From Rhodospirillales bacterium (lineage in GTDB: Bacteria > Pseudomonadota > Alphaproteobacteria > UBA828): a stretch of 42,470 nucleotides of DNA. Positions 1 to 42,470 of this stretch are shown here, piece after piece. How positions within the stretch are numbered: position 1 is the first letter of the stretch; each line of letters starts with the position of its first letter. The translations under genes and the position numbers were made by a program. Location of the stretch: NCBI GenBank assembly GCA_028820995.1, contig JAPPHR010000111.1, forward strand, positions 1 through 42,470, in the 5' to 3' direction. A model generated the notes under the pieces. That model was not told where the DNA came from and ran no database searches. It saw nothing but the letters and a program-made list of their open reading frames with translations.

Positions 1-76
1 GGCACTGCGCCGCATGCAACGCAAACCACGCTTGGTCACGGCTTTCTGGAAACAGTCTTCTCTTTGCTTCGATTGA
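1..76 (+). CDS. Possible 3' end of an unidentified gene entering from the left (...ALRRMQRKPRLVTAFWKQSSLCFD*); frame hypothesis A
   Basis: Seven of the 10 differences between the repeat arms fall on one codon phase. In this frame they are synonymous (gca/gcg, cca/ccg, gtc/gtt, gct/gcc, aaa/aag), and a TGA lies at 74..76. The alternative antisense frame (minus strand, ATG at 117..115, MKSDSPIEPRIISRQSKQREDCFQKAVTKRGLRCMRRSA...) fits the same periodicity and cannot be excluded. Confidence 0.35.
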   Translation, partial: ALRRMQRKPRLVTAFWKQSSLCFD

Positions 77-100
77 CGGGATATTATGCGGGGCTCAATA
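1..100. repeat. Left arm of an imperfect inverted repeat of about 100 bp; the partner arm is 42371..42470
   Basis: Manual alignment of 1..100 with the reverse complement of 42371..42470 gives about 90 matches in 100 with no gaps. The longest exact runs are ctgcgccgcatgcaacgcaaacc and tcttctctttgcttcgattgacggg. Similarity stops abruptly at 100/42371. Confidence 0.85.
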
Positions 101-282
101 GGGCTGTCACTCTTCATTGGTCACCGGAACCCTCCCGCAAAGACGCTATGCCCAGCCCAAGAATCGGAGTACACAACCCACCGACGATGATGCCCAAGAA
201 ACGAAAGTAGTAGCTCCTTATACCGATGTCCCTTCGGAATGCTTGAGCGATCGATGATAGTAACAGAGATTATCGATGTAAG

Positions 283-1233
283 CTATTCTCTTTCCCTCCC
301 GACGGACGCTCTCTCCGCTCCGGCCGCCGTCGCCAGAACCCGCGACGGCAACGCGCGTCCGAGCTTGCTCGCCATGAACTCGGAGGCCCGACGAATGCCG
401 CCAAGTCGTACCCCGGATTCCACCCCCAGCCTGTCGAATAGGTAGAGCAGGTCCTCAGTCGCGACGTTGCCCATCGCGCCCGGCGCGTAGGGACATCCGC
501 CGAGCCCACCGGCGGAACTGTCGAAAGTAACGATTCCCATACACAGGGCCTGATAGACGTTTGCGATGGCCAAGCCGTAAGTGTCGTGGAAATGCATAGC
601 GAGACTCTCGGAGGGGCAGGACTTCAACAGTGCGGCTAAGGTGGTTTCCACTCTGTCCGGCGTGGCCACGCCGATTGTGTCTCCGATGGAAACTTCATCG
701 ACTCCGATTCCGAGCAGTTCTTCGGCAAGACCCACGACGATCGTGGCGTCGATCGCTCCTTCGTACGGACAGACCCAGGCCGTCGAGATGTACGCCCGTG
801 CCGAAATACTGTGTTTCGCCGCGCGGGCGACGACGGAACGGATTGCGTCGATTGACGCGCGGACACCCATGTTAATGTTCCTACAGTTGAAGGTTTCCGA
901 AGCTGCTGTGAGAACGCCGATCCTCGACACCCCGCACGCGATCGCGCGTTCCAGCCCGCGCATGTTCGGGACCACCGCCGAAATGTGCACGCCCGAGCGT
1001 CGTTCGACGAGACCTAGCAGCGCCTCCGCGTCGGCCAACTGCGGAATCCGATCCGGATGGGAAAAGGATGTGGCCTCGATGTCGGCGAGACCGGCATCGA
1101 TGAGAAGCCGTATGAATTCGGCTTTGACCGGCGTGGGAAACGTGTTCAGCTGGCTCTGCAGGCCGTCTCGCGGCCCGACCTCCACGATCCGTACATTTTT
1201 AGGAAGCGTAGGCGAAGTCATTTCTTCAGTCAC
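283..1233 (-). CDS. liuE: Hydroxymethylglutaryl-CoA lyase
   Basis: 316-aa ORF with the HMGL-like TIM-barrel hallmarks VEVGPRDGLQ, MHFHDTYGLAIAN and GGLGGCPYAPGAMGNVATEDL. The GTG start overlaps the stop of the upstream hydratase (GTGA). It sits in liu-cluster context. Confidence 0.92.
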   Translation of the reverse strand: MTEEMTSPTLPKNVRIVEVGPRDGLQSQLNTFPTPVKAEFIRLLIDAGLADIEATSFSHPDRIPQLADAEALLGLVERRSGVHISAVVPNMRGLERAIACGVSRIGVLTAASETFNCRNINMGVRASIDAIRSVVARAAKHSISARAYISTAWVCPYEGAIDATIVVGLAEELLGIGVDEVSIGDTIGVATPDRVETTLAALLKSCPSESLAMHFHDTYGLAIANVYQALCMGIVTFDSSAGGLGGCPYAPGAMGNVATEDLLYLFDRLGVESGVRLGGIRRASEFMASKLGRALPSRVLATAAGAERASVGRERE

Positions 1234-1998
1234 GGGCGAGAACGACGTTCGAGAAAGGCCGCCATTCCGGACTGGCCTTCCTCCGTCATCCGGGCCTCAG
1301 CTAGGGTGTGCACAGCGTACTCAATGGACTCGTCGAATGGTTTTTTTTCGGCCTCGGCGATCAGAGTCTTGGTCCAAGCGATAGCTCCAGGCGCCACGGA
1401 CAGGGTGGATTCGATCTTTTCATAGATCCTCCGGTCCAGAGCCGGGAGGTCCGGCGCGACACTGTGAACTAGGCCGATTCCAAAAGCCGTGGCGGCGGAG
1501 AAACGCTCGCCCGTGAGCATGTATTCACGCGCTCGCCCGGCACCGATTCCGGCTACGATCCATGGGGAAATGACGGCGGCGATAACGCCCAGACGGACCT
1601 CGGTGAACCCGAACGAGGCCGACTCTACGGCGAGCGCAATATCGACGGCTGCGACGAGGCCAGACCCGCCTCCGAGCGTGGCGCCGTGAACGCTGGCAAT
1701 TATCGGCTTCGGACACAGCGCGATTGCGGGAAACATATCCGAATGTACTTGGCCTCCGCGAAGTTTTCTTCGTAAGTGAAGTCGATCATCCTGCGCATCC
1801 AGTTCAGGTCGGCACCCGCCGAGAACGATTTTTCATGTCCTTCAAGGACAACAACGAGTACGGAGTCACGACGGCCGACATCTTCGAATGCCCAGCGGAT
1901 GCGTTCCACCATCTCCCGGTCGAAAGCGTTCTGGACTTGGGGACGGTTGAGAGTTACGTCGGCGACAGGGCCTTCGCTTCGGTGCGAGTTTCAACCAT
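1230..1998 (-). pseudogene. liuC: Enoyl-CoA hydratase / methylglutaconyl-CoA hydratase (crotonase fold) interrupted by two 1-nt frameshifts
   Basis: The crotonase sequence is split over three frames: MVETRTEAK (ATG at 1998), then GPVADVTLNRPQVQNAFDREMVERI...SFSAGADLNWM...AEAKYI, then DMFPAIALCPKPIIASVHGATLGGG...ERRSRP*. The frame changes lie near 1966-1977 and 1734-1747. The length is 769 nt, which becomes 771 nt (257 codons) if two bases are restored. Confidence 0.8.
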
Positions 1999-2063
1999 GG
2001 CAAACCGCCGGAACAGGTCACTCGCTCAGCTTCGATTCATGTACTAGTGGGAATTGTCCCCTC

Positions 2064-3647
2064 TCACATACGGAAAACGCCGAATCGCGTCTCTTCCGGC
2101 TCCCGGTTCATGGCAGCGGATATACCCACCGCCAGAACCCTTCGGGTGTCGAGGGGATCGATCACGCCGTCGTCCCAAAGGCGCGCGGTGCTGTAGTAGA
2201 CGTTACCCTCCTGTTTATATCTCTCGATCGTGGGACGAATGAAGTCCTTTTGTTCCTCATCGGTCATGTCGCGTCCCTCGCTCCGCATTCTATCCATCTT
2301 GACGCGTAGGAGCACCTGGGCTGCCTGGTCTCCGCCCATGACGGAGATTTTTGCGTTGGGCCACATCCAGAGCTGGCGCGGCCGATAGGCGCGGCCGCAC
2401 ATGGCATAGTTGCCAGCGCCGTAAGAACCCCCGATGATCACTGTGAACTTGGGCACGGCCGCGTTGGCCACGGCATTCACCATCTTTGCACCGTCTTTGG
2501 TGATGCCGCGATGCTCGAACTGCTTTCCTACCATGAAACCCGGAACGTTCTGGAGAAAGACGATGGGGACACCCCTCTGGCAGCACAACGAGACGAAGTG
2601 TGTCCCCTTGAAAGCGCTTTCCGAAAAAAGCACGCCGTTATTGGCCAGGATTCCCACGGGATAGCCTTCGATCCTGGCGAATCCGCAGACGAGCGTCCTG
2701 CCGTAGAGCGCCTTGAACTCCTGAAATTCGCTCCGATCGACGATACGCAGGATGACTTCGCGCACGCCGAAGCTTCGCCGGGTGTCCGTCGGAATGATTT
2801 CATAAAGTTCGGACGGGTCTTCGCGCGGAGCTTCGGGGTCGACGGCTCGAAGCCCATGCTTCTCAGGGCGCGGGAGAGACAGAAAGATGTCGCGCACGAC
2901 CCGCAACGCGTCGGCATCGTCCTTGGCATAGTGGTCGGCAACTCCGGAAATCCGGCAGTGAACGTCCGCCCCTCCGAGTTCCTCTGCAGTGACATCCCGG
3001 CCCGTTGCCGCCTTCACGAGCGGCGGTCCGCCCAGAAATATCGTGCCTTGGTTCTTGACGATGACGGCTTCGTCGCTCATCGCGGGGACGTAGGCGCCAC
3101 CGGCCGTACAGGAGCCCAGAACTGCAGCCACTTGGTAGATGCCCGCGGCTGACATGCGAGCCTGGTTATAGAAGATCGCGCCGAAGTGATCCCGATCCGG
3201 AAACACCTCCGCCTGCAGGGGGAGGAACGCGCCGCCTGAATCCACCAGATACACGCACGGGAGGTGGTTTTCGAACGCAACCTCCTGCGCCCGCAGATGC
3301 TTCTTTACGGTCATGGGGAAATAGGTTCCGCCCTTGACCGTGGCGTCGTTGGCCGCGACGACGACCTCGCGTCCGTGAATCTGTCCAATTCCGGTGACGA
3401 TTCCAGCCGACGGCGCGCTACCGTCGTACATCCCGTCGGCAGCCAAAGCGCCCAGTTCCAGAAACTCCGCTCCAGGATCGAACAGGTGCTCAATGCGTTC
3501 GCGGACGAACATACGGCCGCTCTTCCGGTGACGCTCGATGCGCTCGACTCCTCCCCCCTGCCGGACGTGCTCCAGTTTCATATGGAGTTCGGCCACCAGC
3601 GTTTCCATAGCCCGCCGGTTGGTTTCCAGATGGGGGTTGGTTTTCAT
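2064..3647 (-). CDS. liuB: Methylcrotonyl-CoA carboxylase beta (carboxyltransferase) subunit
   Basis: 527-aa intact ORF with acyl-CoA carboxyltransferase domains throughout ([22 protein letters not shown]..., [50 protein letters not shown]). It lies between the ivd remnant and the hydratase. Confidence 0.9.
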
Positions 3648-3664
3648 AACTGGCGCTGGATTTC

Positions 3665-4340
3665 TCAGGCGATCACGATCCGCTGGATCTTACTCGTTCC
3701 TTCGCCGATCGTGCACTGCTTCACGTCTCTGTAGAATTTCTCAGCGGGGAAGTTCTTGACATAGCCGTAGCTGCCCATTATCTGCACGCATTCGTTAGCG
3801 GCGCGGACAGCGGCCTCGCTGGCAAAAAGCTTCGCCAGCGACAACTCCATAATTGTCTTTTTTACCTGATCCTTGAGTAGCCGAAGTTCATTGAAAGCCA
3901 TTATAGCCAGGAGTTTGCATTGTTTCGGCGGGCCGGGCAGCGCGCCGCCGCCGTAGAATCCCAATCATGTCCGGATCGTGCCGTCCGTCCAGCCATCCGG
4001 CACGTAGCCGTCGACAAAGACTAGCCTTCCAGTTACCAGGGAGTTCATGGCGTTCGACATCGCCAGACCCAGCGTGGTGGCCAGCAGGAATCCGCGCCGC
4101 TCCAACCCCAGAATCGTCAATGGCCGGTTCAGTGCACGAAAGCTGCTTCCAGGCGACGAACCGGCCTGCCGAAGGGCTATATTGCGGTGCCTGAGATCGA
4201 CGTCCGGGTGCCGGGCGCGGCCGAGGTCGAAGCGTGGGTGCACAGTCCCGTGGTGGGCCAGTTGATCCAGATGCGCCTCGGTCGGAGGATAGTCCTGACG
4301 CAAACTCGGCCCCAGCCCCGTTCCACAAGTATATTTTTTC
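3665..4340 (-). pseudogene. liuA: Isovaleryl-CoA / acyl-CoA dehydrogenase remnant, 5'-truncated and frameshifted
   Basis: The C-terminal 85 codons or so are well preserved ([60 protein letters not shown]). Upstream ACAD-like pieces are spread over other frames (NIALRQAGSSPGSSFRALNRPLTILGLERRGFLLATTLGLAMSNA; ILVERGWG). Roughly 140-150 N-terminal codons are missing, because the + strand NusG-like gene starts at 4436. Confidence 0.7.
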
Positions 4341-4435
4341 GCGCTTGCAATAAGCTCATGTGTTCTGATACCATCACCAACTATTTTTGCCGGTGTGGCA
4401 GACTGCTGGGAGGGCGAAGCTGTAACAGCGGGTTT
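4321..4435 (+). promoter_or_regulatory. AT-rich junction and likely promoter region upstream of the NusG paralog
   Basis: There is a local drop in GC (ttccacaagtatattttttcgcgcttgcaataagctcatgtgttctgataccatcaccaactatttttgcc). A TTGCAA hexamer lies at 4345..4350 and a TATATT hexamer at 4330..4335, but no convincingly spaced -35/-10 pair is present. Confidence 0.25.
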
Positions 4436-4960
4436 ATGGACCTTTGGCGTACGGAAAACTGGTTTGCGGTGTACACCAAGGCGTCTCAGGAGGAGTTGGC
4501 CGCGCGGAACATAGCGCGGCTCGGAATCGACGTCTTCGTCCCGAAAAGACTCGGCAAGAAGCGTGTCTGGAGGGTTTTCCACCCTATACTCAAGCCGCTG
4601 TTTCCCCGGTACGTGTTCGCCCGTTTTCGCCCGGATGTCCACCTGCATTCCATCAGGTACGCGCGGGGCGTTAGCTACGTGGTCCTTTTCGGAGATCTAC
4701 CGCTGCCCGTCGATGAGCGCATCATTCACGAGATTCAATCGAGGGTCAATTCCGAGGGATACGTCAGGTTGGATTCCGCGGCGTTCCGCAAAGGAGATCG
4801 CGTGCGGGTCGCGGAAGGTACGTTTCGTGGACTGACAGGGATGTTCGAGAGGGAGCTCAACAATCAGGATCGGGTGGTGCTGCTGCTCGATACGATCGAG
4901 TTTCAAGCGAGAGTCCTGGTCGAGAAACAGGGTTTCGAGCTGGCGCGAGCAGCGGTTTGA
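4436..4960 (+). CDS. Specialised NusG-family transcription antitermination factor (RfaH/LoaP/TaA/UpxY-like NGN+KOW paralog)
   Basis: 174 aa. NGN domain: WFAVYTKASQEELAARNIARLGIDVFVPK...PLFPRYVFARF. KOW domain: FRKGDRVRVAEGTFRGLTGMFERELNNQDRVVLLLD. It is not in a secE-nusG-rplK context. The in-frame ATG at 4358 would add a Cys-rich extension that looks unlikely. Confidence 0.85.
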   Translation: MDLWRTENWFAVYTKASQEELAARNIARLGIDVFVPKRLGKKRVWRVFHPILKPLFPRYVFARFRPDVHLHSIRYARGVSYVVLFGDLPLPVDERIIHEIQSRVNSEGYVRLDSAAFRKGDRVRVAEGTFRGLTGMFERELNNQDRVVLLLDTIEFQARVLVEKQGFELARAAV

Positions 4961-5020
4961 TCGTGCCACTGTCGATCGTGAGACGGAGAAGAACCGACGC
5001 TGCCGGCCCATGGGTCGAAA

Positions 5021-5032
5021 TGGCGGTAGCGC
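5021..5032 (+). promoter_or_regulatory. ops-like element GGCGGTAGCGCG in the leader downstream of the NusG paralog
   Basis: The full 8-nt ops core GGCGGTAG is present, and 11 of 12 positions match E. coli ops GGCGGTAGCGTG. It lies on the coding (non-template) strand, 61 nt after the NusG-paralog stop and 134 nt before the next gene. It is embedded in the palindrome GGCGGtagcgcgCCGCC. By eye this is the only GGCGGTAG in the window. Confidence 0.5.
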
Positions 5033-5165
5033 GCCGCCTACCCAGCTCGGGTCGAGCGTTCCGAGGCAAGCATCAGTAAGCGCATCGACCTGGACAGGCG
5101 CCCCTGTGGACCGGCAGTACGGGCCACTCCTTGTCGTACGGTGAGAGTTCCGGTCAGAGAGTGAA

Positions 5166-5984
5166 GTGACAGTGAACCTTCGCGACGTCTTCGGCACCTC
5201 AAAGCCGATCATCGGGATGATCAACCTCCTGCCGTTGCAGACGTATCCGAACTATCCCGGCATGGATTGCGTGCTGGAGGCGGCTCTGACCGACGCTCGG
5301 GCGCTGATCGAAGGGGGAATCGACGGGCTCCTGGTGGAGAACACCTTCAGTTTTCCTATCGATTCTGTGATCGAGCCCCATCTCGGCGCCGCGATGGCGA
5401 TCTGTACACACGAAGTGGTGAAAGCGTCGAGTGTTCCAGTGGGCGTTGTGGTGAACATGGAACCGGGGGACAGAACATCGCTGGGCGTGGCGGTCGCGGC
5501 CGGAGCGCGCTTCATTCGTTCGGTCAGCTTCAACGAGGCCGTGCTGACCTCGTTCGGCGTCTTTCAGGGCCTGCCGGGCGAGATGACGCGCTATCGCGCG
5601 CGTTTGGGGGCCTCCGATATTGCGGTGCTGGCCGACATTCAAGTGAAGTACACCACCATGATGGCCGAGCGCTCGCTCGAGCTTTCCGCTCAAGGGGCCG
5701 CCATGTCGGGCGTCGATGCGATCGTGGTGACCGGTCAGGTCACGGGTAACGCGCCGCCGGTGGAGACGGCCGCGCGTGCGAAGAACGCGGTCCGCAAGAC
5801 ACCGGTCATCATCGGCAGCGGCTTGGACATCGACAACGCTTCGGAATTGCTCTCCGTGGCCGACGGAGCCATCGTCGGCTCGTATTTCAAGAAAGACGGA
5901 GTCTACGCCAACCCCGTGGATCTCGAGAAGGTGCGACACGTGGCGGAAACGGCGCGCCGCCTCGAAAAAGCAGAGCGCGCATAA
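5166..5984 (+). CDS. BtpA/SgcQ-family TIM-barrel protein
   Basis: 272 aa. KPIIGMINLLPLQTYPNYPG...ALIEGGIDGLLVENTFSFP matches the BtpA-family N-terminal pattern. The start is GTG at 5166 (alternative GTG at 5172). Confidence 0.75.
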   Translation: MTVNLRDVFGTSKPIIGMINLLPLQTYPNYPGMDCVLEAALTDARALIEGGIDGLLVENTFSFPIDSVIEPHLGAAMAICTHEVVKASSVPVGVVVNMEPGDRTSLGVAVAAGARFIRSVSFNEAVLTSFGVFQGLPGEMTRYRARLGASDIAVLADIQVKYTTMMAERSLELSAQGAAMSGVDAIVVTGQVTGNAPPVETAARAKNAVRKTPVIIGSGLDIDNASELLSVADGAIVGSYFKKDGVYANPVDLEKVRHVAETARRLEKAERA

Positions 5985-5987
5985 GAT

Positions 5988-6683
5988 ATGCCGAAGACCT
6001 TGCCCGCCAGTCCGGATCCCGGCCGCCCTTACATCGTGATCATGTCCGCCGTCACACTCGACGGCAAGTTGACCGTCGGCCGCGGCGTCACGAGCGGCTC
6101 GCTCGGCGCGTTCGTCACGTACGAGGTCGTCGAGTTCCTGCACGACATGCGCGCTTCGGTCGATGCCGTGATGGTCGGCGGAAATACGATCGTGATCGAC
6201 AATCCGAGCCTGACGGTTCGGGCCGTCGACGGACGGAGCCCCGTGCGCGTCATTGTCGACCCCGAGGGCGCGGTTCCGCTGGAATCCAAGGTGTTTCATG
6301 ACAAGCAGGCGCCGACCATCGTAGCGGTCGCGAGCGAGACCGCCGACGAACGGAGAGCGGCGCTCCGAGATCTGGGCGTGAAGGTGGTGGTCGCTGGCGA
6401 CGGCAAGTTCGTGAATGTCGAGGTCTTGGTCAGAGCGCTGGCGAGGGAGGGAATCCGGTCCCTGCTGATCGAAGGGGGCGCGACGCTGAACTGGTTGACG
6501 ATTTCATCCGGCTTGGTGGACGAGTTGCAGATCATCAAACTCCCGATCGTGATCGGGGATCGGGGCTCACCGGGCTTTGCCGAGACTCCGGGAGGTGTCG
6601 AGGCGGCTCCCGCGAAGCTGGAGTGTACGCGGACGGAACGGCTGGGAAACTGCATGGTCCTGTATTGCCGGCGCACAGAATAG
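5988..6683 (+). CDS. RibD C-terminal-domain reductase (stand-alone diaminohydroxyphosphoribosylaminopyrimidine reductase-like / DHFR-fold)
   Basis: 231 aa. YIVIMSAVTLDGKLT, DAVMVGGNTIVIDNPSLTVR and SLLIEGGATLNWL are typical of RibD_C. It starts 3 nt after the BtpA stop. Confidence 0.8.
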   Translation: MPKTLPASPDPGRPYIVIMSAVTLDGKLTVGRGVTSGSLGAFVTYEVVEFLHDMRASVDAVMVGGNTIVIDNPSLTVRAVDGRSPVRVIVDPEGAVPLESKVFHDKQAPTIVAVASETADERRAALRDLGVKVVVAGDGKFVNVEVLVRALAREGIRSLLIEGGATLNWLTISSGLVDELQIIKLPIVIGDRGSPGFAETPGGVEAAPAKLECTRTERLGNCMVLYCRRTE

Positions 6684-6712
6684 GAGGGCTTCGAGGGAGC
6701 AGAGGAAAGACA

Positions 6713-7291
6713 ATGGCCTTCACCCGCATGGATCAGCTCACGGCCGGCATGGCCGACATTGACGTAATCGGCGATGCGCTCGCGAAGCGTCAGGCGGACA
6801 TGCCCGAGGTGATCCGGGGAATGCTCCGACAGCTCGCCTCGCATCAGGACGGGTTTCCGGTCGATCAGCTCGAACATTCCCTCCAGACCGCGACGCGCGC
6901 GGAGCGAGCCGGCGCGTCGGAAGAAATGATCGTCGCTTCCCTTTGCCACGACATCGGCAAAGCCGTTTCCGAGGTCAACCATGCGGCGATCAGCGCGGAG
7001 ATCCTGCGGCCGTTCGCTTCCACGGAAACGTACGAAATCATCCGCACGCACCAGGATTTTCAAGGGAAATACGTATATGCCTTCATGGGAAAGGATCCGG
7101 ACGCTCGTGAGCGATACGCGGACCGGCCTTGGTATCGATTGGCGTGCCAGTTCGCGGACGCTTGGGATCAAGCCGCTTTCGACCCGAATTACGACAGCTA
7201 TTCGCTGGAGCATTTCGGCCCCATGATCGATCGGGTTTTCGCGTCACCCAGACGTGATGTCCAGTCGTGGAGCGATTGCAATCGATTCTGA
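6713..7291 (+). CDS. HD-domain metal-dependent protein (COG4341-like, the family that contains PhnZ/TmpB-type diiron oxygenases)
   Basis: 192 aa. H...HD motif: LEHSLQTATRAERAGASEEMIVASLCHDIGK. C-terminal motif: FADAWDQAAFDPNYDSYSLEHF. RBS agaggaaaga lies upstream of the ATG at 6713. Confidence 0.7.
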   Translation: MAFTRMDQLTAGMADIDVIGDALAKRQADMPEVIRGMLRQLASHQDGFPVDQLEHSLQTATRAERAGASEEMIVASLCHDIGKAVSEVNHAAISAEILRPFASTETYEIIRTHQDFQGKYVYAFMGKDPDARERYADRPWYRLACQFADAWDQAAFDPNYDSYSLEHFGPMIDRVFASPRRDVQSWSDCNRF

Positions 7292-7329
7292 CGATCCAAC
7301 TGGGTGGCGACAGAGGAAGGAGACAACAC

Positions 7330-10300
7330 ATGCGTAGACACAGCTTGTTTTTTCGATACTGCGTCGTAATGATGCTCGTTACGGCAGCGATGGTCTTCAC
7401 GGCCATCGACAGCCCGGCCCAAACGACCGGCGAGATTTACGGGACCGTGACCGACATCTCTGACGCAGTCATTCCCGGAGCGGGCGTGGAAGCACAAAAC
7501 AGTGAAACCAACCTCACGCGAACCACGTTTACGGACGAGCAGGGGGGGTACCGCTTCACCCTGCTGCCCGTGGGAACTTACAGCGTGTCGGTTACGCTGC
7601 AAGGTTTCGCGCCGACACGGCAGGACGGGGTAGAGGTGCACGCAACCGAGGCCACGCCCGCCAACCTGGTGCTCGAAGTGGGGGAGATAACGCAGGAGGT
7701 CATCGTCAGCGCGACCCTGACGCCACAGGTGGACGTCACCACAGCCAGCGTGGGGAAGGTCGTCGAGGAGCAGCGGATCGTGGACCTTCCGTTGAACGGA
7801 CGAAACTTTCTGCAACTTGGGACGTTGCAGTCCGGCGTGGTTGCGGCTCCGGCGGGGATTCAGGCGACCGGTAGCGGAACCGACAACACCCCGGGCGGAA
7901 CAGCCAATCAATTCTCTGTCAACGGGATGAAAATCACGTCGAACAATCACCTGCTGGACGGGACCAATAACGTGGAAGCCATGTCGGGGTCGGCCATGGT
8001 CGTGCCGTCTCCTGACACGATCCAGGAATTCAGGATCCTGACCAACAACTACAGCGCGGAGCACGGCCGCGCTGGTGGCTCGGTCGTCACCGTGGTCACC
8101 AAGAGCGGCACGAACGCCGTCAACGGGACGCTCTGGGAGTTTCTCAGAAACGACGCCCTGGATGCGCGGAACTTCTTTGTGCCCGAAGTGCCGACGCTGA
8201 AGCAAAACCAGTTCGGCGGTACCATCGGTGGTCCGGTCGTCCAGGACCGGACCTTCTTCTTCGGCGGCTACGAAGGGTTTCGCCAGCGCAAGGGACGCCC
8301 GACCAACACCCTGGTCCCGTCGGTCAAGCTGCGCAATGGCGATTTCTCGGACTTGCCCGAAGCCAACCGACCCTCCCTGCCGTTCCAACCTGGAACCCGA
8401 TGGCCGGGTGACATGATTCCTCTGGAACATCACGATCCGGTTGCCAGGCGCGTCCTTGAATTGTGGCCGTTGCCCAACTCGGGACCGGACAACTGGGTGT
8501 CGACGCCCGTGGGCTCGCACGATCGCGACCAGGCCATGATCCGGATCGATCATTCGTCCATGGATGGCGCAAACATGCTGACCGGCCGGTACTTCCTGGA
8601 TCAGGGAACCCTGATACAGCCCAACGGGCTCTTCGGGCAGAGTCAGGGTTTCATCGATGCGCCGGGATTCGGTTTTTCCGATGCGAACCGGTTCCAGAAC
8701 TTTATGATGGCCGACACCCACATTTTCGGGGCCTCGATGATCAACGAGTTCCGCTTCGCATACGTCCGGTCGCGAGTCAACAGCGGGAAAGAGGTCAGCG
8801 ACATCAACAACCGGGATTTCGGCTTCACCTACCCCACGGCGGGCGAAGGAGGCGAGTTTTTTCCCGCGCACGGGATTCTCCCGTACTCCGGTCTCGGCTA
8901 TCCCGTTCGCGGCAACGATCGAATCAGCCGAACTCTACAGTTCTCCGACAACGTTTCGGTCAACAAGGGGCGGCACTCCTTGAAGTTCGGGGTGGACGTT
9001 CGCCGTTACAACATCTACAGTGACTTTCCATCGACGAATCACGGGAATTACAATTTCAATTTCGCCTTCGCCACCGGCGTCCCGTACGGTGATTTTCTGC
9101 TCGGTCAAACCAGCTTCTTCCTGCAGACGGCCGGCGCGTCGGTGAAGGAATTGTTCAAGACCGACATCTACCTGTACGTTCACGATACGTTTCGCATCAA
9201 CCCGAGATTCACCCTCAACTGGGGCTTGCGGTACGAGTTGTCGCCCGGATTTCTCGAGAAGAACGACCGGCAGTTCGCTCTCATTCAGGGCGTCAAGTCC
9301 TCGGTCAGCCCGACCTTGCCGGAGGGCGTGCTGCGCCCCGGCGATCCGGGTGTCGGCCGGCGGATCGTCGCCACCGACAAGAACAACTTCGGACCGCGGC
9401 TGGGCTTGTCCTGGGATCTTACCGGTGACGGCCGAACGAGCCTGCGCGCCGGCGGCGGCATCTTCTTCGACGACTCGGCGTTGATCTCGACCACGACGTT
9501 GCAGCAGCCGCCGGAGCTGCAGGCCTTCTACTTCGTCTTGCCGGCATTCGACCCAACCGCAAGCTACGCCGCGCCGTTTGGCGGAGCAAGCCCGATCGCC
9601 GGCGACCTGACGCCGCCGCTCCCGATTATCCCAGGATTGCCCGTCACCACGCTGGCCGTGGGCATGGAGTTGGGTAATGTCGGGCACTGGAATCTCACCC
9701 TGCAGCGCCAGTTGACCGAAGCGATGGCCCTCGAGGTGGCGTACGTCGGCAACTCCGGATGGAATCTCAATGGCATGACTAACCCTAACCAGGCCGTTTT
9801 CGGACCCAACGTCACACGCGACACGGCCGGCGCACGCCGCCCGATGCCGGCGCTCAGCGATGCCTTCATGATCGACGATGCGTTCCATTCGAGCTACCAC
9901 GGCTTGCAATCGACCCTGACCCACCGGTTCAGCCAGGGGCTCAGCTTCCAGGCGGCCTACACTTGGTCGAGGGCGATCGACAACGCGTCGACATTCGGGA
10001 CCTTCTTCAACATTCCTGGTCAACCGCTCGATCCCGGCCACGCTGCGGACCTGTCCAACGACAAGGGATTGTCGGCGTTTCATCAGTCGCATCGCTTGGT
10101 CCTCAGCTACATCTACGAGTTGCCGTTCCTGAGAGATCGATCCGACGCGCTCGGTCACGTCCTTGGCGGTTGGCGAGTAAACGGGATCACGTTGCTGCAG
10201 TCGGGCTCACCGTTCACCGTCCTCGATGGATCGGATCAATCGTTCGACGGCACTTCCGGGGACCGCCCCAATCTGATCGGGGATCCCAACAACGGGCCGA

Positions 10301-10608
10301 AGACGCCAGAGGAGTGGTTCGACACCGGGGCGTTCGAACGGGCCGTGGGCCCGGTCATGAACGGGACCGCCGGGCGAAACATCGTCTTAACCGACGGCAT
10401 CGTCAACTTCGACTTCGGGCTCACTAAGGTGTTTGAAATTAGCGAAGGCGTGGACCTCGAGTTCCGCTGGGAGGCGTTCAACTTGTTTAATCAAGCGAAC
10501 TTCAGTGTCCCGAAGAACAACCTGCAGGACGGAGCCGCCTTCGGCCGGGTATTACGCACCTCGACACCGGAGCGGATCATGCAGTTCGGTCTGAAGATCA
10601 TCTTCTAG
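7330..10608 (+). CDS. TonB-dependent outer-membrane receptor with N-terminal carboxypeptidase-regulatory-like domain
   Basis: 1092 aa. It has a signal peptide (MRRHSLFFRYCVVMMLVTAAMVFTAIDSPAQ) and a CarboxypepD_reg fold (GTVTDISDAVIPGAGVEAQNSETNLTRTTFTDEQGGYRFTLLPVGTYSV). A long beta-barrel region ends in the terminal aromatic QFGLKIIF. RBS ggaaggag precedes the ATG at 7330. Confidence 0.9.
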   Translation: MRRHSLFFRYCVVMMLVTAAMVFTAIDSPAQTTGEIYGTVTDISDAVIPGAGVEAQNSETNLTRTTFTDEQGGYRFTLLPVGTYSVSVTLQGFAPTRQDGVEVHATEATPANLVLEVGEITQEVIVSATLTPQVDVTTASVGKVVEEQRIVDLPLNGRNFLQLGTLQSGVVAAPAGIQATGSGTDNTPGGTANQFSVNGMKITSNNHLLDGTNNVEAMSGSAMVVPSPDTIQEFRILTNNYSAEHGRAGGSVVTVVTKSGTNAVNGTLWEFLRNDALDARNFFVPEVPTLKQNQFGGTIGGPVVQDRTFFFGGYEGFRQRKGRPTNTLVPSVKLRNGDFSDLPEANRPSLPFQPGTRWPGDMIPLEHHDPVARRVLELWPLPNSGPDNWVSTPVGSHDRDQAMIRIDHSSMDGANMLTGRYFLDQGTLIQPNGLFGQSQGFIDAPGFGFSDANRFQNFMMADTHIFGASMINEFRFAYVRSRVNSGKEVSDINNRDFGFTYPTAGEGGEFFPAHGILPYSGLGYPVRGNDRISRTLQFSDNVSVNKGRHSLKFGVDVRRYNIYSDFPSTNHGNYNFNFAFATGVPYGDFLLGQTSFFLQTAGASVKELFKTDIYLYVHDTFRINPRFTLNWGLRYELSPGFLEKNDRQFALIQGVKSSVSPTLPEGVLRPGDPGVGRRIVATDKNNFGPRLGLSWDLTGDGRTSLRAGGGIFFDDSALISTTTLQQPPELQAFYFVLPAFDPTASYAAPFGGASPIAGDLTPPLPIIPGLPVTTLAVGMELGNVGHWNLTLQRQLTEAMALEVAYVGNSGWNLNGMTNPNQAVFGPNVTRDTAGARRPMPALSDAFMIDDAFHSSYHGLQSTLTHRFSQGLSFQAAYTWSRAIDNASTFGTFFNIPGQPLDPGHAADLSNDKGLSAFHQSHRLVLSYIYELPFLRDRSDALGHVLGGWRVNGITLLQSGSPFTVLDGSDQSFDGTSGDRPNLIGDPNNGPKTPEEWFDTGAFERAVGPVMNGTAGRNIVLTDGIVNFDFGLTKVFEISEGVDLEFRWEAFNLFNQANFSVPKNNLQDGAAFGRVLRTSTPERIMQFGLKIIF

Positions 10609-10628
10609 CGGATGGCCTGACCCTGCCA

Positions 10629-10655
10629 CTGCCCCGCTGTCCGGGCAGCGGGCAG
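10629..10655 (+). terminator. GC-rich hairpin after the TonB receptor gene (no U-tract)
   Basis: ctgccccgctg-tccggg-cagcgggcag forms a roughly 10-bp stem with one bulged C, 21 nt after the TAG stop. It lies in the 235-nt gap before the next gene. Confidence 0.35.
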
Positions 10656-10843
10656 GGCGGCCGATTCACAGCGGCTGCGTTGTTCTATCGTGCGTTCAGG
10701 AGCATTCCTGGCTCGCTGTCAAAAAACTCGCGGTACGTGATCCAATCGAAGCGTGAGAGAATCCTGCAACTGGCAATGTCCGCTTCGAGTTCGCCCAATC
10801 GTCGGAGAGCGGGCGTCGCGAACAAGGTCCCGGAGGTGTCTGC

Positions 10844-12253
10844 GTGCGCAATGAACGGATCCAGTGGAATCGGCGCGTTCAATCGGTTCTGCCGGCCCTG
10901 ATCCTTCTCTCTTTGTGTGGGCCGGCCCGAGCCCAGGATGACGTGACCGCGATCCGCGCCGCGCGCGTCATCGACGGCGTGCGGTCCCGGGCGATCGATG
11001 ACGGCGTTGTCGTAGTGCGCGGCGCGGAGATCCTCGCGGTCGGCGTCGCCGATGAAGTCGAGGTTCCGAATGGCGCCAGCATCGTGGACTTGCCGGGCCA
11101 CACGCTGCTGCCCGGTCTGATCGACAGCCACGACCATCCGACGCTGCGGCCGGACTCGCTGGAGTTGCAGCCGATGATCGATCAACGCCTGGCGCCGGGC
11201 GGAGAGCAGATGCTGCGGGCCATCCGGAACATGCGCATCAGTCTGCTGGGGGGAACGACCACGGTGCGGGTTACGGGCGAGAGCAGCGGCATCGACTTCC
11301 AGTTGGGGAGGGCCATCGACGCGGGTGTGATTCCTGGACCGCGAATCATTGCCGCGGGCATGCCCATCGTGGCCACCAGCGCAGGCGCCGGGCCGCTCTG
11401 GCCCACCGACGGAGTCGAGAGCATCCGCAAGCGCATTCGAGAAAACGTACTCGGAGGCGCGCGATTCACCAAGATGTACCTGAGTGACACGTCGCCCACG
11501 ACGACCATCCTGTCGAGGGAAGAGGTCTGCGCGGCCGTGGACGAATCGCACCGGCTGGGGATTCCGATCACGTCGCACGTTGTAGGCAACTGGGGCGTTT
11601 CGATTCGTGTGGCGCTGGAATGCGGGGTCGACAGCTTCGAGCACGTGCGACCCATCACGGACGAAATTATCGAGATGTTCGTCGAACACGAGTCGCACCT
11701 CAACATCACTCCGTTGATCTTCATTCCCGGCGGGATCCGGTGGAGCCCGGAGATCTGGCGGCGGCTCGACAACGAGATGACGAGTGTCGAGGAGTGGATC
11801 GACTTCAACCGCGCGACCATTCAGGAGGCGAGACGTAACAATCCCCTGGGGGAAACCGAGGACCGCCCGCAGGACGTATTCGACATCGCCGAGGCTGGGG
11901 CCGTGGACTATACGCCGGGCATCCGACCGTATCAGGCGCAGTTGCTCAAGGCGCACCGGCGCGGGGTTCCGATCAGCCACGGCACCGATACCCTGCACGG
12001 GGCGCTGCTCTTGAACATCGAGTTCTTGGTCGAGGGCGGATTTACGCCCATGGAGGCGATCCAGGCCACCACGCGGGTCGCCGCCGCTGGGCTCGGACTG
12101 GGGATGGGAGATCGCATCGGAACGTTGGAGCCCGGCAAGCTGGCCGACATCATCAGCGTCGAAGGCGACCCGCTGGCGCAGATTCGGGATCTGGCCAAGG
12201 TTAGGTTCATCATGATCGAGGGCCGCCGTTTGGATCCGTTGAGTTTTCACTAG
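10844..12253 (+). CDS. Secreted metal-dependent amidohydrolase (Amidohydro_1, COG1228-like)
   Basis: 469 aa. Signal peptide VLPALILLSLCGPARAQ. HxH motif LLPGLIDSHDHP. C-terminal motifs GTDT and EPGKLADIISVEGDPL. The start is GTG. Confidence 0.85.
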   Translation: MRNERIQWNRRVQSVLPALILLSLCGPARAQDDVTAIRAARVIDGVRSRAIDDGVVVVRGAEILAVGVADEVEVPNGASIVDLPGHTLLPGLIDSHDHPTLRPDSLELQPMIDQRLAPGGEQMLRAIRNMRISLLGGTTTVRVTGESSGIDFQLGRAIDAGVIPGPRIIAAGMPIVATSAGAGPLWPTDGVESIRKRIRENVLGGARFTKMYLSDTSPTTTILSREEVCAAVDESHRLGIPITSHVVGNWGVSIRVALECGVDSFEHVRPITDEIIEMFVEHESHLNITPLIFIPGGIRWSPEIWRRLDNEMTSVEEWIDFNRATIQEARRNNPLGETEDRPQDVFDIAEAGAVDYTPGIRPYQAQLLKAHRRGVPISHGTDTLHGALLLNIEFLVEGGFTPMEAIQATTRVAAAGLGLGMGDRIGTLEPGKLADIISVEGDPLAQIRDLAKVRFIMIEGRRLDPLSFH

Positions 12254-12271
12254 TCGGAAGTGGGAGGACAC

Positions 12272-13090
12272 ATGTTGAATACCATGAGGAGCATTAGAAG
12301 CCTTTGGCTCTTGCTGCTCGGTTTACTGGCGTGGCAGGGATGCGAGGCTCAGGAAGCCGCCCGCACGCTCTACGTCGTGGAGCAGGAAGACATCGACCCG
12401 GCGCTCAACTCGCAGTACGAGCAGGGAGTTCAACTGGCGATCGCCGCCATGCAGAAGGCGAATCTGGGCTCGGACATGAGTTGGGGAGCGACCCAGTATC
12501 AGAGTTCCTATTTCTATGTGTTTCAGGTCGGATCGCTGGCGGAACTCGATCTGAATTCTCGCCAGGCGCGCGCGCGAAGCGCACAGCTCGCCACGGCGAT
12601 GGACGAGGCCACTTTCGCACAATTCGCGACCTTGACCACGCCGGCGATTCGCGGCAATCACCTCTCGGTGATGGAACCCGTGCCCGAGTTTAGCTACGCG
12701 CCCGCGGACACCGTAGTCGAGAATCCACAATTCAATCACGTGGTGACCTTGCGAGTGCAGGCGGCGCGCGCCGAACAATTCGAGCAGGCGACGGCCGAGA
12801 TCCTCGCTGCCATCCGGAAATCGGACTACCCGATCGGGTTCAACGCCTATCGTACGGTGATCGGCGACGGACGAGTCTTCTTCGATCGCGGACGGACCTA
12901 CTATTTCATCGCGCCCTTCGACACTCGATCCCAGTTCTACGAGGAGCATCCTTTCAACGAGGCATTGGCGGAAGCAGTGGGTGCGGAGCGAGCGGCTCAA
13001 CTGCTCGGCGATCAGTTGAACAGCCTTCTCTCGATGGAGACTCATGATTACCGGCGGCGGCCGGACATGGGCTTCCAGGCGACGAAATAG
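12272..13090 (+). CDS. Uncharacterised secreted alpha+beta protein with internal duplication (copy 1 of a family also found at 25811..26584)
   Basis: 272 aa. Signal peptide MLNTMRSIRSLWLLLLGLLAWQGCEA. It resembles the 25811 ORF along its whole length (e.g. AAIRKSDYPIGFNAYRTVIGDGRVFFDRGRTYYFIAPFDTRSQFYEEHPF versus AAARKSDYPLGWSAYRMVIGEGATFYGEGKVYCYVVPFDSPSQFYEQHSF). RBS gggagg precedes the ATG at 12272. Confidence 0.8.
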   Translation: MLNTMRSIRSLWLLLLGLLAWQGCEAQEAARTLYVVEQEDIDPALNSQYEQGVQLAIAAMQKANLGSDMSWGATQYQSSYFYVFQVGSLAELDLNSRQARARSAQLATAMDEATFAQFATLTTPAIRGNHLSVMEPVPEFSYAPADTVVENPQFNHVVTLRVQAARAEQFEQATAEILAAIRKSDYPIGFNAYRTVIGDGRVFFDRGRTYYFIAPFDTRSQFYEEHPFNEALAEAVGAERAAQLLGDQLNSLLSMETHDYRRRPDMGFQATK

Positions 13091-13150
13091 GTATTGGTCG
13101 CGGACCACACCACACGTAGGAGCCGGACCGGCGTATCGGACCCGATCTCG

Positions 13151-14425
13151 ATGATGCTTGCATCTCGACGGACCGGTGAGAAGGTCTTCTTTGGTTGGTG
13201 GATCGTGCTAGTGTCGGGCATCGGCCTGTTCATGGGCTATGGTGCGATCTACAACTACACCTTCGGGGTTCTCACGGGTCCGATCGGACGTGAGTTCGAC
13301 TGGAGCCGTTTCGCCGTTTCTCTAGGGTACTCGCTGTCGCTCGTCGCCTATTCGGTCGTGGCTCCGTTCGTCGGCAAGCTCGTGGACTCCTGGGGCGCCC
13401 GCTGGGTGATCGTCCCGTCACTGGTTCTGTTTGCCGCGGGCTTGATGGGGTTTTCCTTTCTCTCTGCCAATCTATGGCATTTCTATGCTCTTAATATTGC
13501 CCTGGGAGTTCTCGGTTGCGGTTCGGCGATCGTCCCCTACTCGAAGGTCATCTCCCATTGGTTCGACCGCCGGCGGGGTTTGGCGCTGGGCCTGGCCTCG
13601 ATCGGCGTCGGGGTAAGTTCGTTCATGATGCCTTCCGTCGCATTCGCGTTGATCTCGGATGCCGGATGGCGAGCGGCCTATTTGTGGATCGGCCTGATGG
13701 TCCTGGTGGTTACGGTGCCCGTTGGTCTTTTCCTCAAGGAGAACCCGGCGATGTTGGGCCTCTGGCCCGACGGGGATGTCCGTAGCCAGTCTGTCGGCGG
13801 TAAAGCACCCTCCGCAGCGCCCGGTATGACCGGCTGGGAGGCCCTGCAGAGCCGAACGTTCTGGTTGCTTTTCGCCGCGGTCCTTTTCGTGGCCATGAGC
13901 GTGATCGGATGCCTGATCCAACTGGTGCCCATTCTGACTGAGCGGGGGATATCGCAACGTGCAGCGGCGTTCGCCGCCTCACTGCTTGGGGGCGCCGTCA
14001 TGACCGGCCGGATCGTCAGCGGGTTACTTATGGATCGATTCTTCGCGCCGACCGTGGCTATGGTTTTCTTCGCCTGTGCTGGCCTCGGCGTTTTCGTCCT
14101 GTGGACCGGCGCGGGAGGGGCGTGGGTTTTCGTGGCTGCCTTCCTGGTTGGGTTGGGCGTGGGCGCGGAGGGAGAAACGATCGCCTACCTGGTCAGCCGA
14201 TACTTCGGGTTACGCGCCTTCAGCGAAATCTACGGTTATGCGCTGATCAGCTTTGCCATGGGCGGTGTTATCGGTCCGCCGCTGATGGGAATAGCGTTCG
14301 ACATCAGCGGTTCCTATAGTCAGGTTCTGGGCGCCTTGCTGGTTTCCGTCGTCGTGGGGCTGACGTTGATGAGAAAGCTCGGGCCTTACCCGAAATGGGA
14401 AACGGGGGATGTCCCGCTGTCATGA
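13151..14425 (+). CDS. MFS transporter, oxalate/formate-antiporter-like (copy 1)
   Basis: 424 aa and hydrophobic throughout, with about 12 predicted TM segments. The N-terminus FFGWWIVLVSGIGLFMGYGAIYNYTFGVLTGPIGREFDWS is OFA-like. It is a paralog of 26581..27870. Confidence 0.85.
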   Translation: MMLASRRTGEKVFFGWWIVLVSGIGLFMGYGAIYNYTFGVLTGPIGREFDWSRFAVSLGYSLSLVAYSVVAPFVGKLVDSWGARWVIVPSLVLFAAGLMGFSFLSANLWHFYALNIALGVLGCGSAIVPYSKVISHWFDRRRGLALGLASIGVGVSSFMMPSVAFALISDAGWRAAYLWIGLMVLVVTVPVGLFLKENPAMLGLWPDGDVRSQSVGGKAPSAAPGMTGWEALQSRTFWLLFAAVLFVAMSVIGCLIQLVPILTERGISQRAAAFAASLLGGAVMTGRIVSGLLMDRFFAPTVAMVFFACAGLGVFVLWTGAGGAWVFVAAFLVGLGVGAEGETIAYLVSRYFGLRAFSEIYGYALISFAMGGVIGPPLMGIAFDISGSYSQVLGALLVSVVVGLTLMRKLGPYPKWETGDVPLS

Positions 14426-14442
14426 TCTGAATCAAAGGGGGA

Positions 14443-15849
14443 GTGATTTTGAACCGTACTCTGCAATACCTGCTGGCCGCGTGTGTCGTCTTCGTCATCG
14501 GCTGCTCCGGCACGGAAGAGCCGGAGGCCCCCGCCGCCGCGCCGCCCACCCTGGCCATAACCGGCGTGACGCTGATCGGCGTGACCGGTGGCGACTCGAT
14601 CCAGGGTGCGGTCATTCTGATTGCGGGATCTCGAATCCAGCAAGTCGGCCCGAGCAGCGAAGTGCCGGTGCCGTCTGACGTTGAGTTGATCGAGGCGACC
14701 GGCAAGTTCGTCATCCCGGGTCTGGCGGACATGCACAATCATCTGGCCGAAGGGCGGTTCGGTTTCGGCGAACGAGAGCAGGATTATCAACGGAATCTCG
14801 CGAATCTGCTGGACTGGGGGATTACCTCGGTCTACTCGACGGGAATCCCCGACTTGGAAATTTACGGCGATCTGAAGCGCATTTCTTCGGATCCAGCCTC
14901 GCCATATCCCCATTTCTATGGCGTGGGCAAGACGTTCGGGGCCGAGGGTGGTCATGGCTCCATCGGCGGATTTGCGCCGGCCACGCCCGAGGAGGCACGG
15001 GAAGGCGTACGTGAGAACGCGGCCGCCGGTGCCGACGGCATCAAGTTCGTTTACAGCCCGGTGACCTATGCGGTCCGGTCCGGCCTTCCCCAGCTCGATC
15101 CCGAGGTGATGCAGGCGATCATCGACGAGGCGCACAAGAACGGGCTTGAGACGATGGTTCATGCCCCGATCCTCGAGTACGCCAAGGACGTCTTGCGGGC
15201 AGGTGCCGACGGACTGGTGCACGGGATCATCGACGAGGAAATCGACCCTGAGTTCATCGAGTTGATGGAACAGAATCAGGCCTTCTACATGACTACGCAC
15301 TCGATTTTCGAGGCCGCAGGAGACATCGCGGGGTGGGCGAATCGCTTGAGGGAATTCGACCGTAGCGGACGGGCATCGACCTTGGAGATCGAAGCGGGCT
15401 TGAATCCCGAGCTCGTGTCGGAATGGGAGGCCCGCTGGGACAACTTCGCCTATATGGATGAGCAGATGCCCGTGTTGGGCGCCAATACCAAGGCGGCCTA
15501 CGACGCCGGGTTGTTGGTCGTTGCGGGATCCGACACAGGCGACTCGGGCGCTGGCGTGGTCAATGGCCTGTCGCTGCAGGTCGAGCTGCAGTTGCTGGTC
15601 GAGTCGGGTCTGACACCGCGACAGGTGCTGCAGACGGCAACGATCAACGCCGCACGTATGGTCGGGCGGGAAACGGAATTGGGCACCGTCGAGGCGGGCA
15701 AGCTGGCAGACCTGGTGATCTTGAACGCGGATCCATTGGTGGACATCGGAAATGTAAACGACATTCACCTCGTCGTCAAAGGGGGTGTCGTTTACGATCC
15801 CGCTCAGGCTGTGGACGTCGGAAGCGGACAAAGTGTCGACGAGGAATAG
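14443..15849 (+). CDS. Lipoprotein/secreted metal-dependent amidohydrolase (Amidohydro_1)
   Basis: 468 aa. Lipobox-like N-terminus LLAACVVFVIGCSG. HxH motif VIPGLADMHNHL. C-terminal motifs VAGSDTGD and EAGKLADLVILNADPL. The start is GTG. Confidence 0.85.
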   Translation: MILNRTLQYLLAACVVFVIGCSGTEEPEAPAAAPPTLAITGVTLIGVTGGDSIQGAVILIAGSRIQQVGPSSEVPVPSDVELIEATGKFVIPGLADMHNHLAEGRFGFGEREQDYQRNLANLLDWGITSVYSTGIPDLEIYGDLKRISSDPASPYPHFYGVGKTFGAEGGHGSIGGFAPATPEEAREGVRENAAAGADGIKFVYSPVTYAVRSGLPQLDPEVMQAIIDEAHKNGLETMVHAPILEYAKDVLRAGADGLVHGIIDEEIDPEFIELMEQNQAFYMTTHSIFEAAGDIAGWANRLREFDRSGRASTLEIEAGLNPELVSEWEARWDNFAYMDEQMPVLGANTKAAYDAGLLVVAGSDTGDSGAGVVNGLSLQVELQLLVESGLTPRQVLQTATINAARMVGRETELGTVEAGKLADLVILNADPLVDIGNVNDIHLVVKGGVVYDPAQAVDVGSGQSVDEE

Positions 15850-15964
15850 ATGCCATGCCCGCATCGGAGAAGAGATGGGCGAGTACGTGGCCGAGCCTCG
15901 GAACTGCCCCGTTCGGATCAAGCAGGACGGGTCGCACCACTATTTCGAGAAGGAACGGTAAAAG

Positions 15965-16256
15965 TGGGCCCTGTCGCGCGAAGTCGATTGCAATCGGCAG
16001 CGAAGGTCGAGCAGGATCGAGCCGTTGCAAGAGATCTACGTTGCCTGCCATGCTGCTGCGAATGGACGAGATCGTCGGCTATCTGAATCAATTTCATCTT
16101 GGCGAGATTCCCAAGGATGCCGAGAAGCTGCTCCACATGGGATTGTCGTCAATGGAGGTGGCTGCAGCCATCGAGCTGCCGGGTAAGCGCGACGAGTTGG
16201 GAGTGTTCGCCGCCGAACGCTTTCGGATCGTCGAACTCGGAACCGGGCAGCCTTAG
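15965..16256 (+). pseudogene. Small conserved protein, copy 1 (paralog of 23930..24274). The N-terminal half is disrupted; an intact 68-codon ORF remains at 16050..16256.
   Basis: The C-terminal 63 aa are about 40% identical to copy 2 (MLLRMDEIVGYLNQ...LLHMGLSSMEVAAAIE...FAAERF versus MVPRMGAIMEYLNK...LFHMTLSLAEVAPAVE...FPAERF). The N-terminal homology (KWALSREVDCNRQRRSSRIEPLQEIYVAC versus GWALPTERERNHKRINSQMSEIQALYDTM) lies in a different frame. It is directly preceded by TAA at 15959..15961. Confidence 0.55.
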
Positions 16257-16302
16257 CACGACCCGCGCGGTTACGCCGCGCCTTGTTGAAGGAGGATTCT
16301 AC

Positions 16303-17826
16303 ATGGCGGCAAGCAAACCTGAACCCAAAGACCTGCGTGAAGCGGCGGAGGCTCTGCGTCTAGACGTCAGCTCGGATGAGATGGAGGCCTTCACCTTGCT
16401 GTCGGAGGGAGTCCTGGGCTTCTTTCAGAGGTTGGACCAGCTCGAAGAACCGAAGCCCCCGGTGAAGTACGCTCGCGTAGGCGGACGGCGCCCGTCATCG
16501 GACGAAGACCCGCTCAATGCGTGGTACTGGAAATGCTCGATCCAGGGCGCTGAAGCCGGTCCGCTTGCCGGCAAGACGGTCGCGATCAAGGACAACGTAT
16601 GCGTGGCCGGCATGCCCATGATGAACGGCAGCGATGTACTCGAGGGCTACGTTCCGGACGTAGACGCGACCGTGGTAACGCGGATTCTGGATGCGGGCGG
16701 CGAAATCGCCGGCAAGGCGGTGTGCGAGAGCTTCTGTCTCTCCGGCGGCAGCCACATGGCCGACACCGGTCCGACCCAAAACCCCAGCAAGCGCGGCTAC
16801 TCGGCGGGGGGGTCATCCAGCGGCAGCGCTGCCCTGGTGGGCGGCGACGAGGTCGATTTGGCCATCGGCGCGGATCAGGCTGGATCGATTCGCGTGCCGA
16901 GCTCGTGGTGCGGCGTTTTCGGCCTGAAACCCACTTTCGGTCTGGTCCCCTACACCGGAGCGTCCTCGCTCGAATACACGATCGACCACCTTGGTCCCAT
17001 GGCGCGTACTGCAGCCGACGCCGCTCTCCTGCTCGACGTGATTGCCGGGGCCGACGGATACGATTCTCGGCAGGCGAACGTTCCCCCGGCAAACGCGGGC
17101 GCCGCGTCCTACAGCCGTACATTGTCGGGAGACGTCAACGGTCTGCGGGTCGCCATTGTGAAAGAGGCGTTTGCCTGGGAGGGAATGTCCGAATCGGATG
17201 TGGATGAAGCCGTGAGCGATGCCGCGCATCGATTCGAGGAGCGGGGCGCGGCGGTCTCCACGGTCTCGTTGCCGTTTCATCGGGACGGAATATCGATCTT
17301 CATGGGAATCGGGCTCGAGGGTGTCACCAGGGTCATCTCGCCGGGCAATGGGATGGGTAACTGCTGGAAGGGATTCTACGACACGAGCTTGATGGATGCC
17401 TATGCCCGCGGCGTGGCCGAGCGTTCCTCGAAACTTTCAGCCGTGACGAAATTTGTGATGTTGATCGGCCGTCACTTCCAGGACCGTTATGGCGGCCACT
17501 ACTACGCAAAAGCCCAGAACCTCGCTCTCACGCTCAAGCGCAACTATGACGAGGCCTTCGAGAAAGCTGACCTGCTGACGATGCCCACGACTCCGATGAA
17601 GGCGCGGCCCCTGCCGGCCGAGGACGCCGGCACGATCGAGCGAGTCGCCCGGTCGCTGGAGCAGGTCGCCAATACCTGTCCCTTCAATGTCACAGGCCAT
17701 CCGTCACTCAACGTGCCCTGCGGCGTATCCGAGGGCTTGCCGGTCGGAATGCTGCTCGTGGGCCGGTGTGGCGAGGACGCCACCGTGTTGCGCGCCGGTG
17801 ATGCGTACGAGCGGATCGTCGGTTAG
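16303..17826 (+). CDS. Amidase-signature (AS) family amidase
   Basis: 507 aa. Motifs KDNVCVAGMPMMNGS, GGSSSGSAALVGG and DQAGSIRVPSSWCGVFGLKPTFG. Strong RBS gaaggagg precedes the ATG at 16303. Confidence 0.9.
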   Translation: MAASKPEPKDLREAAEALRLDVSSDEMEAFTLLSEGVLGFFQRLDQLEEPKPPVKYARVGGRRPSSDEDPLNAWYWKCSIQGAEAGPLAGKTVAIKDNVCVAGMPMMNGSDVLEGYVPDVDATVVTRILDAGGEIAGKAVCESFCLSGGSHMADTGPTQNPSKRGYSAGGSSSGSAALVGGDEVDLAIGADQAGSIRVPSSWCGVFGLKPTFGLVPYTGASSLEYTIDHLGPMARTAADAALLLDVIAGADGYDSRQANVPPANAGAASYSRTLSGDVNGLRVAIVKEAFAWEGMSESDVDEAVSDAAHRFEERGAAVSTVSLPFHRDGISIFMGIGLEGVTRVISPGNGMGNCWKGFYDTSLMDAYARGVAERSSKLSAVTKFVMLIGRHFQDRYGGHYYAKAQNLALTLKRNYDEAFEKADLLTMPTTPMKARPLPAEDAGTIERVARSLEQVANTCPFNVTGHPSLNVPCGVSEGLPVGMLLVGRCGEDATVLRAGDAYERIVG

Positions 17827-17856
17827 CCGTGTCTGTGACGAAACCGTGACAGGACG

Positions 17857-18180
17857 ATGACCCACGACAATACAGTCTTTGTTCAGATCTGGGATTTGAA
17901 CGAGGCGCCAGTGGAGGGTCCGGTTTCCGTGAAGGTGGAGGATCGGGAACTGGTACTCTTGAGACGCGGGGACACTCTGGTGGCGATGGATCGTTGGTGT
18001 CCGCATCAGCAGGGTGATATGGCGGCCGGCCGTGTGCTCGGTCGAGGGTTGAAGTGTCCGCTTCACGGATTCATCTTCTCCGTTGACACGGGACGAGGCC
18101 TCAACTGTCCGGGGTTCAACCTCTCGGTGCACGATCTGAACGTCAAAGACGGGCTTGTCAGCGTACGGCTGAAGCATTGA
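17857..18180 (+). CDS. Rieske [2Fe-2S] ferredoxin (NirD-like small Rieske protein)
   Basis: 107 aa. CPHQQG...CPLHGFIF gives the CxH...CxxH Rieske ligands. Confidence 0.85.
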   Translation: MTHDNTVFVQIWDLNEAPVEGPVSVKVEDRELVLLRRGDTLVAMDRWCPHQQGDMAAGRVLGRGLKCPLHGFIFSVDTGRGLNCPGFNLSVHDLNVKDGLVSVRLKH

Positions 18181-18202
18181 CTCGAGACGCCAGGAAGCGG
18201 TG

Positions 18203-19690
18203 ATGCCGAACGAGATTCTCTTAACAGGCGGGCACGTGCTCGATCCCGCGCAAGATATCGACCGAACCGCGGACGTTTTGATCTCGGACAACCGGCTCCG
18301 CGCAATCGGAGATGCGCTTGCTGTATCACCCGAGGCGAATGTGCTGGATGTCTCAGGCAAAGTGGTGTGCCCAGGATTCATCGATGTCCACGTGCACGCC
18401 TACGGTGGGATTGCGTTCGCGGATCCCGACAGCATCGGAGTCAACCTGGGAACGACCGCGATGTGCGATGCGGGAGGCGCGGGGGCCTACAGTTGGGACG
18501 AATTCGAGGCGCTGATCGTGGGCCAGACCCGGACGGACATTTATCTTTGGCTGCTGATGGGCGCCGCCGGAATATTCGGGTTCCAGGATGCATGGAAGAC
18601 GGTTCGCAGCCTGATCGATGTGCCAATCAATACGCTGATTGACATCGTGGAGGCCAATCGCGAAACGATCGTCGGTCTGAAGATGGCGGGTTTCGCTGCG
18701 TTGGGCCTGGGACCGATGAAGATGGCCAAGGGGACGGCGGAGGTGCTCGATCTCCCGCTGTACATGCACATCGGAGACATATTCGAAACACCGGACCGGA
18801 CCTATACGGCACAGACGCTGGACCTGCTGACCAGGGGGGACTATGTGACACATTGCTTCACCCCCACTCCGGGCAACTTGCTGGGAACGGACGGCAAGTT
18901 GTTGCCCTCGGCGCTGAGGGCGCGGGACCGCGGTGTCCTTTTCGATGTCGGGTTCGGCAGCTTCAACTTTGGTTTCGACATGGCCGAGCGGGTGATGGCG
19001 CAAGGCATTGTTCCCTCGACGATCAGCAGCGATCTGCAGCAGGTCAATATTACCGGTCCGACCTTCTCGTTGACTCACGTGATGTCGGCGATGATGTTGC
19101 TGGGTATGAGCTTGCGAGACGTGATCGAGCGCGTTACGATCAATCCCGCCCGGCAGTTGGGCCTGACCCACAAGATGGGCAGCCTTGCGACCGGACTGCC
19201 GGCGGATGTCACCGTCATCGAGGTTCGCGAAGGCCGCTTCGACTTCTCCGACACGGCAGGGTTGACCCGTAAAGGCCAGCATCTGATCGTGCCCGTGTGG
19301 ACAATCAAAGGTGGGGAAGTGATCCGTCCCGATCGTGAGAAAGCGGAGCAAGAGAGCAACTGGAGCATCGAAAGCTCCCTCGCCTACGATTCGACGCCTC
19401 CGGGGGCGGATTCCCTGGATCACGAGCAGCGTCTGTTTCTGGCCCGGATCGCCGACGGCTTCCGCCGTCTCGAACGCTGGGAGGGTGTCGATTTGCATTG
19501 GTGCTTTCATCGGGTCCGTAACGAGACATCGATCGGCCTGCGCGAGGCGGCTGAGGCGGTCCTTCACAGTTTCATGACTTCGCGCTTCACTCCTCCTGTC
19601 GGTTTCTTTCTGGCGACACTGGAGCGCGATTTTGTTCTGGCCCGACTGGACGAAGTATCCACGGCGAAGACGGCGACGGTACACAACTAA
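18203..19690 (+). CDS. Amidohydrolase/deacetylase-family metallohydrolase with a C-terminal extension of about 120 aa
   Basis: 495 aa. HxH motif VCPGFIDVHVHAY; further motifs LYMHIGD, VTHCF and SSDL. The tail after ...TIKGGEVIRPD has no similarity that I recognise. RBS aggaag precedes the ATG at 18203. Confidence 0.8.
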   Translation: MPNEILLTGGHVLDPAQDIDRTADVLISDNRLRAIGDALAVSPEANVLDVSGKVVCPGFIDVHVHAYGGIAFADPDSIGVNLGTTAMCDAGGAGAYSWDEFEALIVGQTRTDIYLWLLMGAAGIFGFQDAWKTVRSLIDVPINTLIDIVEANRETIVGLKMAGFAALGLGPMKMAKGTAEVLDLPLYMHIGDIFETPDRTYTAQTLDLLTRGDYVTHCFTPTPGNLLGTDGKLLPSALRARDRGVLFDVGFGSFNFGFDMAERVMAQGIVPSTISSDLQQVNITGPTFSLTHVMSAMMLLGMSLRDVIERVTINPARQLGLTHKMGSLATGLPADVTVIEVREGRFDFSDTAGLTRKGQHLIVPVWTIKGGEVIRPDREKAEQESNWSIESSLAYDSTPPGADSLDHEQRLFLARIADGFRRLERWEGVDLHWCFHRVRNETSIGLREAAEAVLHSFMTSRFTPPVGFFLATLERDFVLARLDEVSTAKTATVHN

Positions 19691-19701
19691 CGGAGAGGGC
19701 G

Positions 19702-21084
19702 ATGCGCAGCGTAGACATACTCATCGACGGAGCCACCCTCGTCACGATGGATGCCGAGCGGCGAGTGATCCGGGATGGCGCCATTGCGATCGCGGCGGAC
19801 CGCATCCTGGAAGTGGGCAAGAGCTCCGATCTTGAGGTGAAGTATCGGCCCAGGAAACGGATTGCTGGAGCGGACTACGTGGCGTTGCCGGGTTTCATCA
19901 ACGGAGACGTGCATATCACCGGGACGCTCTACCGGTGCTTCGTGCCGGACAACGTGAACTCCTACCCCATGATCTACGAATGGGTCTTTCCAATGTACGA
20001 GGGTTTTACGCCCGAAGACGAATACCACGCCGCAAAGGTTGGAAGCCTGGAAATGATCCGCACGGGAACGACGACCTTCGCCGAGGGTGGGAGCGCCGAT
20101 GATTTGTCGAGCGTCGCTCACGCAGTCGACGAAACCGGAATTCGCGCCGTGCTGGGACGCTGGAGCTGGGATCTCGTACAGGAAAGCCGAAAGTTCCGGA
20201 TGACGACCGAAGAAGCGTTGCGGGACTGCGAACGCCTGTTGGAGGAGTTTCGCGGTCGGAATCATCCCCGGATCTCCTTTCATCCCATGCTGCTCGGCAT
20301 CGGAACAGCTTCGGATGAGTTGATCCAGGGCGCCAAGGCGCTGGCCGATGAATACGGAGTCACGCTGAGCATGCACCGGAACGAGGACGCAACCGAGGTG
20401 AATCAGTGCGTCGAAGCCGTCGGGAAGAAGCCCGTCGAATATCTGGAGGAAATCGGGGCGCTGGGACACAATCTCAGGCTGCGTCACATGGCCTGCACGG
20501 CGGACGAAGAGGTAGCCGCGTTGGTGCGCCACGACGTGAAGGTCGTCGCGGACATGACCTCGTATTTGAGGCTTGCGTACGGGATTACACGTCACGGGAA
20601 GTTTCCCGAGATGCTCGCTCAAGGGGTGTGCGTCTCACTCGGAATCGATGGGGCGACGTCCTCGGACTTTCTCGACATGGGCCGGGCCATGCACATCGCC
20701 GCGGCGTTGTTCAAGGACAGCCGAATGGACGGCGAACTCATTCCCGCCGAGCAGGCGCTGGAGATGGCCACGATCAACGGCGCGAAGTCCTTGGGAATGG
20801 AGGATTCCCTGGGGTCCCTGGAGGCCGGAAAGAAGGCGGACGTCATTCTGTTCGATCGCATGCGACCCGAGTGGGTGCCCATGTGGGACCCGGTCAGCAC
20901 GCTGGTGTGGTCGGCCGACGGCAAGAGTGTCGATACCGTGATCATCGACGGGCAAGTGGTTCTGGAAGAGGGCGAGTTCGCCGCGATCGACGAGAAAGGG
21001 GTTCTGAACGCGGCGGCGAAACAGGCCGAGGCATGCAATCAGCGCATCGGCCTGCCGCTGATGACCCGCTGGCCGGTTGTGTAG
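19702..21084 (+). CDS. Amidohydrolase of the TRZ/ATZ / MTA-SAH-deaminase-like (chlorohydrolase/aminohydrolase) group, with DxH in place of the first HxH
   Basis: 460 aa. ILIDGATLVTMD...ALPGFINGDVHITG, LSMHRNED, LRHMACT, SLGIDGATSS and EAGKKADVILFD follow the family architecture. Confidence 0.8.
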   Translation: MRSVDILIDGATLVTMDAERRVIRDGAIAIAADRILEVGKSSDLEVKYRPRKRIAGADYVALPGFINGDVHITGTLYRCFVPDNVNSYPMIYEWVFPMYEGFTPEDEYHAAKVGSLEMIRTGTTTFAEGGSADDLSSVAHAVDETGIRAVLGRWSWDLVQESRKFRMTTEEALRDCERLLEEFRGRNHPRISFHPMLLGIGTASDELIQGAKALADEYGVTLSMHRNEDATEVNQCVEAVGKKPVEYLEEIGALGHNLRLRHMACTADEEVAALVRHDVKVVADMTSYLRLAYGITRHGKFPEMLAQGVCVSLGIDGATSSDFLDMGRAMHIAAALFKDSRMDGELIPAEQALEMATINGAKSLGMEDSLGSLEAGKKADVILFDRMRPEWVPMWDPVSTLVWSADGKSVDTVIIDGQVVLEEGEFAAIDEKGVLNAAAKQAEACNQRIGLPLMTRWPVV

Positions 21085-21208
21085 TGACGGGCCTTTCGAT
21101 AAACTGTCCCATGGTTGCGCGGCTTGGAAAAACGATTTGGAATGTGTTCATTGTGTGATCGGCCTGCCGCGGCAGCGCAACGCGTAGGGGCGAAAGGGGG
21201 CAAGTGAG

Positions 21209-22411
21209 ATGGCACTGATAACGGAAGACAAGCATTGGGCGGCTCAATACCCGGAGCTGGGTACCGACCCGATCCCGATAGAACCGTGTCTGTCTCCCGA
21301 GTATCACGAGCGGGAGAGGGAGCGTATCTATCGGCGTGTATGGCTCAACGTCGGAAGGGAAGACGAGTTGCCGCGAGGCGGAGACTTCTTCGTCAAGGAC
21401 ATCGCTGCCGTCAACAGTTCGATCTTGATCGTCAGGGGGAAGGACGGCGTCATACGCGGCTTTCACAACGCCTGCACACACCGGGGGAACAAGGTGACGC
21501 GAGAGAGCCGGGGAAACCGCAACGGGTTCGTGTGCGGGTTTCACGGGTGGGCCTTTGGCTTGAAAGGCGACCTGATTAACGTGACCGATGAAGAGCAGTT
21601 CTTCGGTTTGGACAAATCGAGTTGTGGTTTGACTCCCGTGGCGACCGACGTTTGGGAAGGTTTCATCTTTATCAACGTCGACCCGAAGCCCGAACAGACC
21701 TTGACCGAGTTTCTCGGAGACTGGGGCAAGGCCCTCAGCGGGTATACGTTCGGGAGCATGGTCATGCGGGATCGCTACGAGACCGAGGTCAACGTGAACT
21801 GGAAGGTCGCGTTGGACGCATTCCAGGAAGCCTGGCACGCCAGATTCGTGCACAAGCGATCGGGCGGCGAAGCCTACGCGAGCAAGGACAATCCCTACAT
21901 CCACGTGTTGCAGTTCAAGCTCTATCCGCTTCATCGCATGATGTCCGTGCCAGGAAACGCGGAGTTCGTGCCGACTCCAATTCAAATCTGCGCGCATCAG
22001 TTCGGCAAGTCCTATATCAGCCGCGACGGCTCTGGAGAGGGGCTCCCTCCGGGAGTCAATCCGACCCGCAATCCCGTCTGGATGTTCGATTCCAACTACA
22101 TCTTTCCGAATTTCTCGATCTTCGTCTTTGACGGGATGTTTTTTACCTACCATTTCTGGCCGCTGACGGCAGACCGGACGTTGTGGGAGACAAGGACATA
22201 CTATCCGCCGGCGGAGAACGCCGGGCAGCGCTTCAGCCAGGAGTACGCAAAGTGCGCTCTCCGGGACACCTGGCTCGAGGACTTGAGCACTCTGGAGGAT
22301 ATCCAGGTCGCCATCTCCTCGCGGAGCGTCAAGCACTTCATGCTTCAAGACCAGGAGATCCTCGTGCGCCATTCTCACAAGGTCATCGCGGACTTCGTTG
22401 GTGATGAGTGA
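21209..22411 (+). CDS. Rieske non-haem-iron oxygenase, alpha (catalytic) subunit
   Basis: 400 aa. Rieske ligands CTHRGNKV...CGFHGWAF. Mononuclear-iron motif NWKVALDAFQEAWHARFVH. No beta subunit or reductase gene is adjacent. Confidence 0.88.
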   Translation: MALITEDKHWAAQYPELGTDPIPIEPCLSPEYHERERERIYRRVWLNVGREDELPRGGDFFVKDIAAVNSSILIVRGKDGVIRGFHNACTHRGNKVTRESRGNRNGFVCGFHGWAFGLKGDLINVTDEEQFFGLDKSSCGLTPVATDVWEGFIFINVDPKPEQTLTEFLGDWGKALSGYTFGSMVMRDRYETEVNVNWKVALDAFQEAWHARFVHKRSGGEAYASKDNPYIHVLQFKLYPLHRMMSVPGNAEFVPTPIQICAHQFGKSYISRDGSGEGLPPGVNPTRNPVWMFDSNYIFPNFSIFVFDGMFFTYHFWPLTADRTLWETRTYYPPAENAGQRFSQEYAKCALRDTWLEDLSTLEDIQVAISSRSVKHFMLQDQEILVRHSHKVIADFVGDE

Positions 22412-22456
22412 GGTTCCGGGTCGGGGACGGCGTCGTGTGTTGACGACTGGAAGACG

Positions 22457-23911
22457 ATGAGTAGTTCAAGAACAGGTAAATCGGCCGAGATCCGGAATCG
22501 CCTGAAGCATCCCGTCATCGACGCCGACGGACACCAGATCGAGTTTGAGCCCGCGTTGCTCGATCACTTGGATCGCGTCGGCGGGCCTTCGCTCGCGAAG
22601 CGCTTCAAGACATGGGGAGACGAGAGCCTGTTCCGATGGTACCGGGCCACTCCCGATGAGCGCCAAGATCGTCGAATCCACCGCATCACCTGGTGGGGAA
22701 TGCCTACGAAGAACACGTTGGACCGGGCCACAGCCTCGCTCCCGAAGCTGTATTACGACCGGCTGGATGAGATCGGAATCGACTTTTCAGTGATCTATCC
22801 GACCTTCGGCCTCCCCGTTCCTCACATCGAGGATGAAGAGTTGCGCCGCGGCGCATGTCGGGCCTTCAACAACTTCTACGCCGAAACATATGCGGAGTTC
22901 GCAGATCGTATGTGTGCGGTGGCCCTCGTTCCCATGCACACGCCGCATGAAGCGATCGAGGAACTGGAATACGCGGTGCGGGAACTGGGACTGAAAGCCG
23001 CCATGTTGGCCGGCTTCGTGCGCCGGCCGATCGAGGCGATCGTCCGGGATGCACCCGGGTCTGCGTCGGACGCTGTCTGGCTGGACACGTTCTGCCTGGA
23101 CAGCCGGTACGACTACGACCCGGTCTGGGCCAAGTGCGAAGAGTTGAAGATAAACCCGACGTTTCATTCCACGGGTTTCGGTTGGGGTTCCCGGACCTCG
23201 ACGTCCAACTACGTCTACAACCATATCGGCATGTTCGCGGCGGCCAATGAGGCCCTGTGCAAGGCGCTGTTTCTCGGCGGGGTGACGCGGCGCTTTCCGA
23301 ACCTGAAGTTCGCGTTTCTGGAAGGAGGGGTCGGTTGGGCCTGCGGTCTCTACGCGGACCTGTACGGGCACTGGGAAAAGCGCAATCGTGAAAGCCTGGA
23401 GAACTACAACCCCGCAAATCTCGACCGCGACTTGATGGCAAAACTGTACCGTGAGTCCGGCGGGAGAATGGTCGAAGGCCGATTGGACCAACTGGACACC
23501 ATGCTCGGCATCCTGGCGTCCACGCGCGAGCAGCCCGAGATGCTGGACGAGTTCGCGCCATGCCGGATCGATCGTCCAGAAGACGTTCACGATCTGTTCG
23601 TGCCTCGCTTCTACTTTGGATGTGAAGCGGACGACCCCATGAATTCACTGGCCTTCAACCGCGCGTTGAATCGCCAGGGCGCACGCCTGAACACGTTGTT
23701 CGGCTCTGACATCGGCCACTGGGACGTGCCTGAAGTGAGCCGTGTTCTGGAAGAGGCCTACGAGTTGGTCGAGGACAGCCTGATTACCGAGGAAGATTTC
23801 AGAGACTTCGTGTTCGCCAATCCTGTCACGTTCTTCACGAGTTCGAATCCCGAGTTTTTCGACGGTACGGTCGTGGAGCAATCAGCGAGGGAAACGATCG
23901 CAGGGGACTGA
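22457..23911 (+). CDS. Amidohydro_2-family (ACMSD/TIM-barrel metallo-hydrolase/decarboxylase-like) protein
   Basis: 484 aa. N-terminal HPVIDADGHQIEF. The full-length barrel continues to ...IGHWDVPE. The first 130 aa or so are paralogous to 27941..28354. Confidence 0.8.
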   Translation: MSSSRTGKSAEIRNRLKHPVIDADGHQIEFEPALLDHLDRVGGPSLAKRFKTWGDESLFRWYRATPDERQDRRIHRITWWGMPTKNTLDRATASLPKLYYDRLDEIGIDFSVIYPTFGLPVPHIEDEELRRGACRAFNNFYAETYAEFADRMCAVALVPMHTPHEAIEELEYAVRELGLKAAMLAGFVRRPIEAIVRDAPGSASDAVWLDTFCLDSRYDYDPVWAKCEELKINPTFHSTGFGWGSRTSTSNYVYNHIGMFAAANEALCKALFLGGVTRRFPNLKFAFLEGGVGWACGLYADLYGHWEKRNRESLENYNPANLDRDLMAKLYRESGGRMVEGRLDQLDTMLGILASTREQPEMLDEFAPCRIDRPEDVHDLFVPRFYFGCEADDPMNSLAFNRALNRQGARLNTLFGSDIGHWDVPEVSRVLEEAYELVEDSLITEEDFRDFVFANPVTFFTSSNPEFFDGTVVEQSARETIAGD

Positions 23912-23929
23912 TACCAAGGGAGAATCCAC

Positions 23930-24274
23930 ATGGCCAAGCCAAGTTTGCCCAATGAGTTCAATGATCTGGAGCCTTTTGCCGGTTGGGCGCTGCCGACAGA
24001 GCGCGAACGCAACCACAAGCGGATTAACAGCCAGATGTCCGAGATTCAGGCGCTGTACGACACGATGGTGCCCCGCATGGGAGCGATCATGGAATACTTG
24101 AACAAGCTTCCCATAGACGGCATGCCGGAGGATGCCCAGCGGCTATTCCATATGACCCTGTCGCTCGCTGAAGTGGCGCCCGCCGTGGAGTTTTATCAGC
24201 AGCCGCGGGTTATCGACGGTTTCCCCGCGGAACGGTTCATCCCGATCGACGTGCCCGACATGACGCCTACGTAA
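23930..24274 (+). CDS. Small conserved protein of unknown function, copy 2 (intact, 114 aa)
   Basis: Intact ORF lying 18 nt after the Amidohydro_2 gene and 30 nt before the amine oxidase. It is a paralog of the 15965..16256 locus. It has no signal peptide and no motif that I recognise. Confidence 0.75.
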   Translation: MAKPSLPNEFNDLEPFAGWALPTERERNHKRINSQMSEIQALYDTMVPRMGAIMEYLNKLPIDGMPEDAQRLFHMTLSLAEVAPAVEFYQQPRVIDGFPAERFIPIDVPDMTPT

Positions 24275-24304
24275 AAGTCTCGGCAGACCCATTCCCTGTC
24301 ATTG

Positions 24305-25789
24305 ATGTCCCTCCGCCTGAGTCGGCGTGACTTGCTCCGGTTGGCCGCGGTTTCCCCCTCGGCTTTCGCCGCATTCTTGCGCGATCTCTCCGCGGCGGGC
24401 AAAGGCCTCACGCCAGCTTCCGAGCCGAAAACCGTGATCGTGATCGGCGCGGGACTGGCCGGGCTCTCGGCCGGCTACGAGCTCGCGCAGGCCGGTCACC
24501 GCGTGACGATCCTTGAGGCACGGCAACGGGCAGGCGGACGCGTCCTTACGCTGCGCGAGCCGTTTTCCGACGGGCTATACGTTGACGCCGGTGCCAGTCA
24601 GATTCTCACAAACCACCACCTGACCCTCGAATACGTGCGCCGCTTCGGTCTCGAACTCGTGAGGGCAATGCCGAGTGATCAGGTCTCGATCCGGTGGATT
24701 CAAGGGCGGCGTTTGCCGGTCGAACCGGGGAGGGCATTTGACTGGCCCTACGATCTGACTCCGGAGGAAAGACGGCTGGGGCCGGAAGGACTGATGGAGA
24801 AATACGTCCTCCGGATACCCAGGCACCAGGACCAGCCAATCACGGTGTCTCCGGACTGGATTCCGCCCGAACTGCAGAAGCACGACCGAGTCAGCTTCGC
24901 AGAGTTCCTGAAGCGGCAGGGAGCATCGCCTGGGGTGGTACGACTGTTGGGATTCGGCTACTACGACCTTTGGGGTGAGGGCACCGATCGAATCTCCGCC
25001 CTGATGCTGCTGCGGGAGATTCGACATCAGTTTTCGCATGATCCGCCGTATGCCATCCGCGGCGGGAACGATCAGTTGCCGAAGAGTTTCGCCAGGGAAC
25101 TGACTGAGAGGATCCGTTATGGAGCGCCTGTTGTTCGTATCGAGCAGGACGAGCACGGTGTCCGCGCCACTTTCGAGCAGGGCGGACTGCGCCACACGAT
25201 CGGGGGCGATTACATCGTTTGCGGAATCCCGTTCAGCGTTCTGAAGGACGTGACGATGTCTCCGCCGTTTCCAGCGGCAAAGCAGCGAGTGATCGACCAG
25301 TTGCCCTACATGTCTATCTCCCGCGTCTATTTGCAATGCCGGAGGCGCTATTGGGCGGATCAAGGTTTTTCCGGCGACGCAGCCATGGACGACCCCCCAA
25401 CGATCATCTCGGACGAGACACGGGGTCAGGAGGGGCCGCGCGGCATCCTGCACTCCTTCATGGCCAGGGATCAGGCGCGCCGGGTCGCTGCCATGGCAGA
25501 GCGTGAGCGCATCGAGTACGCGGTGAATCAGGTTGAAAAAATATACCCGGGCGTGCGCGAACACCTCGAGGGGGGCGTTTCGAAGTGCTGGGACGACGAT
25601 CCCTGGGCCCGGGGTGCCGCCGCCTGGTTCCGGCCCGGACAGATGATCGATTTTCTCCCGGATATCGGCCGGCCGGTGGGACGGATCCACTTTGCCGGCG
25701 AGCACATCTCTCCGTGGCCCGGGTGGATGCAAGGGGCTCTACAATCGGGTCTGCGCGTGGCCCGCGAGGTGCACGAGGCTGACGTATGA
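24305..25789 (+). CDS. Flavin-containing amine oxidase with twin-arginine (Tat) signal
   Basis: 494 aa. Tat signal MSLRLSRRDLLRLAAVSPSAFA. FAD fold VIVIGAGLAGLSAGYELAQAGHRVTILEARQRAGGRV. C-terminal motif IHFAGEHIS. A TTG at 24302 is an alternative start. Confidence 0.88.
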   Translation: MSLRLSRRDLLRLAAVSPSAFAAFLRDLSAAGKGLTPASEPKTVIVIGAGLAGLSAGYELAQAGHRVTILEARQRAGGRVLTLREPFSDGLYVDAGASQILTNHHLTLEYVRRFGLELVRAMPSDQVSIRWIQGRRLPVEPGRAFDWPYDLTPEERRLGPEGLMEKYVLRIPRHQDQPITVSPDWIPPELQKHDRVSFAEFLKRQGASPGVVRLLGFGYYDLWGEGTDRISALMLLREIRHQFSHDPPYAIRGGNDQLPKSFARELTERIRYGAPVVRIEQDEHGVRATFEQGGLRHTIGGDYIVCGIPFSVLKDVTMSPPFPAAKQRVIDQLPYMSISRVYLQCRRRYWADQGFSGDAAMDDPPTIISDETRGQEGPRGILHSFMARDQARRVAAMAERERIEYAVNQVEKIYPGVREHLEGGVSKCWDDDPWARGAAAWFRPGQMIDFLPDIGRPVGRIHFAGEHISPWPGWMQGALQSGLRVAREVHEADV

Positions 25790-25810
25790 TGACGCGCAGG
25801 AGCGCTGGAT

Positions 25811-26584
25811 GTGACCGTGACTGAGTCAAGATTCGTCGCCGTCGAGGTGGAAGACGTGGATGTGGCGCAGGCGGATCGGTATGAGCGAGCGATCGAGACG
25901 CTGATTCGGTCCATGCGCGAGGCGAATCTGGGATCGGAATTCCAGTGGAACGCCAGTCAGCACGACTTTTCCTATTACTACTCGTTTCCGCTGACCTCGC
26001 TTCAGGACCTGGATCCGGATACGGGTGTGATCCAGCAGCGATTCCGACGCCTCTCGGCGTCGATCGATCCCGATGCGGCCGATGCGTTTTCGATGGTGAC
26101 CGCCCGGGCGGTGCAAGCGACGCGATTGTTCATACTGGAGCGCGTGGCGGAGTTTACTCACGAGGCGCCAAACTCCGTCGTCGAGGCGGCGAAGCATGCC
26201 TTCCTGGACATCCACTACGTGCGCACGGGGCAGGCGGAGCCGTACAAGAAGGCCACGCGTCGCCTGATGGCGGCCGCACGGAAATCGGACTACCCCCTCG
26301 GATGGTCCGCGTATCGCATGGTAATTGGAGAGGGTGCGACTTTTTACGGCGAAGGGAAAGTCTATTGCTACGTGGTGCCGTTCGACAGTCCGTCGCAATT
26401 CTACGAGCAGCACTCGTTTCAAGGCGCTATGGTCCAGGAGTTGGGTGAAGAGAGCGCCAGGGAGTTGCTAATGGATGAACGCCGATGTCTGGTGAAGCTG
26501 GAGACATCGGAGCATAGACTGCGGCCCGAGCTGAGTTATACGCCGGAGCCGGCTCAATCGGAGATCGGGGTGAAGCGTTCGTGA
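25811..26584 (+). CDS. Uncharacterised alpha+beta protein with internal duplication (copy 2, no signal peptide)
   Basis: 257 aa, paralog of 12272..13090. It starts at GTG directly with the first beta-strand region (RFVAVEVEDVDVAQADRYERAI). Its stop overlaps the GTG start of the downstream MFS gene. Confidence 0.8.
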   Translation: MTVTESRFVAVEVEDVDVAQADRYERAIETLIRSMREANLGSEFQWNASQHDFSYYYSFPLTSLQDLDPDTGVIQQRFRRLSASIDPDAADAFSMVTARAVQATRLFILERVAEFTHEAPNSVVEAAKHAFLDIHYVRTGQAEPYKKATRRLMAAARKSDYPLGWSAYRMVIGEGATFYGEGKVYCYVVPFDSPSQFYEQHSFQGAMVQELGEESARELLMDERRCLVKLETSEHRLRPELSYTPEPAQSEIGVKRS

Positions 26585-27870
26585 TCGCGAACAAGCTTGA
26601 GAGCCGAGGCGGTATCTTCCACGGCTGGTGGATCGTGGCCGTGTCCGCAATCGGCATGTTGTTTTGCTACATCTCCTCGATCGGCTTCACCTTCGGCGTG
26701 TTCACCAACCCGATCATCGAGGAGTTCGGCTGGAGTCTGACCGAAGTCTCTCTGGCGTTTTCCTTGTCGCTGATCGCGATGTGCGTGGCCATGCCTGTAG
26801 TCGGCCCTCTGGTCGATCGCTATGGCGCCAAGACGGTCATCGTGCCGTCGATTCTTGTGCTGGGTCTTTCGCTGGCCTCCTTGTCTTTTCTCCCGGATAG
26901 CCTTCTGTACTTCTATGGCGTGTACATCGTGGCGGGGATTGCCGGAGGTGGCTCGTCCACGATGCCCTATTCCAAGGTGGTCTCGCACTGGTTCGACAGG
27001 CAACGCGGGCTGGCGCTGGCTCTCGCCGCCATGGGAGCCGGGTTAGGATCTCTCATCATGCCGCCCTTCGCCCAAGCGTTGATCAACGGTCTGGGCTGGC
27101 GGAACGCCTATTTGGTCATCGGAGCGACAGTCGTGGTCGTCACGATTCCGGTCGTTGTCTTGTGGCTCAAGGAAAGGCCGGAAGACATGGACTTGAGGAT
27201 GGACGGTAAGTCCACGAGCGAGGAGCGGGAAATCGCCCTGGGAACCGTCGGCACATCCGCGACAGCCTCGGGGTTGACAGGTCCCGAAGCCCTGGGGACG
27301 GGCGTCTTCTGGCTGCTGAGTGCGGGCTACTTTCTTGTCTCCTCGAGCGTGATGGCCGCCTTGATTCATCTCGCACCGTTGTTGACAGACCGCGGTTTTT
27401 CGCCGGAGATGGCGGCATTGGTAGTGGCCGTGCTGGGTGGATCGTCACTGATCGGTGGGGTATCCTCAGGTTACCTTTTGGATCGATTTTTCGCAGCCGT
27501 CGTGGTGACGGGATTTTTCTTGAGCGCTGCGATCGGGCTTCTTTTGCTTTGGGGGCTCGAAGCGGGCGGCGTACCCTTCGTTGCCGCGGTTCTCATCGGT
27601 TTGAGCATGGGAGCCACGGGGGAAATCATCCCCTACCTGACCGGGCGCTATTTCGGCCTCCGCGCCTTCGGACAGATATACGGCTACGGGTTGATCAGCT
27701 TTACGTTGGGCGGAGTAGTTGGCCCACCCCTGATGGGAATGGCGTTTGATTCCACGCAGTCCTACTCTGTGGGTCTGCTCGCTTTCGGAATCGCGTCGCT
27801 CGTCGCTGCGGCCATGGTCGTACGGCTTAGTCCGTACCGAACCTGGTCTGAGGAAGCGCCTCCCGCTTGA
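26581..27870 (+). CDS. MFS transporter, oxalate/formate-antiporter-like (copy 2)
   Basis: 429 aa. IFHGWWIVAVSAIGMLFCYISSIGFTFGVFTNPIIEEFGWS and the remainder align with 13151..14425. There is a 4-nt start/stop overlap with 25811..26584. Confidence 0.85.
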   Translation: MIANKLESRGGIFHGWWIVAVSAIGMLFCYISSIGFTFGVFTNPIIEEFGWSLTEVSLAFSLSLIAMCVAMPVVGPLVDRYGAKTVIVPSILVLGLSLASLSFLPDSLLYFYGVYIVAGIAGGGSSTMPYSKVVSHWFDRQRGLALALAAMGAGLGSLIMPPFAQALINGLGWRNAYLVIGATVVVVTIPVVVLWLKERPEDMDLRMDGKSTSEEREIALGTVGTSATASGLTGPEALGTGVFWLLSAGYFLVSSSVMAALIHLAPLLTDRGFSPEMAALVVAVLGGSSLIGGVSSGYLLDRFFAAVVVTGFFLSAAIGLLLLWGLEAGGVPFVAAVLIGLSMGATGEIIPYLTGRYFGLRAFGQIYGYGLISFTLGGVVGPPLMGMAFDSTQSYSVGLLAFGIASLVAAAMVVRLSPYRTWSEEAPPA

Positions 27871-27940
27871 CAGGAAGCGAGCCCACACGCCGACTTCTGA
27901 CGCCTGCAATCGTTCCGCCCGGCGGTGACGACGAGAACAT

Positions 27941-28354
27941 ATGATGAAAGCCTCTGCATCCGCGAAGATACGCGCCCGGCTGCACCATCCGGTCATCGAC
28001 GCCGACGGACACATGATCGAGTTCGAGGGTGGCATCCTGGATTCGCTGCATGGGGTCGGCGGGGATGGTCTGGTGAAACGGTTCAATTCCTGGACTTCCG
28101 GGACCCTGTTTCGGTGGAACCGCATGTCGCCCGAACAGCGCTGGGAGCACAGAGTGGCTCGCAACGTATGGTGGGGCGTCCCGACCCGGAATACCTTGGA
28201 CCGCGCCACCGCGACCTTGCCCCGCCTTCTGTATCAAGGGCTGGATGATATGGGTCTGGACCTCGTGATGCTGTATCCGACACTGGGTCTGCCGCTGGCC
28301 GACATCGAGGACGAGGAGCTTCGCGAGGCGCAGAAGCTACTGAGCGGATCGTAG
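27941..28354 (+). pseudogene. Truncated Amidohydro_2 paralog (N-terminal 130 codons or so only)
   Basis: HPVIDADGHMIEFEGGILDSL...WWGVPTRNTLDRATATLPRLLYQGLDDMGLDLVMLYPTLGLPLADIEDEELR parallels residues 18-130 of the 484-aa gene at 22457. It then ends after 9 unrelated codons. Only 52 nt remain before the next gene. Confidence 0.75.
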
Positions 28355-28406
28355 CACGCTTGTCGGAAACCGCTCTTGGCGCGAACTTGCTTCTTGGGGG
28401 CTTGAA

Positions 28407-29543
28407 GTGAAGATAACCGATGTGAAGTTCCTGAGTATCGAGATCCCGCTGGACAAGCCGATCCGCCCGGCCTGGGAGCCATCAGCTTCCTACGATTCAT
28501 TTCCGCTTGCGCTGATCCGAATCTACACGGACGAAGGCATCGTCGGCAATGCGGTCGAGCTGACGCCGGAACACGTGATGGGCATCGCCCGTTCAAGGCT
28601 GTCCCATCTCAAGTCCATGCTGATCGGCACTGACCCGTTCGGGGTTGAGCAGATCATGAACAAGCTGCGCTATGCAGCCTTTGTGGGTCCAAAGCCCTGG
28701 GCCATAGAGATCGCGCTTTGGGACATCATCGGCAAGGCCTGCGGCCAACCTGTGTACAGGCTGCTCGGCGGAGCCCAAAATCGCGTGAAGGCATATCTTT
28801 CGACATTGCAGGTCAAGTCCGCGGAGGAGCACGCGTCCGATGCGCTGATGTATTTCGAGCAGGGGTTCCGTGCAGTCAAGTTGCGGGCCCATCGGTCCGA
28901 ACCCAGCCAGGACCTGGAAGTGGTTGCCGCGGTCCGGGATGCGGTGGGCCCCGAGATGGACATCATGGTCGACGCCAACCAGGCTTGGCCAGTGGAACCT
29001 CCATACTGGTCTTTTCACACTGCGCTGTGGATGGCGAAGGAGTTATCGGCTCTCGGCGTGGTGTGGCTGGAGGAACCGCTTCCGAAGGACGATCTCCGCG
29101 GCCTGGCCCGGCTCGCCGAGCAGGCTGACATTCCGATTGCGGGCGGAGAGCTCGAGTGGGGGATTCACCGGTTCCGGCAAATGATGGAGGCACACGCCTA
29201 CGACATCGTGCAACCCGACCCACATTGGTGCGGCGGCATCCTGGAAGCTCGGAAAATATCGATATTGGCGGAAGCCATGAACAAGCAATGCGTCCTGCAC
29301 ACGGGAGGCATCGGCGGCTTGTGGTTGGCTGCCAATCTGCAGGTCGCAGGATCGATCCCCGACTGTAGGTACTTCGAGTATATTCTGGAGCCGCCTGTCT
29401 GGACTCTGGAGATGCGGGACATCCTGCTGGCCGAGCCCATTATGATCGATGATGAGGGATATCTGCCGATTCCACAAGGGCCGGGTCTGGGTGTCGACCT
29501 CGATGAAGAGGCGGTTGCAAAGTGCACGGTGTGCAAAGCTTGA
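28407..29543 (+). CDS. Enolase-superfamily enzyme (mandelate racemase / muconate lactonising enzyme family)
   Basis: 378 aa. IEIALWDIIGKACGQPVYRLLGG, metal ligands in VDANQAW, LEEPL and IAGGE, and HTGG. The start is GTG. Confidence 0.85.
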   Translation: MKITDVKFLSIEIPLDKPIRPAWEPSASYDSFPLALIRIYTDEGIVGNAVELTPEHVMGIARSRLSHLKSMLIGTDPFGVEQIMNKLRYAAFVGPKPWAIEIALWDIIGKACGQPVYRLLGGAQNRVKAYLSTLQVKSAEEHASDALMYFEQGFRAVKLRAHRSEPSQDLEVVAAVRDAVGPEMDIMVDANQAWPVEPPYWSFHTALWMAKELSALGVVWLEEPLPKDDLRGLARLAEQADIPIAGGELEWGIHRFRQMMEAHAYDIVQPDPHWCGGILEARKISILAEAMNKQCVLHTGGIGGLWLAANLQVAGSIPDCRYFEYILEPPVWTLEMRDILLAEPIMIDDEGYLPIPQGPGLGVDLDEEAVAKCTVCKA

Positions 29544-29594
29544 AGCCTGGGCGGCGCGCACGGCATAGCACGATTTTGACGTGAAGGGTTGTCG

Positions 29595-31151
29595 ATGAAC
29601 ATCGGACAATTTCTGGCTCAAGCGGCCGAACGCCATCCCGATCAGCCCGCGCTGGTTCGCGGAGACCGGAAAGCGAGCTATGCAGAGACGAACGCGAGGG
29701 TGAACGCATTGGCCGCGGGCCTTAAGACTCTGGGTGTGGCGTCGGGCGACCGGGTGGGCATCATCATGCACAACAGCCCGCAATTGATCGAGAGCTTTTT
29801 CGCGATATGGAAGGCCGGCGCCTGCGCCGTTCCACTGAACGCTCGCTTCCGGGCGGGAGAGGTGAACTATCATCTGGACGACTCGGAAGCGTCCGCGATC
29901 GTTTTCGGTGAGGAGTTCCGCGCAATGATGGCCAACCTCGCGGATCAACTGCGAACAACCCGTTGTTTCGTTTGCACCGGGAATCCCGGCCAGGGACAGG
30001 TGTCCTACGAGGATCTGATCGAGAGTCACGCCAGCGGCCGCGAGGTCTGTGTCGACACCAGCGACGACGATCTGGCGTGGTTGTTTTATACATCCGGCAC
30101 CACGGGAAAGCCCAAGGGCGCCATGCTAACGCACGCAAATCTGGCTTTCATGGCGGTTAACTGGGTGGCGGACCTCACGCCGCTCGAACCGGAAGACGTG
30201 GGTTTGCACGCCGCGCCGCTGACACATGGAGCGGGCTTTCATTCCATCGCGTTGACGCTCAAGGGCGCGCAACAGGTATTGCTCGATCCGCCTCGCTTCG
30301 ATGCGGAGAATCTGTGCGCCGCCGTCGAGAAGTATCGCGTCACCAACACCTGGCTGGTGCCAACCCAGATCAAGATATTGCTCAACTACGCGGGCTTGGA
30401 AAAGTGGGATCTGTCGAGCCTCAAGTGGGTGGTCTACGGGGGCTCCCCGATGTATGTCGAGGATTTGAAGGCGGCCATACGCCGGATCGGACCCGTATTC
30501 GTGCAGCTCTATGGCCAGGGTGAGACGCCCATGACCGGAACGTACTTTCGAGCGCAGGAGCATCGACTCGAGGGCCCCGAATCGAGGCGGCTCGCCTCCT
30601 GTGGGCATGTCCGGTCCGGAATCGAGTTGCGCATACTCGATGAAAACGATGAGGAGGTTTGCCGAGGCGCGGTCGGAGAAATCTGCGTTCGCGGCCCATC
30701 CGTCATGAAGGGGTATTGGCGACGGCCGGATGCGACCGCAGCATCGCTGCGCGGGGGCTGGCTGCACACCGGCGACGTGGCTCGCATGGACGAAGATGGT
30801 TACGTCTACATCATGGACCGAACCACGGACATGATCATTTCAGGTGGCGCCAACGTCTTTCCGCGTGAGGTTGAAGAGGTGCTGCTCGATCACCCGGCAG
30901 TCTCGGAGGCCTGTGTGTTCGGGGTTCCGGACGAGTTGTGGGGGGAAGCGGTCAAAGCGGTCATCGTTCTCGACAACGGCGCCCTTGCGACCGAGGAAGA
31001 GATCATCGGATTCGTGGGTGAACGCATCGCCGGCTACAAGAAGCCGAAGTCCGTGGATTTCACGGATGCGTTGCCCAAGAGCGCGTACGGGAAGATTCTA
31101 AAGCGGGAACTGCGCGACAAGTACCGGACCGAAGCGCAGGGAACGGCATGA
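29595..31151 (+). CDS. Acyl-CoA synthetase / AMP-dependent ligase (1)
   Basis: 518 aa. AMP-binding motifs YTSGTTGKPKGAML, YGQGETP, GWLHTGDVARMDEDGYVYIMDR and PKSAYGKILKR. Confidence 0.9.
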   Translation: MNIGQFLAQAAERHPDQPALVRGDRKASYAETNARVNALAAGLKTLGVASGDRVGIIMHNSPQLIESFFAIWKAGACAVPLNARFRAGEVNYHLDDSEASAIVFGEEFRAMMANLADQLRTTRCFVCTGNPGQGQVSYEDLIESHASGREVCVDTSDDDLAWLFYTSGTTGKPKGAMLTHANLAFMAVNWVADLTPLEPEDVGLHAAPLTHGAGFHSIALTLKGAQQVLLDPPRFDAENLCAAVEKYRVTNTWLVPTQIKILLNYAGLEKWDLSSLKWVVYGGSPMYVEDLKAAIRRIGPVFVQLYGQGETPMTGTYFRAQEHRLEGPESRRLASCGHVRSGIELRILDENDEEVCRGAVGEICVRGPSVMKGYWRRPDATAASLRGGWLHTGDVARMDEDGYVYIMDRTTDMIISGGANVFPREVEEVLLDHPAVSEACVFGVPDELWGEAVKAVIVLDNGALATEEEIIGFVGERIAGYKKPKSVDFTDALPKSAYGKILKRELRDKYRTEAQGTA

Positions 31152-31211
31152 TGCATCGGCAAAGAGGCGGAGCGTGACGATAGACTTCACACCGTCGTCA
31201 ATCTCTGGGGG

Positions 31212-32738
31212 ATGAAGATGCTCGAAAACCTGGGTCAAGTGCTGCCCTCCGCGGCTCGGAAGTACGGTGACAAAACGGGTTTGATCATCGAAGGCCGCGA
31301 GTTCAGCTTCAACCAGTTGTGTGAAATGTCGGGCCGAGTGGCCAACGGACTGCGCGGCCTGGGCGTGGTGCCCGGCGATCGGGTCACGCTCTGTTCACAG
31401 AACAGCTGGGAATGGATCGTGAGCTACTACGCGATCGCCAGGGTCGGCGCTGTCATCAATCCGATCAACGTGATGCTGACGGCCGAAGAGGTGTCGTTCG
31501 TGGTCAAGGACTGCGGCGCCAAAGTGCTGATCTCATCCCAGGACAAAGGCAGTGCACTGCTGGGGATCAAGGCAGTCTCGCCCCTGCAGGAAGTTATTTT
31601 TTTTGGCGACGAAGTTCCCTCGGGGGTGCGGTCGTTCGAAGGGCTGCTGAAGGACAATCCGCCGGAGTTCGAAGACGTCGAGATTGGGGCCGAAGCGCTG
31701 TCGACGATCGGATACACATCAGGCACGACCGGTCAACCCAAGGGCGCTATGCTGACTCACCGGGCCGTTCTGCTCAATTCGAGCATGACGGCGAACGTTC
31801 ACGTTCGGACCTCGAGTGACACGGCCGTGACCGGGTTGCCTTGCGCCCATGTCTACGGGAACGTCGTCATGAATGGGGCGTTTCTATTCGGGATGACGCT
31901 GGTGTTGCTCAAGCGGTTCGAAGAGCAGGCGGCGCTTCAGGCAATCCAGCAATACCGGGCGACGATGCTGGAAGGCGTGCCGACCATGTACATGTACCTG
32001 CTCAACTATCCCGATCTCGAACGCTACGATCTCTCGTCCCTGACCCGTTGCACGGTCGGGGGGCAAACCATGCCGGTAACGAAGATGCAGGAAGTGGAAC
32101 AACGATTCGGGTGTCCGCTGATCGAACTGTGGGGAATGACCGAGATCGCGGGTTTGGGAACGACGCATCCCGCATACGGCCCGAACCGCAGCGGGTCGAT
32201 CGGAATCGCGATCCCGTACGTCGAGTGCCGGATTGCCGACACGGAAGATCCCGGCAAGACGATGGCCAGCGACGAAATCGGAGAGCTGATGGTGCGGGGG
32301 CCGATCGTCATGCAGGGTTACTACGGGGACGAAAAGGCCACGCGCGAGACGATCGAGCCGGATGGGTGGCTGCACACAGGCGATATGGCTCGCATGGACT
32401 CCGACGGATATATCTACGTCGTCGACCGGAAGAAGGACATGATCATCACAGCGGGCTACAATATCTATCCGGCAGAACTGGAACGTGTCGTGGCCTCGCA
32501 TCCCTCAGTGGCGCTGGTGGCGGTCGGAAGCCAGCCCCACGAGGTGAAGGGCGAAGTGGCGAAAGCCTACATCGTGCTCAGGCAAGGCGCGCAACCGGAC
32601 GAAGAGTCGATCATGGCGCACTGCCGCAAACATCTTGCCGCCTACAAGGTTCCTCGCGCCCTACAGTTCGTACCGGACCTACCGAAGACCAGCACGGGGA
32701 AGATCATGCGCCGGAAGCTCCGTACGATGGACGCTTGA
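31212..32738 (+). CDS. Acyl-CoA synthetase / AMP-dependent ligase (2)
   Basis: 508 aa. Motifs YTSGTTGQPKGAML, WGMTE, GWLHTGDMARMDSDGYIYVVDR and PKTSTGKIMRR. Confidence 0.9.
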   Translation: MKMLENLGQVLPSAARKYGDKTGLIIEGREFSFNQLCEMSGRVANGLRGLGVVPGDRVTLCSQNSWEWIVSYYAIARVGAVINPINVMLTAEEVSFVVKDCGAKVLISSQDKGSALLGIKAVSPLQEVIFFGDEVPSGVRSFEGLLKDNPPEFEDVEIGAEALSTIGYTSGTTGQPKGAMLTHRAVLLNSSMTANVHVRTSSDTAVTGLPCAHVYGNVVMNGAFLFGMTLVLLKRFEEQAALQAIQQYRATMLEGVPTMYMYLLNYPDLERYDLSSLTRCTVGGQTMPVTKMQEVEQRFGCPLIELWGMTEIAGLGTTHPAYGPNRSGSIGIAIPYVECRIADTEDPGKTMASDEIGELMVRGPIVMQGYYGDEKATRETIEPDGWLHTGDMARMDSDGYIYVVDRKKDMIITAGYNIYPAELERVVASHPSVALVAVGSQPHEVKGEVAKAYIVLRQGAQPDEESIMAHCRKHLAAYKVPRALQFVPDLPKTSTGKIMRRKLRTMDA

Positions 32739-32783
32739 TGGGCAACATGAACGAAATCGATTTCACCAAGACAGGAGGATTCA

Positions 32784-33170
32784 ATGCCTGAAAAGTGGTA
32801 TTACAAGGCACGACAGGGAGGGCTTCACCGAAAGCTGGAGGATGGGGTCAGCACGGACATTTTCTTCGGCGAAAATGTCATGATCTCGATTGCCGAAATC
32901 GCACCGCGAACGATCTCAACGTTCCATAGTCATCCCGAAGAACAATGGGGGTACCTTCTCAAAGGCGAATGTATTCGGGTTCAGGGCGACGAGGAAGTTG
33001 CGATGGAGGTGGGTGACTTCTGGCATACGCCCTCCAATACCCCTCACGGAGTGCGCACGGGAGATACCGGAGCCACGATCATGGACATCTTCAGTCCGCC
33101 TCGGGGCGCCTACAAGAAGCCGGGTGAGGGCTTTGGGGCCACCGAGCACGTCAAGGGGAGACGGGTATAG
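32784..33170 (+). CDS. Cupin-domain protein
   Basis: 128 aa. The cupin motifs HSHPEEQWGYLLKGE and GDFWHTPSNTPHGV are present. Confidence 0.75.
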   Translation: MPEKWYYKARQGGLHRKLEDGVSTDIFFGENVMISIAEIAPRTISTFHSHPEEQWGYLLKGECIRVQGDEEVAMEVGDFWHTPSNTPHGVRTGDTGATIMDIFSPPRGAYKKPGEGFGATEHVKGRRV

Positions 33171-33224
33171 CCAGCCGTTACGAAATGCCGGTTTCGGCGA
33201 TGGAACGAGATGCGTAGCGACTCG

Positions 33225-34250
33225 ATGAGGGCTGTCGTCATCACGGGCCCCAACCAGGCCTCACTTCAGGAAGTGGGGCGGATGGTTCCAGTCCCGGGTG
33301 AGGTGCTGGTGCGTTGCCACACGGCTGCCATCTGTACGGCCGAGCGGCGCGTATTTTCCGGACACATGAGGTATTACCCGATGATCGGCGGACACGAGTT
33401 TACCGGTACCGTCGAGCGGGTTGACGGGCTGGAAATAGACCTCGAGCCCGGCGACCGGGTCGCCATCGATGCCTCGACCCGATGCGGTCGGTGCTACTAC
33501 TGTGTCAAGGGGCGCAACAACCAGTGCGTCAAGATGTTCGAGTTTCGCCATGACTACGACTACTACCAGATGGGCGGTGGTTTCGGAGAATATGTGGCGC
33601 TCCGGCCCAGTCAGATGATCAAGCTCGCGGACCATGTCGATCTCGAGGAAGCCAGCGTGCTCGAACCCCTCGCCTGCTGCATCCATAGTCTGAAGAGAGC
33701 TCAGATTCGCTTTGGTGAGATCGTACTGGTCATTGGCGCTGGCACCATGGGCGGGATGCACGTGATACTGGCCAAGCTGGCAGGTGCGAGCGTGATCGTC
33801 AGTGATATCGATCCCGTGCGCCTGGCCCAAGCCGGTCAGCTTGGGGCGGACCGGACGGTGAATCCGGAAACCGAAGATCTCGTCGCGGTCGTGAAGGATC
33901 TCACTGCGGGCAGAGGGGCGGACGGAGTGATCGTGGCGGCGAGCAGCCGCGGCGCGGGAGAGCAGGGTTTGCGATGCGTCGGGCGCACGGGACGTCTGGT
34001 GTTCTACGCCTCGCTGCATCCCTCGGGCATGTTGGATCTGGATTGGAATCGGGTGCATTACGAAGAGATCGTGATCACTGGAACCGAGGGCCACACTGAC
34101 CAGGACTTCCACGAGGCGGTGGCGCTCGTGAGCAATGGATCCGTCAGCGTCCGCCCCCTGATTTCCAGGGTGATCTCGTTGGAGGAACTACCTGCAGAAT
34201 TGGGCTCCAGGCCCGCGGGCGAGACGCAGCGTGTTGTCGTCAGGCTTTGA
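33225..34250 (+). CDS. Zinc-dependent alcohol/polyol dehydrogenase (MDR family)
   Basis: 341 aa from MRAVVITG. Motifs GHEFTGTV, structural-zinc CGRCYYCVKGRNNQC, and Rossmann VIGAGTMGG. The ATG at 33210 is an alternative start. Confidence 0.88.
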   Translation: MRAVVITGPNQASLQEVGRMVPVPGEVLVRCHTAAICTAERRVFSGHMRYYPMIGGHEFTGTVERVDGLEIDLEPGDRVAIDASTRCGRCYYCVKGRNNQCVKMFEFRHDYDYYQMGGGFGEYVALRPSQMIKLADHVDLEEASVLEPLACCIHSLKRAQIRFGEIVLVIGAGTMGGMHVILAKLAGASVIVSDIDPVRLAQAGQLGADRTVNPETEDLVAVVKDLTAGRGADGVIVAASSRGAGEQGLRCVGRTGRLVFYASLHPSGMLDLDWNRVHYEEIVITGTEGHTDQDFHEAVALVSNGSVSVRPLISRVISLEELPAELGSRPAGETQRVVVRL

Positions 34251-34280
34251 ATGTCCTGTCGATGCGGGGAGCCTTGACCG

Positions 34281-35762
34281 ATGAGCGACGGGAGTTTGCT
34301 GCTCGGCGTGGACATAGGTAGTTCCGGTGCCAAGGTTGGAGCCTTCGATGCCAGAGGTCGATTGTCGGCCAAGGCCTCGGTGGCGTACCCAACCCACACC
34401 CCCCGTCCAGGTTGGGTCGAGCAGGATCCGAATGCCTGGTGGGCGGCCTGTTGCCGGGCAATCCGGGAGGTCGCAGCCGGCGTCGAAACGCGTCGGATCC
34501 GGGGCGTGAGCGTCGTCGGACTGTCACCGGCGCTAGTCTCGGTCGACCAACACGGCAACGTGGTTTGCCCGGCGCCGATATGGTCGGATCAGAGGTCCGT
34601 TGCAGAAATCGGGGAACTGACCGAAAGGCTCGGACCGATCGCCGGTTTCAGCCCTTTGCCTAGGGCTTTGTGGTTGCGGCGTGCGGAGACGGACAGGTAT
34701 CGGCAGACTTGTCACTTTTTCGAGTCGTTCGACTTTATCAGCTTCATGCTGACCGGCGAGGTAGTGACGGTCTTGCCCTCCGGCCTACCCTTGCCGTGGT
34801 CGCGAGACGACATTCGCGACATCGGTCTGGATGAGGAGAAGTTTCCCACACGCCTCTCTCCGCTGGGGGAGGTCATCGGAGGCGTTACGCCGAACGCGTC
34901 GGCGGAGACGGGTTTGCCGGTGGGATTGCCCGTGGTGTCCGGCACGGTGGACGCGTTTGCCGCGTGGGTAGGCACCGCTACTCTCCGAAGAGGTGAGCTC
35001 TGCAATACGGTCGGAACCACCGATGGCGTTGCGCTCGTCTGGGACCGGCCGCTCGAGGATCCACTCGGACGCGTCCAGTCAATGCCGCACATCGTTGAGA
35101 GGCGAGGGAAGCGCGATTGGATCTTCGGCGGTGCCATGTCCAGCGGTGGGATTGTGCTCGACTGGTTCGTTCGGCGCTTCTACGAGCAGGTGACGGACCC
35201 GTATCGGGTCGTCAGCGATGAAGCGGCATCCGCGCCGGTCGGTGCCGACGGGCTGCTGGTGCTGCCGTATCTGGTGGGCGAACGGTCGCCTATCAACGAC
35301 CCGGATGCGCGCGGGGTTTTTTTCGGTGTTGGAGAAGGGCATCGCCGGTCCCATTTCGCTCGCGCAGTGCTCGAATCGGTGGCGCTCGCGGTTCGTGACG
35401 TGTGCGAGGTTATCCAGGAGGCCGGTGCTCAGATCAGCCAGATCACGGTTGCCGGCGGTGCTTCGCGCAGCGATGTGTGGAATCAGATCAAGGCCGACGT
35501 GATCGGTAAACCGCTGCTGGTCCCGAGCGTGAGCGACTCCAGCTTGCTGGGCGCGGCGATCATCGCCGGCTGGGGTGCAGGCGTGTTCGGGAATCTTTCC
35601 GAAGGAGCGGAAACAATGGTCCAGCATCGGGCCCGTTTCGAGCCGAACTGGACCCACCATGCCCATTATACGGAGTTGCTGCAATTCTACCGCGACCTCT
35701 ACAGAAACCTGAAGAGCGACTTTCCCAGACTCGCCCGCTGGGCCCGTGACCGGACTGACTAG
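34281..35762 (+). CDS. FGGY-family carbohydrate kinase (xylulokinase/glycerol-kinase-like)
   Basis: 493 aa. LLLGVDIGSSGAKVGAFD, WSDQRS, GTTDG and ITVAGGASRSDVWNQIKADV. Confidence 0.88.
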   Translation: MSDGSLLLGVDIGSSGAKVGAFDARGRLSAKASVAYPTHTPRPGWVEQDPNAWWAACCRAIREVAAGVETRRIRGVSVVGLSPALVSVDQHGNVVCPAPIWSDQRSVAEIGELTERLGPIAGFSPLPRALWLRRAETDRYRQTCHFFESFDFISFMLTGEVVTVLPSGLPLPWSRDDIRDIGLDEEKFPTRLSPLGEVIGGVTPNASAETGLPVGLPVVSGTVDAFAAWVGTATLRRGELCNTVGTTDGVALVWDRPLEDPLGRVQSMPHIVERRGKRDWIFGGAMSSGGIVLDWFVRRFYEQVTDPYRVVSDEAASAPVGADGLLVLPYLVGERSPINDPDARGVFFGVGEGHRRSHFARAVLESVALAVRDVCEVIQEAGAQISQITVAGGASRSDVWNQIKADVIGKPLLVPSVSDSSLLGAAIIAGWGAGVFGNLSEGAETMVQHRARFEPNWTHHAHYTELLQFYRDLYRNLKSDFPRLARWARDRTD

Positions 35763-36143
35763 GTGGAGTTCCGGGTCTGGATGTCGTGTTCGTGGGGCTG
35801 GGTAATCTGTCCCAGTCGATGGGTTGCATGGAGCAATTCGAAGACCCTGGATTGCTCAGCAACGTTCGCAATGTGTTGACCCGGATCGAAGACAGTGGCA
35901 TAATTGCAACGGTGAACTCGGAATCCGTAGAAGGGGCGAAACGCTGGATTACTTAAGGGGTGAAGATACTGAGCTGAGCCGTTGACATTTCGGTCATGAC
36001 CTGGGCGCTGGAGCGCATCGCGTCAAGCTTCGGTTCACTCGGAAAGCAGGCGGCGGAAAACGTGACGTTCCAGTTCCGCCGCGGATTTTCCGGTATCAAT
36101 TCTGAGTACACGAGGTCACAGTAAAGCTGGAAGGGAGACAACA

Positions 36144-37229
36144 ATGGCTATCTGTCTATCGCACGGGGGAACGACGATCTATTCTTCTGAATCCCCTTCG
36201 AACGACTTGCTGATTGCAACTGTCGGGGGGGTTGTCTTCTGCAAGCGGGATGGGCTGGGCAGCGCCTGGAGAGTCGACAAGACAGGTCTTGAGAAGCATC
36301 ACGTGATCGCCTTGGTGATCGAGCCGCTCAGCCAGACCATCTTCGCTTCCATGCACGACGGGGGAGTGGCGGCGAGCACGGATTTCGGTGAGACCTGGGA
36401 GTTTCGCAAGAACGGCCTAGCTTACGACAACGTCTATAGCCTGACCTGCAGCCGATCGGGGGACACGGTCCGGCTGTACGCCGGTACGGAACCGGCGCAC
36501 ATCTACTACAGCGACGACATGGGCGGAACCTGGACCGAGCTGCCCTCGCTGAGAACGGTGCCGAGCGTGTCGAAGTGGACCTTTCCGGCCCCGCCTCATG
36601 ACGCGCACGTCATCAACATTACGGTCGATCCGAAGGAAGCGAACGTCATCTATGCCTGCGTGGAACAAGGTGGGGTTTTCAAGAGCATGGACGCGGGCGA
36701 AACCTGGCAGGAACTTCAGGGTTTCAATCACGATTGCCATCGACTGCTGATCCTGTCGTCCGACACAAGCACGCTGTATTTGCCCACCGGGTACGGGTTC
36801 TACCGGAGCTACGACAGAGGCGAGACGTGGGAGAATCTCGGAGGGCGGGTCGCGCGTCTCGGTTATCCCGACCCCATGGTGATTCATCCCACCAACGAGA
36901 AGCTGATGTTTCTGTCCGGGGGAGAGAACGACCCCTATCATTGGATGCAGAGCAAGTCCGCCAATCCGCGCATAGCCCGGAGTCGCGACAGCGGGGAAAC
37001 CTGGGAAGTGCTGGGTAACGGGATGCCCGAAAGACTGGACGCGAGCTTCGAGGCCATGATCCTGGAGGCCTGGAACGGGTCCTGCGAGCTTTACGCCGGG
37101 AACACGAACGGGGAAATCTACTACAGCAACGATGAAGGAGACAGTTGGTCGAAGGCGATCGAAGGAATCCCGGCAGTCTCCAAGACGATTCACCACACCA
37201 TCCTGCGCGCCGATCTGAGCTTCGACTAG
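36144..37229 (+). CDS. BNR/Asp-box repeat beta-propeller protein (sialidase/Ycf48-like fold)
   Basis: 361 aa with six SxDxGxTW-type Asp boxes: STDFGETW, SDDMGGTW, SMDAGETW, SYDRGETW, SRDSGETW, SNDEGDSW. No signal peptide is visible. Confidence 0.85.
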   Translation: MAICLSHGGTTIYSSESPSNDLLIATVGGVVFCKRDGLGSAWRVDKTGLEKHHVIALVIEPLSQTIFASMHDGGVAASTDFGETWEFRKNGLAYDNVYSLTCSRSGDTVRLYAGTEPAHIYYSDDMGGTWTELPSLRTVPSVSKWTFPAPPHDAHVINITVDPKEANVIYACVEQGGVFKSMDAGETWQELQGFNHDCHRLLILSSDTSTLYLPTGYGFYRSYDRGETWENLGGRVARLGYPDPMVIHPTNEKLMFLSGGENDPYHWMQSKSANPRIARSRDSGETWEVLGNGMPERLDASFEAMILEAWNGSCELYAGNTNGEIYYSNDEGDSWSKAIEGIPAVSKTIHHTILRADLSFD

Positions 37230-37355
37230 CACGAGCGACCGTAAGCAGGTCTCGATCAGACGCATGTTCAGGGGACTTTTCCATCCGGAGGCGGCGAACG
37301 GCCTCGAGAGGCCGCGGTCCGACCCGTCAGGTTCAACCGAACAAGGAGTAGAATC

Positions 37356-39170
37356 ATGCTTGGAACGATCTCGCGACTCGTAATCTCTCTGGTACTTGCG
37401 GCGGCGTGGGCAATCGTGTTGGGTGTCCAGGCGGCGGCTCAGACACCGGATCAGGACATTTCGAGAATCACCGGCACGGTCCGCGATAACCGGGGCGACC
37501 CCGTCGTTGGCGCCATGATCAAGGTGCGATGCGATTGCCTGGGAGCCAGCGAGGTTGCCGTCTTCACGGATCAGGCGGGCAGCTATCGGACTCCAGAGCT
37601 GGGTCCGGGTATCTCCGCCGGTGATATCACGATCACCAGCCGCCAAGTAGGATACGAATCGAGCGAGCAGAGTCCGTCCGCGACGTCGGCGGGGGCGGCC
37701 GGTGCTGTGCAGGTCGACTTCACACTCACTCCCATCGACAACGTTGCGGACCAAGTGCCGGGATCAGCCTGGATATCGCTCATGCCCGACACGAACGCCC
37801 GCCGTCGCTTGGTTTACAAGTGTTCGGACTGTCATGAGACTCCGGGCTCCCGGGTGAAGGAATTCGCCAGCAGGCTCGAAGGGCTGACCGTGGATCAGCG
37901 CGAAAAGGCTTGGCGCGCGTCCATCGAATTTATGAGAGCTGCGCTGTTCACAATGACGACCCGAAGCTTCGCGCCTACGGACGAGGAAGTCCATAGATTG
38001 CGGTGGGACATCGATCCGGCCGCGGAGGATTTCCAGATCTACGTAAAACCCGAGAACAGCCGTCACAACCAGGATGACGAAGACATCATCGCGCCGTTTC
38101 TGGCCGAGCACATGCCGACCGACTTCAGCACGTACAGCGTGAGCGACTACCGTGAAACGTTCAACGAAGGAGGCGCGCTCGGAGCCAACGAGAACACCTA
38201 CTTCAAGGTTTACGACTTGCCGCGCGTCTCCCTTGTGCGGGAGGTGACGACAGTCGATGGATCCCGCCATGTGTGGGGGGTCGATAACTTGAAGAACCGT
38301 CTGCTGAAGCTGGATCCAGACACCGGGGAGCAGGAGTGGTACAAAACGCCCTCGAGGCCGTCGGGGCCCCACTCGGTATGGCCGGACACTGAGGGGAACC
38401 TGTGGGTAACGCTCGAGGAGAGCGGAGAGTTGGCAATATTTGATCCGAGTACCGAGAAGTGGGGAGACAGTTACCTGCTGGGAGCCGGAGGCTCCGGGAT
38501 CGTCCATGACATTTGCCAGGACGACGTCCACAACGTGTCGTTCGACGCCGAAGGCAGAATCTGGATGACGTTTACGGGGTTGAACAAGCTCGGAAGCCTG
38601 GATCCGGAGACCGGCGAGGTCAAACTCTACACTATGCCACTGTCGGAAGTGGCCTCGATGCAAACCTTGCTTTATGGATGCGTGATGACCTCGGACGACA
38701 ACATCTGGTTTTCCCAGATCGGCGGTGTCGTGGGCGAGTTCAACACCGAAACCCTCAGGGTAGAGACGATTCTTCCATTCACCGAAGGAGCCGGTCCACG
38801 ACGACTCGCCGTCGGGAAGAACGATATTCTTTATATCCCATTGTTCGGACAAGGTCAGTTGGTCGTCTTTGACACTATCGCGGGCAAGGAACTGGGGAGG
38901 TATGATCTTCCCGACACGGTCGCGGCGCCGTATAGCGCGACCTGGGATCCCGAAAGGGAGGCCGTCTGGGTCAGCTCCAACTCGTCGGATCGAGTCTTTC
39001 GTTTCGATGCCAAGACAAACGAGTTCACGCAGTATCCCTTGCCTCTAGGTCCGGCGCTGCTGCGCTTGATCCTTCTCGACTATCAGACTGGAGATCTATG
39101 GCTGCCGTATTCCACGTTTCCCGTGGACGACAACCCGAGCGTGCTCGTCATGATGCACCCCGGCGATTGA
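37356..39170 (+). CDS. Secreted CarboxypepD_reg-domain / CxxCH / beta-propeller (streptogramin-lyase-like, COG4257-type repeats) protein
   Basis: 604 aa. Signal peptide LVLAAAWAIVLGVQAAAQ. CarboxypepD_reg region ITGTVRDNRGDPVVGAMIKV...TDQAGSYRT. A single haem-c motif is present (KCSDCHE). Repeated blades follow (NLWVTLEESGELAIFDP, RIWMTFTGLNKLGSLDP, NIWFSQIGGVVGEFN, ILYIPLFGQGQLVVFD, AVWVSSNSSDRVFRFD). Confidence 0.8.
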   Translation: MLGTISRLVISLVLAAAWAIVLGVQAAAQTPDQDISRITGTVRDNRGDPVVGAMIKVRCDCLGASEVAVFTDQAGSYRTPELGPGISAGDITITSRQVGYESSEQSPSATSAGAAGAVQVDFTLTPIDNVADQVPGSAWISLMPDTNARRRLVYKCSDCHETPGSRVKEFASRLEGLTVDQREKAWRASIEFMRAALFTMTTRSFAPTDEEVHRLRWDIDPAAEDFQIYVKPENSRHNQDDEDIIAPFLAEHMPTDFSTYSVSDYRETFNEGGALGANENTYFKVYDLPRVSLVREVTTVDGSRHVWGVDNLKNRLLKLDPDTGEQEWYKTPSRPSGPHSVWPDTEGNLWVTLEESGELAIFDPSTEKWGDSYLLGAGGSGIVHDICQDDVHNVSFDAEGRIWMTFTGLNKLGSLDPETGEVKLYTMPLSEVASMQTLLYGCVMTSDDNIWFSQIGGVVGEFNTETLRVETILPFTEGAGPRRLAVGKNDILYIPLFGQGQLVVFDTIAGKELGRYDLPDTVAAPYSATWDPEREAVWVSSNSSDRVFRFDAKTNEFTQYPLPLGPALLRLILLDYQTGDLWLPYSTFPVDDNPSVLVMMHPGD

Positions 39171-39189
39171 TGACTCCCGTGGTCGATGA

Positions 39190-39360
39190 GACTTGTCCGA
39201 GAGGCAAGGAGTCGGAGAGGCGCCCACCGACGATCAATCCGGACGACGCGTCAATGACGGAGTCGACATCCACGTAACCGATCCACGTCACCACATAGGT
39301 CCGATCCGCGACTAGGAGCGGACCCGGACTTGCAGCGGCCCATGCCCTGCCATCCCACAT
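39190..39360 (-). mobile_element. IS3-family transposase (rve integrase core) remnant
   Basis: The minus-strand peptide AAASPGPLLVADRTYVVTWIGYVDVDSVIDASSGLIVGGRLSDSL matches the IS3 OrfB pattern PN.lW.aDiTYv.t..G.vY...viD..SR.ivGw..s.sm. Only about 45-55 codons are present, with no DDE continuation and no inverted repeats. Confidence 0.6.
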
Positions 39361-39484
39361 CGCGTATTCGGCGCACTGGAATCCTGCTCGCCATGCGCGT
39401 CCCCTCGCGATTCTCCTGCTTCAAGACTGCAGCCAATTGTCGATGCGATCAACGACGCAGTGTATGGATGATACGGAGGGCGAC

Positions 39485-40339
39485 ATGAGTGTCGCACTCA
39501 TCACTGGAACGAGCACCGGCATTGGTCGTTCGACAGCGATCGAGCTGGCAAAAAACGGTTACCGCGTATTCGCTTCGATGCGAGATCCAACGGCGGCAGA
39601 CCCGGAGATGGTTTCCTCGGGAAAGGTGGAAGTAATCCGGCTCGACGTCAATGACAACCTTTCGATGGAGTCGGCCGTGGCCGGCGTGCTCGAATTGACT
39701 GGAAGGATCGATATTCTGGTCAACAATGCCGGAATCGGGATCGGAGGCTCGGTCGAGGAAACGACCGAAAAAGACCTGCGTGACATCATGGAGACCAACT
39801 TCTTCGGTGCTTGGCGCATGATGCAGTTGGTGCTGCCCGGCATGCGCATTCGAGGTGGCGGGCACATCGTGAACGTGACCTCGGTAGCCGGCAGGTTTGT
39901 CATGGCGTTTCAGGGCCCGTACGCGTCCTCGAAACATGCGCTGGAGGCGGCCAGCGAAGCCCTCGCGCAGGAGGTATTTCGATACAACGTGCGGGTTTCG
40001 ATCATTGAGCCCGGTGCGATCAAGACGCCCATTTTTGACAAGGCAATGGCGCTGGAGCGACCGACGAAATCACCCTATGTGCAATCTTTTAACCGGCTCA
40101 TGGAGGTTTTCGAGAAGAGGCTCCAGGACCCGTCTCCGCCGGAATTGGTCGCCGCGACGATTCGACGCGCCATCGAGACCGATCAGCCGAAGTTACGTTA
40201 TCTCGTCGGGGAAGATGCCGAACTGTGGGTGGCAGGTCGGGCCAAAATGTCGGATGAGGAGTACGTGGCAGCTGGCGGAAAGATGAGTTCCGGGGAATTC
40301 AAGAACTGGTATGAGGAAAAATTTAGGATGGAACTGTGA
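39485..40339 (+). CDS. Short-chain dehydrogenase/reductase (classical SDR)
   Basis: 284 aa from MSVALITGTSTGIGRS. Motifs NNAGIG and catalytic YASSKHAL. RBS ggaggg precedes the ATG at 39485. Confidence 0.88.
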   Translation: MSVALITGTSTGIGRSTAIELAKNGYRVFASMRDPTAADPEMVSSGKVEVIRLDVNDNLSMESAVAGVLELTGRIDILVNNAGIGIGGSVEETTEKDLRDIMETNFFGAWRMMQLVLPGMRIRGGGHIVNVTSVAGRFVMAFQGPYASSKHALEAASEALAQEVFRYNVRVSIIEPGAIKTPIFDKAMALERPTKSPYVQSFNRLMEVFEKRLQDPSPPELVAATIRRAIETDQPKLRYLVGEDAELWVAGRAKMSDEEYVAAGGKMSSGEFKNWYEEKFRMEL

Positions 40340-40396
40340 TTCTCACCCTCCTGAACCGAACGGTTTTCCGGTCACCAACTCCGCAGGTGGTGTGAC

Positions 40397-41428
40397 ATAA
40401 GACTCACAGGCAAAAAGGCGCTTGTCACGGGAGCGACCGGCTTCATCGGGGGCCGGCTTGCAGAACGACTGAAGAAGGAAGAGAACGCCGAAGTACGGAC
40501 CCTAGTCCGCTCACCAGAGAAAGCCCGCAGCCTCGCATCGATCGGCATCGAGATCGTGGAAGGCGATGTCACGGATCCCACGTCCGTTCGCCGAGCCATG
40601 GCGGGCTGCTCCCTGGCTTTCCACTGCGCCGCGCTTATGCACGACGCCGGCGCCACGTTTGAGGGTTTTCGTCAGGTCAATGTCGGCGGGACGGCGAATG
40701 TTCTGGACGCAGCTACGGATGCGGGCATCGAGTTGCTGGTGTACATCAGCAGCATTGCCGTCTACGGTATCGATCCCAAGGCACATACAGATGAGACCGG
40801 CCTATTCCGGACAACGGGAATCCCGTACTCCGACTCCAAGATCGAGGCGGAACGGCTGGTCTACCGGCATGCGGAGCGAACGAATCTTCCATTGGTCATT
40901 ATCCGGCCAGCCAACGTTTACGGGCCCCGGTCCTCGTTTTGGACGCTCGGCTTGCTGACCATGATCGATGCCGGCAGGCTCACGCTCATCGATGACGGGA
41001 GCGGGAAGTCCAACCATCTCTATATTGACAACCTAGTCGATGCCATCCTTGCGGCTGCCCGGACGGACTCGGCGGTAAACGAGGATTTCATCATCAGCGA
41101 CGGTGCGGAGACTCCCTGGAGTGAGTTCCTCGGACACTATGCAAAAATGGCTGGCCGAAGTTCTCTGCCCAGCATTTCGCTCACCCGGGCGAAGTGCAGG
41201 GCCTTCCTGTCCGAGTTCGGTACTCGAGTTGTTGGCGGAACGCCGAGACTGACCCGTATCGAAGTCCGCTGTTGGACGCAATCCGGCATATTTGACATTT
41301 CGAAGGCGCGACGCGTGCTGAACTATGCACCGCGCGTATCATTGAACGAAGGGATGAAAAAAACCGAGCACTGGCTGCGCGAGATCGGTCATATCGCCCG
41401 AGCCTCCTCCGCTCGGGGGAAGTCTTAG
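40397..41428 (+). CDS. NAD-dependent epimerase/dehydratase (extended SDR) lacking a canonical start codon (ATA at the expected start)
   Basis: The open frame from 40355 encodes (I)RLTGKKALVTGATGFIGGRL...YSDSKIEAE... The first in-frame ATG/GTG/TTG is the GTG at 40556, which lies after the Rossmann motif. AGGTGG at 40385..40390 sits 6 nt upstream of ATA at 40397..40399. Confidence 0.7.
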   Translation: MRLTGKKALVTGATGFIGGRLAERLKKEENAEVRTLVRSPEKARSLASIGIEIVEGDVTDPTSVRRAMAGCSLAFHCAALMHDAGATFEGFRQVNVGGTANVLDAATDAGIELLVYISSIAVYGIDPKAHTDETGLFRTTGIPYSDSKIEAERLVYRHAERTNLPLVIIRPANVYGPRSSFWTLGLLTMIDAGRLTLIDDGSGKSNHLYIDNLVDAILAAARTDSAVNEDFIISDGAETPWSEFLGHYAKMAGRSSLPSISLTRAKCRAFLSEFGTRVVGGTPRLTRIEVRCWTQSGIFDISKARRVLNYAPRVSLNEGMKKTEHWLREIGHIARASSARGKS

Positions 41429-41467
41429 CTCGAGGCCGCCTGGATCTCCGGGGCCGGAGGAGAGTGG

Positions 41468-42277
41468 ATGTTTGACAAGGGGCTAGAGAGAGAAAGAAGG
41501 GTCGGACGCCTGTTCGGCGGCGACGGGCGGAGCTTGGTCGTCGCGATCGACCATGGCGGCGGTATCAACGTGTATCCGGAGTTGGCCGATCCCGGGCTGA
41601 TCATCGCCCAGGTCGCCGAAGGTGGCGCCGACGCGATCCTAGCGAACCCGGGCGCGGTTCGACGCTACGCCACCGAATTGAAGTCTTTGGGAGTGATCTT
41701 GAGGATGGATGGAGGCGCGTCGCTGCTCAGCAAAACGCCCGAGTCGAGACTTCTCTTCTCGGTTGAGGACGCTCTGCGGCTGGGGGCGGATGCAGTAGCA
41801 TGCATGGGCTTTCCGGGCACGCCGTTGGAGGGGCACACTTTGGCCAACCTCGCAAACCTGGCGGGCCAGTGCCAGAACTGGGGCATGCCCTTGATGGCGG
41901 AGGTGCTGCCAGGAGGTTTCACCCACATGGAGCTCCGCACTCCGGAGAATGTGCAGCTGGCAGCCCGTATCGGTGTGGAGTTGGGAGCCGACCTGATCAA
42001 GACCGAGTTCACGGGATCGGAGGACAGCTTCAAAGCCGTCGTGGAGAACTGTTTTCGACCCGTGCTGGTGCTTGGCGGAAGCAAGTTGGATGACGAGAGT
42101 GCGCTGTTCAGGATGGTCAGGAGCGCTTTGAACGCCGGGGCCGTAGGGGCTGTCATCGGCCGGAACGTGTGGGGTCATCGTAACCCGCGAGCGTTCGTCG
42201 AGGCATTGTCGCATCTCGTTCACGGTGACGCGTCGGTCGAGGAGACCCTGGAGTTTTTCAAGAGCGCGAGCGCATGA
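41468..42277 (+). CDS. Class I aldolase of the DhnA/FbaB/LsrF (DeoC-like) family
   Basis: 269 aa. VVAIDHG, GADAILANPG, ILRMDGG, Schiff-base lysine context GADLIKTEF, and VIGRNVW. Confidence 0.85.
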   Translation: MFDKGLERERRVGRLFGGDGRSLVVAIDHGGGINVYPELADPGLIIAQVAEGGADAILANPGAVRRYATELKSLGVILRMDGGASLLSKTPESRLLFSVEDALRLGADAVACMGFPGTPLEGHTLANLANLAGQCQNWGMPLMAEVLPGGFTHMELRTPENVQLAARIGVELGADLIKTEFTGSEDSFKAVVENCFRPVLVLGGSKLDDESALFRMVRSALNAGAVGAVIGRNVWGHRNPRAFVEALSHLVHGDASVEETLEFFKSASA

Positions 42278-42370
42278 CTCCGACCGCTGGAGAAGTATCC
42301 AAACTGAGGGAATGAAAGCGGTTATCCTGTCGGGGTTAGTAGGTCAGTCGGGAGAGCGTCTGCTTCACAT

Positions 42371-42470
42371 TATTGAGTCCCGCATAATACCCCGTCAATC
42401 GAAGCAAAGAGAAGATCGCTTCCAGAAGGCCGTAACCAAGCGCGGTTTGCGTTGCATGCGGCGCAGCGCT
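42371..42470. repeat. Right arm of the imperfect inverted repeat of about 100 bp (partner 1..100)
   Basis: See the left arm. Position p pairs with 42471-p without any offset. Confidence 0.85.
42395..42470 (-). CDS. Possible 3' end of a paralog of the gene at 1..76, entering from the right (...ALRRMQRKPRLVTAFWKRSSLCFD*); frame hypothesis A
   Basis: Mirror image of 1..76, with the stop tca at 42395..42397 (TGA on the minus strand). The alternative is an outward + strand ORF from the ATG at 42312 (MKAVILSGLVGQSGERLLHIIESRIIPRQSKQREDRFQKAVTKRGLRCMRRSA...). Confidence 0.35.
   Translation of the reverse strand, partial: ALRRMQRKPRLVTAFWKRSSLCFD

Follow-up and report, generated by a model that had tools for sequence, protein, structure and literature searches.

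A cis-encoded, RfaH-like NusG paralog with an adjoining ops-like element as the probable processivity factor of a catabolic and transport gene array

The stretch of DNA analysed here (the window, 42,470 nt), from a soil acidobacterium, carries on its + strand an array of 31 genes, from 4436 to 42277, the first of which encodes an RfaH-like specialised NusG paralog that is followed directly by an ops-like DNA element. We conclude that this protein is probably a cis-encoded, ops-recruited processivity factor for a catabolic and transport array, so that an RfaH-type paralog with ops would head genes of nutrient uptake and breakdown in place of the capsule, toxin or antibiotic genes that are usual for such factors. 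A first-pass annotation had proposed a dedicated processivity factor for a single super-operon; the paralog, the ops element and the synteny of the cargo speak for this proposal, whereas the single 38-kb unit claims too much.

The paralog gene (4436..4960, + strand) encodes a 174-aa NGN+KOW protein and lies outside the secE-nusG-rplK context that is invariant for housekeeping nusG (PMC7593976). Its NGN domain matches the Pfam NusG NGN family (E 4.8e-14), and its start, at MDLWR, is common to homologs. Among the NCBIfam models RfaH scores best, with 99.6 bits (curated cutoff 144.5) and alignment over the full model length, followed by UpxY (76.8 bits, cutoff 100), LoaP (44.3 bits, cutoff 125) and, lowest, NusG (34.1 bits, cutoff 135.7), of which only part is covered; the protein stays below all curated NCBIfam cutoffs, those of both RfaH models included. 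The best sequence match among solved structures in the PDB is E. coli RfaH, over its full length (E 1e-16), compared with E 5e-6 for the best NusG, and the PrfaH structure 9ik0 is a weak match (E 0.01). A set of 88 proteins was made up of the window protein plus the 87 50%-identity representatives nearest to it. The RfaH model (E<=1e-20) picks out 77 of the set and the UpxY model 19, and the NusG and LoaP models none. The NGN+KOW architecture would also suit a housekeeping NusG, or a decaying duplicate, that adjoins catabolic genes by chance. Such an origin is scarcely credible given the low and partial NusG score, the gene context, the lysine at the position of RfaH K10, where NusG has F, and reading frames that are intact in relatives at 55% to 98% identity, with the same cargo alongside. 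By these comparisons the protein is, as had been supposed, a specialised NusG paralog, and it is RfaH-like and encoded in cis.

In a pairwise alignment the paralog keeps RfaH residues K10, Q13, R23, R73, W4, Y54, F56, H65, I93, F130 and R138, which include the strongest DNA-binding determinants of RfaH, K10 and R73, and the essential Y54 (PMC2871177). Other residues with roles in DNA contact or antipausing are changed (R16 to L, H20 to N, Q24 to L, T72 to A, HTT to HLH), and the position of E48 is occupied by K. An AF2 model, built on 13 sequences and with pLDDT of only 64-80 in the C-terminal domain, comprises an NGN domain and a five-stranded beta KOW domain (a beta-barrel). The modelled beta KOW and the E48 to K change match RfaH homologs that are predicted to be non-autoinhibited and that adjoin their target operons (PMC13015549).

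How might such a protein be recruited? The 205-nt leader that separates the paralog from the first cargo gene (4961..5165, + strand) contains, 62 nt past the paralog stop codon, the ops-like element GGCGGTAGCGCG (5022..5033, + strand), a putative pause and loading site that matches E. coli ops, GGCGGTAGCGTG, at 11 of 12 positions; no other site in the window comes as close as one mismatch to ops. Neither the element nor the gap that holds it figured in the first-pass annotation. Every relative with a paralog of 98-55% identity has the core GGCGGTAGC unchanged, 46-62 nt past the stop codon of that gene, and ATGG..nGAAAnGGCGGTAGC is invariant or nearly so among the 8 distinct sequences compared; in the window a conserved 21-mer, ATGGGTCGAAATGGCGGTAGC (5010..5030, + strand), contains the first nine bases of ops. 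Four relatives (loci L011, L012, L013 and L029) have the exact E. coli 12-mer, and L016 has GGCGGTAGCCTG. Outside this one block leader identity averages 45% in an alignment of four lineages, and conservation among relatives is absent both from the rest of the leader and from the region upstream of the paralog. No Rfam family, JUMPstart included, matches the leader at E<=10. The invariant bases include C3 to G8; for recruitment of E. coli RfaH, G4, G5, A7 and G8 are essential and C3 and T6 important (PMC5995543, the source of the ops sequence and base roles used here). Position 11 is C in the window, and in E. coli a T11G change is strongly defective.

Could the GGCGGTAGC block instead serve as a protein operator (for example for IclR), belong to a promoter, begin a leader peptide (MGRNGGS...) or form the 3' arm of a LoaP-style RNA hairpin? 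In favour of such functions, a conserved ATG stands 12 nt ahead of ops and some substitutions are synonymous in its frame, a predicted hairpin pairs ops with an upstream GCUGCC, and the paralog is without the H20, Q24, R16 and T72 of RfaH. Against an operator, however, the block is equally conserved in lineages with and without IclR, and against a leader peptide, the frame has no Shine-Dalgarno sequence, no conservation past codon 7 and lengths from 15 to more than 90 codons. The aligned leaders contain no compensatory changes that would support an RNA hairpin and, on inspection, do not keep the GG-N10-GC spacing of a sigma-54 promoter across lineages. Moreover, four relatives match E. coli ops at 12/12 positions beside an RfaH-like gene, which is very unlikely to be coincidence, and distant paralogs also have ops-like sites downstream. 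We therefore consider these other functions, taken together, improbable. Of 27 loci from the more distant relatives, 6 have TGCGGTAGC downstream of the paralog, at a distance of 62-225 nt, where 0.42 would be expected (P 5.5e-6), implying that the succession of paralog, ops and long operon is a recurring design; those of the more distant relatives that have an ops-like site stand at the head of polysaccharide operons. The loci with TGCGGTAGC include AT-rich marine genomes. The ops element supplies the recruitment mechanism that the first-pass annotation did not give, and points specifically to the RfaH type rather than the UpxY or LoaP type.

The order of paralog, ops and the genes for BtpA, RibD_C, HD and TonB-dependent receptor proteins, amidohydrolases and MFS transporters is conserved across Bryobacterales and other Terriglobia MAGs, and synteny of paralog and cargo, which had been suggested as a check, extends down to 55% paralog identity. 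L003, L004, L029 and L016 keep the proximal module in synteny with the paralog, and in L029 main cargo genes are also downstream of the paralog. Lineages differ by rearrangements in the middle of the array, with gene order diverging beyond ~15 kb, and an order of MR_MLE, two AMP-binding, cupin, ADH and FGGY genes recurs on the + strand of L030, which is on the same contig as L004. That the array has no conventional regulator is true of its interior, where no regulator family was found with Pfam or NCBIfam, but is specific to this lineage. Two other lineages, with paralogs at 78% and 55% identity to that of the window, have orthologous IclR genes (62% mutual identity) immediately upstream of the paralog, implying that the missing regulator reflects lineage-specific loss.

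Upstream of 4436 the - strand encodes an HMG-CoA lyase, an enoyl-CoA hydratase, a carboxyltransferase and, at the left border of the array, a truncated acyl-CoA dehydrogenase (3665..3964, - strand), of which only the C-terminal 99 aa remain (Pfam Acyl-CoA_dh_1, profile positions 78-146 only) and which is a rearrangement scar. At the same junction L011 has an extra 3 kb with acyl-CoA dehydrogenase fragments and an rve integrase fragment, and transposase genes (DUF772, Y1_Tnp) lie upstream of the paralog by 98 bp in L003 and by 1.2 kb in L004, where the IclR gene is between.

All 31 + strand genes of the array exist, and 27 of them match a Pfam or NCBIfam family; the four ORFs without such a match (12272-13090, 23930-24274, 25811-26584 and 27941-28354) are still predicted by gene callers in near-identical contigs. 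The strict co-direction described earlier holds, with no supportable - strand gene in the array: the ten longest - strand ORFs inside it have no Pfam match at E<=0.01, and so appear to be antisense shadows of a 60% GC region. The chance that 30 further genes fall on one strand is ~1e-9 at 50:50 and 2e-5 with a 70:30 bias. Most gaps are indeed small, but the earlier list of larger ones omitted 4961-5165 (205 nt) and made the gap before the amidase too short. This gene most likely starts at 16303, with GAAGGAGG upstream and 507 aa as called in relatives, which gives a gap of 15850-16302 (453 nt) and not 15850-16049. A further candidate gap, 40340-40555, was rejected; the frame of the epimerase runs open from 40355 and spans the complete Pfam profile, although it offers no ATG, GTG or TTG start before 40556. 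With the revised starts 22 of the 30 gaps are <=70 nt, there is one 4-nt overlap, and seven larger gaps measure 205, 235, 453, 124, 381, 126 and 314 nt.

The cargo, classified with Pfam and NCBIfam and all on the + strand, falls into three parts. The proximal module (5166..10608) encodes a BtpA/SgcQ family protein, a RibD_C-type reductase, an HD-domain protein and, last, a 1092-aa TonB-dependent receptor (7330-10608). The main catabolic and transport cargo (10844..35762) comprises six amidohydrolases, an amidase, a Rieske ferredoxin, an oxygenase alpha subunit, a flavin amine oxidase, two MFS transporters, an enolase-superfamily enzyme, two acyl-CoA ligases, a cupin, a Zn-ADH, an FGGY kinase and the four proteins without family match. 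The distal five genes (36144..42277: BNR/sortilin-like, CarboxypepD_reg plus beta-propeller, SDR, epimerase and DeoC/LacD-type aldolase) are separated by the gaps of 381, 126 and 314 nt; they may be separate from the rest, and it is uncertain whether they belong to the paralog-dependent unit. The genes that surveys report from RfaH neighbourhoods are those for envelope polysaccharides, secretion, toxin-antitoxin systems and secondary metabolites (PMC7593976), so that the cargo is, as first thought, unusual for a NusG paralog, the more so as distant relatives head polysaccharide operons.

Does the paralog serve the whole array? It is possible, if rather unlikely, that paralog and ops act only on 5.2-10.6 kb, from BtpA to the TonB-dependent receptor, the rest being several independently promoted operons whose common orientation reflects strand bias or repeated insertion and not one transcript. 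Directly after the receptor stop codon lie GC-rich hairpins (10621..10678, + strand; -46.5 kcal/mol, z -2.1), the second stem of which, with GTTGTTCTAT, was picked up as terminator-like, and L003 (z -3.3) and L004 (z -7.9) have stronger hairpins of unrelated sequence at the same place, so that a strong hairpin occupies this position in three lineages. It is a candidate internal attenuator or RNA-stabilising stem; conversely, a hairpin placed behind a highly expressed receptor gene is where an antiterminator would be needed for read-through. The seven larger gaps allow internal promoters, and the 381-nt gap before the last five genes contains the best + strand promoter consensus match in the array, TTGACC-17-(TG)CATAAT (35876..35904; 10/12, with an extended -10 TG). 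Promoter consensus matches are no commoner in the array than in shuffled sequence, making this site a lead only, and nor are consensus terminators, so that the requirement for antitermination stays undemonstrated. The variable gene order beyond ~15 kb, the homologous cargo modules 60-80 kb from the paralog in L030, and a + strand cargo cluster in L025, where the 10 kb examined upstream contain neither paralog nor ops, also favour shorter units. Against them stand the predominance of short gaps, 38 kb free of interrupting - strand genes, the lack of enrichment of promoters and terminators, and the coverage of whole long operons by known RfaH-type factors (PMC7593976). The gaps, the receptor hairpin, the promoter-like site and the rearranged middle nevertheless make a single 38-kb transcription unit an overstatement.

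We infer the following course for an ops-recruited paralog. RNA polymerase would start upstream of the paralog gene, in sister lineages probably from a promoter in the IclR-paralog spacer, and transcribe the paralog first. At ops it would pause on the non-template GGCGGTAGC (G -10, pyrimidine -1, G +1), where this strand would show a small G5/T6 loop that the paralog NGN domain could read through the residues equivalent to RfaH K10, R23 and R73. The paralog would then remain on the elongation complex, replacing housekeeping NusG; once bound it should suppress pausing and Rho-dependent polarity and might couple the polymerase to the lead ribosome. Genes for uptake (the TonB-dependent receptor and two MFS transporters) and for catabolism of amides or N-heterocycles would thus be expressed to the distal end. 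Such an effect likely reaches at least 10.6 kb and plausibly 35.8 kb; for 36.1-42.3 kb it is doubtful.

Of the known systems, E. coli RfaH, the best sequence match, shares the two-domain NGN+KOW architecture and the same 12-nt element in a long-operon leader, with the recruitment-critical bases C3-G8 invariant here. The window paralog is, however, only ~30% identical to it, scores below the curated RfaH cutoffs and is assigned to Acidobacteriota, whereas known RfaH proteins are ~95% proteobacterial. It is encoded in cis directly upstream of ops, in contrast to the stand-alone E. coli gene acting in trans; H20, Q24, R16, T72, T66/T67 and E48 are all replaced; its KOW domain is modelled as a beta-barrel and not an autoinhibitory alpha-hairpin; and its cargo is catabolic and transport genes, compared with LPS, capsule, haemolysin or tra genes. 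Another parallel is provided by the 'monomorphic' RfaH homologs predicted within or adjoining long operons (Tabilo-Agurto et al. 2026 preprint, PMC13015549), which share with the window paralog an AF2 active-state beta KOW, an altered E48 position, as in the constitutive E48A variant, and a place at the head of the operon that is consistent with recruitment in cis. These homologs, however, adjoin LPS and secretion operons and passed the RfaH HMM, whereas the window has catabolic cargo and a sub-threshold protein; the window also differs in that its canonical ops shows strict conservation despite the predicted lack of autoinhibition.

PrfaH and ActX, which are plasmid-borne RfaH paralogs, are likewise cis-encoded and stand first in a long operon, and PrfaH has an ops-like binding site near its own gene (PMC11880322; PMC7819879). 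That site lies downstream of the prfaH promoter, whereas the window ops follows the paralog stop codon, and the PrfaH/ActX cargo is conjugative transfer on enterobacterial plasmids rather than catabolism and transport. UpxY (Bacteroides capsule) and LoaP (Firmicutes polyketide) are also paralogs at or adjoining the long operon that they control, and the window protein scores lower against their models than against RfaH and below both cutoffs. UpxY acts through the 5' UTR that precedes its gene, and LoaP through a hairpin in the leader RNA (see also PMC12691694); the conserved element in the window is, in contrast, an RfaH-type DNA ops downstream of the paralog gene.

The 174-aa NGN+KOW protein that heads the + strand array (4436..4960; hereafter the paralog) was placed among the NusG families by curated NCBIfam HMM scores. 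A profile search finds a NusG NGN domain in it, and its highest score is against the RfaH model TIGR01955 (99.6 bits, below the curated cutoff of 144.5), followed by a second RfaH model, NF006534 (80.6 bits, cutoff 124), UpxY NF033644 (76.8 bits, cutoff 100), LoaP NF033641 (44.3 bits, cutoff 125) and housekeeping NusG TIGR00922 (34.1 bits, cutoff 135.7). Residues 9-167 of the paralog cover positions 1-158 of the 159 in the RfaH model, and the best match among solved structures is E. coli RfaH itself (E 1e-16, full length over query residues 7-164, ∼30% identity), compared with E 5e-6 for the best NusG. Searched against 1.84 billion representative proteins, the paralog has 1522 relatives at E ≤ 1e-10. 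When the paralog and its 87 nearest 50%-identity representatives are compared with the same families, 77 of the 88 hit RfaH at E ≤ 1e-20 and 19 hit UpxY, with no hits to NusG or LoaP; the best member reaches E 3.5e-37 against the RfaH model and, by estimate, none of the 88 attains the 144.5-bit cutoff. The gene has an acyl-CoA dehydrogenase fragment on one side and a BtpA-family gene on the other, and is not in the secE-nusG-rplK location that is invariant for nusG (PMC7593976). Family scores, structure matches and the scan of relatives thus agree with the first-pass annotation that this is a specialised NusG paralog and not the housekeeping protein; as far as its sequence can place it, it is part of an RfaH-like cloud that lies beneath the family thresholds.

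The functional residues of RfaH are partly retained. Eleven positions are kept (W4, K10, Q13, R23, Y54, F56, H65, R73, I93, F130 and R138), and R16, H20, Q24, E48, T66/T67 and T72 are changed. The RfaH side chains that contact ops, the 12-nt loading site of the E. coli factor, are K10, H20, R23 and R73 (Zuber 2018, PMC5995543), to which R16 and T72 have been added (Belogurov 2010, PMC2871177). Three of these have direct equivalents in the paralog (K10 as K15, R23 as R28 and R73 as R77), and replacements are found at the other contacting and neighbouring positions (H20 by N25, R16 by L21, T72 by A76 and Q24 by L29). Antipausing through the β gate loop needs the HTT motif of RfaH, H65-T66-T67 (PMC2871177); the corresponding residues here are H69-L70-H71, in which the histidine alone is kept and the motif is lost.

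The DNA target of RfaH is also present. An ops-like element, GGCGGTAGCGCG, occupies 5022-5033, 62 nt past the stop codon of the paralog, and agrees with E. coli ops, GGCGGTAGCGTG, at 11 of 12 positions. Nowhere else in the window does a sequence come within one mismatch of ops; this one lies where an RfaH target operon is expected to carry the 12-nt ops (GGCGGTAGnnTG), in the leader, and no further site within two mismatches occurs at the larger gaps of the array. Relatives were fetched whose paralogs are 98, 83, 81, 78, 75 and 55% identical to that of the window, together with a locus (L029) whose amidohydrolase is 87% identical. All of them have GGCGGTAGC on the same strand, 46-62 nt beyond the paralog stop; in four (L011, L012, L013 and L029) the match to the E. 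coli 12-mer, GGCGGTAGCGTG, is perfect, and one (L016) has GGCGGTAGCCTG. Outside ops the leader aligns poorly (45% mean identity), and no conserved promoter was found upstream of the paralog, where the region is unalignable between lineages. RfaH recruitment in E. coli strictly requires G4, G5, A7 and G8 of ops, with C3 and T6 also mattering, and involves a C3:G8 hairpin of the non-template strand presenting G5 and T6 to K10, H20, R23 and R73 (PMC5995543). The bases C3, G4, G5, T6, A7 and G8 are invariant in the window and its close relatives. The one departure in the window, T11C, should still fit the consensus pause pattern that ops exemplifies (PMC7819879), with a pyrimidine at -1, G at +1 and G at -10.

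Other features of this leader were considered and set aside. In gammaproteobacterial leaders ops is embedded in the 39-nt JUMPstart element; the Rfam model of this element (RF01707) finds nothing in 4300-5300 at a cutoff as loose as E ≤ 10 and, to judge from primary sequence, the two leaders have only the ops core in common. A conserved ATG 12 nt ahead of ops opens a candidate ORF (5010-5144) that begins MGRNGGS in most relatives, with some differences synonymous, yet it has no Shine-Dalgarno sequence, ranges from 15 to more than 90 codons and shows no conservation after codon 7; it is probably no real leader peptide. An RNA hairpin is predicted in which ops pairs with an upstream GCUGCC, and no compensatory changes were seen among the aligned leaders, in which the ops side is invariant. 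A sigma-54 promoter reading of TGGCGG...GC was also rejected, as by inspection neither the spacing nor the -12 GC is kept in the relatives L015 or L006. A second GGCGGTAGC occurs within the BtpA-family coding sequence, ∼600 nt past the leader ops, at L003 11201, L013 9171 and L029 948; it is confined to L029 and the lineage with 81-83% identical paralogs (L003, L013), and is missing from the window.

The array that follows contains 31 + strand genes between 4436 and 42277, the number originally counted. Pfam or NCBIfam supports 27 of the 31, and none of the ten longest - strand ORFs inside the array matches any family, so that the co-directional organisation is real. With revised starts, 22 of the 30 gaps are no longer than 70 nt. 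The larger gaps listed at first pass mostly remain, except that the leader itself (4961-5165, 205 nt) had been missed and the gap before the amidase was too short: this gene probably starts at 16303, making the preceding gap 453 nt (15850-16302). The 453-nt spacer contains a 133-codon ORF (15855-16256) with no family match, and gene callers have placed ORFs of 63 aa and 68 aa in it on near-identical contigs. An apparent gap ahead of 40556 is in fact coding. The epimerase/dehydratase frame there (40355-41428) is open from 40355, and the full Pfam profile is matched from residue 22 of that open frame, yet no ATG, GTG or TTG precedes 40556, a point already 45 residues inside the domain; the start codon may be a rare one or may have been mutated, or the sequence may contain an error. 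A possible aldolase remnant at 35765-35953 was rejected, there being no Pfam match at E ≤ 1.

The window has a GC content of 59-65%, no tRNA genes and, over its whole length, no match to any Rfam family at gathering threshold. Among public genomes, the nearest to it are complete-chromosome MAGs that bear the label Bryobacterales (Acidobacteriota); in these the paralog is 98% identical and the flanking DNA ∼93-96% identical. To the left of the array lies a leucine/isovalerate-type cluster on the - strand (283-3964), comprising HMG-CoA lyase, enoyl-CoA hydratase, carboxyltransferase and the end of an acyl-CoA dehydrogenase. This cluster looks degraded, with a frameshift required in the enoyl-CoA hydratase near 1736-1800 and only the last 99 residues of the acyl-CoA dehydrogenase present at the border; true pseudogenes or long-read indel errors could explain its appearance. 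At the same junction, the relative L011 has an extra 3 kb (4423-7498) holding pieces of dehydrogenase genes and of an rve integrase, and transposase genes lie upstream of the paralog at distances of 98 bp in L003 and 1.2 kb in L004. From the cut dehydrogenase, these fragments and the nearby transposases we conclude that the left border of the array is a rearrangement scar.

Conserved synteny of paralog and cargo, which the first-pass annotation had proposed as a check, is found in lineages whose paralogs are 55-83% identical. The recurrent order is paralog, ops, BtpA-family protein, RibD_C reductase, HD protein, TonB-dependent receptor, amidohydrolase, a protein of unknown function, MFS transporter and amidohydrolase. 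It is seen in L003, L013 and L014 (paralogs 81-83% identical), in L029 and L016, and also in L004 and L015 (78%), but there with two extra genes after ops. In L006 (55%) the first module differs, with MaoC dehydratases, and is followed by SnoaL, amidase, HD, MFS, amidohydrolase and receptor genes. In L029 a further 21 kb or more of the array encodes Rieske oxygenases, an amidase, a Rieske ferredoxin and amidohydrolases, in an order similar but not identical to that of the window. On the contig that carries L004, 60-80 kb downstream of the paralog, a + strand locus (L030) has MR/MLE, two CoA ligases, cupin, Zn-ADH and FGGY kinase in the window order. Either the array of this genome is ∼80 kb long or the distant modules are mobile cassettes. 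Another long + strand run of these enzyme families (L025) lies ∼300 kb away on the same contig, with no paralog or ops within the 10 kb fetched upstream; one of the distant + strand runs in this genome is broken by an rve transposase.

For transport, the window cargo has one receptor and two MFS transporters; its enzymes include approximately seven hydrolases of amide bonds or rings, together with Rieske oxygenase components, an amine oxidase, CoA ligases, a dehydrogenase and a kinase. Such a gene set indicates a putative role in importing and degrading organic compounds that contain nitrogen. The NCBIfam matches point to no specific substrate: only an amidase of subfamily PRK07235 and an acyl-CoA ligase (PRK06187; 496.9, cutoff 476) score above cutoff, the other likenesses (Xaa-Pro dipeptidase-like, TRZ/ATZ hydrolase-like and acid-sugar dehydratase-like) being sub-threshold. 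Near codon 10 the flavin amine oxidase (24302-25789) carries SRRDLL, a twin-arginine-like motif suggestive of periplasmic export; the start of the gene differs among gene callers, which give 428, 486 and 495 aa on near-identical contigs.

Does the array truly have no conventional regulator, as first described? For the window itself this holds, in that no recognisable regulator is encoded there. In two other lineages, however, the gene immediately preceding the paralog, and on its strand, belongs to the IclR family (L004 8976-9764, 78% lineage; L006 7457-8329, 55% lineage); these two IclR genes are 62% identical to each other. No IclR gene or remnant is found in the window, L003 or L011-L014; a remnant in 3965-4435 was sought by tblastn with both orthologs, which matched nothing in the window. 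Because related IclR genes occupy this position in both the 78% and 55% lineages, the order IclR, paralog, ops, cargo is probably ancestral, the IclR gene having been lost in the lineage of the window.

How far along the array does the influence of the paralog extend? No promoter for the array was located, and consensus promoter and terminator matches within it occur at chance frequency. GC-rich hairpins directly follow the receptor stop codon (10621-10678, z -2.1), and unrelated, stronger hairpins occupy the same position in L003 (16437-16470, z -3.3) and L004 (18228-18265 and 18292-18326, z -7.9). In these three lineages the hairpins are mostly without a clear U-tract, and they could act either as an internal attenuator, with the factor helping polymerase through, or simply as stems that stabilise the RNA. 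The best + strand promoter-like site lies in the 381-nt gap 35763-36143, although such matches are at chance frequency, and there is no synteny evidence for the last five genes. Taken together, these observations give a graded picture. Reach of the paralog over the proximal module (BtpA, RibD_C, HD and receptor; 5166..10608) is well supported, reach as far as 35.8 kb is plausible, and reach over the five genes beyond the 381-nt gap is doubtful. The earlier proposal of a processivity factor for a super-operon is partly supported.

More distant relatives place this layout in a wider context. Relatives with 38-40% identical paralogs have MbtH/NRPS/peptidase/receptor clusters downstream. Proteins of this clade (L008, L009) have H at the position of RfaH K10, and AACATGCGGTAG or AACATGCGGCAG is located upstream of the paralog gene (L008 9964, L009 ∼1620), not downstream. 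SAR86, marine Alphaproteobacteria and soil metagenomes supply the relatives at 27-37% identity, some of whose genomes have a GC content of only 26-34%. Among the distant loci, 6 of 27 have TGCGGTAGC 62-225 nt downstream of the gene (L022 8611, L043 5544, L044 3714, L051 439, L018 8722 and L034 5683), where 0.42 are expected (P ∼5e-6). Downstream genes were scanned in five of the six, and in three (L022, L043 and L051) classical polysaccharide genes come next (Wzz, RmlA-like, GDP-mannose dehydratase, Polysacc_synt_2 and PIG-L); L034 has a redox enzyme and ABC transporter, and L018 a peptidase S51. The recurrence of TGCGGTAGC and the polysaccharide genes beside it suggest that the cis layout of rfaH-like gene, ops and long operon is widespread outside enterobacteria, and that the unusual part is the Bryobacterales cargo.

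The KOW domain of RfaH is held in an autoinhibited α-helical state that refolds on recruitment and depends on E48, I93 and F130; E. coli RfaH lacking E48 is constitutively active, independent of ops. In the paralog I93 and F130 are kept and the E48 position is K53. Its AlphaFold2 model (mean pLDDT 82.6, from a shallow alignment of 13 sequences) has an NGN fold and a five-strand β KOW (pLDDT 64-80) with no autoinhibitory α-hairpin, and Foldseek matches the model to fully recruited RfaH (8phk) at E 6e-12, with NusG also among the neighbours. In its predicted β KOW and altered E48 position the paralog resembles the 'monomorphic' RfaH homologs, encoded within or beside long operons, that have recently been predicted and tested (PMC13015549). 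Given the shallow alignment and the moderate confidence of the C-terminal domain, assignment to this non-autoinhibited type is suggestive only. The combination of ops recognition with a predicted non-autoinhibited state would nevertheless bear on the proposal that trans-acting, metamorphic RfaH evolved from paralogs that act in cis and are not autoinhibited.

Specialised NusG paralogs are known chiefly from Proteobacteria, Bacteroides and Firmicutes, as switches that control capsules, LPS, pili, toxins and antibiotics. Acidobacteriota are abundant, hard to culture and important for soil carbon and nitrogen turnover. We tentatively propose, as a reading that is quite possible if short of probable, that RfaH-type recruitment through the non-template GGCGGTAG loop is an old cross-phylum module which soil Acidobacteriota have placed in cis, probably without autoinhibition, on giant (at least 30 kb) inducible arrays that scavenge and degrade nitrogen-rich organics. 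The extent of pathway expression would then be set by a processivity factor, instead of or besides an IclR-type repressor. If this is true, control by NusG paralogs extends from virulence, envelope and antibiotic functions to mainstream carbon and nitrogen catabolism in abundant soil bacteria. The case itself indicates that the ops/RfaH recognition code has been kept far outside the organisms in which it was first defined. Very long soil-bacterial catabolic arrays may rely on elongation control, which would matter for metagenome-based expression prediction and for heterologous expression of such arrays.

In full-text literature searches, no paper was found that connects Acidobacteria, or any catabolic operon, with a NusG paralog. 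The suspicion that this cargo class is unusual is borne out by a survey of 1,122 RfaH neighbourhoods, which lists envelope, secretion, H-NS, toxin-antitoxin and secondary-metabolite genes and no catabolic arrays, and in which Proteobacteria hold ∼95% of RfaH (PMC7593976). We conclude that the paralog is a predicted cis-encoded RfaH-like factor that, with a bona fide ops, heads a catabolic and transport array in Acidobacteriota. Unlike the curated RfaH, UpxY, LoaP and NusG proteins, it scores under the threshold of every family, and it differs from RfaH in several functional residues, while resembling it in its end-to-end alignment and in its ops.

Follow-up and report, generated by a model that had tools for sequence, protein, structure and literature searches.

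A conserved ops-type sequence follows an RfaH-like NusG paralog gene at the head of a long, catabolic-looking gene array

The window analysed here, a stretch of DNA of 42,470 nucleotides taken as a whole, carries a gene for a NusG paralog, a leader of 205 nt that runs from the paralog stop codon (TGA, 4958–4960) to a GTG at 5166, and a long array of genes in the same orientation. The leader has the length originally predicted for it. The features of the locus are the following.

4330–4396, + strand: AT-rich, promoter-like stretch with TTGCAA at 4345–4350 and TATTTT at 4382–4387, proposed from sequence.
4436–4960, + strand: gene for the RfaH-like NusG paralog, 174 amino acids with NGN and KOW domains, identified by Pfam, PDB and NCBIfam matches.
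5010–5021, + strand: clade-specific block ATGGGTCGAAAT, directly 5′ of the ops-type element.
5010–5144, + strand: small open reading frame (ORF) from ATG 5010, 44 amino acids (MGRNGGS...), lacking a Shine-Dalgarno sequence.
5022–5033, + strand (sense, non-template): ops-type element GGCGGTAGCGCG, read directly in the sequence.
5022–5038, + strand: palindrome GGCGG-TAGCGCG-CCGCC, specific to the window.
5032–5033, + strand: predicted pause position, with C11 of the element as the putative RNA 3′ end and G12 as the putative incoming base.
5166–5984, + strand: BtpA/SgcQ family gene (Pfam BtpA, E = 1.7e-61; TIGR00259, 203 bits against a cutoff of 153.4).
5166–42277, + strand: co-directional array of about 27 genes spanning more than 37 kb, the presumed target of the ops-type element.

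The DNA of the window was found in sponge metagenomes. Two complete Bryobacterales metagenome-assembled genome (MAG) chromosomes encode proteins with 98% identity to the paralog; for the proteins of Terriglobia and Acidobacteriota MAGs the identity is 75–81%. By these identities the host belongs to the Acidobacteriota, order Bryobacterales, in agreement with the distant, GC-rich lineage that had been supposed.

A NusG paralog had been predicted upstream of the leader, and database comparisons indicate that it is RfaH-like. The Pfam NusG NGN domain was matched at residues 8–100 (E = 4.8e-14), and HMMER aligned residues 7–164 with residues 2–156 of RfaH. When PDB sequences were searched with phmmer, E. 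coli RfaH was the best match (E = 1e-16, 64 bits), while NusG scored 5e-6 or worse. The NCBIfam models gave the order RfaH (TIGR01955, 99.6 bits), UpxY (76.8), LoaP (44.3) and NusG (34.1), with all scores under the curated cutoffs (144.5 for TIGR01955, 100 for UpxY and 125 for LoaP); a second RfaH model, NF006534, likewise gave 80.6 bits against a cutoff of 124. As judged from these rankings, the paralog is closer to RfaH than to NusG, UpxY or LoaP. An AlphaFold model built from an alignment of 121 homologs had pLDDT values of 82–98 in the NGN domain, which Foldseek superposed on that of RfaH with an rmsd of 1.7–2.8 Å; NusG was matched as well.

Comparison of the NGN domain with the RfaH residues that contact ops had been proposed as a check of the original prediction, and its outcome was mixed. 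Three of the contact residues are kept, K10 as K15, R23 as R28 and R73 as R77, but H20 is replaced by asparagine (N25). G74 and V75 are also retained in the window paralog, and Q24 is replaced by leucine. Outside the contact surface, E48 of RfaH corresponds to K53, which is invariant in seven orthologs, and R138 is retained as R146. Since the position of E48 is occupied by lysine, the autoinhibitory E48–R138 salt bridge is absent. Two AlphaFold runs were compared for the C-terminal domain: the 121-sequence alignment gave beta strands with low confidence (pLDDT 42–67), and a 7-sequence alignment gave one long helix at residues 145–173 (pLDDT < 40). The two runs disagree, both at low confidence, and AlphaFold was therefore set aside as an arbiter of the C-terminal fold.

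The ops-type element GGCGGTAGCGCG begins 61 nt past the paralog stop and ends 133 nt ahead of the BtpA/SgcQ gene. Its core, GGCGGTAG (5022–5029, +), is on the same strand as the flanking genes. The motif itself had been recognized correctly, but its coordinates had been given as 5021–5032, one nucleotide off. In E. coli MG1655, the ops element of the waaQ leader reads GGCGGTAGCGTG and is followed by CTTTTTT (NC_000913.3). The two elements are identical at 11 of 12 positions, the single difference being T11 to C, just as had been reported. The palindrome described at the same place is indeed present in the window, at 5022–5038, but is not kept in orthologs.

A search of both strands of all 42,470 bases also confirmed that the window contains only one GGCGGTAG. 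The argument that had been drawn from this, namely that such a placement is unlikely to arise by chance, is weak at the level of the window: shuffled windows contained a mean of 0.91 copies, and at least one copy was found in 61 of 100 shuffles. Matches to the 12-mer with up to two mismatches also occurred in the window at chance level. On the sense strand of the leader alone the expectation for the core is 0.0027, a post-hoc figure. Rarity within the window (one copy found, 0.91 expected) was dropped as evidence and, because a single GGCGGTAG in 42 kb is at chance level, the case for an ops element rests on the comparison of loci. Variants of the motif include GGCGGCAGC alongside GGCGGTAGC.

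Orthologous loci were taken from contigs of Bryobacterales, Terriglobia and Acidobacteriota MAGs that encode proteins 55–98% identical to the paralog. In all of those examined, GGCGGTAGC was invariant and followed the paralog gene in sense orientation. Each ortholog contig contained one GGCGGTAG, again on the sense strand, 45–61 nt past the paralog stop. Ops positions 1–9 were unchanged in ten aligned leaders, and both flanks diverged. Alignment of the leaders of related operons had been put forward as a test, and the invariance of GGCGGTAGC between differing flanks speaks for the original prediction. The 200 nt upstream of the paralog contained no conserved block except among the closest relatives. 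Three loci (L001, L002 and L014) carry the exact E. coli 12-mer. The gene that follows the leader encodes BtpA at six loci (L001, L002, L003, L006, L007 and L008), an amidohydrolase at L004 and a MaoC dehydratase at L009 and L030; acetaldehyde-dehydrogenase-like and RmlA-like genes follow the paralog and ops at other loci. The paralog and ops thus form a modular unit that is kept while the following gene changes.

Metagenome contigs were scanned with a protein pattern, blind to the DNA motif, which returned 11 relatives with 25–50% identity. In four of them, GGCGGTAGC(C/T)TG was present 33–146 nt past the stop codon (L019, 50% identity; L020, 46%; L022, 40%; L024, 37%), and L019 has a second, weaker copy of the motif 75 nt further on. 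Two more sites were found at L030/L031 (54%) and at L032 (40%); the latter is located 753 nt downstream, about 140 nt ahead of an MbtH-like gene. In most lineages, the ops site lies 33–61 nt past the paralog stop.

When 17 sites were compared, only the letters of GGCGGTAG were invariant (17/17), which includes every one of the bases C3, G4, G5, T6, A7 and G8. C9 and G12 were each present in 16 of the 17 sites, position 11 was a pyrimidine in 16, and position 10 was free. Eleven sites have TG at positions 11–12; the window has CG. A total of 164 kb of dereplicated related loci contained 13 copies of GGCGGTAGC, 12 of which are sense-strand sites just after an RfaH-like gene; the remaining copy lies inside a coding region. 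Chance would place such sites in at least 12 of the 19 lineages with a binomial probability of about 2e-26, as estimated with a first-order Markov model and an 800-nt target per lineage.

K10, R23, R73, G74 and V75 are kept in nine of the ten aligned ops-bearing paralogs, with H20 replaced by asparagine in the window group, and K10, R23 and R73 occur together in none of the six aligned paralogs that lack a canonical ops. The exception is L024, which has ops, yet carries threonine at both positions 23 and 73. A rough neighbour-joining tree placed nine of the ten aligned ops-bearing paralogs in one clade and L024 with the ops-less L023 and L026. Variant motifs, GGCGGCAGCC and GCGGTAGT, were observed upstream of the factor gene in related clades in which K10 is changed to H and R23 to T; this pairing hints at a co-variation of protein and DNA in the recruitment code.

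The paralog and the early genes of the array are expressed in situ. In eight metatranscriptomes of sponge or marine origin, assembled RNA contigs match 4397–5008 at 95–99% identity, with 5′ ends at 4397–4454 (4397 and 4403 among them) and 3′ ends at 4891–5008, and three metatranscriptome runs also cover parts of 5864–7300. The furthest contig reaches 48 nt into the leader and ends 14 nt short of ops. No RNA contig spans 5009–5863, a gap that is uninformative in assembled contigs of low depth. Given that coverage ends at 5008 and resumes at 5864, again at low depth, the metatranscriptome contigs were rejected as proof of read-through at ops. The promoter-like stretch at 4330–4396 is kept among close relatives only and failed a consensus promoter scan. 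Between the paralog stop and the next gene, neither a sigma-70-like promoter nor an intrinsic terminator was detected.

The first gene of the array, BtpA/SgcQ, has GTG 5166 as its start codon, or GTG 5172 if the call made for the ortholog L001 is followed, and a GGAGAG-like Shine-Dalgarno sequence precedes the start. Together with it the array contains genes for a pyrimidine-reductase-like protein, an HD protein, a receptor of 1113 amino acids with CarboxypepD_reg and OMP barrel domains, at least five amidohydrolases, two MFS transporters, an amidase, a Rieske oxygenase, an amine oxidase, an enolase-superfamily enzyme, two acyl-CoA ligases, a sugar kinase, dehydrogenases and an aldolase. From this gene content, the array looks catabolic. 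Its GC content stays even at about 60%, and the array, in contrast to typical targets of E. coli RfaH, is not compositionally foreign. Several intergenic gaps of 250–540 nt and one promoter-like site (35876–35904) suggest that the array comprises more than one transcription unit. Across the array, intrinsic-terminator-like and promoter-like sites were no commoner than in shuffles.

We consider it quite likely that the 12-mer at 5022–5033 is a functional ops-type pause and loading site for the adjacent RfaH-like paralog. Conservation of the motif in the leaders, the distant paralogs and the RfaH-like protein all support the RfaH-type ops element of the original prediction. The basis of this reading is the anatomy of the locus, where the motif with its strand, position and conservation, the RfaH-like neighbour with its contact residues and the expression of the paralog are established, together with the E. 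coli paradigm; from the two we infer pausing, hairpin formation, binding, antitermination and a preference for action in cis. In E. coli ops, RfaH recruitment, but not pausing, requires bases C3, G4, G5, T6, A7 and G8, whereas T11 and G12 drive the pause, a T11G substitution being strongly defective (PMC5995543). In the RfaH:ops structure, a hairpin loop of G4–A7 presents G5 and T6 to K10, H20, R23 and R73 (PMC5995543). The pattern of the aligned sites agrees with this mutagenesis, as far as can be read from sequence: the recruitment bases are invariant and the pyrimidine-G of the pause is kept. C11 and G12 would correspond to Y−1 and G+1 of the consensus pause, and G1 and G2 to G−11 and G−10. 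The change of T11 to C retains the pyrimidine called for by the consensus, and T and C alternate at this position among orthologs.

The steps at such a site may be pictured as follows. RNA polymerase would start upstream of the paralog gene, near 4395, transcribe the gene and enter the leader. It would pause there with C5032 at the RNA 3′ end, G1 and G2 serving as upstream determinants and C11 and G12 as determinants at the active site. In the open bubble, the pairs G2–C9 and C3–G8 could close a small DNA hairpin presenting G5 and T6, which the NGN domain would read via K15, R28 and R77 before clamping onto the polymerase. Because ops lies 33–61 nt past the paralog stop in most lineages, a polymerase paused there would stay near the ribosome from which the factor is freshly released, and this proximity would favour loading in cis. 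The modified polymerase would resist pausing and Rho-dependent polarity through the long array, and the ops-loaded enzyme would presumably read it whole. Several observations count against a loading site: H20 is replaced by N and Q24 by L, the RfaH score is below its cutoff, the window has C at position 11, L024 has ops without R23 and R73, intrinsic-terminator-like sites in the array are at chance level, and the array is not foreign.

An element acting at the level of RNA, that is, a protein-binding or processing site in the nascent transcript comparable to the LoaP leader hairpin or the RirA sRNA, appears unlikely. The sequence is in sense orientation, so the RNA would carry the motif, and the waaQ ops of E. 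coli falls inside the annotated sRNA rirA. A local hairpin could also form, since pairing of GGCG with YGCC (ops positions 1–4 with 11–14) is common in the Bryobacterales-related group; it is confined to this group, however, and neither the distant sites nor the E. coli ops show it. RNAalifold analysis of 11 leaders revealed no compensatory change in the predicted pairs (covariation term +0.07), the fold of the leader is unexceptional (z = −1.17), and cmscan of 3600–5400 at E ≤ 1 matched no Rfam family, JUMPstart included. Moreover, it is these conserved bases that make up the loop of the DNA hairpin when RfaH is bound to ops (PMC5995543).

We also regard it as very unlikely that the conservation is due to translation of the small ORF, as a leader peptide or a re-initiation site. 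The ORF begins within a block, ATGG..GA.A., that is common to the 11 leaders of the group with 54–98% identity and is not kept in the 37–50% relatives. Its ATG, 12 nt ahead of G1 of ops, is invariant in all 11 leaders, some changes are synonymous (GGT/GGC, CGA/AGA), and in nine of the 11 the ORF stops no more than 32 nt from where the next gene starts, runs into that gene or is joined to it in frame. Against this, the ORF lacks a Shine-Dalgarno sequence, the peptide is kept for seven residues only, and its frames shift between close relatives. The ATG is missing from L019, L020, L022, L024, L032 and E. coli, all of which have the ops core. Where it is present, it is only 23 nt from the predicted 3′ end of the pause, less than the spacers in published RfaH-coupled complexes. 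Direct loading of a ribosome during the pause, with this ATG in its P site, was rejected on the same grounds. The ATG block cannot account for the conservation of the ops core; within the Bryobacterales-related clade it may provide a further layer, for instance re-initiation, by which ribosomes would be kept following the polymerase.

A site that is only a consensus pause, timing translation or folding for example, would need no recognition by the paralog. Such a site would explain G1, G2, Y11 and G12, which fit the consensus, and ops-like sequences are known to pause diverse polymerases (PMC7593976). It would leave G4–G8 unexplained: these positions are variable in the consensus pause and dispensable for pausing (PMC5995543), but invariant in 17 of 17 sites, always beside an RfaH-like gene, which makes a pause without recruitment highly improbable. 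An operator or promoter of the downstream operon in duplex DNA, such as an IclR-type regulator site or a sigma-54 promoter, is scarcely credible, for although genes of the IclR family lie ahead of the paralog in L004, L005, L009, L010 and L030 and the block contains GG and GC dinucleotides, the motif is non-palindromic and always on the sense strand, is just as well conserved at loci that lack a neighbouring IclR gene (the window, L001, L002 and L003), and a sigma-70-like site was searched for there and none found. A sigma-54 promoter was rejected when the sites were compared by eye, as the GG-to-GC spacing misfits TGGCAC-N5-TTGC.

Returning to the loading-site reading, a bolder version can be put forward tentatively, although we doubt it at present: the locus could be a portable self-loading antitermination cassette, whose RfaH is not autoinhibited (lysine in place of E48, and a beta C-terminal domain) and is loaded in cis, yet depends on ops. 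The factor would then be made from the same transcript and released about 45–70 nt behind a polymerase held at ops. If this were true, ops recognition would be separable from autoinhibition, where the current evolutionary model has both arising together, late; and the ops code would be common to enterobacteria and Acidobacteriota, where it would serve catabolic clusters.

Among transcription factors that read the non-template strand while the polymerase is paused, RfaH with its ops element is the best understood. RfaH-like proteins have been recorded from 23 phyla, with Proteobacteria accounting for 95% of the proteins, and recruitment has been characterised for E. coli RfaH only (PMC7593976). 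Our literature search found no paper that connects Acidobacteria with RfaH or ops. Beside RfaH-like genes in Acidobacteriota and other environmental lineages the ops core does not vary, and these loci provide natural material for asking how old and how transferable the recruitment code is, which protein residues it requires, given the change of H20 to N, and whether dependence on ops is possible without autoinhibition. With a functional site, control of the RfaH type would reach beyond envelope and virulence operons and take in large catabolic arrays of sponge symbionts.

Among known systems, the closest likeness is to E. coli RfaH and the ops elements of the waaQ, hly, tra and kps leaders: a core of 8–9 nt in the non-template strand, in the leader of a long operon, with a pyrimidine-G at positions 11–12. 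The validated E. coli targets all have TG at these positions, whereas the window site has CG, and the flanks of the window ops show no relationship to the waaQ leader of E. coli. H20, Q24 and E48 of the E. coli protein are N, L and K in the window paralog. While E. coli rfaH is unlinked and monocistronic, here the factor gene immediately precedes ops and has the same orientation. Finally, the E. coli targets are AT-rich genes for cell-envelope, toxin and conjugation functions, in contrast to the catabolic-looking array described here, which is not AT-rich. The JUMPstart element (RF01707), found in the 5′ leaders of operons that depend on RfaH, includes ops, and ops is in a leader here too; JUMPstart, however, is a 39-nt element with a conserved stem-loop, listed as gamma-proteobacterial (PMC2864571), and gave no cmscan match in the window leader.

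Operon-resident NusG paralogs that head long clusters, as this one does, include UpxY of Bacteroides, LoaP of Firmicutes and TaA of Myxococcus. LoaP uses an RNA hairpin. The UpxY and LoaP scores of the window paralog, given above, are below its RfaH score and under the family cutoffs. PrfaH of IncX3 plasmids is another factor encoded in cis: it shares a transcript with its target operon and is recruited at an ops-like site in the same unit (PMC11880322). Its site is upstream of the prfaH start codon, and its key residues and target sequence differ from RfaH and ops (PMC11880322), whereas the site described here follows the factor gene and is canonical. According to a 2026 preprint, cis-encoded "monomorphic" RfaH homologs act without ops (PMC13015549). 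These homologs are found in or beside a long operon and miss the E48-type determinant, as does the window paralog; AlphaFold gives them a beta C-terminal domain (PMC13015549), which was obtained here in one low-confidence run. They reportedly lack several ops-binding residues and are independent of ops (PMC13015549), in contrast to the present paralog, which has three of the four contacts and a conserved ops. With respect to E. coli RfaH, what sets this locus apart is the cis position of the factor gene, the replacement of E48 by lysine and the catabolic-looking cargo.

The unit formed by the RfaH-like NusG paralog gene and the ops element has varied surroundings across lineages. In different lineages, the genes immediately 5′ of the paralog gene encode transposase-type proteins (DUF772, Y1_Tnp) or an IclR-family regulator; in the window and two related loci, L001 and L002, a divergent carboxyltransferase/enoyl-CoA hydratase/HMG-lyase set takes their place. 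The window also carries an acyl-CoA dehydrogenase remnant (3647-3880, minus strand), which retains only the C-terminal 78 residues and shares 77% identity with its counterpart in L002, where the gene is intact (381 aa); L001 has a comparable fragment of 85 aa. The approximately 550 bp from the window remnant to the paralog gene contain no recognisable gene.

Transposase-type or IclR-family genes directly upstream of the paralog gene in related loci:
L003, 3172-3903
L004, 2339-2773
L004, L005, L009, L010 and L030, upstream genes

An ATG located 12 nt 5′ of ops is invariant, opening an ORF at 5010-5144 of the window and found at the same place in L001-L009, L014, L018 and L030. The ORF (MGRNGGS...) lacks a Shine-Dalgarno sequence, and conservation of its peptide is confined to seven residues. 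Its 3′ end lies at most 32 nt from the next gene, overlaps that gene or is fused to it in frame, as with BtpA in L002 and L014.

Contigs from sponge and marine metatranscriptomes covered the paralog gene in all eight of the runs checked and the downstream genes in only three of the eight.

RNA contig coverage in the window:
4397-5008
5864-7300

None of the contigs covered 5009-5863. The coverage pattern could reflect more abundant paralog mRNA, 3′ ends near ops, or low depth alone. The 37-kb array of co-directional genes that follows the leader may contain internal signals, although their total counts are at chance level.

Possible internal signals in the array:
10657-10678, plus strand, GC-rich hairpin with a T-rich tail, 50 nt past an outer-membrane receptor gene
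35876-35904, plus strand, sigma-70-like site (10/12) with an extended -10 TG, in the gap ahead of a BNR-repeat gene

In an RfaH-like sister clade, the residues corresponding to ops-contacting K10 and R23 of E. coli RfaH are replaced by H and T, respectively. Variant ops-like motifs (GGCGGCAGCCTG, GGCGGCAGCCCG, TGCGGCAGCCG and TGCGGTAGTCTG) are found directly upstream of the factor gene of this clade. Additionally, L032 has a canonical GGCGGTAGCCTG ahead of an MbtH/radical-SAM cluster, and L033 has GGCGGTTGC on the downstream side. This pattern may be a sign of protein-DNA co-variation.

Sister-clade sites, variant and canonical:
L032, 3449 and 4854
L033, approximately 3514 and 4175
L034, approximately 3470
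L011, 3965

The leader of L019 contains two ops-like sites spaced by 75 nt (GGCGGTAGCCTG at 3529 and GGCGGTAGGGGG at 3604), both upstream of an acetaldehyde-dehydrogenase-like gene. Nearly all Bryobacterales-related leaders, a group that includes the window (5022-5035) and its orthologs, allow GGCG at ops positions 1-4 to base-pair with YGCC at positions 11-14. C13 and C14, which follow ops, are kept in this group, but not in distant sites or in E. coli. T-rich sequence lies directly 3′ of ops in L019, L022 and L024, whereas neither the window nor the loci closely related to it have such a sequence there. In E. coli, the waaQ ops is likewise followed by a T-rich run (CTTTTTT), and lies within the annotated sRNA rirA (3167-3239 of the waaQ region L035, MG1655 3808166-3808238).
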